NCBI GenBank assembly: GCA_965223665.1
Contig: OZ245011.1
Span: forward strand, 544,001-608,000
Source of the DNA: Nitrospinaceae bacterium
GTDB lineage: Bacteria; Nitrospinota; Nitrospinia; Nitrospinales; Nitrospinaceae
Length of the DNA stretch: 64,000 nucleotides
Direction of reading: 5' to 3'
The first letter of the stretch is position 1. Each line of letters starts with the position of its first letter. The notes beneath the pieces were generated by a model. The model had not been told where the DNA came from, did no database searches, and saw nothing but the letters and a program-made list of their open reading frames with translations. Of the stretch, positions 1-64,000 are shown piece by piece. Position numbers and translations under genes: made by a program.

Positions 1-117
1 TTAAAAAATTAGATATCCTCAATTAAAGTTGAAGGTTTTCGCTAATACAAAACTATAAAATGGTATAAATATGAAATTAATATTTTAGGAAAATCAAATT
101 GGAGCACTTTCCTTTAT

Positions 118-909
118 ATGAATTTAGAAATTGACAAACCCAATTCAGAAAAGAAGCATGTCGATTTATTATGGACCGGAGGTTGGGATTCGACCTTTCG
201 TTTACTATTCTTACTTTTAGTAGAGAAAAAGAAAGTGCAACCACACTATATTATTGATGAAAGCCGAAAATCATCTGAATTTGAGTTGAAAGCAATGTCC
301 TCAATTAAAGAAACTTTATTTGAACAATATCCTTTTACGAAGGATATGTTGTTTCCTACTGAAATAGTTCAATTATCTAAAATTAAACCAAACAAAGCTC
401 TTTGGGACATGTGGTGGCAGTTGGAAACCAAATATGAAATAGGAGTTCAGTATGGATGGATTCCAAGATATGCGGATGAAAAGGATTTACATGATTTAGA
501 GTTTTGTTGGGAAAAAAGAGATGTTACGGGAGAATTTTTGAAAAAATATCAATATAGATTTGTAGGGGAAGGTCATAATTGTCGAGCCCAATACCATTCA
601 TTGGAAGATGAAGTCAGTATTTTTAGATATTTTTGTTTTCCTACTTTGCATTTATCTAAAAAAGATATGGAAAAAATCGCAGAGGAAAATGAGTTTTTAG
701 ATATTTTAAAGATGACCTGGTTTTGCCACACTCCTAAAAAAAATGGGCAACCATGTGAAACTTGCGTTCCTTGTGTAGTTGCTAGAAAGAGTGGCCATTC
801 CCACGGTCTTCCAAAAACTAATTTTGTGCGGGATTGGTATATAAAGACTGTTTCAAAATTAAAGAATTATGCCAGGGGTTTACAGCGCAAAATTTTTAAA
901 ACAAATTAA
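118..909 (+). CDS. QueC-like / PP-loop adenine-nucleotide alpha-hydrolase family protein
   Basis: N-terminal PP-loop-like LLWTGGWDST and a C-terminal Zn-binding cluster TWFCH...PCETCVPC. Confidence 0.6.
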   Translation: MNLEIDKPNSEKKHVDLLWTGGWDSTFRLLFLLLVEKKKVQPHYIIDESRKSSEFELKAMSSIKETLFEQYPFTKDMLFPTEIVQLSKIKPNKALWDMWWQLETKYEIGVQYGWIPRYADEKDLHDLEFCWEKRDVTGEFLKKYQYRFVGEGHNCRAQYHSLEDEVSIFRYFCFPTLHLSKKDMEKIAEENEFLDILKMTWFCHTPKKNGQPCETCVPCVVARKSGHSHGLPKTNFVRDWYIKTVSKLKNYARGLQRKIFKTN

Positions 910-923
910 CACACCCTTGATAT

Positions 924-1994
924 TTATAATTTTAACTTTACTAAATTCTTAAGGATGGTTGTCAATTCTTCCACACCAGTTTCTAGAGGAGAAACAACCG
1001 GTTGGCCAACTTTAGCCTTCAGTTGTTGTTTTTCCAATTCCAACTCCTCCGGAGGCAAGTTTTCGGTATTTAAACAAATCGCTAAAACTTCTGCACCATA
1101 AGCTTCAATCAGATTAATTTCACTTTCAATTGATGGGATTTCCAGTTTTAAATCTTCACTACCAAAATAATATTTCCGTCTAGAAGCATGTTGCAAAATA
1201 ACTCTTTTGGCATTTCCTGAGAGAATAAACTCAGCACCTGCAGGACCGGAAGGGTTACGTAAAGAAGCCTGACCTTCGATTAGAATAATTTCAGGTTGTT
1301 CCTTACGCCAACATTCATAAATACAATGCTCAATTTCGCCACTTACAAAGTCATTTGGTGTGGCATCAAAAATGAAACCATAATTTCCACCCTGTAACCA
1401 GCCAGTTTGCCCGGTATATATCATTTCAGCGCGAACCCCTTGTTCCTTTAATTTCTCTACTAATAAGCGAGTAGTGGTTCTTTTGCCAAGGACACAATCT
1501 GTTCCGAGAACAGCAACAATGGGACATGTGACTTGATAGATTTTTCCCTCCCAAAACTTTAACTCATTTTTTCTACTCGACTTTCGAATGTCTAAAAGTT
1601 CCACACCCTTTTGTTTAGCAAGTTTTGAGAGAGTAGGGTTATCATTTAAAAACTGATGAAGTCCGTTAATTATTGAGAGGCCAGAATTAATGGCATCTTC
1701 AAAAATTTTATTCAAGTATTTTGGAATTATTCCTCCCTGGGTGACTATACCAGTAATACAATAGTCCGGTTTATATTGTAATTCTTGTAAGGCATGTTGA
1801 ATATTTCTAAAGATAGGGGTTTCATGACACCCCGGAACAAGTTCATTTAGATTTTTACCGACAGAAGCCGGATCAATTACTCCAACAATGTTAAAACGTT
1901 CACAATATCGAATCAAGCCATGGGCAGTTTTCCCATAGGCTGTTTGTAATTTGTCGGGAGCGATTATAAGAGCATTTTTTTTCATAAACTGCAT
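924..1994 (-). CDS. DUF1611 family protein (N-terminal Rossmann-like plus P-loop domain)
   Basis: GKTAHGLIRY, GLHQFL, GTDCVLGKRTT, TGQTGW, EGQASL motifs typical of DUF1611. Confidence 0.85.
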   Translation of the reverse strand: MQFMKKNALIIAPDKLQTAYGKTAHGLIRYCERFNIVGVIDPASVGKNLNELVPGCHETPIFRNIQHALQELQYKPDYCITGIVTQGGIIPKYLNKIFEDAINSGLSIINGLHQFLNDNPTLSKLAKQKGVELLDIRKSSRKNELKFWEGKIYQVTCPIVAVLGTDCVLGKRTTTRLLVEKLKEQGVRAEMIYTGQTGWLQGGNYGFIFDATPNDFVSGEIEHCIYECWRKEQPEIILIEGQASLRNPSGPAGAEFILSGNAKRVILQHASRRKYYFGSEDLKLEIPSIESEINLIEAYGAEVLAICLNTENLPPEELELEKQQLKAKVGQPVVSPLETGVEELTTILKNLVKLKL

Positions 1995-2222
1995 TAAAGA
2001 AAATATTTTAAAAAGTAGTCAAATGCCAGGAAAAGATTAAACAAAAATTTTACTTATAACATTTTATAAAGAAATCCAAAGTAAAATTCTTCCAATTTAA
2101 TCAAAATAAAAATATCACTTGAGAAATAACTTTAATAAAAAAACTCAAAATTTTAGGAAAGAATAGGGAGGTAGGAGTTTTGAAAAAGATCAATGAACAG
2201 GAGTGGACTTATTTTGAGAGGC

Positions 2223-2756
2223 CTAAGTAATGGTTTCATTTTTTAATTTTTGAAATATCAATTTGCCTGAAAAAATGGCGCCAGATCCGAAAAGAAGAAT
2301 AGCTAAAACACCGATAAAGTCTTTTTTAAAAAATAAAACCCAAAAGCCACTAATTGCAAATAAAACGGAAATTATTCCCATAAAAATTAGGGTAGGTAAA
2401 TTATAAAGCTTTAAAATTTTATTTTGGGTTTCAGAAAGCTTTAATTTTTCATTTGTTTTAGCGGAGTTTTTTGTAAGACTTTTTATTTTAAAAAAATTAT
2501 AAATGCAATAAAACGGAAGTAGGATAATAAGTAGCAATAACCCCATGCCAATTATTACTTGAAGGAATATAAAGGCGGGTAAAACTATTTTATAAATGAT
2601 CCAATAAGAATCTCTATAATATTTTTTGATTTTATCTAATTTTTCTTGGGATTCTATAATATAACCAGATCCCCAAATCCCCCTTGGAAAGAATAGTGTA
2701 TTTCCTGAATCATCTTTTTTAAAATGAACCTCTGTTAATCCGTCAAAAAAGCTCAT
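2223..2756 (-). CDS. Hypothetical membrane protein
   Basis: 177-aa ORF with about four hydrophobic segments. Confidence 0.65.
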   Translation of the reverse strand: MSFFDGLTEVHFKKDDSGNTLFFPRGIWGSGYIIESQEKLDKIKKYYRDSYWIIYKIVLPAFIFLQVIIGMGLLLLIILLPFYCIYNFFKIKSLTKNSAKTNEKLKLSETQNKILKLYNLPTLIFMGIISVLFAISGFWVLFFKKDFIGVLAILLFGSGAIFSGKLIFQKLKNETIT

Positions 2757-2872
2757 ATCTATCCTGTCTTTACACTGGTAACTATTTTAAAAAATCTATG
2801 GATTATGGGGTTGGACTTTAGAAAGGGTCCCATTAAGCAGGTTATATGGTTTAAATTAACTTAAGCAGAGAA

Positions 2873-3478
2873 TTAAAATGAATTTTCCTTTATCAACTCA
2901 GTTAGTGGCAGTTGACCTGGTTTTGGCCATGGGTCCTTGGTTCCTTTGCCAATAGCTACCAGGGGGCCCATTACATGATCTTCAGGTAGATTAATTAAGT
3001 GTGCAACCTTTTCAATATCAAAACCAATCATTGGGCAGGAATCGTATCCCATACCTTTAGCAGTTAACATTATTGTTTGCATCGCCATTCCGATGGATCT
3101 TTGGGCTTCATCACGTTGCAACCAATCTCTTCCTTCATGAAAAGGTCCCATCCAGTTTACTAGAAGCTCAGCCACTTCTTGAGGTGCATTTTGCCAATAA
3201 CGTTCAGGTCGTTTTTGCCAAGCTTTCATATCAGCGGTCATGAGGATAAGTAAGGAAGCATCAGTAATTTGAGCTTGGTCATTTCCAAATTCAGTGCGAA
3301 TTTTCTTTCTTAATTCTGGATCGCGAAGAATAACAAAACGCCAATGTTGAATATTAAAGCTGGTAGGAGCCTGAATTGCGGCTTCTAGAATTTTAGTTTC
3401 TTCCTCTTTTGATAATTTATGTTGAGGATCAAAATGTTTAACAGCTCGTCGTTGATAAATCGCGTCAAATATATTCAT
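2873..3478 (-). CDS. Nitroreductase family protein
   Basis: RRAVKHF, APTSFNIQHWRF, GYDSCPMIGFD motifs. Confidence 0.92.
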   Translation of the reverse strand: MNIFDAIYQRRAVKHFDPQHKLSKEEETKILEAAIQAPTSFNIQHWRFVILRDPELRKKIRTEFGNDQAQITDASLLILMTADMKAWQKRPERYWQNAPQEVAELLVNWMGPFHEGRDWLQRDEAQRSIGMAMQTIMLTAKGMGYDSCPMIGFDIEKVAHLINLPEDHVMGPLVAIGKGTKDPWPKPGQLPLTELIKENSF

Positions 3479-3532
3479 TAATAAACTCCATTTATTGGAA
3501 TAAACTTATTAATAATAATTTGTGATCTTGTC

Positions 3533-5044
3533 TCAGTGTAATTGAACAATCACATTTTTGATTTGAGTATAATTTTCCAATGCATGAAGACTCATTTCCC
3601 GGCCATAGCCACTCTGTTTGTACCCGCCAAAAGGTGCATTGGCATCAAATATATTGTGGCAATTAACCCATACAGTTCCTGCTTTTAATCGGGCCGCGAT
3701 TTTATGAGCTTTGTTTATGTCTTTTGTCCACACACTGGCTGCCAGTCCATAAATGGAATCGTTGGCGCGGGCTACTATTTCATCGATGTCTTCAAAAGGC
3801 GCAGCAACCAGTACCGGACCGAAAATTTCCTCTGCAACGATATTCATCTCATTGCGGATTCCGGTGAAAACGGTAGGCTGTACATAGCAACCTGATTCTA
3901 ACGAACCAGAAAATCGCTCTCCACCAGTCAAAACTTGAGCTCCTTGTTGTTTTCCAGAATCGATGTATCCCATTACCCTGTTTTGTTGCTCGGTAGAAAC
4001 CAGAGGTCCCATTTCTGTATCCTTTGCCATACCGGGACCAATTTTAATCTGCTTAGCTTTATCGGCCACCCTCTCAACCAGTTCATCATAAACACTTTGA
4101 TGTACCATTAGTCGGGAGCCTGCCGCGCAGCATTGTCCATGATTAAAAAAGATGGCACCTGCAACTCCGGAAGCAGCCAATTCCATGTCTGCATCCGGGA
4201 ATACAATGGATGGTGATTTACCTCCAAGTTCAAGGGAAACTCTTTTAAGATTACCCGCGGAAGCTTTTACAATTTCGTGACCAACCTCAGTGCTTCCCGT
4301 AAAAGCGACCTTATCCAAGTCCGAATGATTTGCTAGAGCTGCCCCTGTATCGCCAAAACCGGTAACAATATTAACAACCCCTTTAGGAAAACCAGCCTCT
4401 TGAAATAGATCAGCAAGACGAAGCGCGGAAAGGGGTGTTTGTTCCGCTGGTTTTAAAATGACACAATTTCCTGCTGCCAGGGCAACCCCGAGTTTCCAGG
4501 CTGCCATAAGTAATGGAAAATTCCATGGAATGATTTGTCCAACCACTCCAATGGGTTCGCGGCGGGTATAGTCGAAAAATTCAGCGCCAGGTGCATAGGG
4601 CACGGATAAGTCCAGAGTTTCTCCGTGAATTTTTGTGGCTAATCCTGCGTAATAACGAAAGTGGTCTACAGTAAGCGGTACATCTGCTGCCCGAGATATA
4701 ACGAGAGGCTTACCGTTATCCAGGGTTTCAAGTTGAGCGAATTCCTCCGAATGTTGTTCGATCAGGTCCGCGAATTTCCAAATCAGTTTTCCTCTTTCAG
4801 AAACTGTCATCTTCCGCCAGGGTCCATCTTCAAAGGCTTTTCTTGCAGCTTTAACGGCCCGATTAATATCTTCGCTACCGCCTTTGGGAACGTGACACAA
4901 TACGGAAAGGTCTGAAGGATCCGTGACTTCAAATGTTTCTCCGGAGGCGGCTTCTACACGCTGACCATCAATTAAAAGTTTTAAGGGAGAATTCAAAAAA
5001 TGTCTAACTTCTTCATTGGTTTCTACTAACGTCGATGTTGTCAT
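3533..5044 (-). CDS. NAD-dependent aldehyde dehydrogenase
   Basis: IIPWNFP, FTGSTEVG, LELGGKSP, catalytic Cys in GQCCAAGS, EEIFGPV, PFGGYKQSG. Confidence 0.96.
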   Translation of the reverse strand: MTTSTLVETNEEVRHFLNSPLKLLIDGQRVEAASGETFEVTDPSDLSVLCHVPKGGSEDINRAVKAARKAFEDGPWRKMTVSERGKLIWKFADLIEQHSEEFAQLETLDNGKPLVISRAADVPLTVDHFRYYAGLATKIHGETLDLSVPYAPGAEFFDYTRREPIGVVGQIIPWNFPLLMAAWKLGVALAAGNCVILKPAEQTPLSALRLADLFQEAGFPKGVVNIVTGFGDTGAALANHSDLDKVAFTGSTEVGHEIVKASAGNLKRVSLELGGKSPSIVFPDADMELAASGVAGAIFFNHGQCCAAGSRLMVHQSVYDELVERVADKAKQIKIGPGMAKDTEMGPLVSTEQQNRVMGYIDSGKQQGAQVLTGGERFSGSLESGCYVQPTVFTGIRNEMNIVAEEIFGPVLVAAPFEDIDEIVARANDSIYGLAASVWTKDINKAHKIAARLKAGTVWVNCHNIFDANAPFGGYKQSGYGREMSLHALENYTQIKNVIVQLH

Positions 5045-5131
5045 TTCAAATTTTCCAGGTTATTGAATTATTAAAAAAAATTCTTAATTAAAATTTAAAA
5101 AGGAAGGAGTGTTTTTGCGTCTAAATTTTTC

Positions 5132-5179
5132 TGGTCGGGATGAGTGGATTTGAACCACCGACCCCTTCGTCCCGAACGA
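5132..5179 (-). repeat. att site: 48-bp duplication of the tRNA-Pro 3' end (left island boundary)
   Basis: tggtcgggatgagtggatttgaaccaccgaccccttcgtcccgaacga is identical at 5132..5179 and 50501..50548. Confidence 0.97.
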
Positions 5180-5308
5180 GATTAATTTGAAAAATAGTGA
5201 AAAAGCTTGAAACATTGTGAAACCTATCCTATAGTATCTCAAGGCTATAAATCAACCTAATTTTCTTTTCAGGTGGTTTCAAATCAATTCATAGTATTTA
5301 CCTTGAAT

Positions 5309-5330
5309 TGCTACCCAAAGCGCTACCCAA
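5309..5330 (+). promoter_or_regulatory. Putative integrase arm-type binding sites (left)
   Basis: TGCTACCCAA (5309) and CGCTACCCAA (5321), 12-bp period; the same motif pair occurs at the other island end. Confidence 0.75.
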
Positions 5331-5361
5331 GAGGTCTCTTCGCTTCGTACGAAATTTTATC

Positions 5362-6579
5362 ATGAAATTCACTGATTCTTCCATTCGATCTATAAAACCA
5401 AAGGAACAACGATTTGAAATTTGGGAAACCAATGGTAAGGGATTTGGTCTAAGAATAGCACCTACGGGAAAAAAGAGCTGGATATTTCTTTATCGCTTCA
5501 ATGGCCGACCTAGAAGAATGACCTTAGGAGAATACCCAAAAATAAGCCTTGCAGAAGCTCATACAGCCCACGCAAAAGCAAGAGAAATTTTGTTAAAGGG
5601 AAGTGATCCAGGCGAGAAAAAACTAGAGAAGAAAAAAGCGCACCAATCAGCATATACAGTTTCTAGTTTAATCGATGAATATATGGAACGCTGGGCTAAG
5701 AAAAATAAGGTTACCTGGAAAGAGGATAAAAGATGCCTAGAAAAAGATGTGATTCCATTTATTGGTGAATTTAAAGCTAAGGATATAAAACGTAGAGATA
5801 TCGTCTTGATTAGGGACCGGATTATAGATCGCGGTTCCGAGGCAATGGCAAATCGGGTTCATAATGTCTTAACTAAGCTTTTTAATTTTGCTGTAGAAAG
5901 AGGAATTTTAGATACATCACCATGCGCGGCACTAACACTACCTGCGGAAAAAGGTGAGCGTGATCGTGCTCTTGGATTTGATGAAATCAGCCTTTTTTGG
6001 AATGGTTTAGATGAAATAAGTATGGAACCATCTATTAAATTGGCATTGAAATTTCTTTTAGTCACAGGTCAAAGACGGTCGGAGGTGGTTAAAGCGGAAT
6101 GGAAGGAATTCGATTTTGACAAGGGCGAATGGGAAATTCCAGTTGAAAGAATCAAATCACGTAAACGGAAAAAGAAAAAGAAGGTTGGGCCTCATCTGGT
6201 CTCCTTAAGTGAGCTAGCAATTGAATTATTACAAGAAATAAAAAAGTTGTCCGGCCAATCAGGGTTTTTGTTTCCATCTCCAAGGACTGATTACTGCATA
6301 GGACCTGAAGTCGTAACCAGAGGATTAAGAAAAGCTTTAGACGCTAATAATGAGAATAGAATCGCATTGGAGCAATTCACGGTTCATGATTTAAGAAGGA
6401 CAATGGCAACGAGGATGGCTGAAATTGGAGTTAGTTGGTTCAATATAGCCCGAGTCCTTAATCATGAGGGGGAAGGGGTTACTGATAGATATGTTAAGTA
6501 TCAATATTTTCCCGAGAAAAAAGATGCTTTAGATCGATGGGGAAGAAAACTTGTGTCAATAACAATTCCAGATGGATAG
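5362..6579 (+). CDS. int: Tyrosine integrase with N-terminal arm-binding domain (P4-like)
   Basis: GFGLRIAPTGKKSW arm domain; catalytic R (GQRRSE), HDLRRT, LNH, Y (TDRY); ATG at 5362 preferred over TTG 5308. Confidence 0.96.
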   Translation: MKFTDSSIRSIKPKEQRFEIWETNGKGFGLRIAPTGKKSWIFLYRFNGRPRRMTLGEYPKISLAEAHTAHAKAREILLKGSDPGEKKLEKKKAHQSAYTVSSLIDEYMERWAKKNKVTWKEDKRCLEKDVIPFIGEFKAKDIKRRDIVLIRDRIIDRGSEAMANRVHNVLTKLFNFAVERGILDTSPCAALTLPAEKGERDRALGFDEISLFWNGLDEISMEPSIKLALKFLLVTGQRRSEVVKAEWKEFDFDKGEWEIPVERIKSRKRKKKKKVGPHLVSLSELAIELLQEIKKLSGQSGFLFPSPRTDYCIGPEVVTRGLRKALDANNENRIALEQFTVHDLRRTMATRMAEIGVSWFNIARVLNHEGEGVTDRYVKYQYFPEKKDALDRWGRKLVSITIPDG

Positions 6580-6608
6580 CAATTAGAGATTAAAAAAAGA
6601 GGCTAAAA

Positions 6609-7547
6609 ATGGCAAAACAAAATATTCTGGAACTTAAGAAGAGATCTTCAAAAAAATTCACACCAAAAGCTCCAAAAAAAATTACGAAAAAGAAAAACCT
6701 AATCCACAATGCCAATGATTTTTATCAATTTTTAAAGACCATTTCTAACGAAAAAAAATTTTCCTTGGCCGAAACCCTAGGGTTTAAAAAATGGCTCAAA
6801 GAATTCAAGATTTCTCAAATGGGAAAAGAGGTTTCTGAAATCATCAATGAACTTACAATAAATAAAAACTCTAAGGCAAAAAGTTGGTTGAAAAGAGAAA
6901 TTTATTGGCTATGCTTTCAAGCTAAAAAGTATGATTCAAAAAGTGATCCAGGGATAACGGAATACGAAAATTTTTCCAAATTGAAAACAAATCTTCTTCC
7001 TACCATCAATGCCATAGATAAGCTAAAAGAATTTCATACTATTAATTCACCATTAAGAGATAAAGTTAACGGAAAAGTTGCTGAACTTTTTGTTGAAAGA
7101 AAAATCATATCCAGATCTCAAAAAAGTATGGATGAGCTAATTGGTGAAATCCTTGGTATTTACAAATTGACTTTAGAGGATTATGAATCCTCTTTAAAAG
7201 AAGTAACCTCAAAGGGAAGAATGTGGACGGTAGCTGGGCTAATCTATCCCAATACAAATGAGGGGAGAAAAGTTCGAAAGAAATCACATCCAATAAGAGA
7301 TTCTTTCATTCTTCACTTGGTCAAAATTTTTCGCCATTTCACTGCAGAACAGTGGGACCTCGGCTGGTCAGGAGAATCTATGCCTGAATTTGGGGGACCC
7401 TGTTATCCCCAAATTGCCACCATTGTTAACTCTTTCCTAAGAATCCCTGAGGATAAAATTCTTACTGACGATTCAGTACAGAAAATTGCTTCTCGCCTAA
7501 TTAAAGATGGTGTTTGTGTTTCTTCATGGAACCTGCCTTTATCATAA
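6609..7547 (+). CDS. Hypothetical basic protein between int and alpA (possible regulator)
   Basis: 312-aa ORF with RBS-like gagg; no family recognised; position typical of satellite regulators. Confidence 0.6.
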   Translation: MAKQNILELKKRSSKKFTPKAPKKITKKKNLIHNANDFYQFLKTISNEKKFSLAETLGFKKWLKEFKISQMGKEVSEIINELTINKNSKAKSWLKREIYWLCFQAKKYDSKSDPGITEYENFSKLKTNLLPTINAIDKLKEFHTINSPLRDKVNGKVAELFVERKIISRSQKSMDELIGEILGIYKLTLEDYESSLKEVTSKGRMWTVAGLIYPNTNEGRKVRKKSHPIRDSFILHLVKIFRHFTAEQWDLGWSGESMPEFGGPCYPQIATIVNSFLRIPEDKILTDDSVQKIASRLIKDGVCVSSWNLPLS

Positions 7548-7566
7548 ACAGCTTCTCAAAAAGTCA

Positions 7567-7603
7567 AGGACAACTAGAAATTTTTTTCATTTCTAGTTGT
7601 CCT
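7567..7603. promoter_or_regulatory. Perfect 15-bp inverted repeat upstream of alpA (operator or terminator)
   Basis: AGGACAACTAGAAAT-N7-ATTTCTAGTTGTCCT. Confidence 0.6.
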
Positions 7604-7669
7604 GTCATTTCATTGGCCAATAGTAGAAATTAGTACTATTAAAGCTTAAGAAATTTCTCGAGGGGATCT

Positions 7670-7873
7670 ATGAACAAAAATATCATCGACATTAAAAAAG
7701 TTATAAAGAAGGTCGACCTTAGTGCAGTGACAATTTGGAGGATGGAACGCCGTGGCGAATTTCCGAGCCGAATTAAAATTGGTCATCGGCGGGTGGGATG
7801 GGTAGAAAGCGAATTGGATGAATGGCTTACGGACCGGCCCAGAGTCCACAAAAGAATTAACACTCCCCCTTAA
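7670..7873 (+). CDS. alpA: AlpA family regulator / recombination directionality factor
   Basis: LSAVTIWRMERRGEFPSRIKIGHRRVGWVESELDEW is the canonical AlpA pattern; RBS gagggg. Confidence 0.93.
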   Translation: MNKNIIDIKKVIKKVDLSAVTIWRMERRGEFPSRIKIGHRRVGWVESELDEWLTDRPRVHKRINTPP

Positions 7874-7995
7874 ATAAAGAAAGAATTTTATTGTGGAATT
7901 TGCGGTTCTAAGATCAATATTTTGCTAATAACTTTCAAAAAAATGGGTCGGGCATACTTTTGCAGAGACACCCAACCCAAAAATAAAAAAACCAA

Positions 7996-8739
7996 ATGAA
8001 TTATATCAAATCACCCTGGAAAGACAATATAGGGAACGGCCTTTATTCCAGAATTCCTAGAAAACTAATTTTAGAGAAAAATTGGGGTAAGTTACATCTG
8101 TCGGCAAAGGCAATTTATCTTCCCCTTATCAAACATGTTAATACAGATGGTGAAGCATGGCCAAGTTGCGAAACCTTAGGCCAACTTGCCGGGATAACTC
8201 GTAAAACCGCCGAAAACGGAATTAAATATCTTGAAGGTTTTCCCGGTTTTAAAAAACAACCTTATTTCACTAGAAGAGGCCATAAATCCAATAAGTACAC
8301 CATAAAAGAACCCTCAAAAGATCCTAAGGTTTCAATCTATATAAGTCATGATTTCATTAATGGGGGTAACTGGTCTCAATTGGTTCCTGTTGGCAAAGCT
8401 ATATTCCCGGTTTTATTAAATTTTGCGTGGTGGGATAAAGAACTTTATTTAGAACTGGAAGAAACCTATGTTGATGAAAGAGATGATGAAGAAATTTATA
8501 AAACTCGAGAATACGATATATTTGATGGAGACAAAAAACTTATTTGTGAATTGGCTGGGATTAGCTTTCGATCTTTAGATAAAGCTATTTTAAGCTTGAA
8601 TGAAAAGTATTTTTTGGAACCTCAACAATATGACGGGAAAGAAATTTGGAAAATATTGATTTCCCCCTCAAAAGTTTTTACGCGTTCATTTCTAATTAGA
8701 AAAAAAGAGAAGCTTTTTTCGGAAAAAATTACTCACTAA
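7996..8739 (+). CDS. Winged-HTH (HTH_36-like) putative replication initiator with an internal duplication
   Basis: AKAIY...GEAWPSCETLGQLAGITRKTAENGIKYL; a second similar unit NWSQL...GKAIF...LICELAGISFRSLDKAI. Confidence 0.65.
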   Translation: MNYIKSPWKDNIGNGLYSRIPRKLILEKNWGKLHLSAKAIYLPLIKHVNTDGEAWPSCETLGQLAGITRKTAENGIKYLEGFPGFKKQPYFTRRGHKSNKYTIKEPSKDPKVSIYISHDFINGGNWSQLVPVGKAIFPVLLNFAWWDKELYLELEETYVDERDDEEIYKTREYDIFDGDKKLICELAGISFRSLDKAILSLNEKYFLEPQQYDGKEIWKILISPSKVFTRSFLIRKKEKLFSEKITH

Positions 8740-8823
8740 GAATTAATAAAAGAAATTTAAAAGTATTAAATGAAGATTTAATTAAAAGAATTATTTAAAA
8801 GAATCAAAAAAGAATTTATTAAG
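8738..8823 (+). repeat. AT-rich imperfect AAAGAAT repeats, candidate origin of replication
   Basis: Repeated (t)aaaagaat-like units directly after the rep-like ORF. Confidence 0.35.
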
Positions 8824-9033
8824 TTTTGATAATTTTTAAAGGAAATTACGGATTTAATTAGCTTCTTTTCATTTCAAATTGACTCTATTTCGATCAAGGT
8901 TGACTTTTTTTCTAAATCCATAAAATTTCCTTGAATGAAATTTCCATTTAGGTTGATGTTTGCAAAAATTTATAGGAAATTAATTTTTAGAAATCTTTAA
9001 AGTGAAAACTAGACCCCTTACTGATCCAGGATG

Positions 9034-9120
9034 AGGGAGGGGGGATCATAACGCTCGCAAACTTTAAATGGGACCGTTGCGGGGGTAGTAAACTTTTTCC
9101 TCGCGCAGGATAAAAATAAA
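9034..9120 (+). other. cos-like packaging region upstream of terS
   Basis: GC-rich patch: G-run (gggagggggg), ggaccgttgcggggg, T-run, cgcgc, A-run; this layout resembles the region before terS in HK97/P27-type cos phages. Confidence 0.55.
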
Positions 9121-9155
9121 AAGGGTAATTATTGAAAAATTTGGAGGAAGTAAAA

Positions 9156-9635
9156 ATGCCAGGACCTCAAAAAATTCCAACAGTTATCAAAAAACTTCAA
9201 GGAAATCCAGGAAAACGTAGATTGAATCTCAACGAACCAAAGCCTGAAACTGGAATTCCCAAATGTCCGGCTTGGTTAAATAAAAAAGGAAAAGTCGTTT
9301 GGAAAGAGTTGTCGACTTTGCTAAACAACATGAGGGTTCTTACGGTTGCAGACAGGTATTCTTTGGCGTTGCTTTGTGATGTTTACGGTGAGTATATTGA
9401 AACGCGTAGATTTCTCAATAAGAATGGATCTACTTATGAACTCAAAACCAAAAATGGCGAAATTATGTTTCGCAATCGCCCAGAGGTTACTAAATCTGCT
9501 GAATTATTTAAGAGGGTTATTTCTCTAATGAGGGATTTTGGGTTGACACCAGGCTCTCGTTCTGGAATTAGTGTTGAACCTTATCACGAGGAAGATTCTT
9601 TCTTAAAGTATTTAAAGAAAAGAGAAAAGTTTTAA
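9156..9635 (+). CDS. terS: Phage terminase small subunit, P27 family
   Basis: MPGP...PT..KKLQGNPGKRRLN..EP, P.WL...W, DFGLTPGSRS; RBS ggagg at 9143. Confidence 0.93.
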   Translation: MPGPQKIPTVIKKLQGNPGKRRLNLNEPKPETGIPKCPAWLNKKGKVVWKELSTLLNNMRVLTVADRYSLALLCDVYGEYIETRRFLNKNGSTYELKTKNGEIMFRNRPEVTKSAELFKRVISLMRDFGLTPGSRSGISVEPYHEEDSFLKYLKKREKF

Positions 9636-9892
9636 TTAGAACATTTTGATGATTTTTTCTTTGCTTTTCGTAATTAAACTACTATTTCTTATATGCTCTA
9701 AAGTTTTTGCAAGAAAATTTCACATCATAAAAATCAAATAAGCAAAACTGACCAATAAAATTGAGAAGAAACTAAATACCAGACTGGTTAGTCTTATCTT
9801 ATGTTCACTTAGAGTCGTTACTTTTTTATTCTTAAAGTAACAGATATTACAACCTGTACCTTTCACCGTTATTTCCCAGAATCTTTTTCCAC

Positions 9893-10043
9893 CTATGAGT
9901 ATATCTTCGATTCCATCACTTCGGTTTCACGCAACTTTACAATAATTTCTTCGATACTACACCGTTTCCGTCCCACAATCTTTTCCACTTGTCCCCTTGT
10001 TTTTTTGATTTGGTTTAATATCTGGACTAATTTCAACCGGTCA
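9893..10043 (-). pseudogene. IS3-family remnant: left end plus truncated orfA
   Basis: Minus strand 9976..9893 reads VGRKRCSIEEIIVKLRETEVMESKIYS*, resembling IS3-family OrfA N-termini; TGA-initiated IR-like TGACCGGTTGAAATTAGTCCAG upstream. Confidence 0.65.
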
Positions 10044-10346
10044 GGTAACTTTTATTCTATTCCGATAGGAATTTCTACCACAGAAAGGCTAGAATTTGAT
10101 CACCGCTATCGAATCCCTACCGTTATCAATAACAGGATTTGGTCATACCCATACCCTTTCTTAAATTAAATAGCAAAAACGAGGCAAACACCCGTATTTC
10201 ATACCTTTTGATTGATTCTAATTGAAATCCGTGTTCCTTTGGATTAGAATCTCGTTCTGGAATTCCTAAAAACAATTTAAATTTTTGGCAGTCAATTTGG
10301 TAATTCAATTGACTTTTTTTTCACAAATTTTTTTCAAAAATTTAAT

Positions 10347-12206
10347 GTGAACATAAAAAATCTCGTTTTTCGAATTTTTTGGCCGGAATTAAAAAGGGTC
10401 GAAAGATTGAAATGCCTAAAAATTTGGAATACAGCTAATCAGCAAGTTGAAGCTCTTTTTGAATTGGAAAAATCCATTGCTGAAAGATTATTCCTTAAAT
10501 TAACCGTTTTTTTAGAAACCACTTCATTTGATTGGGAAAGGGAAAACACCACCTGCGATATAACAGAATTTTCTCAATTCATTTCAAGACTGAAGAAAGA
10601 AGTGGAAGTTATTAGAAAAAAATTTACGGCAGAAACAAAAAACCCAAAACTTTCTGATCAAAAGCACATTTTACAAATTCACTCTATTTTTGAAACCTTA
10701 GAAGAAGTTTTTGCTTCAATCCAGACTTTAGAAATTTCTTTAAACCACACCCAGGAAATTTCCAAAAATTATTCTACTTCCCTAGATATTCCTTCTCTTA
10801 AAAAGGAAATTAAACAATCTTTATCCGAAACTTTAACTAGAGTGGAGCAAGTATTGAACTGGATACACCCATCAGAGTTTTATTTTAATATTTTTTCAGT
10901 ATTGTATTATCCTCTATTTTATAAATGGTTAGTGGCAATATATTTCTCCTTAAATCCAAAAGGTGCTCTAGGAACGGAAGAAAAAAGATTCTTACTTCAA
11001 TGGGAATTTCTTAAGCTTTACAATATTATTTCAAATACTTTAGCTAATTCCCCAAACAAAAAAAATCTCCAAATTGATTCAATAATAGATTTTTACCAAT
11101 CGTTTGAAAGTTTGCAAAAGTTGGCGGGAAATTCTTTAGCAAAATTTTGCCTACAGATTGTTGATTACAAAGAGGGTTCCAATGAGAATGAAAAATACAT
11201 ATCCAAAATAATAGCAGCGGGATTAAAGCAAGGGGGAAAAATGACTATACACCCTAGCTTCATCTATACTATCTCCCCATATTTGCCTCAAGAACGCAAA
11301 CAAAAAATAATCGAAAAAGTTTTTTATTTGGTAAATGAAAAGATTCAAAAAATTATTCAAAAACAATGGATAAATTATCTTAGAACGTTAAAACCTGTTG
11401 TGAATCATTATTCGAGCAATCAACTGCGTTTGCGGAAAGTAATAAAAAGCTATTTGAAAATCAAAACCCATTTATTAACCGTTAATGGCACAGACTTTTC
11501 GAAATCTAGTCAATCACAAAAAATTATTCAGGAAAAATTGGCGCATGAAGATTCTACCGTTTTTGCGACAAACTTGGATAGGCGCAGAGAAATTTTGTTT
11601 TGGAAACGGGGAGGCTTGGCAACTGTAAGAACTCATATCCCTTGGGAGTATTTTCAATTTGACCCGAAGCAGATTGGAAAGGTCCATCGATATTTAGGAT
11701 TTTTAAAACGAACTCTTGGAACACAATGGGATAAAAAACTTTGCCAGTCCAATTTTGATAACATTAATTTTAGTAATTTCCAGCAAATTATTGATGAAAT
11801 AGTTGAAGAGTGGATGTTCCTTTTTCAAAAGGAAAGTGAATCTATTTTTCAATCTCTAGCCAAAACATTAGAAAAAATTGCTCATGAAAATTCAAAAGAA
11901 TTTAAATCATTCTGTACAGATTTTCTTTTAGATATATTTTCATCAATTGATGAAATGGAAAATGGTCATTCCCTTCCTATCAAACAACAATTTCAAGAAT
12001 TATTTAAACAACATGGATTGCAACTAATTTCCCCAGTGGTGGGAGATTTTGTTGATTTCGAACAACACGCTATCGTTTCTAACGAAACAAAAGATTTAGT
12101 TGAGGGGGATCTCATAGTTTCAAAAGTAATTTGCCATGGGCTAATTAATACTATGGACAACCGAGTATTTAAAAAATCTGAGATTGTGGTCAGGAGGCAA
12201 TTGTGA
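10347..12206 (+). CDS. Large helical protein with a C-terminal GrpE-like domain
   Basis: C-terminus FQELFKQHGLQLISPVVGDFVDFEQHAIV...VSKVICHG...RVFKKSEIVV matches the GrpE head pattern. Confidence 0.72.
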   Translation: MNIKNLVFRIFWPELKRVERLKCLKIWNTANQQVEALFELEKSIAERLFLKLTVFLETTSFDWERENTTCDITEFSQFISRLKKEVEVIRKKFTAETKNPKLSDQKHILQIHSIFETLEEVFASIQTLEISLNHTQEISKNYSTSLDIPSLKKEIKQSLSETLTRVEQVLNWIHPSEFYFNIFSVLYYPLFYKWLVAIYFSLNPKGALGTEEKRFLLQWEFLKLYNIISNTLANSPNKKNLQIDSIIDFYQSFESLQKLAGNSLAKFCLQIVDYKEGSNENEKYISKIIAAGLKQGGKMTIHPSFIYTISPYLPQERKQKIIEKVFYLVNEKIQKIIQKQWINYLRTLKPVVNHYSSNQLRLRKVIKSYLKIKTHLLTVNGTDFSKSSQSQKIIQEKLAHEDSTVFATNLDRRREILFWKRGGLATVRTHIPWEYFQFDPKQIGKVHRYLGFLKRTLGTQWDKKLCQSNFDNINFSNFQQIIDEIVEEWMFLFQKESESIFQSLAKTLEKIAHENSKEFKSFCTDFLLDIFSSIDEMENGHSLPIKQQFQELFKQHGLQLISPVVGDFVDFEQHAIVSNETKDLVEGDLIVSKVICHGLINTMDNRVFKKSEIVVRRQL

Positions 12207-13933
12207 GTTTACTCAGGTTAGGTCTAGACTTAGGAACCACAAACATCACTGCCGTTATCTGGTCTGAAAAAACAAATAGCTTTGAACCGGTGATCATGCC
12301 TGAATTGTGTGACGGCAAAGGGGTTATTTCAGCAGTTTCATTCAAAAAAGGAGATAAATATTTTTTCGGTTCTAAAGCAGAATCTTTAATTCAAGCAGAG
12401 GGTCACCGACACAACTCAGATATATCTTTTGAATTCAAAAAATCCTTTGGAGAAAATATTTCACCAGAGGAGAGAGAAGAAAAAAAAAGAATTACAAAAA
12501 ATTTGATCCTAAAAATCTTAAGCGAGGTTATGAAAGAACGCAATGAAGATCAACTTGATCTGGTCATTGGCCACCCGTGCGCTCCCTTGTCAGAAAACCT
12601 AAAAAGTGTTTACCAGGAAATTTTTGGTTCACTTATGAATAATGTAGATGTAGGAGAAGAAAAAGCTAATGAATTAATTCTTAATAAATACAAGGAATCG
12701 GTTGTTATTGTTCAAGTCAAATATATGTGGGAGCCTATCGCGGCCTGTGTTGCCATGAGTCCACAAATCAACTGGGAGGAAAATTGGAAAAAAGGAGATT
12801 GCTTGTTGGTAATTGATGGAGGAGGGGGAACTCTTGACATGACTCTGCTGCAAATAGTGGAAGGGGATAATGCGCAAGAAAGTAAAACTCAGGAAGGACC
12901 ATTGTTTGTTGCTCTTAAACGTATTCACTCGGATGGAAGCAGTGAATTAGGCGGAGGGCGTATTGATGAAGTGTTGATCAATAAATTCGACAAACACCTT
13001 ATTGATCATACCCAGATTGCTCCCCAGGATAATGATTTTTTTTGTTTTGCGAGGAACCGTTTTGTTAAAAAATTAAAAGAAATTTTTTGTTCGTATGAGG
13101 GCAATAAAGACTTAAAAGAAAAGATTGAGAAAATTCAACCCATCGCAAAAAATCATTTTTTCCAAGCAATTTCTAAAGACTTTCCTCTGGAAGGCCTCGA
13201 AACGGCAATTAATTTATTTAAAGAAGAATTTCATAGTGACGAGGACATTGCTTTTGGTGAGGGAATCATTGAGTTTAAAGAAACACTCAAAAAGTTTTTT
13301 AGAGAATTTTTTGATAAAGCGTGCAACAAAATTTCAAGCGACAATCTAGAGATCAAAAAAATTTTATTTTGTGGTGGTGCTACAAAGGTCCGCTTTATTC
13401 GGCAATTGGCTATAGATCAATTTAAGCCGATTATAGAAAATACCCAGTCAATTCCCCAAGAGGAACAACCCTTTCTAGTTGGAGAAGGATGTGCTTTTAG
13501 ATGTTATATCAATGCGCATCGATCTATGGTTGGGTTAGAGAAGTATAGTGACATTCGGGCGGCCTGGGGCATATTTTCTGAAGATATTGGACTACAAGTG
13601 GGACAGGAATGCGTACCTATTTTTTTGGCGGGAGATGGCATTGAAAGTGGATTGCATTTACAAAAATCTGTCTTTTTCCCCTGTGCCGGCGACGAAATTG
13701 ATCCAAAGTTTTGCATGAACAAAAATGGAAAACTCATATTGTTGGATTCGAAGCAACTTAAATGTTCTGGCCCCCTTCAATGGGAAGGACCGGAAGATAT
13801 TATCTCTGTAACCTTAACCGCTTATGAAGCGGAAGAAAAATTAGAGTATGAAATTTTCACCCTTGATAACAATATGAAACGTTCACAAGAACTGATTAAA
13901 GGAACCTTTGAAAATTTAAAATTTTATGAATAG
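12203..13933 (+). CDS. Divergent Hsp70-family ATPase
   Basis: GLDLGTT, WEPIAA, VIDGGGGTLD, LGGGRID, LFCGGATK motifs; GTGA overlap with the upstream gene. Confidence 0.88.
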   Translation: MSLLRLGLDLGTTNITAVIWSEKTNSFEPVIMPELCDGKGVISAVSFKKGDKYFFGSKAESLIQAEGHRHNSDISFEFKKSFGENISPEEREEKKRITKNLILKILSEVMKERNEDQLDLVIGHPCAPLSENLKSVYQEIFGSLMNNVDVGEEKANELILNKYKESVVIVQVKYMWEPIAACVAMSPQINWEENWKKGDCLLVIDGGGGTLDMTLLQIVEGDNAQESKTQEGPLFVALKRIHSDGSSELGGGRIDEVLINKFDKHLIDHTQIAPQDNDFFCFARNRFVKKLKEIFCSYEGNKDLKEKIEKIQPIAKNHFFQAISKDFPLEGLETAINLFKEEFHSDEDIAFGEGIIEFKETLKKFFREFFDKACNKISSDNLEIKKILFCGGATKVRFIRQLAIDQFKPIIENTQSIPQEEQPFLVGEGCAFRCYINAHRSMVGLEKYSDIRAAWGIFSEDIGLQVGQECVPIFLAGDGIESGLHLQKSVFFPCAGDEIDPKFCMNKNGKLILLDSKQLKCSGPLQWEGPEDIISVTLTAYEAEEKLEYEIFTLDNNMKRSQELIKGTFENLKFYE

Positions 13934-16900
13934 AAAATTCAAAAAATTTAAAAGTTTTATTTTTTTAACGATGGTTTTATGGTTGGTTGCCAATTTTTTG
14001 ATGCCCAACGTTGCTCTGCCTGAAAACCCTCAATCAAATGACCAGCATCATATTATTTTAATGATGGATAAAACCCATTATATGAATAAGGGATTTAAGG
14101 AAGATTTCTCGGATGAAATTTCGCAACGTCTTCAAATCATTTTTTCAAAAGATTTACCAAATATACTAACCAGTAGTCATAATAACAGGGTTCTCTATAA
14201 TAAAGAGAAAGACTATCTTAGCATTTTTCCATTCGGTTTAACTAAGTGGAAACCCAATCTGGAAAATAATTATTTTTATGATAAATGTGGAAATCGTCGT
14301 AGGCCTACTTTAAATAATTTCCAAAAAAATCCGACAAAATCATGCACCGATCTTTTAAGCTTTAAGAATGTTAATCCAAATGAAATATTGCCAAAATACT
14401 TGCAAGCATTCCAAAACCAAAATAAGAAAAATAAAACTTCAAAAAATCCCTTTTCAAGAGAAAGTGCCGAACTACCATTCGCACCCTATCTGGGACTTTA
14501 TAAATCATTTATCGATTCCTCAAAAAAATATGAATTTGAAAAAGTCAAAATTTTAATATTAACTCATGGTGATTCACATTTTGAAGAAGTAAATTCGGAC
14601 TTTAGCAACCTTTCCTTAATACAAAAATCAGAAAAATTAAGTAGCAAGAAAAAAAAACAATTTTTAAAAAATTCTAATTTCGATTTTCTCAAGAAAATCT
14701 ATAAAGGCATTGCTAAAACTCTTGACGTAACAAAGGTGGATTTTACCCAATCCTCCCTTACAGAAAAGGGTTTTCAACTATGGATGTATGAGGTTACCCC
14801 AAAACCTATCAAATCAAGTGATTTAATAATATCGCAATTAAAAGACAATCAAACGGCCCTGGAATTGCCAGAAGATGATAACTGGGAATTGTCACTCAAT
14901 GTAGAGGTAAAAAATAAAGATTTTGATGAAAGTGAAACTTTTCCCCTAACCTTTCACAAGGTGGAAGCCGATGTTCAAATACCAGGGAGCGATACATTGG
15001 ATTCTTTGCATGTAAAATCTAAAACCATTAAATTAAGATTTTCGAATGCGCCTCCTGGGTCTACCCTCTATTTAACTTATTGGTTTAAATCCAATTTTTA
15101 TCCATTTTTTCTGATTGAGAGTGAAAGGAAAGAAATTGCTTTGACCACTCCTTCCTTATTTGAAAAAATATCCCGAAATTGGAAGAGTTTGACGTTCTGG
15201 GGAATTTTGGCTACTTGCTTCTTTTTTATATTACTAAGGCAAATCCTAGGAGATATTAAGTATAAGCTGAATATACATTTAGTGAAAAAAATTCCTGAAA
15301 TCTATGCATTTGAATCTTTACAGACCTCTGAATCAGAGAATTTCCTAACTATAGGAAAGTTAAAGTTGGAACGGAAGGGCCTTATGATGAGTTTAGCTCC
15401 GGCTAAAATTATCTGCAAGGAATTATCTATAAAATCCACTATGATCCAGCAAAAACGAGTGGGTTTGAATTCTTATCCTTGTTCCGCTGTCAAACTTTAT
15501 TGGAGCGGCGGCCATCCTTTCAAAATTATAAAGGGTAAATTGCCAGCGGAAAGTTTTGATCTTCGTCTTGACTATAAAGAACTTCAAAAATTAAAAAATA
15601 CCCAAAATGGGGATTCAAACCCATTCTTCCCGCAAAATATTAGTATTAGTTTTTCCGTGTCTTTTGAGGCAAAGCGGAGATTTTGGTTTTCCCGCGAACC
15701 TCAAAAAACCCTGGAACAAGCTTCTTTTCCAATTCGATTATTACCTCCTGTAACTGGCAAATCTCTGGAAACAATTAATTTAATTGAAAAAACTCAATTT
15801 CAAAAAGGTCTTCTACCTATCGGAATTTTGACCATCCGCCCTGAGGATATGGGCCACTTGTTTCCGAACAATCAAATTTTTGCGTTTCGGTTATCTAACG
15901 GAAACAAGTCCATACCCATATTTTTTAAGTTAAATTTTAATACTTCCAAAGTCTCATCAGATCTCAGCGCCTTAAAAGAGGGTGCGGAACCTAATACACT
16001 GGAAGGAAATTTAAATATTGAAACTGCTTTCAATGAAGCTGAAACCAATAAAGAAATCCTAAAAACTGTTCTAAAAGTCTTTCAAAAACAAGAAACTTTT
16101 AAAGAAATAGAAAATAATATAAACAAAGGAAAAGAAACTGGTATTTTAAATCCTGAAGTTGTGTTTAACCAAGGAGCCTATTTAGAAACTAGAGATTTTG
16201 GGAAGCTCATGCACTGCCGTTTTCTAACAAAAAAAACTCTGCCCATTTTACTTTATACCGATCTTTCCGAAATAAGAAATCCAGCCGATCAGATGGGATT
16301 GACATTACAAAAAAAATCAGCAAATGCTTTAAAATCCTACGGGCAAGCCAAAGGGTGGATTGATTTGGACGAAAAATTAGTTATTACTCGAAATGATGAG
16401 GTAACCGAATTCGTATGGGATTTCGAGGACATGGAAAAAAATAAAGTTTTTAAATTTTCCTCCAATGACACGGATCCTTCAATATTTTCTGAATCTACAA
16501 AAATGGAAGTAATCTATCACGCTAGGAATTGGGAAAACCTGGGGAATTTGCCCATTGGGATTCTCCAATTGGGTGATAAAGCAGTTCATGGTACAGGCTT
16601 TGTCGAAATATCTAATATGAATGTGAAAATAGAATCTGAAGATATTCAATGGAAGGCCTCAATAGATAAAAATGATTCCATATTATTTGAAGGTTCTTCC
16701 AACCAGTCGGATCCGCTCAACCTTTGGAGCTTTGAGCAAAAATATCAAAATTGCAAAATTAGTTCTGAATCGATTCGATGGGAAGAATATAAATTGATCA
16801 TTGATCGACCGGCAAAATATATTGAAAATATCACCAAGCCCGATGGAGTTCTCACATTAAAATTTAATTTTAATGTGAGAACCGTGGAGGAAGAAAATAA

Positions 16901-18932
16901 GATTGATGAATCCAAGGAGATTACTATTAATTGGGATTTGATCATTACTTTAGGCCCACCAAAAACCACCTTTTTATGCATTGACATTGGAACATCGGCA
17001 ATCGCTTCGGTACTACTGGACACGACAGACCAGGCAACGAGTCCCCCAAAAGTTTTGCCTTTACATGATTTTCTTGATGAAGATAGAAGAAAAGAGCAAA
17101 GCCCTAATTTAATATCTTCAACTATAATGTTAAGCAATCAAATCGAAAAGGAGTCCGAGGAAGGGTATTTCCAATTATCGCCCCCTCCTTATGTGGAGCA
17201 ATCCAGTGCAAAGTATTTAGTACCTTATTTTAAAAAATTGGCGGGCTACCACAGTTTGCCTTCATCTATTTTCAATGAAGATTTTTACTGGTTCGATAAT
17301 CATGATAATAAAATAAAAGGTGCGCCAACAATTGAATCCATTTTTCTACGCCTGTTTAAAACCTTAATAGATGATTATTTTATTTCATATTTTAATGAAA
17401 ACAAAATGCTTTCGGTGATCCGGAAAGTTCTTATTACTATTCCCAATAATTTTTCAAGTTATCACCGAACCATCATTCGGAAAGGGTTTCTGGACGCATT
17501 AGGAGAGCGGTATAAACCCATTTTTCTAAGAAATCCGGAAATTGACATTGAATTTATCAGTGAATCTGATGCGGTGGTGTTCTACCACGGTTACAATAAT
17601 AAAACCAACATTCAAAAAAATTCCGAGAGGGGCAATGCTACTGAGCATGTAATTTGTTATGACATTGGAGCGGGAACATTAGATATCAGCTATGTTAAAG
17701 TGAATTATGCTCCTCAAACAGAACACCTGAGAAATGTAGAAATTTTAGGGAAAATGACCAGCGGTCAAGCAGGAAATTACATTGATTATTTAATTTGTGA
17801 TTGGATTTTAAAAAAATTAGGGCAGCCAAACATTTTATCCGAACAATTAGAGGGATCTTCTCTTAAATCTGCTGTAGAATTTCGCAACAGTGTTGAAGAA
17901 GAAATCAAAAAGGGTTACTCCACAAAGGACAGCGATACTAATCTTATCACTAATGATTGCAAAGCAAAAATTACTGAGTTTATTGAGGAAAAATTTAAGG
18001 GACATTCTCCAATTCCTCCAGAAAAAATTGAAGGCCTTAAATTAAGTCGAGAACAATTTGAAGAAGATATATTAGATTCTTTTATAGATGAAAATGGTTC
18101 CAAGCTTTTTGATTTCTTAATTGAATTGATCAATTTTGAACAAACTGCGGAAAGTGACCGAAAAATAATTGTCGACAGCCTTATTTTTTCTGGAAGAACT
18201 TCAAAGCTAAAATACCTCAGGGAAAAAGTAGAAGAGAAAGTCAGGAGCATTCGGCAGACAACCGGAGAATTAAAATCATTCCATATAGGAGGAGAGTCTA
18301 AAGTTGAAAACCTTGCCAATCTAAACGGAGGAGACCCCTCCAAACTGGCAGTTGCTCTGGGAGCAGCTTCTTACGCGAGAAATAAACTTGACCGGATAGA
18401 AAATTCTATCATAGAAGCTAAATCCCTAATGCAAGTGGGATTGATTGTTGATTGGACGCAAAACCCACACAAACCCCTTAAAGATTATATTCCTATTGTA
18501 GATTATTTGGATGTTAAGGAAAAAATAATCCATAGAGAAATTTCTGTCGTGGTAACTTATAAGAATGACGTCATAGATAATTGCACTATTAAAGATGAAA
18601 ATGGAAAATGCCTTGCAGAAAATGATGGCCCAATTATTGAGTTAATTCTTTGTCAAAACTTTTTGCCTGAAAGTGTTTTCCAAAATATCAAAAACTATTC
18701 TCAAGAATTAATTCATAATCTGTACACTCCGATTTATATATTTAGCCAAAATGAATTCAAAAGAAATCCTACTACTCCCGATAAAATTTGTATTAGCATT
18801 GATCTTGAGAAGTTTGACACCAAAATTACTCATAATGAAACGCCTACAATCCTTAAGGGAATTACGATGGATAATTTGAAAGGGGATGAGGGGTTCCATA
18901 AATCTGGTTGGCCATATTCAAAATGCAAATAA
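13926..18932 (+). CDS. Membrane-spanning protein: signal peptide, degenerate vWA-like domain, TM helix, C-terminal Hsp70/actin-fold ATPase
   Basis: Signal peptide; IILMMDKT..M and ILILTHG (vWA-like); TM FWGILATCFFFILL; CIDIGTS, ITIPNNF, ISESDA, YDIGAGTLD, AGNYID, FSGRTSK, AVALGA. Confidence 0.8.
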   Translation: MNRKFKKFKSFIFLTMVLWLVANFLMPNVALPENPQSNDQHHIILMMDKTHYMNKGFKEDFSDEISQRLQIIFSKDLPNILTSSHNNRVLYNKEKDYLSIFPFGLTKWKPNLENNYFYDKCGNRRRPTLNNFQKNPTKSCTDLLSFKNVNPNEILPKYLQAFQNQNKKNKTSKNPFSRESAELPFAPYLGLYKSFIDSSKKYEFEKVKILILTHGDSHFEEVNSDFSNLSLIQKSEKLSSKKKKQFLKNSNFDFLKKIYKGIAKTLDVTKVDFTQSSLTEKGFQLWMYEVTPKPIKSSDLIISQLKDNQTALELPEDDNWELSLNVEVKNKDFDESETFPLTFHKVEADVQIPGSDTLDSLHVKSKTIKLRFSNAPPGSTLYLTYWFKSNFYPFFLIESERKEIALTTPSLFEKISRNWKSLTFWGILATCFFFILLRQILGDIKYKLNIHLVKKIPEIYAFESLQTSESENFLTIGKLKLERKGLMMSLAPAKIICKELSIKSTMIQQKRVGLNSYPCSAVKLYWSGGHPFKIIKGKLPAESFDLRLDYKELQKLKNTQNGDSNPFFPQNISISFSVSFEAKRRFWFSREPQKTLEQASFPIRLLPPVTGKSLETINLIEKTQFQKGLLPIGILTIRPEDMGHLFPNNQIFAFRLSNGNKSIPIFFKLNFNTSKVSSDLSALKEGAEPNTLEGNLNIETAFNEAETNKEILKTVLKVFQKQETFKEIENNINKGKETGILNPEVVFNQGAYLETRDFGKLMHCRFLTKKTLPILLYTDLSEIRNPADQMGLTLQKKSANALKSYGQAKGWIDLDEKLVITRNDEVTEFVWDFEDMEKNKVFKFSSNDTDPSIFSESTKMEVIYHARNWENLGNLPIGILQLGDKAVHGTGFVEISNMNVKIESEDIQWKASIDKNDSILFEGSSNQSDPLNLWSFEQKYQNCKISSESIRWEEYKLIIDRPAKYIENITKPDGVLTLKFNFNVRTVEEENKIDESKEITINWDLIITLGPPKTTFLCIDIGTSAIASVLLDTTDQATSPPKVLPLHDFLDEDRRKEQSPNLISSTIMLSNQIEKESEEGYFQLSPPPYVEQSSAKYLVPYFKKLAGYHSLPSSIFNEDFYWFDNHDNKIKGAPTIESIFLRLFKTLIDDYFISYFNENKMLSVIRKVLITIPNNFSSYHRTIIRKGFLDALGERYKPIFLRNPEIDIEFISESDAVVFYHGYNNKTNIQKNSERGNATEHVICYDIGAGTLDISYVKVNYAPQTEHLRNVEILGKMTSGQAGNYIDYLICDWILKKLGQPNILSEQLEGSSLKSAVEFRNSVEEEIKKGYSTKDSDTNLITNDCKAKITEFIEEKFKGHSPIPPEKIEGLKLSREQFEEDILDSFIDENGSKLFDFLIELINFEQTAESDRKIIVDSLIFSGRTSKLKYLREKVEEKVRSIRQTTGELKSFHIGGESKVENLANLNGGDPSKLAVALGAASYARNKLDRIENSIIEAKSLMQVGLIVDWTQNPHKPLKDYIPIVDYLDVKEKIIHREISVVVTYKNDVIDNCTIKDENGKCLAENDGPIIELILCQNFLPESVFQNIKNYSQELIHNLYTPIYIFSQNEFKRNPTTPDKICISIDLEKFDTKITHNETPTILKGITMDNLKGDEGFHKSGWPYSKCK

Positions 18933-21406
18933 TTCAAAAGTTTTTTTTAATTTTCATTTTTTTCCTCATTCTATTGGGAAACATACCTATTACAGAAGCA
19001 AATAAACAAGAACTTCAATCCAAGTATTTAGTTTTTTGGTACACGCAATTCTTATTTAATGAACAAAACCCAGAAAAAAAAATAAAGTTAGCAAATCCAA
19101 TCATTATTTTGAATTTTTTTAAAGTAGATTCAAAAGGTAATTTTTTTGAACGAAAAGAATTGGGATTTCACATAAAGAAAAAGAGTAAGAAAAATGAAAA
19201 AAGTATAATTGGAGGGGGTGCCGATCACGAGAGTTTTTATAAACTCCTTTTTGACGCTTCGGTCAAGGACAAAAAGACTTTAAATACTTTACAGAAAATC
19301 TTTAACTCGGGTTCCAAAAAAAAGATAAATATAAGCTCATATCTTTTAAGGTCTTTTTGGAAAAATTTATTCCAATATTTAAATCGTTCTAAAGACTATT
19401 CCGACTTAAAAAATAATTTTAATTTGCAAGTGTCCCCTGTTCTAGAGCCTCCAAACAAAAACTTTCAAAAAAACTTATTAAGCGAAAATAAAAAAAATAT
19501 TAATTGGTCGAATATCCAATTCCCCCGAGAGTTATTAGAAAAAAACAGTCCTGAATTTAAGAAACTTATTGAGGCCGCAAAAGAAAGGGAAAACACTCAC
19601 AAAGAACCCGAACCCGTTCAACCTAAAGAAATAGAATCCCAAGTCAACGACAACAACACGTCTCCTTTATTAGAGCAACCCAAAGCAGAAGTTCCCTTAA
19701 ATAAGGTAAAAAATTCTAAACCTTCCAACAAAATATTAATTTTTACTTTGATTGTTCTCATAATACTTTTGTGTTTTGCGTTGTTTCTTGTTTTCAAATT
19801 GAGGAAAAGAAACAATAGCTTAAAATTTAAAATCAACGGAATATTTTTAAATTTAAATTATTCGTCCAAGGGGCATGATCAACAAGAAATGAGGAAAAAC
19901 GTTGAAGAGGATAAAACCTATGATGAAAAATACGACTTAATAATATTTGAATTGAAACGTTTAAAAAACTTAGCTAACACCTCCAACTACCAGGAATTTA
20001 TTGACGAAGTAAAAAATCAACTTCAGTTCTCCAACTATTCTTATACCCAATGGGTCGATAGCTTTTCAGATCATGACCCAGCAAAAACTGTAGCTCGGAT
20101 ATTAGGACAACGAATTTTAAATTTACAGAATGAAGTTGATAATTTTAAATCTACAGAAAGCAAAATAACAGAAGAGATAAATGTCCTTTTAAATTCAAGC
20201 GAACCAGAGTTTTCAATTAGTTTTCAACATTTGCTAGATAGTCATAAAGAGTTAAATAAGGAATTAGGAAGCAAAGATAAATCCTTTCAAACTGAAAAAG
20301 AACAACTTAATATCGAAATTGATAAACTGCTGAAAGAAAATAAAGTGTTAGAAAATTTTGCATGCTTTATTAATAAGACGCAATCTCCTTATAAAATAGA
20401 AAAAGGATTGCCTAAATCAGATTCACCGAATTCTCAATCCCCCCTTGAACTTAATAAGTCTAATTCCATTATCACTAAGAAAATGAAACAAATTGTTTCC
20501 ATCCTTAAAGAGTGGGAAAAGCAACGATTGTTTCCCATGGCACTCCCTTCTGCGGAAATCCGCGAAGATTTTATTTTCGATGGGATACAAACAGGAGAGT
20601 ATCTTACAGATATTCAAAATTCCTTAAAAGAAAACCTCAAAATAGTAAAATCCAGGTACAAACAACTCGGTATTAGTCCTTTAGATTTAGATTGTCATTC
20701 ATCGAAGGAAGAAAGTGTTTTCAGTGAAATTAAAGAAAATATTCGTCGGTTAAATACAATTGTAAAATATTTAGCAGAGCACGATACAATCCTTACTGAC
20801 TTATCTTCGACTCAAAAAAAAATAAACAAATTTTACGAAAAAATTATTTGTTTGGATTATGATTCAGAGGAAATTTTTGTCGACGGAAATTTTAACGAAT
20901 TAAAATTTAAACATTGGACGTTTGAGCAATTAGATCCCATTTTACGACAACCTTACCGAGGATTACTCATTTTGTTCCAACGGTATTGTTATTTTTACCC
21001 AAAGGTTGATTCAAAGATGGAAAGTTTCCGAAAAGAAAGTCGCAAAAATATAAAATATGGAAATACTCCTGAAATCAGAACACTCATCCGGTTAGCCAAG
21101 GCCGAAGCCGTAAAAATTGCAGAAATGCTAGGAATTACCTATCACGAAATTGAAATTTTTGAAACAGCTTTCAACAATGAATCCCACAAACTGGATGGTG
21201 GAAATAATATACATGAATACCAAGAAGAATGGGTTCAATTTTTAAGATCGCAAATACAAGAGGGAAAGGAAGATTTATTTGAAAATCGAATTATTGGAAT
21301 CCAATCATTTGGTTTCCAATCTCGACTTGATGAAATTGCAGATGAAAAAAGCGTGGTTCAAATCTTTCAGAAAGCATATAAAGAAAATCTTTTAGGTACT
21401 AAATAA
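18923..21406 (+). CDS. Membrane-anchored coiled-coil protein with a C-terminal divergent GrpE-like domain
   Basis: Signal peptide, Pro/Glu linker, TM ILIFTLIVLIILLCFALFLVF-KLRKR, coiled coil, C-terminal LGITYHEI..FETAFNNESH...IIGIQSFGF...KSVVQI; ATG 18923 overlaps the upstream stop. Confidence 0.6.
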   Translation: MQIIQKFFLIFIFFLILLGNIPITEANKQELQSKYLVFWYTQFLFNEQNPEKKIKLANPIIILNFFKVDSKGNFFERKELGFHIKKKSKKNEKSIIGGGADHESFYKLLFDASVKDKKTLNTLQKIFNSGSKKKINISSYLLRSFWKNLFQYLNRSKDYSDLKNNFNLQVSPVLEPPNKNFQKNLLSENKKNINWSNIQFPRELLEKNSPEFKKLIEAAKERENTHKEPEPVQPKEIESQVNDNNTSPLLEQPKAEVPLNKVKNSKPSNKILIFTLIVLIILLCFALFLVFKLRKRNNSLKFKINGIFLNLNYSSKGHDQQEMRKNVEEDKTYDEKYDLIIFELKRLKNLANTSNYQEFIDEVKNQLQFSNYSYTQWVDSFSDHDPAKTVARILGQRILNLQNEVDNFKSTESKITEEINVLLNSSEPEFSISFQHLLDSHKELNKELGSKDKSFQTEKEQLNIEIDKLLKENKVLENFACFINKTQSPYKIEKGLPKSDSPNSQSPLELNKSNSIITKKMKQIVSILKEWEKQRLFPMALPSAEIREDFIFDGIQTGEYLTDIQNSLKENLKIVKSRYKQLGISPLDLDCHSSKEESVFSEIKENIRRLNTIVKYLAEHDTILTDLSSTQKKINKFYEKIICLDYDSEEIFVDGNFNELKFKHWTFEQLDPILRQPYRGLLILFQRYCYFYPKVDSKMESFRKESRKNIKYGNTPEIRTLIRLAKAEAVKIAEMLGITYHEIEIFETAFNNESHKLDGGNNIHEYQEEWVQFLRSQIQEGKEDLFENRIIGIQSFGFQSRLDEIADEKSVVQIFQKAYKENLLGTK

Positions 21407-21512
21407 AATTTCCATATTTTTTTATTATTTTAAGTGATTAAAAATTTCAAAAAGGATGCCATTTTTGTATTTTGTAATCCTAAATTTCCCATAAATAAAT
21501 TTCTTCAAGCCA

Positions 21513-24500
21513 ATGGATTTTTTTTCACAATTGTTAACTTCAACACCGGGCCTAATCGTATTTACTGGTGGAGGACTTCTCTTTATCTGTTGTTGGTTGG
21601 ATCTCAAAGAAGATTCAGACAAATTTTCAATTAGAACTTATGCAGCACAATTAATTCCGTTCATTACTCTTTTTTTAGTTTTATTGGTTTCTTCACCCTC
21701 CTTGCAAGGGTTTCGTTTTTCGTACAATTATTTTTCCCTCCCATTTTCTGATGACCAAGGCGTAAAAATAGGCGGTAAAGGTAAAAATAGTTTTTTTTTG
21801 AAGGATAAAAAAACCTTTGAAAACACAAATGCATTGCTGTCCTACGTTCAGGTTTTTAAGGATGGTTCTATAGAAACAAACAATAATCAAGAAAAAGGGG
21901 ATTTTCTTCTTTTAGTGAACAAAATCCAATCAGGGAAGGATAACGGATATTTAGGAGGACATCGATTAAAAATTGGAGATATTATAAACGTTAAAAATTC
22001 TAATAATAAAAATTATCAATTAAAGTTTTCTAAAAATAAAGATGGAGATTATTATTTTCAATCGGCCCAACTAAAAAAAGATTATTTATTCGCCAAAACC
22101 AAGTCCAAGAGTTTTACATTAAAAAAAACCTGTCGACCATATTTTTCCAAGGGTAGAGCCTTATATTATTTAGATAATATCTTTCGGCAGATGAATGAAT
22201 CCGCTCAGTCTAGTCCCACTAATCTAAGAAAATTTTATAGAAGCATAATTTTTTGTGATCCAAACCTATCAAAAATTAACGATGGGAAAACGACAAATTT
22301 CATTTTTATCCCTAGAGATAAAGATGCGATCGTCATGGACTCACATAAGCCAATAGTTTCCTTGGAAATAAAATTTCCTGTTCAATTAAAAGTTTATAGA
22401 GTCAGTAAACCCCAAAGAAAGGACTTCGAGAAAATTTGCTATGGATGTTTTCATGGCAAATTAACCACTTACAATAAATTTGAACTTTCACAATCGAATT
22501 TATCTTCTGATTTCCTCCTTATTCGCCCTCAACCGACACCCTTTGTTTTTTTTCATACCGAAACTAAAAAGGAAAGTTTTCAAAATCCCACAATTTCATT
22601 TGGGGCAAAACTAGCAGCATCGAATTTGATCCTCTTAACTCCCTCAAAAGAATTTGAGGATTTCTCCTATAAAATTCACATCGACCGCAAGAAGAAAAAA
22701 ATTACATTCACTGGATCGAATGGTTCTTTATCCGCTAATTTTTCAGAAAATATTTTAATTCCTAAGGATGAAAACTCAGGGCAAATTAATTTAAAGTTTG
22801 AATTATTGGGGTTTCCTTGGTGGTTGATAGGCATCTATTTAGTATTTCTAGCTTTAAAATTATTTTTATTGTGGAATTTAAAATTAAATCCCTCAAAGAC
22901 TCTTTTATATAGCTTATTATCGATTGAATATTTTGTTTTTCTTAAACTTTTATTTTCTTTTAAGGCTTCATTTCTATCACCATATGATATAGAGCCATTA
23001 GAAATAGCAATATTGACTCTTTTCCTTTTTTTAGCAACGATATTAGTGGTACACACCTGGCTTAGTTTCTACTTATTGGTTACAGAAATCATTTTCGATG
23101 ATTTTGCCTCGTCAAAAACATCCAAGAGAAATGTTTATGTAAAGAATCTCTTTTTGAATTTAGGATTAAAATATCTTTTTCTTCTTATTGTTTTTATTGC
23201 GGCAGCTAAATCTCTTCTTTATTTCAAAGCGGGGGAGCACCCTCAGGTGCCGAGCACCCTTCAAGAAATTCTTTCACCAAGTATATTATTATGGATTTGG
23301 CCTCCTGCATTCTTTTTCACATGGGCATTCTCCTATAGTTTCTATAAAAAATTCCGCAATATTTATTTTCCAAAACTCTTTAGGTCAACTAATTCCCCTT
23401 TCAAAAAAATTCTAGAGCATCCTATCGTTGCTCGTATTCGAATAAAGGGAAAGAAACTACTAAAAATCAAAGATCCAAATCATCAACCCTTATTTGCTTC
23501 CATCGTTCAGTTATACCTTTTGCTATTTGTATGTTTTCTAGCCTGGAGTTTTGGAATTAGAGAAAGAATTTCCGGAATGTTCCAGCTTTCGATTATCATT
23601 GTTCCTCTATTCATATTTTTATTTGCGAAAGTGTTTTATAACACATTTTTAATATACTCAGCTGAATTAGAGAATAAGAGAGGAGAAAGCCAACCAAATA
23701 TTTTTCTAGAGTTTTTAATTTGGTTATTTTTTCCCTGCTTAGCATTTTATTCTCATTTAATTGATGATATTGGCCTTTTCGTTCTACTCTCGGTGCCAAT
23801 GATTTTTCTAGCCGTAGCACTAATTCTCGCAAAGTTTAATTTTGTCAAAACAAATTCGATTAGGATAATTATTGGGCAAGTCAAATTTATTCCACAAATT
23901 CTGGGGATTTTAATAATAAAAATAATCGATTGGTTCGCGAAATTATTTAAAAAAATTTTTCCGAACAACCTAGAAACATTTTTTATTTGGAAAAAACGTT
24001 TATTTTTGACGCATCTTCCTCAAATAAAAAAATATTTTTTTATCAATGGAATGATGTTTCTTTTTGTGGGATATATTTTATTTTTAATTTTCCCACAAAG
24101 CTTATATGGGGCATTCTTGTATGTCAAATCTTCTTTCCAAGAAAAACTAGAAATTGTAGAAACCCAACCACAAGGCGGCTTGGATAAAAAGAATTCATTT
24201 CTCGAAACTTTGATCGCTAGCACTGAAAACAAAATGCTTTATCGATTAGCATCTCAAAAAGACTTGGTATCCGCCAAAGGAGATATTAATTTTCAGGGGA
24301 TTGATGAACATTTGTTTTTATTGGAAAGCTATAGCCTTCCGGGAACACAAGTTTCTCAAGTTTTATTTGGAAATGGATACTTGCGAAATAGAATTCACCC
24401 GTCATTAAATAAAGTTGGTTTGAATGATAACGCTGTAGGAGTTTTCATGTTATCAGAATTCGGTTTATTTGGTTTTTTAGGATGTTTGATGGCTTTGGGG

Positions 24501-24776
24501 ATATTTGCCCTGGTTTGGGCTTTTAATATTAAACATTCTCCAAAAATAATTTTTCATGAATATTTGCGCTGGGTGATTTGCTTTTTTCTTTCCAGCGCAC
24601 TTATCATTTACGCTTTTTTATACATGACAGGTGTTAACTATAACGTTTGGCCATTAACTGGAAAAAATATTTATTTTTGGGGATTGAATTCAAAAAGTGA
24701 CTCCCTAGAAGCAATCTTATTATTTGGATTGCTCGTATTTTCTCAAATGTTACTTTCCAAAAAAATAGAACAATAA
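21513..24776 (+). CDS. SEDS-family (FtsW/RodA/SpoVE-like) polytopic membrane protein with a large N-terminal soluble region
   Basis: More than 12 TM segments; FGNGYL, NDNAVGVFMLSEFGLFG, VNYNVWPLTGKNIYFWGLNSKS resemble the SEDS GLG, TDF..EE.G and N.G..P.TG..LPF.S.GGSS motifs. Confidence 0.78.
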   Translation: MDFFSQLLTSTPGLIVFTGGGLLFICCWLDLKEDSDKFSIRTYAAQLIPFITLFLVLLVSSPSLQGFRFSYNYFSLPFSDDQGVKIGGKGKNSFFLKDKKTFENTNALLSYVQVFKDGSIETNNNQEKGDFLLLVNKIQSGKDNGYLGGHRLKIGDIINVKNSNNKNYQLKFSKNKDGDYYFQSAQLKKDYLFAKTKSKSFTLKKTCRPYFSKGRALYYLDNIFRQMNESAQSSPTNLRKFYRSIIFCDPNLSKINDGKTTNFIFIPRDKDAIVMDSHKPIVSLEIKFPVQLKVYRVSKPQRKDFEKICYGCFHGKLTTYNKFELSQSNLSSDFLLIRPQPTPFVFFHTETKKESFQNPTISFGAKLAASNLILLTPSKEFEDFSYKIHIDRKKKKITFTGSNGSLSANFSENILIPKDENSGQINLKFELLGFPWWLIGIYLVFLALKLFLLWNLKLNPSKTLLYSLLSIEYFVFLKLLFSFKASFLSPYDIEPLEIAILTLFLFLATILVVHTWLSFYLLVTEIIFDDFASSKTSKRNVYVKNLFLNLGLKYLFLLIVFIAAAKSLLYFKAGEHPQVPSTLQEILSPSILLWIWPPAFFFTWAFSYSFYKKFRNIYFPKLFRSTNSPFKKILEHPIVARIRIKGKKLLKIKDPNHQPLFASIVQLYLLLFVCFLAWSFGIRERISGMFQLSIIIVPLFIFLFAKVFYNTFLIYSAELENKRGESQPNIFLEFLIWLFFPCLAFYSHLIDDIGLFVLLSVPMIFLAVALILAKFNFVKTNSIRIIIGQVKFIPQILGILIIKIIDWFAKLFKKIFPNNLETFFIWKKRLFLTHLPQIKKYFFINGMMFLFVGYILFLIFPQSLYGAFLYVKSSFQEKLEIVETQPQGGLDKKNSFLETLIASTENKMLYRLASQKDLVSAKGDINFQGIDEHLFLLESYSLPGTQVSQVLFGNGYLRNRIHPSLNKVGLNDNAVGVFMLSEFGLFGFLGCLMALGIFALVWAFNIKHSPKIIFHEYLRWVICFFLSSALIIYAFLYMTGVNYNVWPLTGKNIYFWGLNSKSDSLEAILLFGLLVFSQMLLSKKIEQ

Positions 24777-24779
24777 ATC

Positions 24780-27700
24780 ATGGCCTATTCAAGTGATGAA
24801 AAACTTAATATTTCATTTTTAAAAAGGTGGTCGGTTCACTTGGCTGGCCTTCTTGTTATTTTTTTGTTGTTTAATTTACTGGTTTCTATCGGAAATAAAA
24901 TTTTCAAATTTGCAGCGAGTGATGAATCCACCCGATCTTATAATCCCACCGAGTATAACAAACTAGTTAATCATTTAATTGAAGACGAAAAAATTTGGTT
25001 GTTAAAAAACCAATTAGGCCGGGATGATCAATATAGAATTGCATATTTTCAATGTAAGCATTGCGATAAAAAAAATATCTCTATTCTTCATGAGATTCTT
25101 GAAGCACAAAATAGAAAACAGATTAAAATTCTCGCAACTGAGTTAACTGACAGTCATTTTAAGAAAAGATTACAAGCTTACTATAAACCATTTAATAAAG
25201 AAAAAATCAAAAAAGCTGTTAGGCAATATTTAAAAAACAAAGAAAATTCCTCTGAATGGAATGAAAATTTTCAACGTCTTATTCTAAAAAAAGATATAAA
25301 TGATTTTAATAATGGAACCACAGGTTTATTTAAAATAAGTGACGGTGAATTGAAGGCTATTGAACCAAAAAGTCATTCCATTCCAAAACCCACCCGAGTG
25401 ATTAACCGCTGGAAAGGCGATCTACTATTTAGACCAGAAAAAAATAGTTTTATTGAATTGAATGACCATCGAATTGTATTAATTCCGCCCTCTGGAAACG
25501 AGGTCCCAAAGTGTCTGCCCTTATCACTCAAAAATCTTCCCAGAACAGCAAACTGCATTATCTTTAAAAACATTGTCAAAATTGACTATGGGAAGTGTCT
25601 CGATACAGAAAAACAAAATTCTTTCTATATAATAAACCAATCCGAAGACCACGTTCTGAAAAGAAAGAAATCAAAAAACGAAACTAAGGACATAGAATAT
25701 TTGGGCAATACGTGCACCGTTTTTAATATTGATCGTAAAATGGAATTTACACTGGTTAAAAAAAATCAAAACAAAGAAATTATAAACATTAAATATTATC
25801 CTAATGGAAAAGGTGAAAAAATAAACATTATTCAAAACCAAAATGGCCGAGAAAAGAGAGTCCAATTGAATGATTCTTTTCCAATGAATAAAAACATTGC
25901 CACAGTAATTGATGAGTTAATCAAAACAGGAATCATTTCCCAAGATGACCTTACAATCGAAAAAATCAGTGGGACAGAACATCCCAATATCAATTTAACT
26001 TTGGACCCTTTGCTTCAGGAAAAGTTACAAAAAGAATTAAGTCATTATGCTTTAAACACAAAAATTATCTCAGAAAGACCTTTTAAAGGGTCCATTGCGG
26101 TGATGGATATAAAATCTGGAGATCTATTGGCCTTGGCAAGCTTTCCGGATCCAGCAACGATGGATACCTATAAAAATACTTTGAAATGGCGACAAAACCA
26201 TAAATTGGAATTATATGAAAATAACCAGAATTTCGAGCCGCATTTCATTGGATCTATTACCAAACCCCTATTAGCAGCCACCATATTGAATAAAATTCCT
26301 GATCTAGTTACTTTACGAATTGGAGATTATGGCAAACTTTCTTCCGCCGAAAAAATTCCGAAAGATAAAAAAAACAAATTTTATCCATCAAAAGATTTTC
26401 TGGGATTTCGGTTAAGCAAAGGGATTACTGACTCTTCTTTTCATTTTTATAATGTATCAAAACGAGGGGAATGCGATCGCGGAAGATTTCCAATTGGATT
26501 TCTTGAGTTTTTGAAATATTCAAGTAATCGGTACATGTTTAATCTTTTCTTTTTAGCTGTTGCCCATCAGCTACAAGGAAATCATTTATCTCTGGTAACA
26601 ACTAATCGGCCTTTAGAATGTGGAATAGTAAAGTTGAAGAATGAAACAATAGAGTATCAACCTCAATTTTCCCCATTTTTTGACACTTCGTATAAAAACC
26701 CCATTGTTAACTGGAACCAATTAAAATGGTTGGATGCTTCGATCCGTGAAAACTTTACAATTTTCCCTTCCAAAGATAGGAGAGATGGGGAGAAAGATGC
26801 AAAGCTTTCTAATACCCAAAAGCAGAATTTGAAAATTAAAATGTTAAAAATGGAAACGGATTATTCCCATTGGTTTTCGCTCATTAAAGAAGGTCTTTGG
26901 AGTAATTATGTTTTGAGACAATTCAAAGGAATTTCATATCCAAAAGTTCATTGGAAATTGCATTCAAATCACCACAACCGTCTTAACGATCTTCGAGATA
27001 TATTACTAGGGGCAGGAGAAAACAAATGGTCCAATATTGCCTTGGCAGAGATGTTTGCCACCCTGGTAACCGGAAAAAAGATTAATAGTAATCTGATTTT
27101 CTCTTCTAACGAAAATCACGATGATAACTCTTTCGATGAATTTAAACTGCAACCAGCTATTCGTGAAAAAATTTTGCAAGGTCTTTCATTAGTAATTATG
27201 CCCGATGGAAGACACAGATTTGGTAACCACGGGGGGGGGACAGCCAATTTGTTGTTCAATGAATTTTTTAAAACCAATTTTCCTATGCAAAATGTAAATA
27301 GGGCTATATCTAACTTTGGAAATTTAGAGTATAGAAAGTTAATTCGACGTCAACTAAATATGATGAGCCGAGCCACTTATAAATTTTATGGAAAAACAGG
27401 TACTTTTAACATAAAAAGTAGAAAACGTGGTAAAACACCTCCCTCAGGAGGTGCTTTTATTTTTGCGATTGTAAAATTAAAGAATCAAAAAAAATCTGTT
27501 TCAAAACCAATTAACAAACTTAACGCATCTATTTTAGAAAAGGCCACCGAAGTTTATGATAAAACACGACAACTCGCAAAAGATTTACTGAAAAAAGCAG
27601 AGGATCTCGTAAAAGAAAACAATAGTATTTATAAACAAGGTAACTCAAAACTGAAAATGAGCTATAACAATATTGATCGGGGAGTAGTTGTAGCTATTCA

Positions 27701-27839
27701 TCTCGATTATCTTGGAGACAGCTCTAAATCAGTTAGGTTAGCCAATTGCATTTGGACACACATTATGGAAGTTGTGGAAACCAAACCTATGAAAAGACAA
27801 ACTCAACTCCCTCAGTATTGTAATAAGAAAAATTTATAA
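24780..27839 (+). CDS. Class B-like penicillin-binding protein (transpeptidase)
   Basis: N-terminal TM; LTLDPLLQ, GSIAVMDIKSGDLLALAS; SxxK (SITK), SxN (SSN), KTG (GKTGT). Confidence 0.9.
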   Translation: MAYSSDEKLNISFLKRWSVHLAGLLVIFLLFNLLVSIGNKIFKFAASDESTRSYNPTEYNKLVNHLIEDEKIWLLKNQLGRDDQYRIAYFQCKHCDKKNISILHEILEAQNRKQIKILATELTDSHFKKRLQAYYKPFNKEKIKKAVRQYLKNKENSSEWNENFQRLILKKDINDFNNGTTGLFKISDGELKAIEPKSHSIPKPTRVINRWKGDLLFRPEKNSFIELNDHRIVLIPPSGNEVPKCLPLSLKNLPRTANCIIFKNIVKIDYGKCLDTEKQNSFYIINQSEDHVLKRKKSKNETKDIEYLGNTCTVFNIDRKMEFTLVKKNQNKEIINIKYYPNGKGEKINIIQNQNGREKRVQLNDSFPMNKNIATVIDELIKTGIISQDDLTIEKISGTEHPNINLTLDPLLQEKLQKELSHYALNTKIISERPFKGSIAVMDIKSGDLLALASFPDPATMDTYKNTLKWRQNHKLELYENNQNFEPHFIGSITKPLLAATILNKIPDLVTLRIGDYGKLSSAEKIPKDKKNKFYPSKDFLGFRLSKGITDSSFHFYNVSKRGECDRGRFPIGFLEFLKYSSNRYMFNLFFLAVAHQLQGNHLSLVTTNRPLECGIVKLKNETIEYQPQFSPFFDTSYKNPIVNWNQLKWLDASIRENFTIFPSKDRRDGEKDAKLSNTQKQNLKIKMLKMETDYSHWFSLIKEGLWSNYVLRQFKGISYPKVHWKLHSNHHNRLNDLRDILLGAGENKWSNIALAEMFATLVTGKKINSNLIFSSNENHDDNSFDEFKLQPAIREKILQGLSLVIMPDGRHRFGNHGGGTANLLFNEFFKTNFPMQNVNRAISNFGNLEYRKLIRRQLNMMSRATYKFYGKTGTFNIKSRKRGKTPPSGGAFIFAIVKLKNQKKSVSKPINKLNASILEKATEVYDKTRQLAKDLLKKAEDLVKENNSIYKQGNSKLKMSYNNIDRGVVVAIHLDYLGDSSKSVRLANCIWTHIMEVVETKPMKRQTQLPQYCNKKNL

Positions 27840-28417
27840 AAACTATTTTTCAAAGCAAAGTGTGAAATTTTAAAAATTACAAAATTTTTGTCTTTTTTAA
27901 ATATATAAATGATATTAAAATTAAGTTTAAAAATAAATGCTTCTCCCTTAACTTCTTTGATTTACCTAGTTTTATTTCCATTCATATATTTCAAAAATCA
28001 AAAAATCTTTCAAGTTCGTATGATTACTCAATACAGTTTTTCTAGCGATACAATATCCAATTTGCGTTACAAAAGTGAAAAGTATGGGGAATTACAAGTT
28101 TCACGAAATTTTTTTGACCGAATTCCAATAACCAATTAACTTTTCCTGTTTGAACATCCCGCAGCATGGTGATCAGGCATTTACCTCGGTCGGTTCCTTA
28201 CGTTCACCAAAATCCAAATTTCAACTTAGAGTTTTATAGTTTTTCCTCCCTTTTGCTCTCTAATTACCCATTCTTACCACTCTCTTTTACTCCCCAAAGT
28301 TCTTAAGGAAAAAATACTCAAAAACTGAAATTTTATTAAATTTTTGTCTTGACTTTGTTTGAATTTCGTGGAAAATCACCAAAAATTACTCATTTTGAGT
28401 TTTTTTGGAGGTTTTTT

Positions 28418-29320
28418 GTGGAAGATTTAAGATCGAGACTCAAGAAGCTGATAGATATATTCACTTATGGGAACGCCAAAAAATTCGCCCATGATGCAGA
28501 AATCCCTTATTCCACTCTTAAGCAATACCTAAATTGCGAACGTACTAAATTCCCCTACGAACATTTATACGAAATTGATGAAAAACTAAATTTTTCGATG
28601 AGGTGGCTATTAAAAGGTAACAAAGAAAATAATGGCTCCCTTTATAGTGGTGGAACCTGCCCACTTTTTCCAACCTTAAGTTCTGAATCTGATTTGAATG
28701 GAGAACAAGTAAAAGAACGCTTAACTCATGTCCGAATGAGATGTTGTTTTACACCTGAAGAACTTGCAAAAAAAGTAGGAATTAATACTGAAAAAATTAA
28801 ACATTGGGAAAAAAAAGAAAACCCACCCGCTAACATGATTGAAAAATTATCAAAAGCTCTAAACATTAGCCCATACTTTTTAGCAATAAACCTTGGAAAG
28901 GTGACCCTGGGTTTCTCCGAGGGGTGTAAATTTATGAGCGATAAAGTTTTTAGGATAAGGGCAAAAGAGAATTTAACTACAAAGGAATTTGCTGATAAGC
29001 TCGGTAGGGATGAAAAAGAAATTAAAACATGGGAAGAAGAGAATTTATTTATTAAAATCGAGACCCTTAAAGATATAGCTTCAAAACTAAATAAACCCGA
29101 GGATTCCTTTCTTATTGAAAACGACCTTTTTGAAAAAAAAGATGACAACGACAAGGATATCATTGACCGCCTAGAAGTCCTTTCTGTTCCTGAGGAGAAG
29201 GTCTCTGTTAATGAATACTATGATGCTTTAAAAAGAGAAAACGAGAGTTTAAGAAATGAAAATAATGCTTTAAGAGAAATAATCAGACTTTTAAAAATTA
29301 AATACATGCCCAGACTTTGA
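28418..29320 (+). CDS. XRE-family regulator with three tandem HTH domains
   Basis: Three Cro/C1-like units and a C-terminal coiled coil; GTG 28418 preceded by ggagg. Confidence 0.8.
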   Translation: MEDLRSRLKKLIDIFTYGNAKKFAHDAEIPYSTLKQYLNCERTKFPYEHLYEIDEKLNFSMRWLLKGNKENNGSLYSGGTCPLFPTLSSESDLNGEQVKERLTHVRMRCCFTPEELAKKVGINTEKIKHWEKKENPPANMIEKLSKALNISPYFLAINLGKVTLGFSEGCKFMSDKVFRIRAKENLTTKEFADKLGRDEKEIKTWEEENLFIKIETLKDIASKLNKPEDSFLIENDLFEKKDDNDKDIIDRLEVLSVPEEKVSVNEYYDALKRENESLRNENNALREIIRLLKIKYMPRL

Positions 29321-29330
29321 AAATTTCAGT

Positions 29331-30320
29331 GTGGAGGGAAGGTTTTTGAAAAAATCAAAATTAGCAATATATATTTCCTGCCTATTTAGTGCGCTAATTG
29401 TATTATATAAAAGCAATTTTTTTTCCTTAACTTTTAAAGCAAATTTAAGCCCCATCCATATTTCTACTCAAATCCATAAACCAAAAAATGAATCTGGAAA
29501 GATAAAAATACTTTATGGTTTAAATTTTAGTCCTTATATTTTAAAAAATGAAAATCCCACCTGGTCTTGCTGTTGGAAAATCACTCAAGAAAAACTTCAA
29601 ACCCGAATGGAAATTATTCAACCATACGTTTCTTGGATTCGTACCTTTTCCACAATCCATGGTCTGGAAAAGACAGGGTCAATTGCGCATAACCTAGGAA
29701 TAAAAGTTGCTGTAGGTGCTTGGATAAATGAGGATAGCATCGCAAATCAGGTTCAAATTCAAAATTTAATTAAACTTTCTAATGAAGGTTACGTCGACAT
29801 AGCAATTGTTGGAAGTGAAGTTCTTCTGCGGAAAGATTTAAAGCCAAAACAATTGCTCGAATACATCCGACAAGTAAAAGGGGCTATTCCTAAAGGAATC
29901 CCGGTGACCACCGCAGATGTTTACAGCGTTTTCTTTGATCATCCAGAAATCCTGGAAGAGATAGATATTATTTTTGCAAACTTTTATCCCTTTTGGGAAG
30001 GGGTTCCGATCCAAGAAGCTTTAAATCGGTTTAAAAAAAGCTATGAGTTTCTAAAGAGTATAACTTCGGGAAAAGAAATAATTGTTTCTGAAACAGGTTG
30101 GCCTAGCCAAGGTGAAGCTGTAGGCAAAGCCTTCCCTTCACCGGAAAACGCTGCTACTTATTTCAAAGAATTTATTTCTTTTGCTCATACCAATGGTTTG
30201 AAATATTTTTACTTTGAAGCGTTTGACGAACCTTGGAAAGCTCAATTTGAAGGTGATAGGGGAAGTCATTGGGGAATCATGAACTCTAAGATGCAATTTA
30301 AACATCCTGAAAATTTTTGA
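29331..30320 (+). CDS. Glycoside hydrolase family 17 (beta-1,3-glucanase-like), N-terminally anchored
   Basis: VGSEVLLR, NFYPFWEG, SETGWPS, FEAFDEPWK, HWGI. Confidence 0.92.
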   Translation: MEGRFLKKSKLAIYISCLFSALIVLYKSNFFSLTFKANLSPIHISTQIHKPKNESGKIKILYGLNFSPYILKNENPTWSCCWKITQEKLQTRMEIIQPYVSWIRTFSTIHGLEKTGSIAHNLGIKVAVGAWINEDSIANQVQIQNLIKLSNEGYVDIAIVGSEVLLRKDLKPKQLLEYIRQVKGAIPKGIPVTTADVYSVFFDHPEILEEIDIIFANFYPFWEGVPIQEALNRFKKSYEFLKSITSGKEIIVSETGWPSQGEAVGKAFPSPENAATYFKEFISFAHTNGLKYFYFEAFDEPWKAQFEGDRGSHWGIMNSKMQFKHPENF

Positions 30321-30352
30321 AATTAATTTTAAAAATATGGGAGGTGATCAAA

Positions 30353-31273
30353 ATGGTAAAATGCAAAAATAACTTAGTTGTATTTTCGTTTTTATTGGCA
30401 ACGTTTTGTTTTATTGTGTTTGCCAAATCTTCAGATGCTTTAGAAGAAAAAATTATAGAACCGACTCAATTGCCAAAGGAGCATGGTTATTTGCTAGTTA
30501 AGCCTCTTTTTGAAGGTTGTAACGATGATGTAGCGATTGAAAGAAAAAACAACAAAGAGGGAAACACAAGCACTACGCTGGGGGAAAAAATTAAACTTGT
30601 CCCGGGTAGTTATAAAATAACAGTAAATATATTGAGAGAAAAAATAATTAAAGATAATGTTTTGATAAATAGCGGAGAAACAACCATTTTAAAAATATCT
30701 GAATTAGGTGGATTTGTAATGAAAAACTCAGAAAATAGTTTTATTCCGCCTTTCCGCGTTTTCTTTGATAACAGTGAACTGGATAAAACATTTTTCCCTG
30801 GGGATACTTATTGTTTTGTTAGTCTGGGAAAATATCAAATTAAATATACAGGGGGGGTGCGCCATAAAACCACTCGGTTGGAATACGGTTATTACTGCGA
30901 TATTTTCTCAAATTATTTAATTACATCGGCATCAACAAGGAAAAAACTAGAACATGATTTTAAAGTTGAGCCTGGACAGGTTACCATCATAGACCCTGAT
31001 AAAACAAATCTCCAATTTGGGCAAATCAAGGTGCTCCATTACGATTCAAAAAACATAAATTTAGGTGGAGTTAGTTTAGAATTTGAAGAAATGACCTCAA
31101 ATGAGAAATTTGAGCATTATGGGTCTTTGGGCAGTAAATATGAAATTGTGCCAGGGAAATATAAAGTTCGGATTCATGAGCAACCTTACACTGGTACAAT
31201 TTATGATTTAGAAATAAAGCCCGGGGAAGTGGTAACTTTAAAATTGCCAAAAATAGACGAGCCTTCAGAATAG
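30353..31273 (+). CDS. Exported protein with repeated beta-sandwich (PEGA-like) modules
   Basis: Signal peptide; repeated VPGSYKI / LGKYQI / VPGKYKV ... GE.T.L; RBS ggaggt before ATG 30353. Confidence 0.6.
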   Translation: MVKCKNNLVVFSFLLATFCFIVFAKSSDALEEKIIEPTQLPKEHGYLLVKPLFEGCNDDVAIERKNNKEGNTSTTLGEKIKLVPGSYKITVNILREKIIKDNVLINSGETTILKISELGGFVMKNSENSFIPPFRVFFDNSELDKTFFPGDTYCFVSLGKYQIKYTGGVRHKTTRLEYGYYCDIFSNYLITSASTRKKLEHDFKVEPGQVTIIDPDKTNLQFGQIKVLHYDSKNINLGGVSLEFEEMTSNEKFEHYGSLGSKYEIVPGKYKVRIHEQPYTGTIYDLEIKPGEVVTLKLPKIDEPSE

Positions 31274-31318
31274 CTAATTTAGTTTTCTAGAAAGTAAAAA
31301 TGTATATGAGGTACCGAA

Positions 31319-32134
31319 ATGACAATTCTAAAATGTTTATCCGTAAATAATACTCGATTAAAATTTTACACTTTAATCTGTTTAATTATTTTTTCTTGTT
31401 CCAAATCTTATGCTTTTGATGCTAGGGTTTTAGATATTAATGGAGCAGAATCAAAACTTGAATTTGGGTCGCATCATCAAATTCGAAATTCAATTCGATT
31501 TTCTTTTGGAGGAGGAGTCTTGAGTATTCCTTTTGAAAAAATTAAGAAAATCGAGGTTTTGGATAACAAAACTAAAAATAAAGATTTCAACTTAAAAGTT
31601 AGAATTGATTTATGGAGTGGTTTTTCTCTAAATGCACAAACAATTGATTTTAACTTTCAGGGTATTTTGTCTTCTGGAATCAATTACTCCATACCTTTTT
31701 ATAAAATTAGCACGATTGCTTATTTTAGGCCCAAAAAAACAGAGATGAAAATAAAAAGGAGTGTTTTTAAAAACAATCCCAGAAAGATGAAAATTAAAGC
31801 AAAAAATAGTGAGCAGACTGTGGAGGTGAAAGACTCTCGTTCAATTTGGAAGGAAAATTCATGTTTTATTTCAAATTCCTTTGAAACTCATAGGGAGCTA
31901 GATTTTTTTACCATGCGTTCTGGTTTAGCTGAGCTTAAGATACCTTTAAATAAAGTAAAACTCATAAAATCCATAAATAGTGATAAAGCAAACCATCTTT
32001 TAGTAATACTTAATGATGCCTCCAAGTTAAAAGGAAAGTCTATTTCTTATTGGGCTTTGGGAGGAGATTCTCAATATGGTTGCTTTCAGGTAAGTATGGA
32101 CAACCTAGAACAAGTTGAGTTTATTGAAAACTAA
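31319..32134 (+). CDS. Exported hypothetical protein
   Basis: Signal peptide; repeated IPFEKIKKI / IPFYKISTI / IPLNKVKLI units. Confidence 0.6.
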   Translation: MTILKCLSVNNTRLKFYTLICLIIFSCSKSYAFDARVLDINGAESKLEFGSHHQIRNSIRFSFGGGVLSIPFEKIKKIEVLDNKTKNKDFNLKVRIDLWSGFSLNAQTIDFNFQGILSSGINYSIPFYKISTIAYFRPKKTEMKIKRSVFKNNPRKMKIKAKNSEQTVEVKDSRSIWKENSCFISNSFETHRELDFFTMRSGLAELKIPLNKVKLIKSINSDKANHLLVILNDASKLKGKSISYWALGGDSQYGCFQVSMDNLEQVEFIEN

Positions 32135-32453
32135 TCTTTCTTTTTCTATTTATTTAAAGGAGTAAAAAATAGTTTAAAAAAATGTTGCGCTCGAAATATT
32201 GATTGCAATTAATAATCATTATCAAATGCTAACCTATAATATTGGTATTTTATGATTTATTTTTTACCACTAGTCATATTATTTTTGGTTGTTTGGGATT
32301 CTACGGTCAGGTTTAAAAGGACTCATTATTTTTCCTTCAGGAACATAACTAGATAAGTTTTTCAGAAATTATTTTTTTTGCTTTTCCCAAATTAAAAGGC
32401 CTATTAGTTTAAGAACACAAATTTAGAAGGGAATTTTTGTAAAATTAATTGTT

Positions 32454-34367
32454 ATGAGATTTAGCATTGAAAATAATTTATTAATTGAAGAAAATAAAAG
32501 AACTAAGAATTTCCAAGGTATATTTATAACTTTTATTTTTCTTTTGGTTTTTTGCCAATTGATTTTTATCCCTTCAGCTTTGGCAAATTTAAAAAAATAT
32601 GAAAAATATCCTTTTTTAATAAAAATACCAAACTCCTGGAAAAGCTTTAGCGAGAAAAAAATTCTTTCAATGAGGAAGAATTTTGAAAAAAGAATGCCCT
32701 CCATATATAAAAAATACTATGGAATAGATATGGGAAGTTTTATTAATTTTCCATATTTTGAAGCATTCCATAGCCTTGACAATAAATCTATTTTCTCAGT
32801 ACTGGTTGTTCGCTTTCCCCCCAAAAAAAACTATCTAAATGAAATAAATAAAGATTTAGAAAATAAAATGGAGTGGGCAAAAAAACAAGGCCTTTTAAAG
32901 AATTGGGAATTATCGAAATGGACTGAAATTGGGATTTTTAAATCCGTTTCCTTAGATATTGAGCTTTCTAATGGCTCTTGGAATTTCATAACTTATCTTT
33001 ATGACAAGGAAATGCCCTATCAATTTATTATGTTATCCCTTAATTCTCTAAAAGATAGGAAGCAAAGTAAGAATGTTTTTAAAAAAATACTTTATTCCTT
33101 AAAGGTTGATTTTTCTTTTAAAGGGAATGTGGGGAAAGAAGGTTTTGTTTTTTCAAAAAAATGCCAAAAATATTTTATGGTCACAAGAAATAATGAAATT
33201 GATTTGAAAAGGGTAATAATGATTTTCCAAGAACCTCATTGGGACTATTTAGCTCAATGGAACCTTGTAAAAGGGTTAGAAATCTTTTTTGAAGAAAATC
33301 AAAATTTGCTTAAAAGGTCAGTTTTTCTTTCTGAGGGCACTAAAGCGATGAAGAAGATTTCCGTATCGGAACTATCTCATTTGGACAATAATCCCTCTTC
33401 AGACATTGTAAAAAAAATTTTAGAAAGTTATTTGATTACTGGTTACCAAGCGTTTAATTGGATGATGAGAAGAGATATTCCTACCTATGGAATAGAAGAC
33501 TGGTCTCTTTATAATGAATCGGCAAAATTATGGGCAGAAGGAAAATATAATCGTTGGGCTGTAACAGTAGCAGCTAGAAATAAAAGAATAGTAGAAGTTC
33601 TTTTAAAAATGAAGGCTCAATATGACAACCCTATGTTGTTTGTTGGTTTAATGCATCTTTACAAAATTCCTCAAGATTTGTTTTTTAAAGGCCAAGAAAA
33701 ATTGAATCCAAAATCATCGGCAAAAAAAGCAATTAATGCTGGGATTGAAGGTTTGCTAAATAAACATAATCTAAATTTTATATTTATTGAACCGGTCATG
33801 GATATAACAATTCAACAAAACTCCAATGAAATTGAACGTTACAGAAAACTGTTCTTTGCACAATTGGACCATGACTATGAATCCTATATAGAAAACTTCT
33901 TGTCAAATAGAGCAAATAAAAAGGAAAAAACAAAAATAAACGATGGGGTGACAAATACTTCCAACCCACAGCAAGCTGCAAAACTTCTTTCAAAATTAAA
34001 GAAAAATAATAATGGTGAACCCAGTAAAGGGAAAGGAAAAAAAAATAAGGATGCCCAAAAGGGTAAGAAAGCAAAAATTGATAACTTATTAAAGGCTGGG
34101 AAACAACCAGATAAAAATGGGCTTACAAAAGCTGGGCGAGGTTTACAAAAACATGGTGATAGAAAGAATAGTATCTTCCCAAAATCAAAGGGAAGTCCTG
34201 CTGAGCGAAACAAACAAGGTCAAGATGTTCTTGAAGGAATATTAAAAAGTAATAATAAAACTTCGACACCAAATCGCTTCGGAGATGAAGATATTTATGA
34301 TAATAATACGGGTCGGGGTGTTAGGTTTAATAAAGACGGAAGTATGCGAGGATTTTTGGAGCCATGA
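32454..34367 (+). CDS. Secreted multidomain protein with a C-terminal polymorphic-toxin (putative RNase) domain
   Basis: Signal-like segment ending PSALA; Lys-rich linker; C-terminus LTKAGRGLQKHG.R...N.QGQ..L..IL...G.GVRF..DG...GFLEP resembles CdiA/Rhs toxin tips. Confidence 0.72.
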   Translation: MRFSIENNLLIEENKRTKNFQGIFITFIFLLVFCQLIFIPSALANLKKYEKYPFLIKIPNSWKSFSEKKILSMRKNFEKRMPSIYKKYYGIDMGSFINFPYFEAFHSLDNKSIFSVLVVRFPPKKNYLNEINKDLENKMEWAKKQGLLKNWELSKWTEIGIFKSVSLDIELSNGSWNFITYLYDKEMPYQFIMLSLNSLKDRKQSKNVFKKILYSLKVDFSFKGNVGKEGFVFSKKCQKYFMVTRNNEIDLKRVIMIFQEPHWDYLAQWNLVKGLEIFFEENQNLLKRSVFLSEGTKAMKKISVSELSHLDNNPSSDIVKKILESYLITGYQAFNWMMRRDIPTYGIEDWSLYNESAKLWAEGKYNRWAVTVAARNKRIVEVLLKMKAQYDNPMLFVGLMHLYKIPQDLFFKGQEKLNPKSSAKKAINAGIEGLLNKHNLNFIFIEPVMDITIQQNSNEIERYRKLFFAQLDHDYESYIENFLSNRANKKEKTKINDGVTNTSNPQQAAKLLSKLKKNNNGEPSKGKGKKNKDAQKGKKAKIDNLLKAGKQPDKNGLTKAGRGLQKHGDRKNSIFPKSKGSPAERNKQGQDVLEGILKSNNKTSTPNRFGDEDIYDNNTGRGVRFNKDGSMRGFLEP

Positions 34368-34370
34368 GAT

Positions 34371-34616
34371 ATGAGTGATTCAGACATTGAAATTTTATTA
34401 TCAAGTGATTGTGAATATAAAAAACTAACGGCTGAAATCTATTTTAAAGGAAAATATATTGCTTTGCTTAATCAAGATGAAGGGAAAGAAAATCTGAAAA
34501 TCGAGTTTCCGGAAGGGGATTTGGATGAAGAAAGGATTGCCCGAAAAATCGATCTTTCTATTTTTGAAAAGGGATTATTGCTTGCAAAAAAGAAAATTCA
34601 TGAAGTAAATGGGTAA
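34371..34616 (+). CDS. Putative cognate immunity protein
   Basis: Small acidic ORF 3 bp after the toxin stop; SSD.EY..LTAEIYF pattern. Confidence 0.68.
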   Translation: MSDSDIEILLSSDCEYKKLTAEIYFKGKYIALLNQDEGKENLKIEFPEGDLDEERIARKIDLSIFEKGLLLAKKKIHEVNG

Positions 34617-34754
34617 TAAGAATAGGTATTGCAATAATTTCTTTCAATATTATTTAGAATTTAAAACTTAGAATTAATGAATGACTTTTTCAGAATGCTT
34701 TCATATCAAAAAAGTTTAGTAAAAAATTATTTGCTTTAAAGGAAGGAGATCATC

Positions 34755-35261
34755 ATGGAATTAATAAATATTATTAGATTCCCTAATTTAAAAAGATTTT
34801 TATCTCAAATAATTTTGGCCTTGTTTATAATTCTACTTCCTTATTTATGCTGGGGAGGAATGTATAATGATGATGCTGCACCTGAAAAAGACAAAGAAGC
34901 AAAAACCTTTAACAAAGTAAATGATAAATCTGTTATTTATGTTTATCGAGAAAACTCAATTATCGCAATAATACAAGCATTCAGGTTATATATTGACAAT
35001 GAAATAATTGTTGATTGTACTTCCGGCACATTTGTTCGACTTACTGTTAAACCTGGGTCCCACACCATAGGAGTTGGTAACGTTTCGAGTCGTTCGATTA
35101 TAGATTCAGTATCATTAAAAACAGAGAAAGGGGGAATCTATTATGTTAAGTTATCAGTTGGTGCGAATATCTTTTCTGGTGTCCCTAAATTAAAAAAGAC
35201 AATTGAAAATGAAGCTCAAAAAGAGATCAAAAAACTAACTTTGATTAAAAAAAGGAAGTGA
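34755..35261 (+). CDS. DUF2846-like exported protein
   Basis: KSVIYVYR, YIDNE, GTF...VKPGSHTI, GGIYYV. Confidence 0.75.
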   Translation: MELINIIRFPNLKRFLSQIILALFIILLPYLCWGGMYNDDAAPEKDKEAKTFNKVNDKSVIYVYRENSIIAIIQAFRLYIDNEIIVDCTSGTFVRLTVKPGSHTIGVGNVSSRSIIDSVSLKTEKGGIYYVKLSVGANIFSGVPKLKKTIENEAQKEIKKLTLIKKRK

Positions 35262-35386
35262 AAATAAGGCCTGTTTAATTTTTCCAATAAATATAGATTT
35301 TAATTTAGTTTAAATTTGCTTAAATCGATCGTCTAATTTTATAGACGTAAAATTCAATTTTAACGTTAACAAAATAAAGGTATTCC

Positions 35387-36169
35387 ATGTCAATAATAAA
35401 AAATAAAACCTTAATGAATCAATGTGGTTTTCTAATAATATATATTTTTTGTTTTTCGATAGTATTATCCAATTCAAGTTCCCTGAATGCTGACACTATT
35501 CAAGCCGCTGCAAAAAGGGGAGATATTGACTCGGTGGTTTCTCTTTTGGGAAAGGGTGTTGATTCAAATTGGAAGGACGGCGATGGTGTGACAGCATTGA
35601 TGTATGCTTCTGAAGAGGGTCATACTGAAATTGTTAAATTATTATTAGAAAAAGGAGCAAATACAAATATTAAAGATTCTACTTATGGTATGACTGCTCT
35701 AATGTTAGCTTCTGCTGGAGGACATTTTAAAATTGTAGAATTATTATTAAATTCTAAGGCCGATCCGAAAATTAAGGATCAAAACTTAGGTGCAACAGCT
35801 TTATTCGGTGCTGCATCATATGGTTATGAGCAAATAGTAAAGGTTTTAATTAAAAAGGGTGCAAAGGTGAATGTTAGAAATAATAATAATCAAACACCAC
35901 TAATGATTTCTGCGGTTAATGGACACCTTATTATTGTTAAATTACTTCTTGAGGAAAATGCGGAAGTAAACGTAAAAGGTTCAAAATATGGTGCAACTGC
36001 TTTGATGGGTGCGTCAATCAATGGTCATAAAGATATAGTTAAAATGCTTCTAAATAAAGGGGCGGATTTAAATGAGAAGAATATTAATGGAATAACAGCT
36101 TTAGAAATGGCAAGGCTAAAAGGTAGGAATGAGATTGTTCAAATACTTAAAAATGCAAAGTCTCAATAA
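35387..36169 (+). CDS. Exported ankyrin-repeat protein
   Basis: About seven G.TALM.A...GH..IV.LLL..GA repeats after a signal peptide. Confidence 0.95.
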   Translation: MSIIKNKTLMNQCGFLIIYIFCFSIVLSNSSSLNADTIQAAAKRGDIDSVVSLLGKGVDSNWKDGDGVTALMYASEEGHTEIVKLLLEKGANTNIKDSTYGMTALMLASAGGHFKIVELLLNSKADPKIKDQNLGATALFGAASYGYEQIVKVLIKKGAKVNVRNNNNQTPLMISAVNGHLIIVKLLLEENAEVNVKGSKYGATALMGASINGHKDIVKMLLNKGADLNEKNINGITALEMARLKGRNEIVQILKNAKSQ

Positions 36170-36183
36170 TTAAGTTTTTATAC

Positions 36184-36777
36184 TTATTTGTTTTTATTAA
36201 ATGAAACGGATTCAACAATTTTTTTTATTTGGCTTGGAAAAGACTCCTCTATTCCAGGGAAAAAAGACATAATAGTAATCAAAGTTTTTTGATTTTCAGA
36301 TGGCATTATAAAGTTAACATTTCTATTATTTTTGGAATTGCCCCCTCCAGTCCAATCTGTCTTAAGTACTTTTTTTCCTCCAACTTTTATTATATCTATA
36401 AAGTTAATTAATTTTACGATACCTTTATCGATACCCATTTGAAATTGTTGTTTGTTTTGCTCTAAAAGTTTTTCTAATGTAGGTTTGGTTTCTTTATATA
36501 CAAAATCATAAATGATTACTATAAAGCCTGTGGGTGTTCTAAATCCGTTAAAGTTTTCATTAAATTTTACATGATTTTTTATTTCGTTTGGCAAAAGCAT
36601 GGCTTTAAAATTTTTCTTTTTATCATTATTAAATTCATTCCAATTGCCTGGAACACTAAAAGAATATCCCTTAGCTGGAACGATTTTAGTTGAATTGGCA
36701 AAGGCAATAATTGGAAAATATGCAATGAATACAAGGGTAATTATTCTAACAAGAGTTTTTTTCATTTCATTTTTCAA
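36184..36777 (-). CDS. Exported hypothetical protein (PsbP-like fold possible)
   Basis: Signal peptide ending AFA; GYSFSVPGNW; C-terminal KKIVESVSF. Confidence 0.6.
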   Translation of the reverse strand: MKNEMKKTLVRIITLVFIAYFPIIAFANSTKIVPAKGYSFSVPGNWNEFNNDKKKNFKAMLLPNEIKNHVKFNENFNGFRTPTGFIVIIYDFVYKETKPTLEKLLEQNKQQFQMGIDKGIVKLINFIDIIKVGGKKVLKTDWTGGGNSKNNRNVNFIMPSENQKTLITIMSFFPGIEESFPSQIKKIVESVSFNKNK

Positions 36778-36899
36778 AAATATTAAGTAATTTGATTCTT
36801 TTTATACCACTTTAAGGATTTCTCTTTCAAATGATTTCTGGTTAATCCTAAATATTTTTCTTTACAAAATACTCACCCCTTGACACCCACTTTGAGAAA

Positions 36900-37580
36900 T
36901 TGAGAGAAGGTGATTTAACCAAGAAAGACAGAATGGAATTAAGGGATATTTATGACAATGCTCTAATTGTGAAAAATCAATTATTAGAATCACTAAATTT
37001 CGTTGGATGTCATTTGCCGGAAGTTAAAGCTTTAGGTGAAAATGATGCAGTCTCACTGGGAGCTTTAATCGAGGAGATCAGTGGAATTTGTCACCATCTG
37101 GATCGTTTAAAGAGTCAAATCTGTATTCTCACTCGGGTAGCTTTCGCATGTCGTTGGATGAATGACTACGAAAGGAAAATGCTCCCTGTGGTATGCAAAG
37201 ATTTCCCAAAAGATTATAGGGAATGTCAGGAATTTCGTTTTGATATGGTAGACCTGTATTGCCTTTTTGATTTAGTTGATACTCATTTAAAAACTTTGGA
37301 AGATATTTCGCCTCTGAAGGATTACGATCCAGATTCATTCTCCATTCAAGAGCTTACTGAAAAGGATTTGTTGGATGAAAGCCAAACGAAATTCTGGTTA
37401 GAAGCTCTTCGGATGGAATTACAACATGAATTAATAGCTGCTTTTTGTGATCTTACTGAAGAACAGATAAAGATATTTTTCAATATTCGTTTGTTGGGAG
37501 TTCACCGAAGACAAAAAGAAATAGGTAGATTGTTGGAAGTGGAAATAGAAGAAGAATCCTCCGACCAAGAATCCAACTAA
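36900..37580 (+). CDS. Acidic helical hypothetical protein
   Basis: 226-aa ORF, start uncertain; no family recognised. Confidence 0.5.
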   Translation: MREGDLTKKDRMELRDIYDNALIVKNQLLESLNFVGCHLPEVKALGENDAVSLGALIEEISGICHHLDRLKSQICILTRVAFACRWMNDYERKMLPVVCKDFPKDYRECQEFRFDMVDLYCLFDLVDTHLKTLEDISPLKDYDPDSFSIQELTEKDLLDESQTKFWLEALRMELQHELIAAFCDLTEEQIKIFFNIRLLGVHRRQKEIGRLLEVEIEEESSDQESN

Positions 37581-37597
37581 CATCAGCTTTTATCGTT

Positions 37598-37613
37598 GGT
37601 GCCTTCGGGCACC
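37598..37613 (+). terminator. Hairpin with a cUUCGg tetraloop
   Basis: GGTGCC-TTCG-GGCACC 17 bp after the stop of 36900..37580. Confidence 0.45.
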
Positions 37614-37737
37614 CGAACTTTAGGATAACATTTGTATTTTACCCCTATAATACCTCACCAACAATATTGACAGTATTGGCTAATTTCAGTAATGTTCCGA
37701 ATGCTAACGAACATCCTATTTGTCCTTGGAGGAGATC

Positions 37738-39069
37738 ATGGAAAAGACTATTAAAACTCTAATTCTTCTTACACTTCTGTTATTGATAAGCAGTCCAACC
37801 TTAGCAATTACAGATACTTTCACCAACTCAGAGGACAGTTACGTCCGGCAAACCTCACCCACAAAAAAATTTGGGTCCGCAACTACCTTGATTGCAGATG
37901 GGGTGAACCAGGACCCGGACAACGGTAAATTTGGCGAAGTGGCAACCCTCATTCAATGGGACGTTTCTTCTATTCCGACAACCGCCTTTGTCAGTGCCGC
38001 AAGTCTCACGCTAAAATTTACTAATTCCAGTAGCGGTGTTTATAGCATTTTCAGTCAGCTCAAGTCCTGGGTTGATTTAGATGTCGATTGGAACGATCTG
38101 TCGACCTCAGTGACTCCCAACAGTCAGATTCCCTCCAATGCTTTTGGGGTGGTTACCATCAATTTGGGTACCGCAATGGTGCAAGGCTGGGTCAATGGAT
38201 CTATACCTAATAACGGAATCGCTATTCGCAGTTCCGGCACCAACGATGGCATCGGAATGTTTTCCGCAGACGGCGAATTTCCCCCTACCTTGGAAGTGAC
38301 TTACAGCGATAGTGGCGGACCTACTTTAGAAAGCCTACAAGCGGAAATTGCACAACTCAAAGCCTTACTTGCCGGAGTAAGCCGCAATGGAGACACTTTG
38401 GTATTTGAGCAAATGAATCTACAAATCCTCAATGGCCTCGGTGCCACGAATGGCAACCGAAATGACCCGGACAGTGATGCGGTCACGTCCGTTAACGGAC
38501 TTGGTAATTTGATTGTGGGTTACGATGAGGAGACAGATCCTCATAACAGCAACTTTCAAATATTTGAATCTGATAAATCTGGTTCGCATAATATTATTGT
38601 GGGTCATGGCCACAATTATTCTAGTTTTGGTGGGCTAGTGACCGGTCAGGACAATGCGATAACGGGTCAATATTCTAATGTTAGTGGCGGAGTTGGAAAT
38701 TTGTCCAGTGGAAGATGGTCCAGTGTGAGTGGAGGGAATAAAAATACGGCCAGTGGAAGAGAGGCTAGTGTCAGTGGTGGTGGAATTGGTACCGCCAGTG
38801 GCAATTCCTCCAGCGTAACGGGTGGAGCGAATAATACAGCCAGTGAATATAACTCCAGTGTTACTGGTGGCTTCATCAACCATGCCAGTGGGAAAGTTTC
38901 CAGTATTAACGGAGGTCGAGAAAACACCGCTAGTGGCAGTCATTCCCATATTGGTGGTGGGTCCAATAATACAGCTAACGGGAAAAACTCCAGTTTGAGT
39001 GGAGGGAAAAACAGGTCGGCCATTGGAGAGGACGATTGGGTTGCCGGCAGTTTATTTGAAGAACAATAA
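37738..39069 (+). CDS. Exported DNRLRE/CBM96-like domain protein with a coiled coil and Gly/Ser-rich 15-aa repeats
   Basis: Signal peptide; DSYV...NFG-like, LIQWDVSSIP, VQGWVNG..PNNG, PTLEVTY; repeats SGG..N.ASG..SSV; RBS ggagga. Confidence 0.75.
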   Translation: MEKTIKTLILLTLLLLISSPTLAITDTFTNSEDSYVRQTSPTKKFGSATTLIADGVNQDPDNGKFGEVATLIQWDVSSIPTTAFVSAASLTLKFTNSSSGVYSIFSQLKSWVDLDVDWNDLSTSVTPNSQIPSNAFGVVTINLGTAMVQGWVNGSIPNNGIAIRSSGTNDGIGMFSADGEFPPTLEVTYSDSGGPTLESLQAEIAQLKALLAGVSRNGDTLVFEQMNLQILNGLGATNGNRNDPDSDAVTSVNGLGNLIVGYDEETDPHNSNFQIFESDKSGSHNIIVGHGHNYSSFGGLVTGQDNAITGQYSNVSGGVGNLSSGRWSSVSGGNKNTASGREASVSGGGIGTASGNSSSVTGGANNTASEYNSSVTGGFINHASGKVSSINGGRENTASGSHSHIGGGSNNTANGKNSSLSGGKNRSAIGEDDWVAGSLFEEQ

Positions 39070-39143
39070 TCCTGATTTAGGGGTTACTTGTTTAAAGTCA
39101 AAATAATCAAATTGCAAGTCTTTACCTAACACCAACTCTCAAC

Positions 39144-39169
39144 CCTGGGAGCCTGAAAGGGCTTCTGGG
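39144..39169 (+). terminator. Hairpin with a GAAA tetraloop
   Basis: cctgggagcct-gaaa-gggcttctggg downstream of 39069. Confidence 0.4.
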
Positions 39170-39267
39170 AGACAATTGCTCTATGAAAAAAATAAATGTA
39201 GAATGCCGATACATTTTCTCGAAATATTAATACCTTTCTAGAAATATAGCTAGAGGAATACTATTAA

Positions 39268-39927
39268 TTGGCTACCGAAGAACCCATATTGATTTGCTTG
39301 ATTTATATTCCAATCTCTATGATTATGGTTGGAATTTTTATTTGGTTTGTACCAAGTATTGAAAAAAATATTGTATCCTTTATTTATTTATTCTCCTCCC
39401 AAAAAAATCCATTTGTCTATAAAGTAAGAAAAAAGAAGATAGCATTATTGGGTTTAATACTCATTGTGATAAACCAATTTTTTGCTTGGATGGATATTTC
39501 GTATCCTGAGATAATGGAGCCAATAAGTAATTTTATTTCGATATTCTTTTTTTTCTTGTTATTTTTTGCAGGTTCCATTTGCATTTTGCAAATAGGTCGT
39601 GTTTTAGGGTTTTTCTGGACTTCTTTATTGTTAAAAGTTTTTAAATTTGATAGTAATTATTCCAACATAGGTCGAGCTGAATTAATTGGGGTGGCCACAT
39701 TCATATCTAGTTTTTTGTCGTTTTCGATATTGAAAGATTCCTTATCGCTAAACATTTATTTTTCTATTTGTACAGTAGTTATAATTTTAATTGCTGGTCC
39801 TTTATTGACTTACTATTTATGGCAAATCAGAGATTCAGGTGAAGAAACATTTGAATCCCAAGATTTGGAGGCAGCCGCAAATATTTTTTCTTCTTTGTAT
39901 GGAATTTTTAATTTTATCGATGATTAA
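39268..39927 (+). CDS. Hypothetical membrane protein
   Basis: About five hydrophobic segments. Confidence 0.6.
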   Translation: MATEEPILICLIYIPISMIMVGIFIWFVPSIEKNIVSFIYLFSSQKNPFVYKVRKKKIALLGLILIVINQFFAWMDISYPEIMEPISNFISIFFFFLLFFAGSICILQIGRVLGFFWTSLLLKVFKFDSNYSNIGRAELIGVATFISSFLSFSILKDSLSLNIYFSICTVVIILIAGPLLTYYLWQIRDSGEETFESQDLEAAANIFSSLYGIFNFIDD

Positions 39928-39954
39928 ATTAGTGCAATTGGGTTACTGAATAGT

Positions 39955-39981
39955 CCGGGGTCATTGAGGCCCCGGTTTTTT
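39955..39981 (+). terminator. Rho-independent terminator
   Basis: CCGGGGTC-attga-GGCCCCGG followed by T6. Confidence 0.6.
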
Positions 39982-40024
39982 AGAAGAGAAACTAAATAAA
40001 TTAGTTAGTTAATTTGGGAATAAA

Positions 40025-40690
40025 ATGGGCAAGCAGAATCCTATTTTAGAAGCAGATAGGATTGTAGAAAGCTTAAAAAAGGATATGCTCCAAGGATGTT
40101 GGTATGCAGCCTTGTATGAACGAATTGCTTTCCGAAATGATATTGGAAATGCATTTGGATATTCATTTGAAGCTTGGGGCTTGATAAAATGTTGTGATGC
40201 GCTATTGGATAGTTTGATACTTTTGGTGACCCGAGTAATTGGCGGAGGACAGGAAAATGATAATGCTGCGTCCCTTAATTCTCTCTTAAAGATATTAAAA
40301 GGACCAGGAGTATTTAAAATCTTTGAGGGTAAGCTTAACCAGCAAAATAAAAATATATCTTGCAACCTTGTTCAGCTTGAGAAAGAAATTAATAAAATAA
40401 AGAGCCACGTAAAGACCGAAAGTTTAAGAAACTATAGGAATGCTTGGATTGCCCATAAAGCAAGAAAATATAATCCGCAAAAACATAAGTTGCCAAAATA
40501 CGAAGATGCTTTAGAACTATTTAAGTTGGTAATCCCTGTAATGGACATATGCTTAGAACTAATAAAAGGAGCGGACCCAAGCTTTAAAAATTTTGCCAGC
40601 ATTAAGATTGAGTTTGAGGAATCTCAAAAAACAGCAAATGACTTTTGGGAATATGCGGCCCACCTAAAAAACAAATTTAGAAATGAATAG
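40025..40690 (+). CDS. HEPN-domain protein (AbiU2-like)
   Basis: All-helical ORF with LRNYRNAWIAH (RxxxxH/RN..IAH) and an SL..LL motif. Confidence 0.72.
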   Translation: MGKQNPILEADRIVESLKKDMLQGCWYAALYERIAFRNDIGNAFGYSFEAWGLIKCCDALLDSLILLVTRVIGGGQENDNAASLNSLLKILKGPGVFKIFEGKLNQQNKNISCNLVQLEKEINKIKSHVKTESLRNYRNAWIAHKARKYNPQKHKLPKYEDALELFKLVIPVMDICLELIKGADPSFKNFASIKIEFEESQKTANDFWEYAAHLKNKFRNE

Positions 40691-40709
40691 TTTTTTTTGA
40701 GGTTTGGGA

Positions 40710-42164
40710 GTGGATAAAATATACCAATATATAGATTTATTTGATGACGATTTATACGATCCTGAAGAATATATTAAAAATAATTCTTCTTATAGTGAGT
40801 TGGTTAACACTATTCGGTTGCAGGTATTAATTTCAATCCTTTTTAATAAACAAATAGTTGTCCCGGAGCAATGGGCAACCTCTTCATCATCGTTTATGCA
40901 TGTGGCTGATGAAGTTATAAGGGGATATCAAAATGAAGTTTCCCTTAGGGTTTCTCGCTCGGAAATAAAAAGAAAAAGAATTCCACCTCCATTTGTTATT
41001 GCATTTCATAAGCAAAATGAATTTAACCAAGATTTTTATGCGAATTCGATAATTTCTCGAATTGACTCTGGGAGTCGAATACGCATTTGTTCAAGTACTC
41101 ATGATAAAAACTCTAATTCATATTCTATTTCAAGGGAAAGATTAAGAAATATCTATGTTGAGCAGGATAATATTCACGATCTTGAAAGTAAATATGGCGA
41201 TAAATTTGTTGATGAACTTGCAAGATGCATTGGATGTGATGAAACAGCAATTAGAATGCAAACTTTAGCGAAATATTTATTAAACTCTAGAAATACTTTT
41301 TTTGAGTTTTTTCCAAGCAATTATCGCCAAGATTTAGCCAGTTATACAGGGAATGTAAAAAGAGTTTGTTTTGAGGATCAAGTAGTTGCTTCGTATAATG
41401 ACGAAAGAATTGAGGAGTTTAAAGAGTTTTTTTTAAAGGCTGCAGAAAAGAATATTGGACTAAGTCAGCTTAATCAGCTTTGGGAGGAATCAAAAAGTTT
41501 TTCAGAAAAGTCTTTTAATTTGATAACTAAAATGGGTCGTTATTGCATGCACCGTGCTTTAGCTGTAAATATTAAAGCGAGTTATAGTAGTACATTTTAT
41601 GGTTCTTTTGGTTCCAATGGGAGAGATAGTTTTGATGAGTTTATTATTGATAGAATGAGAAAGCTAGAAATTAATCTTACTAAACCTAATAAAATAGAAA
41701 GAGACTTCAGTTTTATTGCTAATGAAAATACCCAAAATTATGATCTTGGAGATAGAGTTTATTGGCCTGAAGTGTGGGGACAAGTGGGTGCATTTTCAGT
41801 AAGTAATGAATGGCAGCAATTATTAAAGGAACTTAGGGAGGAGTTGAATGAAATGCCTCTTGAAAAAGTCCATGAAGCTAAGACATGGCGTGGTATTTTT
41901 GATCGAATAAATGGGAAGATCACAGATTTTACATTTAAACAGTCCAAAAGCAATCCAACTAGCGTTGAGGTGATAATGAATAGGGCTGGAGATACTCAAA
42001 CTGCTTCAAAAGGACTTTCCGTGGTTGAGCCTACTATTTTTGCTCCGTTTGGAATGTTGGCGGCTTTGGCAAAGGCTAGCGTTAAGTATGTTCCCTTTAA
42101 GTATGAACTAAAATTGACAAGAGCATATAGAAAAGCAAAGCAAATATTTTCTAAAGAAAATTAA
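40710..42164 (+). CDS. Hypothetical cytoplasmic protein co-oriented with the HEPN gene
   Basis: About 484-aa ORF, GTG 40710 with gagg RBS; no family recognised. Confidence 0.65.
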   Translation: MDKIYQYIDLFDDDLYDPEEYIKNNSSYSELVNTIRLQVLISILFNKQIVVPEQWATSSSSFMHVADEVIRGYQNEVSLRVSRSEIKRKRIPPPFVIAFHKQNEFNQDFYANSIISRIDSGSRIRICSSTHDKNSNSYSISRERLRNIYVEQDNIHDLESKYGDKFVDELARCIGCDETAIRMQTLAKYLLNSRNTFFEFFPSNYRQDLASYTGNVKRVCFEDQVVASYNDERIEEFKEFFLKAAEKNIGLSQLNQLWEESKSFSEKSFNLITKMGRYCMHRALAVNIKASYSSTFYGSFGSNGRDSFDEFIIDRMRKLEINLTKPNKIERDFSFIANENTQNYDLGDRVYWPEVWGQVGAFSVSNEWQQLLKELREELNEMPLEKVHEAKTWRGIFDRINGKITDFTFKQSKSNPTSVEVIMNRAGDTQTASKGLSVVEPTIFAPFGMLAALAKASVKYVPFKYELKLTRAYRKAKQIFSKEN

Positions 42165-42367
42165 TATAGGGTTCCATTAACTATAATGGATTTACTACGT
42201 TTTTTATTTCTATACTTCAATCCTCACTATAAAACTAAATAAACCTCAGAAGTATTTATTTAAATTATTTTTAATTTTCACTTAATCCTCCTTTCATATT
42301 GCACTGCTATCCTTTTTAGTAAGTTATAAAACTTCAAGTAATCAATATCTTCCTAAAGGAGAATAGT

Positions 42368-42622
42368 ATGCATACCACTCCAATATCAACTCCAACAGGC
42401 ATTATTGGGGGAGCGATTATGGGTGAATTAACTCAAACGATTGTCGAGGAATTTACTGATGATGAGTTGATACTAAAAATATCAGCAGGTTTAGGTCATT
42501 ATTTCGGACACTCTGTGACTTCATACGTAGTAAATATTTCTGGTTTCGATCCATTGGGAGGTATTTTTAATACAGGGACTGCAGCTGTTGGAGGTTTAAT
42601 TCATGGAATCTTGGCGGAATAA
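42368..42622 (+). CDS. Small Gly-rich hydrophobic protein
   Basis: RBS aaggaga; GxxG-rich helices. Confidence 0.55.
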   Translation: MHTTPISTPTGIIGGAIMGELTQTIVEEFTDDELILKISAGLGHYFGHSVTSYVVNISGFDPLGGIFNTGTAAVGGLIHGILAE

Positions 42623-42662
42623 TCTAGTGCTTTTTCAATTTCTTCAAGAAAAGGATTATCAA

Positions 42663-43871
42663 TTAACTAATGTTGTTTGTTTTTTGGGAGGATTGCTGTT
42701 TAATCCGATACCGAAAATTAATTTCAACCTCTAATAGATCCTTTTGGATTTCTTTAGGAATGGATGCCAACGGGTTGGCATTTTCTATTGCTTGAATTGC
42801 TAATTTTTCTAACTGGTAAATTTCTGAGCCTTGTATGATTTGTATATTTTTTATTTTTCCATTTGATAATACTGAGAAGGAAAGCTTAACTTCTCCTTCT
42901 ACACCTCCCACGGGGTCTTGCCATTGCTGAAGTACTTTACTCTGGATTTCTAGTGCGTAATTCTTAAGCGACTCAGATTCTGGAAACACTTCAGGAGATT
43001 GATCTATCTCATTTAAGGTTTTTAGTTTTATTTCATTTTTGCTAATTGATTTGGTAGGTGAAAGAGGCAGATCGTCTTCATTTTTAAAGGTAAATTCTTC
43101 GATTTTAGGTATTTTGTTAAAAACAAATTTATTTTGTGAATTGCCAATTTGAAACAAATTCTTTTCAATGGAGCGCTTTTTAGAATTAACAAAACCATCA
43201 TTTTTCCTAGAAAGCGTTTCTAATATAATTAAACTTTCTTTGGCTTTTTTAAATTGCCCTGACTCCGTTAACCGATATATATTCAGCTTTAGAGCTTGTC
43301 TATAGTTATTTTTTATTTTTTTATTCGAGGGTTTTAGTTTATAGGCAATAGCAAGCTCTCTAATTGAATCCAACAATTTATTCTGATTGTAATAAGCTTG
43401 GCCTAAATTATTACGGGCTTGGTATGAGTTGGGATGTTTTTCCAGAAAACGAATCCAAAGTTTTTCTGCTTTAGAATAATTACGGTTTTTTTGTTCAGTT
43501 AATGCATTGGAAAATTCCGTTTTAGTTTTTTCACGACCATTTCCTAAACTATAACTAGGCGTTGATTTAAAGTAATTCCTGCTAGGTAAACCATAAGGAA
43601 TTTTAGTCCCTTTTTTACCTGTATATGGGTTATAGTTTCCTTTTGTTGACCAGTTATTATAAATATTACCGTCTGGTCTACTACGATAATGAGGCCTTAC
43701 ATAGGTTCCATCTTTTCTGTAATAACCTCTTACCCGAACACTTCCCCCCGCCCAAGACAAATCTTGCCAAATAAAAATGACTAATAAGAAAAAAATAAAG
43801 CATTTTATAAGCGAAGCCCATTTAGGTAGGCTTGACCTGAAGCTAGAATATTTTATAGACCCGTATGTCAT
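42663..43871 (-). CDS. Exported protein: GYYRKDGTYV motif, TPR and TonB/TolA C-terminal domain
   Basis: VRGYYRKDGTYVRPHYRS...NPYTG; TPR ARNNLGQAYY; C-terminal V.LSF.V..NG.I..I.I..GS...AI.AI..A.P; start moved to 43871 to avoid overlap. Confidence 0.75.
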   Translation of the reverse strand: MTYGSIKYSSFRSSLPKWASLIKCFIFFLLVIFIWQDLSWAGGSVRVRGYYRKDGTYVRPHYRSRPDGNIYNNWSTKGNYNPYTGKKGTKIPYGLPSRNYFKSTPSYSLGNGREKTKTEFSNALTEQKNRNYSKAEKLWIRFLEKHPNSYQARNNLGQAYYNQNKLLDSIRELAIAYKLKPSNKKIKNNYRQALKLNIYRLTESGQFKKAKESLIILETLSRKNDGFVNSKKRSIEKNLFQIGNSQNKFVFNKIPKIEEFTFKNEDDLPLSPTKSISKNEIKLKTLNEIDQSPEVFPESESLKNYALEIQSKVLQQWQDPVGGVEGEVKLSFSVLSNGKIKNIQIIQGSEIYQLEKLAIQAIENANPLASIPKEIQKDLLEVEINFRYRIKQQSSQKTNNIS

Positions 43872-43988
43872 AAAAACATTCCATGGGAAAGATTTGTTTC
43901 GAGAATAAAAGGATTCTACTGAAATTTGACATTTTTGGCAAGAAGGAATAAATTTGGTTATCTGAAATTGCAATGAGGAGGAATTGCT

Positions 43989-44294
43989 ATGATAAAGCTT
44001 ATATTTTCTCTTATATTGATTCATACCCTTTCTGTTGTTGCATATTCACACCCTGGAAGGACTGCTTCAGATGGTTGTCATTATTGTCGAACCAATTGCG
44101 AAAAGTGGGGAGTTCCTAGGGGAGTCAGGCATTGCCATGGTGGCAAAGAGCAAATTCTTCAAAAGGTTAAAGAAATTCAAATAAAAGAAAAGGCTCAAAA
44201 CTTCAAAAACAAAAATAAAATTCAGATTCATAAAATAAAATCAACAATCCCATTAATCAAAAATACCAAATCCCTTACTAAAACTAAACCATGA
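43989..44294 (+). CDS. YHYH-like domain exported protein
   Basis: Signal peptide then HPGRT..DGCH.CRTNC..WG.....HCHGG. Confidence 0.75.
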   Translation: MIKLIFSLILIHTLSVVAYSHPGRTASDGCHYCRTNCEKWGVPRGVRHCHGGKEQILQKVKEIQIKEKAQNFKNKNKIQIHKIKSTIPLIKNTKSLTKTKP

Positions 44295-45295
44295 ATATAA
44301 AACGACTTTTCACCGTTGTATGTCTAATTACCATTGTTTTAATTTTTTCGATAGCTAATATTTCTGGTGCTTGTAACAAACCCAGTGGCATACCCCAATT
44401 TGACTTAGACTCTTATTACCAATCAGCCATTGGGAAAACAGGTGATTTACTGAAATCCGAGTTAAATAAAATTATTAAGAAACATCATAGGCATTCTTAT
44501 AGTTGCGTGTGGAACATTCTTAGAGAATCGGATGAAGATCCCGATAACCCAGACAATGTAATCCTTTTATACACTGGGCGAAGTCAGGATAAGTCCAGAA
44601 GAGATCAAGGCGGTAATGATCAAAACGCTTGGAACAGAGAGCATGTTTGGGCTAAATCCCATGGGTTTAAAAGTAAAGGTCAACACGCCCATACAGATGC
44701 GCATCATTTAAGACCAACAGATAAGTCTGTTAATGCAGATAGAGGTAATAAGGATTTTGCTAATGGTGGTTCATCTCATAATGAATGTATTGGATGTAAA
44801 TCTACCTCAATTACTTGGGAGCCTCCTGATTCTGTTAAGGGAGACGTTGCTCGAATGATGTTTTATATGGTGGTTAGATATGAAGGGGAAGACCAATCTA
44901 GTACACCAGATTTAGAGCTTGTTGAAAGGTCAACGTTCGTAGGGTCTCCACGTTTTGGAAAGCTATGTGATTTGTACGGATGGCATAAGCAAGATCAAGT
45001 GAGCGATTGGGAAAAAAATAGAAACTCTGTTGTTTACTCTTGGCAAGGAAACCGCAATCCATTTATTGATCACCCAGAGTTTGTTCAGGCGATTTGGGGT
45101 GAAAAGTGTCAGGACACAGATCCTATTCCCCCTCCAGTTGAGCCTGATCCAGAGATCCCAGAACCAGAGGTTCCTCAACCTATACCTGACAATCCGGAAC
45201 CGGAGGAGCCAAATCCGACTGATAAAGAAAAGTTAGATGGAATTATTAAATCTTTAGAAGAAATTCTTAAGGAACTTCGTGAGCTGAGGGAATAA
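44291..45295 (+). CDS. Extracellular endonuclease I family (His-Me finger) nuclease
   Basis: WNREHVWAKSHG, DAHHLRPTD..VNADRGN, KGDVARMMFYM, QGNRNPFIDHP; Pro/Glu-rich tail. Confidence 0.92.
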   Translation: MNIKRLFTVVCLITIVLIFSIANISGACNKPSGIPQFDLDSYYQSAIGKTGDLLKSELNKIIKKHHRHSYSCVWNILRESDEDPDNPDNVILLYTGRSQDKSRRDQGGNDQNAWNREHVWAKSHGFKSKGQHAHTDAHHLRPTDKSVNADRGNKDFANGGSSHNECIGCKSTSITWEPPDSVKGDVARMMFYMVVRYEGEDQSSTPDLELVERSTFVGSPRFGKLCDLYGWHKQDQVSDWEKNRNSVVYSWQGNRNPFIDHPEFVQAIWGEKCQDTDPIPPPVEPDPEIPEPEVPQPIPDNPEPEEPNPTDKEKLDGIIKSLEEILKELRELRE

Positions 45296-45297
45296 CC

Positions 45298-45486
45298 ATG
45301 GCCATCTTTGAACCGTACCGGTGCCACAAATGCTTTGAGGAAATTACTTTAGTCCAACCACAAGCAAAGGATGGTGAGCCAAAGGGTAAGGCAAAGGTTG
45401 AATGTGTGTTTTGCGGATGGCATCAGGAGTTTCAATTATATAACGCTCAACCCAATGAGGAAAGAACTAATGGCGAAGAAAAGTAA
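45298..45486 (+). CDS. Small zinc-ribbon protein
   Basis: CHKC...CVFC. Confidence 0.55.
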   Translation: MAIFEPYRCHKCFEEITLVQPQAKDGEPKGKAKVECVFCGWHQEFQLYNAQPNEERTNGEEK

Positions 45487-45643
45487 TGGCGGCAACCGAG
45501 AAGAAGTTCCTTTAGAGAAAATTGTGATTTCAAATATGTACAGTATTGAAGGAATCATTAATTTACTTGTTGATAAAGGGATTCTAACTAGAGAAGAAGT
45601 ATTGAAGGAGATGGAGCGGGTTGTGAAGGAGAGGGGTAAGTGA
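45470..45643 (+). CDS. Small hypothetical protein
   Basis: MAKKSNGGNREE...LLVDKGILTREEV; RBS gagga; GTGA overlap with the SIR2 gene. Confidence 0.6.
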   Translation: MAKKSNGGNREEVPLEKIVISNMYSIEGIINLLVDKGILTREEVLKEMERVVKERGK

Positions 45644-46734
45644 ACGTTGTTTTTATTTTAGGTGCAGGCGCATCAAGAGACGCTGGCGGCCCCTTGATGC
45701 AGGATTTTCTTGATGTTGCCGAGGAAGTTGCTAGAGTCCGTTTAAAAGGTGAAAAATACAAGGAGCTTTTTGAAAATGTTTTTCAATCCAGAGCAGAATT
45801 AAGAACCGTTCATTCAAAATCATATTTAGACTTAGATAACATAGAAAGCATTTTCGGTGCAATTGAAATGGGAGCGATTATTGAGAAATTTGGAATGAAA
45901 ACAGTAAACCAAATAAGTGAATTGCGAGAATCAATAATTACCCTTATTTATAAAACCCTCGAATATAGCATTGAGTTTCCCATCGAGAGCGAGCGAGTTT
46001 CTCCCCCTCAACCCTATGAAGACTTTATAGAGATTCTTAAATCCCACCGGGGGACAATTGGGTCAGTTTCAGAGACAAAATATTCTTTTATAACATTTAA
46101 TTATGATGTTTGTTTGGAATACGCTCTTTTTAAAAGTGGTATAGGCTTTGACTACAATCTACCAAAAATTTTAGGAAACGGACCACCATTATTAAAACTT
46201 CATGGTTCTTTAAATTGGGGGAGATGCGATGAATGTAAAAATATTGTCCCATTTCAAGTGAAAGATATTCCATTCCCCGAATTTTTACCGGAGAAATCTT
46301 ATTTTTTAGATATGGGATCAAATTTAAGTTTAGTGAAATGCGCTGATGATAACAAAAATATCCAAGGGCCACCTATTTTGGTTCCACCCGCTTGGGAAAA
46401 AACACATTATCAAAAAAGTCTTTCTCCGGTTTGGGCTAGAGCCGCTAAATGTCTAGGAGATGCAAATAAAATAATTATTATTGGTTATTCTATGCCTGAA
46501 ACAGATTCCTTTTTTAAATATCTATTTGCTCTAGGGACTGATAGCAAAACTCACTTAAAAAATGTTTTGGTTATAAATCCAGACAATAGTGGAGATACGA
46601 AAAATAGATTTGAAAAACTATTTGGCCCAGGGTTAAGAAACAGAATTAAATTTAAAGAGAAAACTTTTAAAGAGGCGGTTGATAATAATTTAATTGAAGA
46701 TGAGCTTAAAAGAAAATTTGAAACAGATGGATAA
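45640..46734 (+). CDS. SIR2-like (SIR2_2) domain protein
   Basis: VFILGAGAS, ITFNYD, LLKLHGSLNW, IIGYS..TD motifs. Confidence 0.88.
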   Translation: MNVVFILGAGASRDAGGPLMQDFLDVAEEVARVRLKGEKYKELFENVFQSRAELRTVHSKSYLDLDNIESIFGAIEMGAIIEKFGMKTVNQISELRESIITLIYKTLEYSIEFPIESERVSPPQPYEDFIEILKSHRGTIGSVSETKYSFITFNYDVCLEYALFKSGIGFDYNLPKILGNGPPLLKLHGSLNWGRCDECKNIVPFQVKDIPFPEFLPEKSYFLDMGSNLSLVKCADDNKNIQGPPILVPPAWEKTHYQKSLSPVWARAAKCLGDANKIIIIGYSMPETDSFFKYLFALGTDSKTHLKNVLVINPDNSGDTKNRFEKLFGPGLRNRIKFKEKTFKEAVDNNLIEDELKRKFETDG

Positions 46735-46793
46735 CGGCGGCGACCGAGAATTAGAAAAGATAATAATCTGAGATTGTTTTTATTTGGGTTCTT

Positions 46794-47039
46794 ATGGCAC
46801 TTATTATATCTGGAATGTTAAGTTTTTTTTTAGCTGGATGGTTCCTCATTTATTTTCAAAAATATTTTAATAGAACAGAATTTGGCGAAGGAGCTATGGG
46901 GTTTATTTTTTTATTTATTGTTTGGCCGTTAATTGCGTTTGCCTTACTTTGGATACTTTCAGAATTTGGTTTTGAAGTTCCAGATATTCCCTACCAACAC
47001 GAATGCAACCAAGCAGGACCTTTTGCGACGGATTGCTAA
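46794..47039 (+). CDS. Small membrane protein
   Basis: Two TM segments. Confidence 0.5.
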   Translation: MALIISGMLSFFLAGWFLIYFQKYFNRTEFGEGAMGFIFLFIVWPLIAFALLWILSEFGFEVPDIPYQHECNQAGPFATDC

Positions 47040-47081
47040 ATTATTAAAAAGAAAAAAATACAAGAATAAACAATAAATATA

Positions 47082-48008
47082 CTATTGAGCATGATCCCCG
47101 TTAACATCAAAGCACCAAGTCCGAACATTGTATTGACCTGTATTTTCCATAGGTTTTTTCCAAAGGCAAGTCACACCAGATATTCCGTCAATACCCGAAT
47201 GAAATGGATTCATAGAATTTCCAGCTTGATTAAGTGTTCCATTGAGGTCCCCCGCGCAAACACCAGCAATGGCAATATCTTCCTCATCATCACAAGCACA
47301 ATATTTACCTACAATATCTTTGCCTTCTTGACCATAAATTTCACAGTATTTAAAGTATAAATTTGTCTTGTTCAATGCAGTATTATTGGGATTGGATGAA
47401 TAGATAACTTCCAATTTTGGCCGGAATTCCCCTGATTCACTAGAGTTCATTTCTATCCCATTATTTGTTCCTCCTGTTCGGATAGCCACCCCATTATTAG
47501 GAATCAATCCGTTCACCCAACCCTGAACAATGGCAACACCTGCGGCATTTAAATTAATAGTAACTTGACCGAAGCTGAATGGAGGTATGATGCCCAAAAT
47601 ATTACTGGTATTTAAATCATTCCAGGTGGCCGTCCCCTCTGACCAAGGGTTATGCTGGGTTAAAATTTTATAAGTCCCAGAACTTGCATCGATAAAATCA
47701 AATGTGATAGAAGCAGCGGTTACCACCGCAGTTGCAGGAATAGCTGAAACATCCCACTGCACTAAGGACGCAACCTCCCCATACTGTCCGCTATTAGAAT
47801 CAAATTGAACTCCGTCGGCTTTTAGTTCTTCCTCAGTTCCAAAGTTTAAGGTTAGCGAGCGTTCCACTAAATAACTGTCTTGAGTTCCGGAATAACTACT
47901 ATCTGGCATTGAGCCATCTTGAAAAGAGGTTGTTATTGCTAACGCTGGAAAGCTAAATAATAATGAAACAATACATATGGCAATGAATAAACAGACAGAT
48001 TCCCTAAT
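47082..48008 (-). CDS. Exported DNRLRE/CBM96-like domain protein with a Cys-rich C-terminus (paralog of 37738..39069)
   Basis: YGEVASLVQWDVSAIP, VQGWVNG..PNNG, RPKLEVIY; the frame extends 33 codons upstream of ATG 47909 through a signal peptide to ATT 48008. Confidence 0.72.
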   Translation of the reverse strand: MRESVCLFIAICIVSLLFSFPALAITTSFQDGSMPDSSYSGTQDSYLVERSLTLNFGTEEELKADGVQFDSNSGQYGEVASLVQWDVSAIPATAVVTAASITFDFIDASSGTYKILTQHNPWSEGTATWNDLNTSNILGIIPPFSFGQVTINLNAAGVAIVQGWVNGLIPNNGVAIRTGGTNNGIEMNSSESGEFRPKLEVIYSSNPNNTALNKTNLYFKYCEIYGQEGKDIVGKYCACDDEEDIAIAGVCAGDLNGTLNQAGNSMNPFHSGIDGISGVTCLWKKPMENTGQYNVRTWCFDVNGDHAQ

Positions 48009-48383
48009 GACTTCCCCCTTAATTCGAATTTTTGGATAATATGAGTGAATCTTAAACCAGGAAGCCTAAATTGTCTATTTGGACTTTGATAGGTAGTATT
48101 TCTGTCAGTTTGGTCGGTGTGCGCCTATAGGCATTTATATTGAAAATTAGTTTAAATGTTAAATTGTCATTCCAATCATTAACACCAAAGTTAATATTCC
48201 TAGAATCGGAATAATTACTAGACTTCTAAAATGAGGGTCTAGAAATTTGGGGATTGCAAAAATGATTGCAAAAAATGTTAGTGCAAACCAACGAAGGTCT
48301 TATCATTAATCCCCCTTTCTTTTCTCAAAAATATAACAATAAAGGAAAGAAGGAAAAGCCTCCAAAATAAATAATAAAGTTTT

Positions 48384-48923
48384 TCATTTTTTAATTGGTA
48401 TATTGAAGGCTTCTGAAATTGCTTTGTCCGCACCTTCCAAAGAAAATTCAGTATGCTTATACCCCCCAGTTGGCAAAAAATAACGAAATAAGATTTTTTT
48501 CCCATTCATTAATCTTTTTATAGTTGATTCTTCACCCCATTCCTTTTCCGGTTTTCCATGCCAGACAATGAAATTGACCCATTTTGGTTCCCATTGATAG
48601 AAGATAGTTCCCATTTTCCTCAAAGCGTGCTGAATATCTTTTAAACCTTCCATATCGCTGGGCTTGTGTTTATCAATGCGAAAAATTGGCAATCTTTTAT
48701 GAGAAATCTGATCAGAGTTTCCTTCTGATAATCTAAAATTTCCAAAAACCCTACCATCATCGGCTCTAAATAAGGAGAACTTATGATCGGAATCATTAGA
48801 AATATAGGCAGTTTTAGTTTCCTTGTCAGTCATTAAGTCAGTATCAACTTTAACCTGCCACTGAGCGCTAGAGCTTTTTACTTGAATAAGAAAAATAAGA
48901 AAAACTAACAATGATCGCAACAT
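48384..48923 (-). CDS. Exported hypothetical protein
   Basis: Signal peptide; W.V..D.MTD, C-terminal EFSLEGADKAI. Confidence 0.65.
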   Translation of the reverse strand: MLRSLLVFLIFLIQVKSSSAQWQVKVDTDLMTDKETKTAYISNDSDHKFSLFRADDGRVFGNFRLSEGNSDQISHKRLPIFRIDKHKPSDMEGLKDIQHALRKMGTIFYQWEPKWVNFIVWHGKPEKEWGEESTIKRLMNGKKILFRYFLPTGGYKHTEFSLEGADKAISEAFNIPIKK

Positions 48924-49045
48924 AAATATATTTAATACTTTTTAATAATATTTTAAAGAAGTCTTTTCTAATCGCCTTAAAAACCCAATAAAAAGAAATA
49001 CCTATGGTGACCAACCCCGAAGTTTAGTCCAGTGGTGTTACAGTC

Positions 49046-50293
49046 TTATTCAACATTAATAAAACAAAGAGCTTTTCTTACCAATTCTATTGCTTCTTGA
49101 CGGTTATTTGCTTGTTTGTTTGGTGTTTTTAGATTGTCAATCATCGGAATTAAATAGTCTGCTTTAACTCCCCAGTTTACGCTCTGGGGTAACGTCCCCG
49201 TTTTCTCTATAAAATTAGCTACCGCAGCAGTTGATGCAACAACACCTACAACGCTGCCATCATCTGTAACTATTGGTCCTCCAGAATTCCCCGGATGAAC
49301 TGGAGTAGATATTTGAATGTAAGAAGCATCATTTTGAAATCCAGACATTGAATTAATTACTCCTTCAGAAAACTTTACGTCACTCCCAAGGATGCTTGTT
49401 ACCGGGAACCCCATAGTAAAAACGGGAGTTCCAAGCGAAACAGTTTTAGCCGATACAAGTTGCAGGAAGTCCGGGGTTTTGCTTTGGATTTTCAAAACTG
49501 CTAAGTCATTTGCTGGGGAAGATTTTATTATTTTTGCTTCCTCGAAGCTCCTTCCATAAAGTTTGACTTTAATGCTTTTGCTTTTCTTTATAACGTGATA
49601 ACTCGTGACTAACTGACCATCTCCACTGATGGCAAAACAAGTTCCTGAGCTAACAATTTTTGTGGAGGGGGTTGCTGATGATTGAGGGTTTTTCAAGGAC
49701 AGTCTTATTTGGGAAGCTAGTTGATATATTTGTTCGCTTATTTGATTAGAAGCTCCTACAAAAGCATCCTCCCAAGCAAGGTTGGATATCTGAGTTACGG
49801 GAGTCTCTTTGAACCCTTTTATTATTTGGTAGTAGATTGTATCGTTTGATGTAGAATTAATGATTGCTAGGCCAAGTTTTAACCTGACGTAAATATGATC
49901 TGGTCCCGATGCATCGGTAAAGGCTTCAAGTATTTCTGTTTTTATGGTTAACTTGGATTTTCCCTCGATAATTCCTGACGCAGCGAAATTTTGCCTGACA
50001 ATATTTTCAAATAAGCCACTTAAATCACCTGTCGTGCCTACATTGGCAGTTACCATCATGAGTTTATTTCTGGCGACTCCCAATCTGTTCTTTTCTGGGC
50101 GTGAATCAAGAATTGGAGAAAACCGAACATGGAGCTTTCCTGTAAGTTTTTCTCTAGGGAAAGCAATCCTCTGACCAACAATGTCTATATTGACATCTCG
50201 TGAAACAAAAGCACATCCATCAATCAATAAAATTGAAAAAAGCAAACCTAATATATACATCCTTAAAGAATTATTTAACTTAACTTTTTCCAT
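49046..50293 (-). CDS. Lipoprotein with a C-terminal trypsin-like serine protease domain
   Basis: Lipobox-like LIDGC; triad TSYHVI, NDLAVL, GNSGGP. Confidence 0.88.
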   Translation of the reverse strand: MEKVKLNNSLRMYILGLLFSILLIDGCAFVSRDVNIDIVGQRIAFPREKLTGKLHVRFSPILDSRPEKNRLGVARNKLMMVTANVGTTGDLSGLFENIVRQNFAASGIIEGKSKLTIKTEILEAFTDASGPDHIYVRLKLGLAIINSTSNDTIYYQIIKGFKETPVTQISNLAWEDAFVGASNQISEQIYQLASQIRLSLKNPQSSATPSTKIVSSGTCFAISGDGQLVTSYHVIKKSKSIKVKLYGRSFEEAKIIKSSPANDLAVLKIQSKTPDFLQLVSAKTVSLGTPVFTMGFPVTSILGSDVKFSEGVINSMSGFQNDASYIQISTPVHPGNSGGPIVTDDGSVVGVVASTAAVANFIEKTGTLPQSVNWGVKADYLIPMIDNLKTPNKQANNRQEAIELVRKALCFINVE

Positions 50294-50433
50294 TCATTTA
50301 CCAAACTTTTTGATGTCGGTTCCTTTTTTCGCCATTTTGCCTAAAGATACATTATATTGGGTGATTTGTGTAGGGATGGCGGGCATCGGGTAAAAAAAGA
50401 GCAGGCGATGTAACTAGGGTATTTCTTTCAAAG

Positions 50434-50455
50434 TGCTACCCAATTTGCTACCCAT
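50434..50455 (+). promoter_or_regulatory. Putative integrase arm-type binding sites (right)
   Basis: TGCTACCCAA (50434) and TGCTACCCAT (50446), 12-bp period. Confidence 0.75.
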
Positions 50456-50500
50456 AGGGAAGTTTGCTTGGCGAGGGTTTCTATAAATTATTGATTTTAA

Positions 50501-50577
50501 TGGTCGGGATGAGTGGATTTGAACCACCGACCCCTTCGTCCCGAACGAAGTGCGCTGCCAGACTGCGCTACATCCCG
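50501..50577 (-). tRNA. tRNA-Pro(CGG)
   Basis: Reverse complement CGGGATGTAGCGCAGTCTGGCAGCGCACTTCGTTCGGGACGAAGGGGTCGGTGGTTCAAATCCACTCATCCCGACCA folds as a cloverleaf, anticodon CGG, CCA end. Confidence 0.97.
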
Positions 50578-50610
50578 ATTTACTTTGGGTAATTCCAAAT
50601 AAAAATAGAA

Positions 50611-50796
50611 TTATTTATCCCAAACGTAGCGGTTAATACTTTCTGATGTAAATGACTGGTTCGTTACATTGCGACTAACGTCTTTAGATTTCTTACACTT
50701 GGGACAATTAATTTCTTTGTTGCCAACCTCAGAAATCTTCATTTCTACAACAAAGTCGTGACTGCATTTTTTGCAAGTATGGTCATACTGTGGCAT
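50611..50796 (-). CDS. FmdB family zinc-ribbon protein
   Basis: MPQYDHTCKKC.HDF...CPKC. Confidence 0.85.
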   Translation of the reverse strand: MPQYDHTCKKCSHDFVVEMKISEVGNKEINCPKCKKSKDVSRNVTNQSFTSESINRYVWDK

Positions 50797-50880
50797 AAAT
50801 TTCCTCGAAAAAACCTCAGCATACAAAACTCTAAACTGTATTTCAATGTATATACACAGACTTGAAATAACCCCAATAAA

Positions 50881-51615
50881 TCAAGATTTTACAGCTACCC
50901 AACCGGCAAAATTAAACCATTTAAAAAACAGTTCGACCTTATTAAACCCGGCTTTTTTCAATAGGTTAAAATTCTTATCGGCGGTCAAGGGAACCAATAC
51001 ATTTTCCAAGGCCTCCCGTTTTCGAGAAATTTCCATTCGAGAGTAACCTTGTTTCTGTTTAAACTTTTCGTATTGGTTAACATAAGTTGCCTCTAAATCA
51101 GGTTCGTTGGGAAGGACTTTTTCAATTAAAATAAGACCACCTTTAGAGTTTAAATTTTTATGTATTTTTTTCAGGAGGGAAGGGCGACCTTTTGGTCTGA
51201 CGAATTGTAAAGTGTAATTTAGAATAACTACGCTTGTGTTTTCTATAGGGAAGTTACTTTCCAGGTTACTTTCAATGAACTCACACTGATCCAAGTGATC
51301 TTTTAATTTTCTTTTAGCTTTTTTTAACATTGGTAAGGAATTATCTATACCAACAAAATGAGCATTGTTTTTTTTAGGAAATGCTTGGGCTAGTTGCTTG
51401 ATTAATGTTCCCGTTGAACACCCTAAATCATAGACGGTAGTGTTCGGTTGATGGAGTTCCCTTGAAAGTTCAATTACCATCCTTTGACTTTCTTTGTAAA
51501 GCGGAATGCTTCTTTCGAGCATATTATCGAAAACACGAGCTACAGATTCGTCAAATTTGAAAACGGAGGGTGGATTGGTTCGATTAAATAAGTCGTCTTT
51601 TTTCCTGGGAGACAT
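50881..51615 (-). CDS. cmoA: Carboxy-S-adenosyl-L-methionine synthase
   Basis: FKFDESVARVFDNMLERSIP.Y, YDLGCSTG, NYTLQF, KREALENVL, FKWFNF. Confidence 0.92.
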   Translation of the reverse strand: MSPRKKDDLFNRTNPPSVFKFDESVARVFDNMLERSIPLYKESQRMVIELSRELHQPNTTVYDLGCSTGTLIKQLAQAFPKKNNAHFVGIDNSLPMLKKAKRKLKDHLDQCEFIESNLESNFPIENTSVVILNYTLQFVRPKGRPSLLKKIHKNLNSKGGLILIEKVLPNEPDLEATYVNQYEKFKQKQGYSRMEISRKREALENVLVPLTADKNFNLLKKAGFNKVELFFKWFNFAGWVAVKS

Positions 51616-51683
51616 GAGGGAAGATTTTTATAAAAAATTAAAATTGTCGGGTTTTATGTTGAGCCCGAAAAATTAAAAAGCAA

Positions 51684-53243
51684 CTAAGGCCCTTCAATGG
51701 AACTTCCCTCGACTGGGCCTGATTTAGGATTAATCAAAAGTTTATTAACCGCATTGACATAAGCTTCCCCGCTAGCTTCAATGGTATTAACTCCTGTCCC
51801 TTTCCCTAAAATTTCGCGGTTTTCGTATAATACGCGGACAGTGACTTCTCCTTGTGCATCTTTACCTTTAGTTTTTGACATTACTTGATAATCGAGTAGT
51901 TTACAAGTCATACCGGTTATTTTATCAATCGCATTATAGATTGCATCAATGGGCCCATCTCCATTACCTTGCGCAGAATGTTCATTTCCATCACGGCTTT
52001 TCAGAATAACTGAGGCTTGAGGCATGATTCCGCTTTCGAAAGAGCCTTCAATTTTTATCAGGGAGTATGTATTTAGATCTTCGTCTGTGAATTTTCTTTT
52101 TTGAATAAGTGCAATTATATCCTCATCAAATACTTCCTTTTTTTCATCAGCCAATACTTTAAAATCAGAGAACACTTCATCAAGTTCGTCCGTGGAAATT
52201 TGGAAACCCATTTGCGAAATTTTTTTTGAAAGTGCGTTTCGTCCCGAATGTTTGCCCATCACCAACTCTGAACTATCCAATCCGATATCATTGGGATTCA
52301 TTATCTCGTATGTATCTTTCTTTTTAAGGAACCCATCTTGGTGAACTCCCGATTCATGGGCGAATGCATTTTTTCCCACAATGGCTTTGTTGCGTTGGAC
52401 AAAAAACCCTGTTAGGCTGCTAACAAGTCGACTGCAGGCCATAATATGTTTTGTATCTATATCTGAATGAATTCCAAAAAAATCCTTTCGTGTTTTTAAT
52501 GCCATGACAATTTCTTCCATAGCAGCATTTCCGGCTCGTTCACCAATTCCGTTAATTGTGCATTCTACTTGCCGGGCTCCCGCCTTGATTGCTGCTAAGG
52601 AATTTGCTACGGCCAAACCCAAATCGTTGTGGCAGTGAACACTAATAACGGCTTGTTCAATATTTCGAACTTGTTCCTTTAAAAATCGAATTAAATTTGA
52701 AAACTGCTCTGGTACAGAATATCCCACTGTATCGGGAATATTCACCGTAGAAGCTCCTGCATCAATAACGGCTTCTACAACTTCCGCCAGGAAATCCTGC
52801 TCAGTTCTTGAAGCATCTTCGGGTGAAAATTCTATGTCATCACAAAATTTTTTGCCGAACTTAATAGCTTCAACAGCCATTTTAATTACTTCGCTTTTGT
52901 CTTTTTGAAGTTTAAAATCGCGGTGTGTTTTGGAAGTAGAAAGAAAGATATGTATTCTAGGTTTATCTGCTTTTTCCAAAGCCCGTGCTGCTGCCGAAAT
53001 ATCTTTCTCCAATGCTCTTGCTAACCCAGCGACAGAGGATCCTTTAATTTCATTGGCAATTTGTTGCACCGATTCAAAGTCACCCGGAGAAGCAATTGGA
53101 AAACCTGCTTCAATCACATCCACTTTTAATAGAGCCAATTGCCTGGCAATTTCGAGTTTTTCCTTGTTGTTCATACTGGCTCCAGGACACTGCTCACCGT
53201 CCCTTAAAGTGGTATCAAATATTATAAGTTTTTCTGACGACAT
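51684..53243 (-). CDS. leuA: 2-isopropylmalate synthase
   Basis: [34 protein letters not shown]-terminal regulatory domain GDGPIDA. Confidence 0.96.
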
Positions 53244-53292
53244 AAATGTAAAGTTTGAAAATATGGTTTAATTCTTAAGGATTTGCCTGAAT

Positions 53293-54234
53293 TTATTCAT
53301 TTGATAGACCAACATCCTTGGCGTTTATAATCTCATATCTTTCGTCTTTGGCAAACCCATTTTGAAAAACATTCGAGTCATAATTTAAAGCATTTTCCCC
53401 AACAATGGGTTTATTTGTGGGAATTGAAAACCCCATTAATGTACTGACTAAATCACAAGATGCTTTAATGAGTTCTGTTTTAATTTGCAATTGAGTATCA
53501 AAGTAAGGTTTATGAATTAATTGGGCCATGACAACTTCTTCCAGGGCTGCATTCCCGGCGCGTTCCCCAATTCCATTAAGAGTGCATTCGACTTGGTTTG
53601 CTCCAGTTTTTATAGCAGCTAAGGAATTGGCGACTGCTAATCCCAAGTCATTGTGGCAGTGAACACTTATAATAAGGTCGCTATCTATTTTTTTAATTTT
53701 TCGAATTAGTTGACCGAATTGATCAGGCATTGCATATCCCAGAGTATCAGAAATATTAATTATTCTGACTCCCTCATTTACAGCGACTTGGACCATTTGC
53801 AATAAAACCGATTCAGGAATGCGTGTAGCATTATGGGGTGAAAATTGTATTTCCGAAAAATAGTTTTTTGCTATTTGGATTCCTGAACTGATTTTGTTAA
53901 ACAAATCATTTGGATTGGTATTAGATAATGAAGCAAATAAATGTATGCGAGGTTTTTTTGCTGATTCAAGAGCTTTTGCTGTCAATTCGATATCCGTTTT
54001 GTTTATCCGAGATAAACTACAAAGGATAGTGTTTTTAATTTTTTTGGAGATATTTTTAATTGTATTGAAATCATCTTCTCCTGCCGCTGCAAATCCTGCC
54101 TCAATAACATCAACCTGCAACTCTGCCAGTTGTTGTGCAATACGAAGTTTATCATTTAAAGGGAGAAGGGTATCCAGCGATTTAAGACCGTCTCTTAATG
54201 TTGTATCTAAAATATATACTCGGTTGGAATTCAT
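53293..54234 (-). CDS. LeuA-like DRE-TIM barrel paralog lacking the regulatory domain
   Basis: [25 protein letters not shown]; ends after 313 aa. Confidence 0.8.
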
Positions 54235-54254
54235 GATAGAGGTAAATTAAATAA

Positions 54255-54890
54255 TTAATCAATGGCACTTAAAACTTTGAAACCTGCCTTTTCAATTTTT
54301 TTTACTACATTTTTGGTTTCGCAAAGGTCTACTCGAAAAAAATAAACCTGCTTTTTGGGGTCCTTTTCATATGGAGACATTCCAACACTTATGATGTTCA
54401 TATTTTCTTTATTTAAAATACCGGAGACTTTTTCAAAATTTTTTGGGTCTTTTCCCATAATTACATCGATTCGAGAACTTGATGAAAGAATTCCCATTAA
54501 ATCAACGAAAATCCCCAATATATCCATTATTGAAATTATTCCCACCAGACGATTTCTTCTTACTACTGGAAGAGCCCCAATTTTATTTTTGTAAATGACC
54601 AAAGCGGCATCTTCTACATGCGTTTCAGGAAAAACAACCATAGGATTATGAGTCATATAATCTGAAATTTTCATTTTTGAAGGATCCAGGACTCTTACCT
54701 TTTTATTTGACCTCTCATCTAAAAAAGCACCTCTAATATCGCTTTCTGTAATGATCCCTAATAATTCATGCCCTTCCACTACTGGCAAGTGCCGAATAGA
54801 ATTTTCTACCATTAATTCCTGGGCCCGTTTTATGGTTTCATTTGCTTTTACTGCCAGCGGTTTAGGAGTCATTACCTCGCTTACTATCAT
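54255..54890 (-). CDS. CBS-pair plus ACT domain protein (AcuB-like)
   Basis: IRHLPVV, IGALPVV CBS motifs and a C-terminal ACT-like domain. Confidence 0.85.
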   Translation of the reverse strand: MIVSEVMTPKPLAVKANETIKRAQELMVENSIRHLPVVEGHELLGIITESDIRGAFLDERSNKKVRVLDPSKMKISDYMTHNPMVVFPETHVEDAALVIYKNKIGALPVVRRNRLVGIISIMDILGIFVDLMGILSSSSRIDVIMGKDPKNFEKVSGILNKENMNIISVGMSPYEKDPKKQVYFFRVDLCETKNVVKKIEKAGFKVLSAID

Positions 54891-55339
54891 TTTTACCTCC
54901 AGTTGGCTCTGAGTGGGTTTTCTTTGTTTTTTGTTGACTTAGAAGATTAGTAGTAAAAGAAGTGGTTATTTCACTGCCGCAATATTTTGCCTTAACTATA
55001 ATGTTTAACAAATCTTAGAGAGAAAATATACTGCTAATTCTCTATTTAGATGGAAGCCATTGTTCATAAGATTGCTATGATTTTCAAAATGAGTTCGGAT
55101 AAAATAAATTAGCTTTTTCTAAAAAATCCATTTATATTCCTTTGAAATCAATTGAAATTTCTATAGATAATTGTTTCCTCTCTTTTGAGATCAAGAATCT
55201 AATTAAGATTTTTCAGGATTGCAGTTTACTGACTTCCTTTCTGTAATCTATTGTATAATTAGTATCTATTTTTATGTAAAAAATTTATATAAAAATGAAT
55301 TGCTGTTTAAAAGTCTAATATAATCAATGGTTAAGCATT

Positions 55340-55355
55340 TGGCACTGGGTTTGCT
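55340..55355 (+). promoter_or_regulatory. Sigma-54 (-24/-12) promoter of gltBD
   Basis: TGGCAC-TGGGT-TTGCT matches TGGCAC-N5-TTGCW, 81 bp upstream of the gltB start. Confidence 0.72.
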
Positions 55356-55436
55356 TTGAAAGGCTTTTAACATTTTATTTTAAGTATTGATGTAATTGGA
55401 ATTAAAACAAATTCCAATATTTGATAATAATAGAAT

Positions 55437-58400
55437 ATGAAAATTCAAAAATATCCTAAAAAGCAAGGGCTTTATAATCCTCAATTTGAAAAAGAAAACT
55501 GTGGAGTGGGTTTTGTCGCTCACATGAAAGGACGGCAATCCCATGAAATAATAAGGCAGGGTTTGGATTTATTAAATCGTTTGGAACACCGTGGGGCGGT
55601 TGGGGCTGATCCCCTAACAGGAGATGGTGCAGGAATTCTAATCCAAATACCTCATGAATTTTTTAAATTAGAGTGCTCAAAGCTTGGAATTACTCTTCCT
55701 GACAAAGGGCAATATGGGACAGGTTTGGTTTTCCTTCCTAAGGATAGTGAGAAAGCTACCTTATTAATGGATATATTTAAGCAAGTTACAACCCGCGAAG
55801 GGTTGGATTTGCTTGGATGGCGTAAAGTCCCAGTGGATAACACAAAAATTGGCCAAACTGCAAGAGATGTAGAGCCTGATATTCGGCAAATATTTATTGG
55901 GTCCAAAGGAATTATGGATCAGGAATTATTTGAGAGAAAATTATATATTGTCCGGAAACAAGCTGGCCAGGCAATTAGGGCTTCTGGGTTGGCCGAGCTT
56001 TATGAGTCTTATTATATTTGTAGCTTGTCCAGTAAGACTTTTATTTATAAAGGACAATTAATGGCTCCTCAGGTGGCTGATTATTATCTTGATATTAAGG
56101 ATCCTCAACTGAAATCTGCCTTGGCTTTGGTGCATTCACGATACAGTACGAATACCTTTCCTTCATGGGGAAGAGCCCAACCTATGAGGATGATAGCTCA
56201 TAATGGAGAAATCAACACCATTCGTGGAAACAACAATTGGATGGTTGCGCGTGAGTCTATGTTTGCCAGTGATCTCTATGATGATGTAGAAAAAATACTT
56301 CCGGTAATTCCGCCCGGTGGTAGTGATTCCGCAGATTTTGACCAAGCTTTAGAATTTTTAGTTCAATGTGGACGCTCCTTACCACACGCTGTAATGATGA
56401 TGATTCCTGAACCATGGAGTGGTCATGAAACGATGGACCAGGATAAGCGAGGTTTTTTTGAATACCATGCTTCTATGATGGAACCCTGGGATGGGCCCGC
56501 TTCAATTACCTTCACAGATGGAAATGTTATTGGAGCAGTATTGGATAGAAATGGTTTACGACCTTCTCGTTATATTGTTACCGATACTGATTTGGTGGTT
56601 ATGGCGTCGGAGGTGGGAGTTCTTCCAATTGATGAAGCTCGAATTATTAAAAAAGGAAGGTTGCAACCGGGGCGAATGTTTTTTGTGGACCTTAAAGAAG
56701 GAAGGATTGTTTCTGATCAAGAAATCAAATCTCAATTAGCAACGAGAAAACCCTACAAACAATGGGTAAAAGACAATCAAGTCAACTTAGAAGATATCCC
56801 TGACCCAAAAAAATCAGAGAAAATTGTTGATGATCTTACCTTGCAACAACTGGCATTTGGATATACTCAAGAGGATAAAAAAATTATTTTGGCTCCCATG
56901 ATAGAGAATGGACAAGAAGCGACAGGATCTATGGGAAATGATGTTCCTCTTGCCGTAAGATCTGAAAAATCTCAATTACTTTTCAATTACTTTAAACAGC
57001 TCTTTGCTCAAGTGACTAATCCCGCGATTGATTCCATACGCGAGGAATTAGTAATGTCCATGGAAGTTACCCTTGGTAGAGAAAGAAATTTGCTTTCTGA
57101 ATCTCCTGAACATTGTCGGAAACTTCGAGTAAAAAATCCGATTTTAACTCCAAATGATTTTTTTAAAATTCAGTCGATAGATCAACCAGATTTAAGAACA
57201 GTCACTCTCTCTTTATTATTTCCAGTTTCAGAGGGAGAGGATGGGATGGAAAAAGCTTTAGAAAAGATTTGCAATCAGGCTTCCGATGCAATTGAAAATG
57301 GCAATACTATTTTAATTCTTTCAGATCGTGGAGTGGATGAAAATCAGGCAACTATTCCCAGTCTATTGGCAACTGCGGCGGTTCATCACCATTTACTTCG
57401 AGAAAGGACCAGGACCAATGTTGGAATTGTGGTTGAAACGGGAGAAGCCAAAGAAATGATGCATTTTGCTTTGCTTATTGGTTATGGAGCGGGTGCCATT
57501 TACCCATATCTTGCTTATGAAACTATTGCTGAAATGATCAAGGAAAAAATTTTTGTGAATGGTACAACTCTGGATTCAGCCATTCAAAATTTTGTTAAGT
57601 CGACTAAAAAGGGTCTCTACAAAATTATTGCAAAAATGGGTATTTCAACCATTCAAAGTTATCGAGGTGCGCAAATATTTGAAGCTGTCGGCCTTAATGA
57701 TTCTGTGATTGATAAATTTTTCACGGGTACACCTTCGCGTATCAGTGGGGTAGGGCTAGAAACTCTTGCCCGAGAGGTATTAGCCCGACATAAGAATGCT
57801 TTTCACCGCACCAAAATATTAAAACCCATTTTAGAAGCAGGTGGGTTTTATCATTGGCGTCGTGGAGAAGAAAAGCATATGATTAGCCCTCCTTTAGTGG
57901 CAATGCTGCAACACTCTACTCGATCAAACGATTATTCGACCTATAAAAAGTTTTCAAAATATTCTGATGACCAAAGCACGCGTGATTGTACCTTGCGAGG
58001 TTTGTTTAAGTTTAAAGATTCTAATTCTATTCCTATTGATGAAGTTGAGTCTGTAGAGAATATTACTAAAAGGTTTTGTACTGGCGCCATGTCTATTGGA
58101 TCTATATCTCGGGAAGCTCATGAAACTTTGGCTATAGCAATGAACCGCCTTGGTGGTAGAAGTAATACCGGGGAAGGTGGTGAAGATCCTGTTCGTTATA
58201 TTCCAGATGAAAATGGAGACTTACGAAGAAGTTCTATTAAGCAAGTTGCTTCTGGTCGATTTGGGGTTAACAGTTTCTATTTAGCTAATTCCGATGAGCT
58301 TCAAATAAAAATTTCTCAAGGCGCTAAACCTGGTGAAGGAGGCCAACTTCCGGGGCATAAAGTTTCTGAATATATTGCAAAGATTCGGAATTCAACTCCT

Positions 58401-59978
58401 GGAGTGGGTCTGATATCACCACCGCCCCATCATGATATTTACTCAATTGAAGATTTACAGCAATTAATATTTGATTTACATAATGCTAATCCTAATGCAG
58501 GAGTAAGCGTTAAATTGGTTGCTGAGGCGGGAGTTGGTACCATTGCAGCAGGTGTTTCAAAGGCCCGAGCTGAAGGTGTTTTGATTTCTGGACACGATGG
58601 GGGAACAGGAGCGTCTCCTCAAACTTCTATAAAGCATGCGGGTTTACCCTGGGAATTAGGTCTTTCAGAAACTCAACAAATTTTGGTGATGAATGATTTA
58701 AGGGGCCGGATAAGGGTTCAAGTGGATGGTCAACTAAAAACGGGTCGAGATGTTGTTATTGGAGCTTTGCTTGGAGCAGATGAATTCGGGTTTTCAACTG
58801 CGCCCTTAATAACTATGGGTTGTATTATGATGCGCAAATGCCATTTAAATACTTGTTCTGTTGGTGTTGCCACGCAAGATCCAGAGCTCAGAAAAAAGTT
58901 TACCGGTAAAGCAGAATATGTTGTGAATTATTTTAAATTTATTGCTCAAGAAGTTCGGGAGATTATGGCGCAATTAGGATTTAAAAAATTTGATGAAATG
59001 ATAGGCCGGTCTGAATATCTTGAGGTAAGTGATGCTATTAATCATTGGAAAACCAAGGGGCTAGACTTTTCTAAGATACTTTACAAGGTAGAAGCTGGCT
59101 CTGAAGTTGCAATTCGAAATATAACCAAGCAAGATCTTAGTGGGGATATTGGAGATTGTTTGGATCGAAAATTAATTGTGGATTGTGAAAATGCTTTAGA
59201 AAATAGGGAACCCGTTGATTTAAATTATAATATTGGAAATGAAGATCGTGCCACCGGGGCTATGCTAAGTTATGAAATCTCGAAAAAACACGGAGAGGCC
59301 GGGTTACCTGATGAAACCATTAAAATTGGGTTTAAAGGGTCGGCGGGCCAAAGTTTTGGAGCTTTCCTAGCTTCTGGAGTGACTTTTACTTTGCGTGGAG
59401 ATGCTAATGATTATGTGGGCAAAGGACTTTCTGGCGGACAGATTGTTGTTTTTCCTCCAGAAGAATCACAGATTATCCCTGAAGAAAATATATTAGTAGG
59501 AAATGTAGCGCTATATGGAGCAACCAAAGGAAAAGTATTTTTAAGAGGTATCGCTGGTGAAAGATTTGCAGTGCGCAACAGTGGAAGTCAAGCCGTGGTG
59601 GAAGGGGTCGGTGATCATGGTTGCGAATATATGACGGGGGGAATTGTTGTTGTATTAGGGAAAACAGGAAGAAACTTTGCGGCCGGGATGAGTGGTGGAA
59701 TTGCTTATGTTTTTGATGAAGCGAATCAATTTCCAATTCATTGTAATCAGAGCATTGTTGATTTATTACCTGTGAAAGAAGATGTGGATATTGAATTGTT
59801 GAAAAGAATGATTCAAGAACATAAGGAATTGACAGGGAGTTCAGTAGCGAAAACCATATTGTTGAATTGGGAAACGATGCTATCAAAATTTATAAAAGTA
59901 TATCCAAAGGATTATAGGCGGGTAATCGAAGAAAGAAAACGTAAAGAAGAACAGAAATCTTTAGAAGAGGTGGCTTAA
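55437..59978 (+). CDS. gltB: Glutamate synthase large subunit
   Basis: CGVGF amidotransferase N-terminus, [32 protein letters not shown]. Confidence 0.98.
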
Positions 59979-61447
59979 TGGGTTCAGTAAAGGGCTTTTT
60001 GGAATTTCCTAGAGAAACACCGGATTCTCGCCCTGTGGAAGATAGACTAAGTGATCAAAAAGAAGTTTACGAACCCTTTCCTATTGAGAAATATCGTGAA
60101 CAGGGAGCCCGTTGTATGGATTGCGGTGTTCCTTTTTGTCAAAGCCATACCGGTTGTCCTTTGGGAAATTCGATTCCTGATTGGAACGATATGGTATTTC
60201 GAAATAAATGGGAAGAAGCTCTAGCTCTACTTTTAAAAACAAATAATTTTCCAGAGTTTACCGGCCGCATTTGTCCGGCACCTTGTGAGGGGGCTTGTGT
60301 ATTGGGGATTACTGAACCCCCAGTTACTATTAGAAATATTGAGGAAATTATTGCTGAAAAAGGTTTTGAAAATGGATGGATGAAACCAAATCCTCCAAAA
60401 AAGAGAACTGGAAAGAAAGTAGCAATTGTGGGGTCTGGCCCAGCCGGTTTAGCAGCGGCTGATCAACTTAATCAAGCCGGGCATTTAGTTACGGTTTTTG
60501 AAAAGGCTGATCGGGTTGGCGGATTACTAATGTATGGAATTCCACATTTTAAACTTGAAAAACGAATAGTCCATCGACGTATCCAGTTAATGGAGAAAGA
60601 AGGAATTACTTTCAAAACCAATTCCCATGTGGGGAAGAATGTATTAATTTCAGATTTGCAAAATCAATTTGACGCGATTTTGATGTGTTGTGGGTCAGAA
60701 AAGCCTAGAGATTTGCCTGTAGAGGGTAGAGAATTGGATGGGATTCACTTTGCAATGGACTTTCTGCCTCAACAAAATAAGAGGAATGAAGGAGACCGAA
60801 TCGATGAAAAAATTGCCATCACAGCTAGGGATAAAAATGTATTGATCATAGGTGGTGGTGATACAGGTTCCGATTGCCTAGGAACTTCTTTGAGGCAGGG
60901 AGCCAAAAACGTGTATCAATTTGAATTACTAAATGAACCCCCTAAAGAGCGGGCTGAAAAAAATCCTTGGCCTCAATGGCCTATGGTTCTAAGAGTGAGC
61001 TCATCCCATGAAGAAGCCCAAAAGCAAGTTACGCGCTACAATATTTTAACTAAGAAGTTCACTGGTGAAAATGGAAAGGTGAAAAAAGTTCATGCGGTAA
61101 ACATTCGTTTTGGTGAGCCGGAGCCAGGAACAGGTCGTCCGGCGATAATAGAAGTTCCAGGCTCTGAATTTGAACTAGAGGTGGATTTGGTGTTGTTGGC
61201 CATGGGTTTTGTTCACCCCGTTCATGAAGGGTTGGTAAAGCAACTAAAGGTAAAATTGGACGGTAGAAATAATGTGGCTTGCGATAAAAATAAAATGACA
61301 AATATTGATGGAATTTTTGTTGCAGGGGACATGACCCGGGGGCAATCTTTGGTGGTTTGGGCTATTGCAGAAGGGCGCGAAGCTGCACGGTCCATTGATG
61401 AATATCTTATGGGCTATACTTTTTTACCTCACAGTGAATTTTTATAG
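59978..61447 (+). CDS. gltD: Glutamate synthase small subunit
   Basis: [35 protein letters not shown]. Confidence 0.97.
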
Positions 61448-61569
61448 GTAAATAAGGGTATAAAGTTTTTGATAAAGCCAGATATTAGCTGCACAACCCT
61501 TCCAAATAGATATCTTTAGGTCTCCCTGGAAATACTAAAAACAAAATATCGCAAATTGCTAATGCGATA

Positions 61570-62205
61570 TTAATTTCCAGATGACATAATGAGTTGAATT
61601 CGTTTGTGAATATTCAGTTTTTTAAAGACCTTTTTCAAATGAAATTTAACGGTAAAGACACTTATATCTAAAATTCTAGCAATCTCATCATCGTTAAATC
61701 CCTCACTGGCTAAACGAGCAACTTCTTGTTCTCTGCGAGTTAAATGCGCATCTTTATAATTTAAATCTTGCTTATAAGAAGGTTTGAAATCTGAAGAATT
61801 TTCTTTGTTTTCTGGAAACCGATTCTTTAAGCACTTTTCGACTTTACTTATTAAATCTAGAGGCATTATAGGTTTTAAAATATAATCCTCAACGTGCAGT
61901 CTAATGGCTTGAATAGCAGTATCCATAGTTCCGTAACCAGTTAAAATCATAACCGCTGTATCTGGTCGAATTTTTTTTATTTCTTCGGTAACTTCAATAC
62001 CACTTTTATCACCCATTTTTAGATCAGTGATTACTAAATCAAAAGGTTCTTTTTTAAAGGTCTCAATACCTTCTTTTCCGCTAAAAGCCGTTTTGACAGA
62101 GTAACCGATTTTTTGCAAATGCTTACCTAAAGCTTTGCACAAGGTTTCTTCATCATCAATAAAAAGTATTGTTTTTGAGTCTTGCATGATCCCCCTCATG
62201 ACCAT
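61570..62205 (-). CDS. Response regulator (REC plus LuxR-type HTH)
   Basis: FIDDE, DLVITD, TGYG, KP; LTRREQEV...ISVFTVKFH. Confidence 0.92.
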   Translation of the reverse strand: MVMRGIMQDSKTILFIDDEETLCKALGKHLQKIGYSVKTAFSGKEGIETFKKEPFDLVITDLKMGDKSGIEVTEEIKKIRPDTAVMILTGYGTMDTAIQAIRLHVEDYILKPIMPLDLISKVEKCLKNRFPENKENSSDFKPSYKQDLNYKDAHLTRREQEVARLASEGFNDDEIARILDISVFTVKFHLKKVFKKLNIHKRIQLIMSSGN

Positions 62206-62506
62206 GAGTTATGAATAATATAAAACACTTTACCTTAAAATAATCAGACATCTGAGCATAGCAAATAAATAAAAATAAATCACCCCTTAACTGAATAAAG
62301 TTAAAAAAATTATAGTTTTGGAAACTGGACTTGTGAGTCCAAAACAGGATGGATTAACTATTGAAAATTTGTTTATTACTGAAACATATTGGACTGAATA
62401 GTCCTAAAAAATTCGAATAACAAAGATAATATTTTTATTTAGGAAAAACAGATTTTTTTTTAATGATAGGATTTTCGGGGTTTTTTGCGTATTTTGCGGT
62501 TAGAAA

Positions 62507-63583
62507 TTAGATTTTTAACCGCTGAAGAAAGCCTTTAAGCTTTTTCTTAGTAGGTTTTCCATCGATTTCAGATAGTTCTAAAAACAATTCTTTTTGCCGT
62601 TTATTCAATTTTTTAGGCGTTTCTACAAAAAGGTGGATGATTTGATCTCCTCTTCCGTGGCCTCTAATATGAGGAATTCCGCCTCCCGATATTCTTTGTT
62701 TTTCACCTGATTGGGTACCTTCTGGAATAGTAATTGAGCGAGTTTTCCCATCCAAGAGTGGAATTTCAATTTCAGCACCAAGCGCGGCCTGAGAAATTGA
62801 GACATTCAATTGGCAATAGACATCATTGCCTTCTCGATGGAAAAAGTCGTGGGCTTGAACATGAATAAAAACATACAAATCACCAGGCGGTGTCCCAGGG
62901 CCTCCTTCGCCTTCTCCCCTTAATCTTAATCGAGACCCATCATCTACTCCACCTGGGATATTAATTGATATAGATTTTTTCTCTGCTACAACACCTTCAC
63001 CGTGACATGTATTACAGGGATCTTTTACAATACTCCCCATCCCATGGCAATTTGGACATGGGCTTTGAAGGCTAAAAAATCCCTGAGACCTTACAACCTG
63101 TCCCGTTCCCCTACAAGTACCACAAGTCGAGGGAGAAGTTCCCTTTCGGCAGCGAGAACCATTACAATCTTTACAAGTTGTATGTTTATGGACGTCAATT
63201 TCTTTTTGGGCACCAAAAGCTGCTTCTTCAAAAGAAATGGTTACATCTGCACGAATATCCGCTCCTGTTTGACTTCTTGAGCCACCAAAAAAATCTCCAA
63301 AAATATCTCCGAAGCTTGAAAAAATATCTTCAAAACCACTAAAGCCACCAAAACCCTGGCCTTTTAGTCCTTCGTGACCATATTGATCATATATGTCTCG
63401 TTTTTTAGGATCTCTTAAAACCTCATAGGCCTCTGAAGCTTCTTTAAATTTTTCTTCTGCATCTTGATTACCTGGATTCTTGTCTGGGTGGTACCTTAAT
63501 GCCATTTGTCGGTAAGCCTTTTTCAATTCTGACTCGGAAGCATTTCTTGAAACTCCAAGAATTTCGTAATAGTCTCGTTTCAC
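62507..63583 (-). CDS. dnaJ: Chaperone DnaJ
   Basis: J domain with HPD, G/F region, four CxxCxGxG-type repeats. Confidence 0.97.
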
Positions 63584-63593
63584 GGGATGGGGC

Positions 63594-64000
63594 CTATTCT
63601 TTTTTAAGTTTAGTAATTTTAACTTTTGCGGGTCGAATTAATTTTTCTTTATAGATATAACCAGTTTCCAGTTCTTCCACAATAATATTTTCCTTTTGAG
63701 GATCGTCTGTTTCTTCTGTCAAAAATACTTCATGGGTTTCAGGATTAAATTGCTCGCCCAGGGTGGGGATATTTTCAATATCACAATTTTTTAACTCATT
63801 TGTAAATTGAGATATTATTAGTTCAATGCCTTCCTTAAGGCTGTCCAAACTATTCTCACTTGACGTGGTGTTAATGGCACGTTGTAAATTATCTAATATG
63901 GGAATGAATTTTTTAAAGAAATTTGCTTTCAGTTGGTCTACTCGAACTTCGTTCTCCTTTTGTAATCGTATTCGGAATTCTTCGTTCTCAGCATTTTTAT
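63594..64000 (-). CDS. grpE: Nucleotide exchange factor GrpE (5' end beyond the window)
   Basis: Frame open to the window edge: AENEEFRIR...[10 protein letters not shown]...[10 protein letters not shown]...GY...LIRPAKV. Confidence 0.92.

Follow-up and report, generated by a model that had tools for sequence, protein, structure and literature searches.

The operon described here consists of six tightly packed plus-strand open reading frames (ORFs) encoding proteins of 576-1668 aa, and it is cargo of an integrative, phage-satellite-like 45.4-kb island in a Nitrospinota genome. Two Hsp70-type ATPase domains and a class-B-PBP-like domain are encoded within it, and the whole may tentatively, with rather less than even confidence, be read as a self-contained accessory envelope machine in which a SEDS-like/PBP synthase is coupled to Hsp70-type ATPases. 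Positions refer to the window, i.e., the whole stretch of 64,000 nucleotides that was analysed.

Gene arrangement and integrity of the operon

The operon comprises the following genes and intergenic sites:

10222..10250, +, best promoter-like site 5' of P1 (TTGAAA-17-TAGAAT, 10/12; consensus match only)
10347..12206, +, P1, 619 aa
12203..13933, +, P2, 576 aa
13926..18932, +, P3, 1668 aa
18908 or 18923..21406, +, P4, 832 or 827 aa
21407..21512, sole sizeable intergenic gap (P4/P5), 106 bp
21513..24776, +, P5, 1087 aa
24780..27839, +, P6, 1019 aa

The ORF list and a reading of the sequence bear out the co-oriented large ORFs, the overlaps and the single 106-bp gap of the initial annotation. P1 and P2 are joined by a GTGA at 12203-12206, with AGGAGG upstream; the P2 stop is overlapped by 8 bp by the ATG at 13926, the P3 stop by 10 bp by the ATG at 18923 (the ORF list has an earlier TTG at 18908), and 3 bp precede the ATG of P6 at 24780. 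The P4/P5 gap is spanned by public contigs, and a site search found no terminator-like site in it; promoter-like sites are no commoner in the region than in shuffles (61 vs 70.4 +/- 9.2). Because the G+C content of the operon is only 32.9%, one stop per roughly 13 codons would be expected, and the chance of an open frame of at least 576 codons at this base composition is about 4e-20. Independently assembled Logan contigs from public runs span most of the operon with 0 differences over 9000-11195, 10864-13334, 13332-18062 and 16485-28500; the P3/P4, P4/P5 and P5/P6 junctions are bridged, the P1/P2 junction is internal to one contig and the P2/P3 junction at 13926 to the contig 13332-18062, the runs being those of one study, probably of the window's own source sample, and serving as a check of the assembly rather than as independent biology.

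The island and its mobility

The operon is located just downstream of an integrase/replication/small-terminase module, in an island with the following features:

5133..5179, +, left att repeat, exact 47-nt copy of the tRNA-Pro 3' part (repeat family D2)
5308..6579, +, tyrosine integrase with Arm-DNA-bind_3, Phage_int_M and Phage_integrase
7996..8739, +, HTH_36 protein, replication-initiator-like (HTH_36 2e-08)
9132..9635, +, small terminase subunit, P27 family (TIGR01558 6.5e-19, above cut-off)
50501..50577, -, tRNA-Pro(CGG), whose 3' 47 nt (50502-50548) are the right att repeat

The description of the operon as mobile is well supported by a 47-nt stretch from the 3' part of tRNA-Pro that is repeated exactly at the island ends (two exact matches in the window vs 0 expected from 100 shuffles), the adjacent integrase and the same site being empty in a congener. 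The integrase matches its Pfam domains with E-values of 2.9e-20, 3.4e-20 and 7.3e-12 and NF007246 at 2.3e-37, the HTH_36 protein matches the replication initiation O-like and DnaD-like families of PHROGs at 3e-05 to 1.7e-04, and the small terminase matches Terminase_4 (2.6e-20) and phrog_83 (1.9e-37). The island also contains AbiU2-type HEPN, SIR2-like, trypsin-like and multi-HTH genes matching defence-library models. A second int/helicase/terS element is borne by contig C3.

Phage-inducible chromosomal islands and P4-like satellites resemble this island in that cargo follows genes for an integrase, a replication protein and a small terminase, and in that a tRNA gene, flanked by a direct repeat, is the integration site; a difference is that genes for capsid redirection or helper sensing were not recognised here. 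Typical phage satellites are several times smaller than the 45-kb island.

Putative wall-synthesis components P5 and P6

The assignment of P6 as class-B-PBP-like holds, with the following region carrying the alignment:

25515..26294, +, pedestal-like region and transpeptidase start of P6, residues 246-505

This region aligns with 30 class B PBPs across the pedestal and SxxK (hhalign 95.0%, E 3.8e-8); P6 scores 29.3 bits against class B PBPs and 2.4e-6 against pbp2_mrdA, and its fragment reaches 22.6 bits against PF00905, just above the cut-off of 22.1. The motifs SITK 492, SSN 581 and KTGT 872 are intact and in the right order, with large insertions, and the transpeptidase domain aligns significantly only as far as SxxK, the remainder having long insertions. 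An N-terminal anchor (19-37) is preceded by K/R residues.

P5 is polytopic, with two N-terminal hydrophobic segments, a non-membrane domain of ~375 aa and then about 12-14 segments, and a ~90-aa loop ahead of the last three gives it a layout resembling that of SEDS proteins. By eye, the motifs EPLE 494, NDNAVG 971, EFGLFG 982 and PLTG 1047 were found, among which D...E.GL.G and P.TG resemble the SEDS C-terminal signature in the right order. In the language-model atlas, PF01098 clusters account for 21 of 30 matches at 0.92, the other nine being without family, a score level reached by 4-10 per 100 shuffled proteins. Profile comparison gave no match of P5 to PF01098 even at E 10, an E-value of 0.74 with a class-specific HMM and an hhalign probability of 0.1% against 29 SEDS proteins, and its C-terminal part scores no better against SEDS than 201 of 429 scored shuffles. 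From the atlas features, the by-eye motifs and the position beside the PBP gene, P5 is possibly a very divergent SEDS-like polymerase. Class B PBPs act with a cognate SEDS partner.

Hsp70-type, GrpE-like and membrane-spanning components

The following domains were delimited in P1 and P3:

11979..12191, +, GrpE-like C-terminal domain of P1, residues 545-615
17337..18398, +, Hsp70-type ATPase domain of P3, residues 1138-1491

Both Hsp70-type ATPase domains of the initial annotation were recovered. P2 is soluble and consists of a nucleotide-binding domain (1-440) and a C-terminal part of ~135 aa; it matches Hsp70-type proteins over 370 columns (hhalign 99.6%, E 1.2e-24) and the DnaK model at 6.5e-7, far below its cut-off. 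Its search against 1.84e9 representatives returned only itself and eight weak matches, PF00012 being present in 8/8 of the latter. When compared with individual host proteins, P2 gives similar scores for DnaK and MreB, therefore its subfamily call rests on the profile and database matches. The domain at the C-terminal side of P3 aligns with Hsp70-type proteins over 285 columns (hhalign 97.8%, E 1.2e-12); it further matches the candidate defence protein PDC-M61B at 5.6e-10, over ~65 residues only, HscA at 0.003 and PF00012 at E 0.147.

The claim of a GrpE-like P1 stands for its last ~100 aa, on four weak but concordant lines, while the ~500 N-terminal aa match no family; no membrane segment is predicted in P1 by hydropathy. 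In the whole-genome scan the P1 C-terminus matched positions 97-163 of 165 of PF01025 (15.9 bits, E 0.02); the C-terminal fragment has GrpE as its best-scoring Pfam family (21.3 bits vs the cut-off of 25.8, E 2.4e-4); the score against an HMM of 21 GrpE sequences was reached by 0 of 1000 shuffles, with an hhalign P of 0.0035; and two mitochondrial GrpE chains match the same residues at E 0.44 and 0.85. By sequence comparison, this end of P1 is weakly shown to be GrpE-like.

Hydropathy supports the membrane anchoring of P3, P4 and P6. P3 is bitopic, with hydrophobic segments 11-29 and ~424-442, a ~390-aa outer domain, a ~540-aa cytoplasmic stretch and the C-terminal Hsp70-type domain, outside which no family was found, VWA_2 not being matched. 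P4 is likewise bitopic, with segments 8-26 and 276-294 and ~535 aa in the cytoplasm, and has no recognisable fold or family. Its earlier designation as GrpE-like is not supported: Pfam, hhalign, the shuffle test and the language-model atlas gave nothing. The proposed order of domain types is borne out in part, for Hsp70 (P2, P3), PBP (P6) and, weakly, the GrpE-like end of P1.

Relation to the host and to known systems

Since the host still has two SEDS proteins and two class B PBPs of its own, the operon set is considered accessory; grpE and dnaK are neighbours in the host's canonical locus, located at the end of the window. As queries in protein databases, P2, P3, P5 and P6 found only themselves, with no relative detectable, and the literature search found no paper describing the gene combination.

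Among SEDS-class B PBP pairs, such as RodA-PBP2/MrdA, FtsW-FtsI and SpoVE-SpoVD, the likeness consists in the class B PBP alignment of P6 with SxxK/SxN/KTG and in the polytopic P5 with SEDS-like atlas features 3 bp upstream. By contrast with those pairs, P5 and P6 contain large insertions and exceed them two- to threefold in length, P5 is negative in all SEDS profile tests, and the genes are island-borne beside Hsp70-type genes rather than in dcw or mre. With DnaK-GrpE the operon shares the Hsp70-type domains of P2 and P3 and the coupling of the GrpE-like-ended P1 to P2; however, all scores are far below curated cut-offs, P1 is extended at its N-terminus by ~500 residues, the 1668-aa membrane protein P3 carries one of the Hsp70-type domains as its tail, and there is no J-protein, neither a J-domain nor an HPD motif being found in any of the six proteins. 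The FtsA- or MreB-directed divisome and elongasome, in which an actin/Hsp70-fold ATPase at the membrane and bitopic partners are combined with a SEDS-PBP pair, provide a working analogy only: the ATPases of P2 and P3 are closer to Hsp70 than to MreB (neither is matched by PF06723, and the NCBIfam models listed for them are all of chaperones, among them DnaK and HscA), and no FtsZ, MreC/D or FtsQLB-like genes are found here. The GAP1-N2-type GTPase-centric predicted conflict operons of Kaur, Burroughs, Iyer and Aravind (2020, eLife, PMC7159879) include a theme in which HSP70 is combined with GrpE and, in some cases, with a second protein of HSP70 alone, and conflict-system effectors borrowed from cellular subsystems; here there is no GTPase, and no PBP or SEDS component is mentioned in that paper.

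Alternative readings and proposed working

A conflict system of the abortive-infection type, in which the Hsp70/exchange-factor modules would be a sensor or threshold device and the PBP-like and polytopic proteins effectors deranging host wall synthesis or the membrane once a phage or other invader is sensed, appears rather unlikely. It would fit the position directly 3' of the integrase, replication and small-terminase genes in a satellite-like island, the context of the AbiU2-type HEPN, SIR2-like, trypsin-like and multi-HTH genes, the local PDC-M61B match of the P3 ATPase domain, and the extreme divergence and orphan status expected of fast-evolving conflict genes, as well as the predicted systems with HSP70 and GrpE of Kaur et al. 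2020 (PMC7159879). However, the GTPase or other core of that published theme is absent, with no Walker A in the six proteins; penicillin, FtsW, RodA and transpeptidase are words that do not occur in PMC7159879; the PDC-M61B match is confined to its ~65 residues; the defence-like genes nearby provide no more than context; and the intact P6 triad favours an active enzyme over a dominant-negative decoy. It is unlikely, to a slightly greater degree, that the Hsp70-type and PBP genes are real while P5 is not a SEDS polymerase and serves another envelope task, e.g., surface-polymer export or assembly, or signalling, with P6 as a DD-peptidase or a beta-lactam/muropeptide-sensing domain and not half of a synthase. 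The uniformly negative SEDS profile tests of P5, its about 14-16 helices vs 10 in SEDS plus the extra 375-aa domain, and the alignment of the P6 transpeptidase domain in its first third only agree with this, but PF01098 is alone among families in being indicated by the atlas features, the P6 alignment runs through the pedestal region typical of class B PBPs, and the C-terminal-like motifs of P5 keep the SEDS order.

Low-affinity PBPs are acquired with mecA on SCCmec, and the ftsW-psr-pbp5 operon of enterococci is a further case for comparison; a similar mobile drug- or toxin-insensitive SEDS-PBP pair, working while the host enzymes are inhibited, would suit a host that retains its own enzymes and carries, on a mobile island, an additional PBP-like gene with the triad intact. 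It is nevertheless highly improbable, since the other four large genes, with their Hsp70-type and membrane-spanning parts, are left unexplained and no resistance-type context was seen. Least probable is inert or decaying cargo, with genes intact and no longer functioning together: relatives are nowhere to be found in the database searches with P2, P3, P5 and P6, but six frames of 576-1668 codons are open in 33% G+C DNA, the start/stop overlaps are kept, and so are the catalytic motifs of P2, P3 and P6.

In the preferred reading, that of an accessory envelope machine, P6 as a transpeptidase with intact triad and the adjacent P5 as a putative, very divergent SEDS-like polymerase would make or remodel peptidoglycan. 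P3 and P4, each with large outer and cytoplasmic portions, would act as transmembrane couplers, the nucleotide state of the cytoplasmic Hsp70-type ATPase of P3 being passed through P3/P4 across the membrane to the synthase, a role likened to that of FtsA or MreB with the bitopic partners gating FtsW-FtsI and RodA-PBP2. P1 would be the nucleotide-exchange factor of the translationally coupled P2, and this pair may constitute a cytoplasmic input or assembly step. We infer these contacts between the proteins, as well as the SEDS activity of P5 and the biological role, for which repair or fortification of the envelope and defence are candidates. The operon may represent a switchable machine for wall building or defence that has not been studied before.

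Integration and Cargo of the Island

The mobility of the operon proposed by the initial annotation is the best-supported part of that proposal. The 45.4-kb island that carries it has the features of a tRNA-integrated genomic island: it is bordered by direct repeats of the 3' part of the tRNA gene, an integrase gene lies next to one of them, and a congener (genome G001) has the site empty. The stretch 5133-5179 (47 nt) is identical to positions 50502-50548, the 3' part of tRNA-Pro(CGG); this sequence occurs twice in the window and in none of 100 shuffles. In G001, the counterparts of the left (window 3000-5132) and right (50501-53300) flanks, both 86% identical, meet at one coordinate and, therefore, the 45.4 kb are entirely missing there. 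The G+C content is 33.7% for the island and 32.9% for the operon vs. 38.3% for the genome; a value as low as that of the operon occurs in only 0.5% of the genome's 17.5-kb windows. Along its entire length, the neighbouring LeuA-like housekeeping gene (51684-53243) shares 83-84% identity with Nitrospinaceae/Nitrospina sequences, which puts the host in Nitrospinota.

Genes at the left repeat
5308-6579, tyrosine integrase, adjoining the repeat
7996-8739, HTH_36 replication-initiator-like gene
9132-9635, small terminase of the P27 family

As in phage satellites (PICI/P4-like), a gene module for integration, replication and packaging is present, which suggests that the island is satellite-like, with a size of 45.4 kb that is atypical for such an element. 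A second satellite-like module was observed in the same genome on another contig, C3 (7.7 kb; 1-7749), the sole stretch of which in common with the window is the terminase region (610 bp, 86%).

Genes of contig C3
145-1332, integrase, followed by two genes of no known kind
3535-4833, DnaB-like helicase
5024-5503, small terminase, 88% identical to that of the island
after the terminase, a cargo gene (490 aa) of no known kind

Several genes in the rest of the island match the models of a defence library, namely the AbiU2-type HEPN, the SIR2-like protein, the trypsin-like protease and the triple-HTH regulator, and about 10 further ORFs within 28349-50293 match no family.

Cargo of the island downstream of the operon
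28349-29320, triple-HTH regulator
29331-30320, protein with a GH17-like C-terminus
35387-36169, ankyrin repeats
40025-40690, AbiU2-type HEPN
42663-44024, TonB_C/TPR protein
44291-45295, endonuclease I
45640-46734, SIR2-like protein
49046-50293, trypsin-like protease

The ORF 37720-39069, with a weak hint of a beta-roll/ice-binding-like family in Pfam, contains at 38674-39027 seven 45-nt tandem repeats encoding Ser- and Gly-rich units of 15 aa.

Structure and Assembly of the Operon

The six plus-strand ORFs described initially (P1-P6) were recovered in the ORF listing at exactly the same coordinates, and their junctions (P1/P2, P2/P3, P3/P4 and P5/P6), as well as the single sizeable gap, all agree with the sequence.

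Genes and junctions of the operon
10347-12206, plus strand, P1, 619 aa
12203-13933, plus strand, P2, 576 aa; the start GTG 12203 overlaps the TGA of P1, with AGGAGG upstream
13926-18932, plus strand, P3, 1668 aa; the start ATG 13926 gives an 8-bp overlap with the end of P2
18923-21406, plus strand, P4, 832 aa counting from the earlier TTG 18908, which is also open; ATG 18923 gives a 10-bp overlap with the end of P3
21407-21512, the sole real gap, P4/P5, 106 bp
21513-24776, plus strand, P5, 1087 aa
24780-27839, plus strand, P6, 1019 aa; the start ATG 24780 lies 3 bp after the stop of P5

The chance of a 576-codon frame staying open at 32.9% G+C is about 4e-20. Logan contigs from three runs of one sample bridge the junctions with zero differences from the operon, and short fragments from another sample of that study are likewise identical; the runs probably represent the source material and, hence, check the assembly alone. 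A sequence variant of the operon in the public contigs was ruled out, the sequence being identical and from one study, and the joints in the matched contigs, where each side has 20-24 letters matching at 80%, were taken as spurious. The summed contig depth at 22671-23321 (within P5) is about 72 for the runs X1 and X2 and 30 for X3, with about 5-12 in the neighbouring bins; it may come from contigs of other organisms that match, at 80% likeness, a T-rich stretch coding for membrane segments.

A promoter-like consensus site is located at 10222-10250, such sites being no commoner than in shuffles, and the consensus scan of the gap 21407-21512 gave no terminator-like site, a kind of site that is likewise not above shuffles. 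The 38-nt stretch 10294-10331, which precedes P1, shares 71% identity with 21498-21535, which spans the P5 start, with a run of T8 and then CACAA common to both; this likeness is probably due to chance, a common control element being the other possibility.

By hydropathy, much of P3, P4 and P6 lies on the outer side of the cytoplasmic membrane, and P1 and P2 appear soluble. Pfam gave hints for only two of the six proteins, both sub-threshold (P2, HSP70; P6, Transpeptidase), and NCBIfam gave weak matches to DnaK/HscA and pbp2_mrdA. Entire multi-gene envelope systems can thus escape the standard domain models.

Hsp70-Type ATPase Domains of P2 and P3

The assignment of P2 to Hsp70 was borne out for the ATPase domain, with the family cut-off missed. 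Residues 1-440 aligned with 8 Hsp70 sequences over 370 columns (hhalign 99.6%, E 1.2e-24), while P2 scored 18.8 bits against the curated cut-off of 20.6 for PF00012, and 28 bits with the DnaK model (cut-off 822). The exhaustive phmmer search of 1.84e9 representatives returned P2 itself and 8 weak matches (E 3.5e-7 to 6.7e-4), in all 8 of which PF00012 is strong. Against single host sequences, P2 scored similarly with DnaK and one MreB; accordingly, the Hsp70 call depends on the profiles and the database matches. The MreB model matches neither P2 nor P3. The match of P2 to the partition-protein profile phrog_691 gives no ground for a ParM role, as this profile is generic for the actin/Hsp70 fold and also matches MreB, DnaK and FtsA.

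P3 had been described as a membrane-bound Hsp70, and such a C-terminal ATPase domain was found in residues 1138-1491 (hhalign 97.8%, E 1.2e-12, against the same 8 sequences), together with a membrane-spanning character by hydropathy; with PF00012, P3 remained under the family cut-off (E 0.147). The alignment used was composed of the database matches of P2 and the host DnaK, and P3 played no part in picking them. It ends where the ATPase domain ends, with no substrate-binding domain with a helical lid; no HPD motif was found in P1-P6 and no DnaJ match in Pfam. The match of P3 to component B of the PADLOC candidate PDC-M61 (PDC-M61B) is local, at profile positions 342-407 of 588 only, rather than full-length. 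A vWA-like pattern in the outer domain of P3 was discarded: PF13519 has 9 matches in the genome and 0 in P3, where Pfam is silent at E 1.

GrpE Comparisons of P1 and P4

Both P1 and P4 were initially regarded as GrpE-like; by weak but concordant matches, the C-terminus of P1 may be so, and P4 shows no such signal. In P1, residues 450-619 match GrpE (PF01025) best among the Pfam families, with 21.3 bits vs. the cut-off of 25.8, and the match, third-best for PF01025 in the whole genome, reaches the profile end. The score of this C-terminus with an HMM of 21 Nitrospinota GrpE sequences was reached by 0 of 1000 shuffles; hhalign gave P 0.0035 with a probability of just 9%, and two mitochondrial GrpE chains are among its 9 weak matches in the PDB. 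The AlphaFold2 model of P1, made without an alignment, was unusable (mean pLDDT 37.7). For P4, no GrpE signal came from Pfam (no match at E 1), hhalign (P 0.25 for the whole protein and 0.033 for a fragment), shuffling (337 of 1000 shuffles score as well) or the atlas, a protein language-model feature comparison (best score 0.77).

A second canonical grpE lies at the window end (63594-63998 and beyond), beside the single canonical dnaK of the genome. Two PF01025 matches per genome were counted in 19 of 19 sampled genomes of this order, and 0, 1 (five genomes) or 3 in the 7 genomes sampled outside this order but within the class.

Candidate Synthase Proteins P5 and P6

P6 proved to be class-B-PBP-like, as suggested earlier. 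The catalytic triad is in order, with a spacing longer than usual (SITK 492, SSN 581, KTGT 872), and residues 246-505, comprising the pedestal and SxxK, align with PBP columns 104-325 (hhalign 95%), SxxK being aligned to that of the PBPs. Hydropathy gives an N-terminal membrane anchor at the hydrophobic segment 19-37. The scores were 29 bits with an HMM of 30 class B PBPs, 20.1 (whole protein) and 22.6 bits (fragment) with PF00905 (cut-off 22.1), and 26 bits with pbp2_mrdA (cut-off 455).

For P5, the SEDS assignment failed in Pfam, HMM, hhalign and shuffle comparisons, and is hinted at by the atlas features, the layout and motifs found by eye. PF01098 had no match in P5 in Pfam or, at E 10, in the genome scan; the HMM of 29 SEDS proteins gave E 0.74, hhalign gave 0.1%, and 201 of 429 scored shuffles equalled P5. 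In the atlas, PF01098 clusters make up 21 of 30 matches, with a score of 0.92, a level reached by shuffled proteins 4-10 times in 100, and 169-170 of 256 features in common. Helix prediction and hydropathy indicate a SEDS-like C-terminal layout of a loop and three last helices, and SEDS-like signature motifs were matched by eye only; the AlphaFold2 model without an alignment was again unusable (mean pLDDT 38.6). P5 is a putative SEDS polymerase.

Relatives and Literature

The searches for relatives used four of the six proteins as queries, namely P2, P3, P5 and P6. P6, P3 (950-1668) and P5 (430-1087) found only themselves among 5.8e9 clusters by a word index, which needs shared words and length windows; no family members of P2 were present among the 1.84e9 representatives, and P2 was found in 0 of 40 relatives. 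The 119 other genomes of the phylum yielded just two short matches to P6 (~1e-4). No relatives were found in genome, viral and metagenome contigs, none in phages or plasmids by tblastn except one 11% PBP-like match, and no paralogues elsewhere in the genome. The literature search, with supplements outside it, retrieved no account of an Hsp70/GrpE set linked to SEDS/PBP genes, and nothing on SEDS-bPBP fusions with horizontal transfer or on SEDS/PBP in anti-phage defence.

Possible Function of the Operon

The function of the operon is, in every aspect, what we infer from these data. A class B PBP acts together with a SEDS protein, and the PBP-like gene lies beside that of a polytopic protein; P5 and P6 may, therefore, form a synthase pair. 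P3, with its Hsp70-type domain on a bitopic protein, would serve as the gate, by analogy with FtsA and MreB. It is conceivable, if rather unlikely, that the satellite-like island delivers a complete private peptidoglycan machine, in which Hsp70-type ATPases, served by a GrpE-like exchange factor of their own, gate the polymerase and cross-linker across the membrane in place of actin-/tubulin-like proteins, and which fortifies, repairs or walls off the envelope under attack.

The main rival explanation is a conflict system, with which the island context is in agreement and which draws on the neighbourhoods of GAP1-N2 GTPases, where HSP70 occurs with GrpE in about 14% (Kaur et al. 2020, PMC7159879, as far as the part of that work considered here goes). 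However, the operon differs from a GTPase-centric system in lacking its core GTPase, as P1-P6 have no Walker A motif and no GTPase family match in Pfam/NCBIfam, and Kaur et al. use no PBP or SEDS term. The operon, present in one genome, consists, where recognisable, of members of known families, and its logic resembles the synthase control already described.

As currently understood, SEDS-PBP regulation depends on FtsA/FtsZ, MreB and the bitopic activators of these and, to our knowledge, includes neither recruitment by mobile elements nor control by an Hsp70/exchange-factor cycle. If the proposed reading is true, mobile elements can recruit wall synthases and an Hsp70/exchange-factor cycle can control them, which would represent a new mode of wall-synthesis control as well as a novel task for the Hsp70 cycle, and would provide a concrete membrane client for Hsp70-type ATPases without J-proteins.
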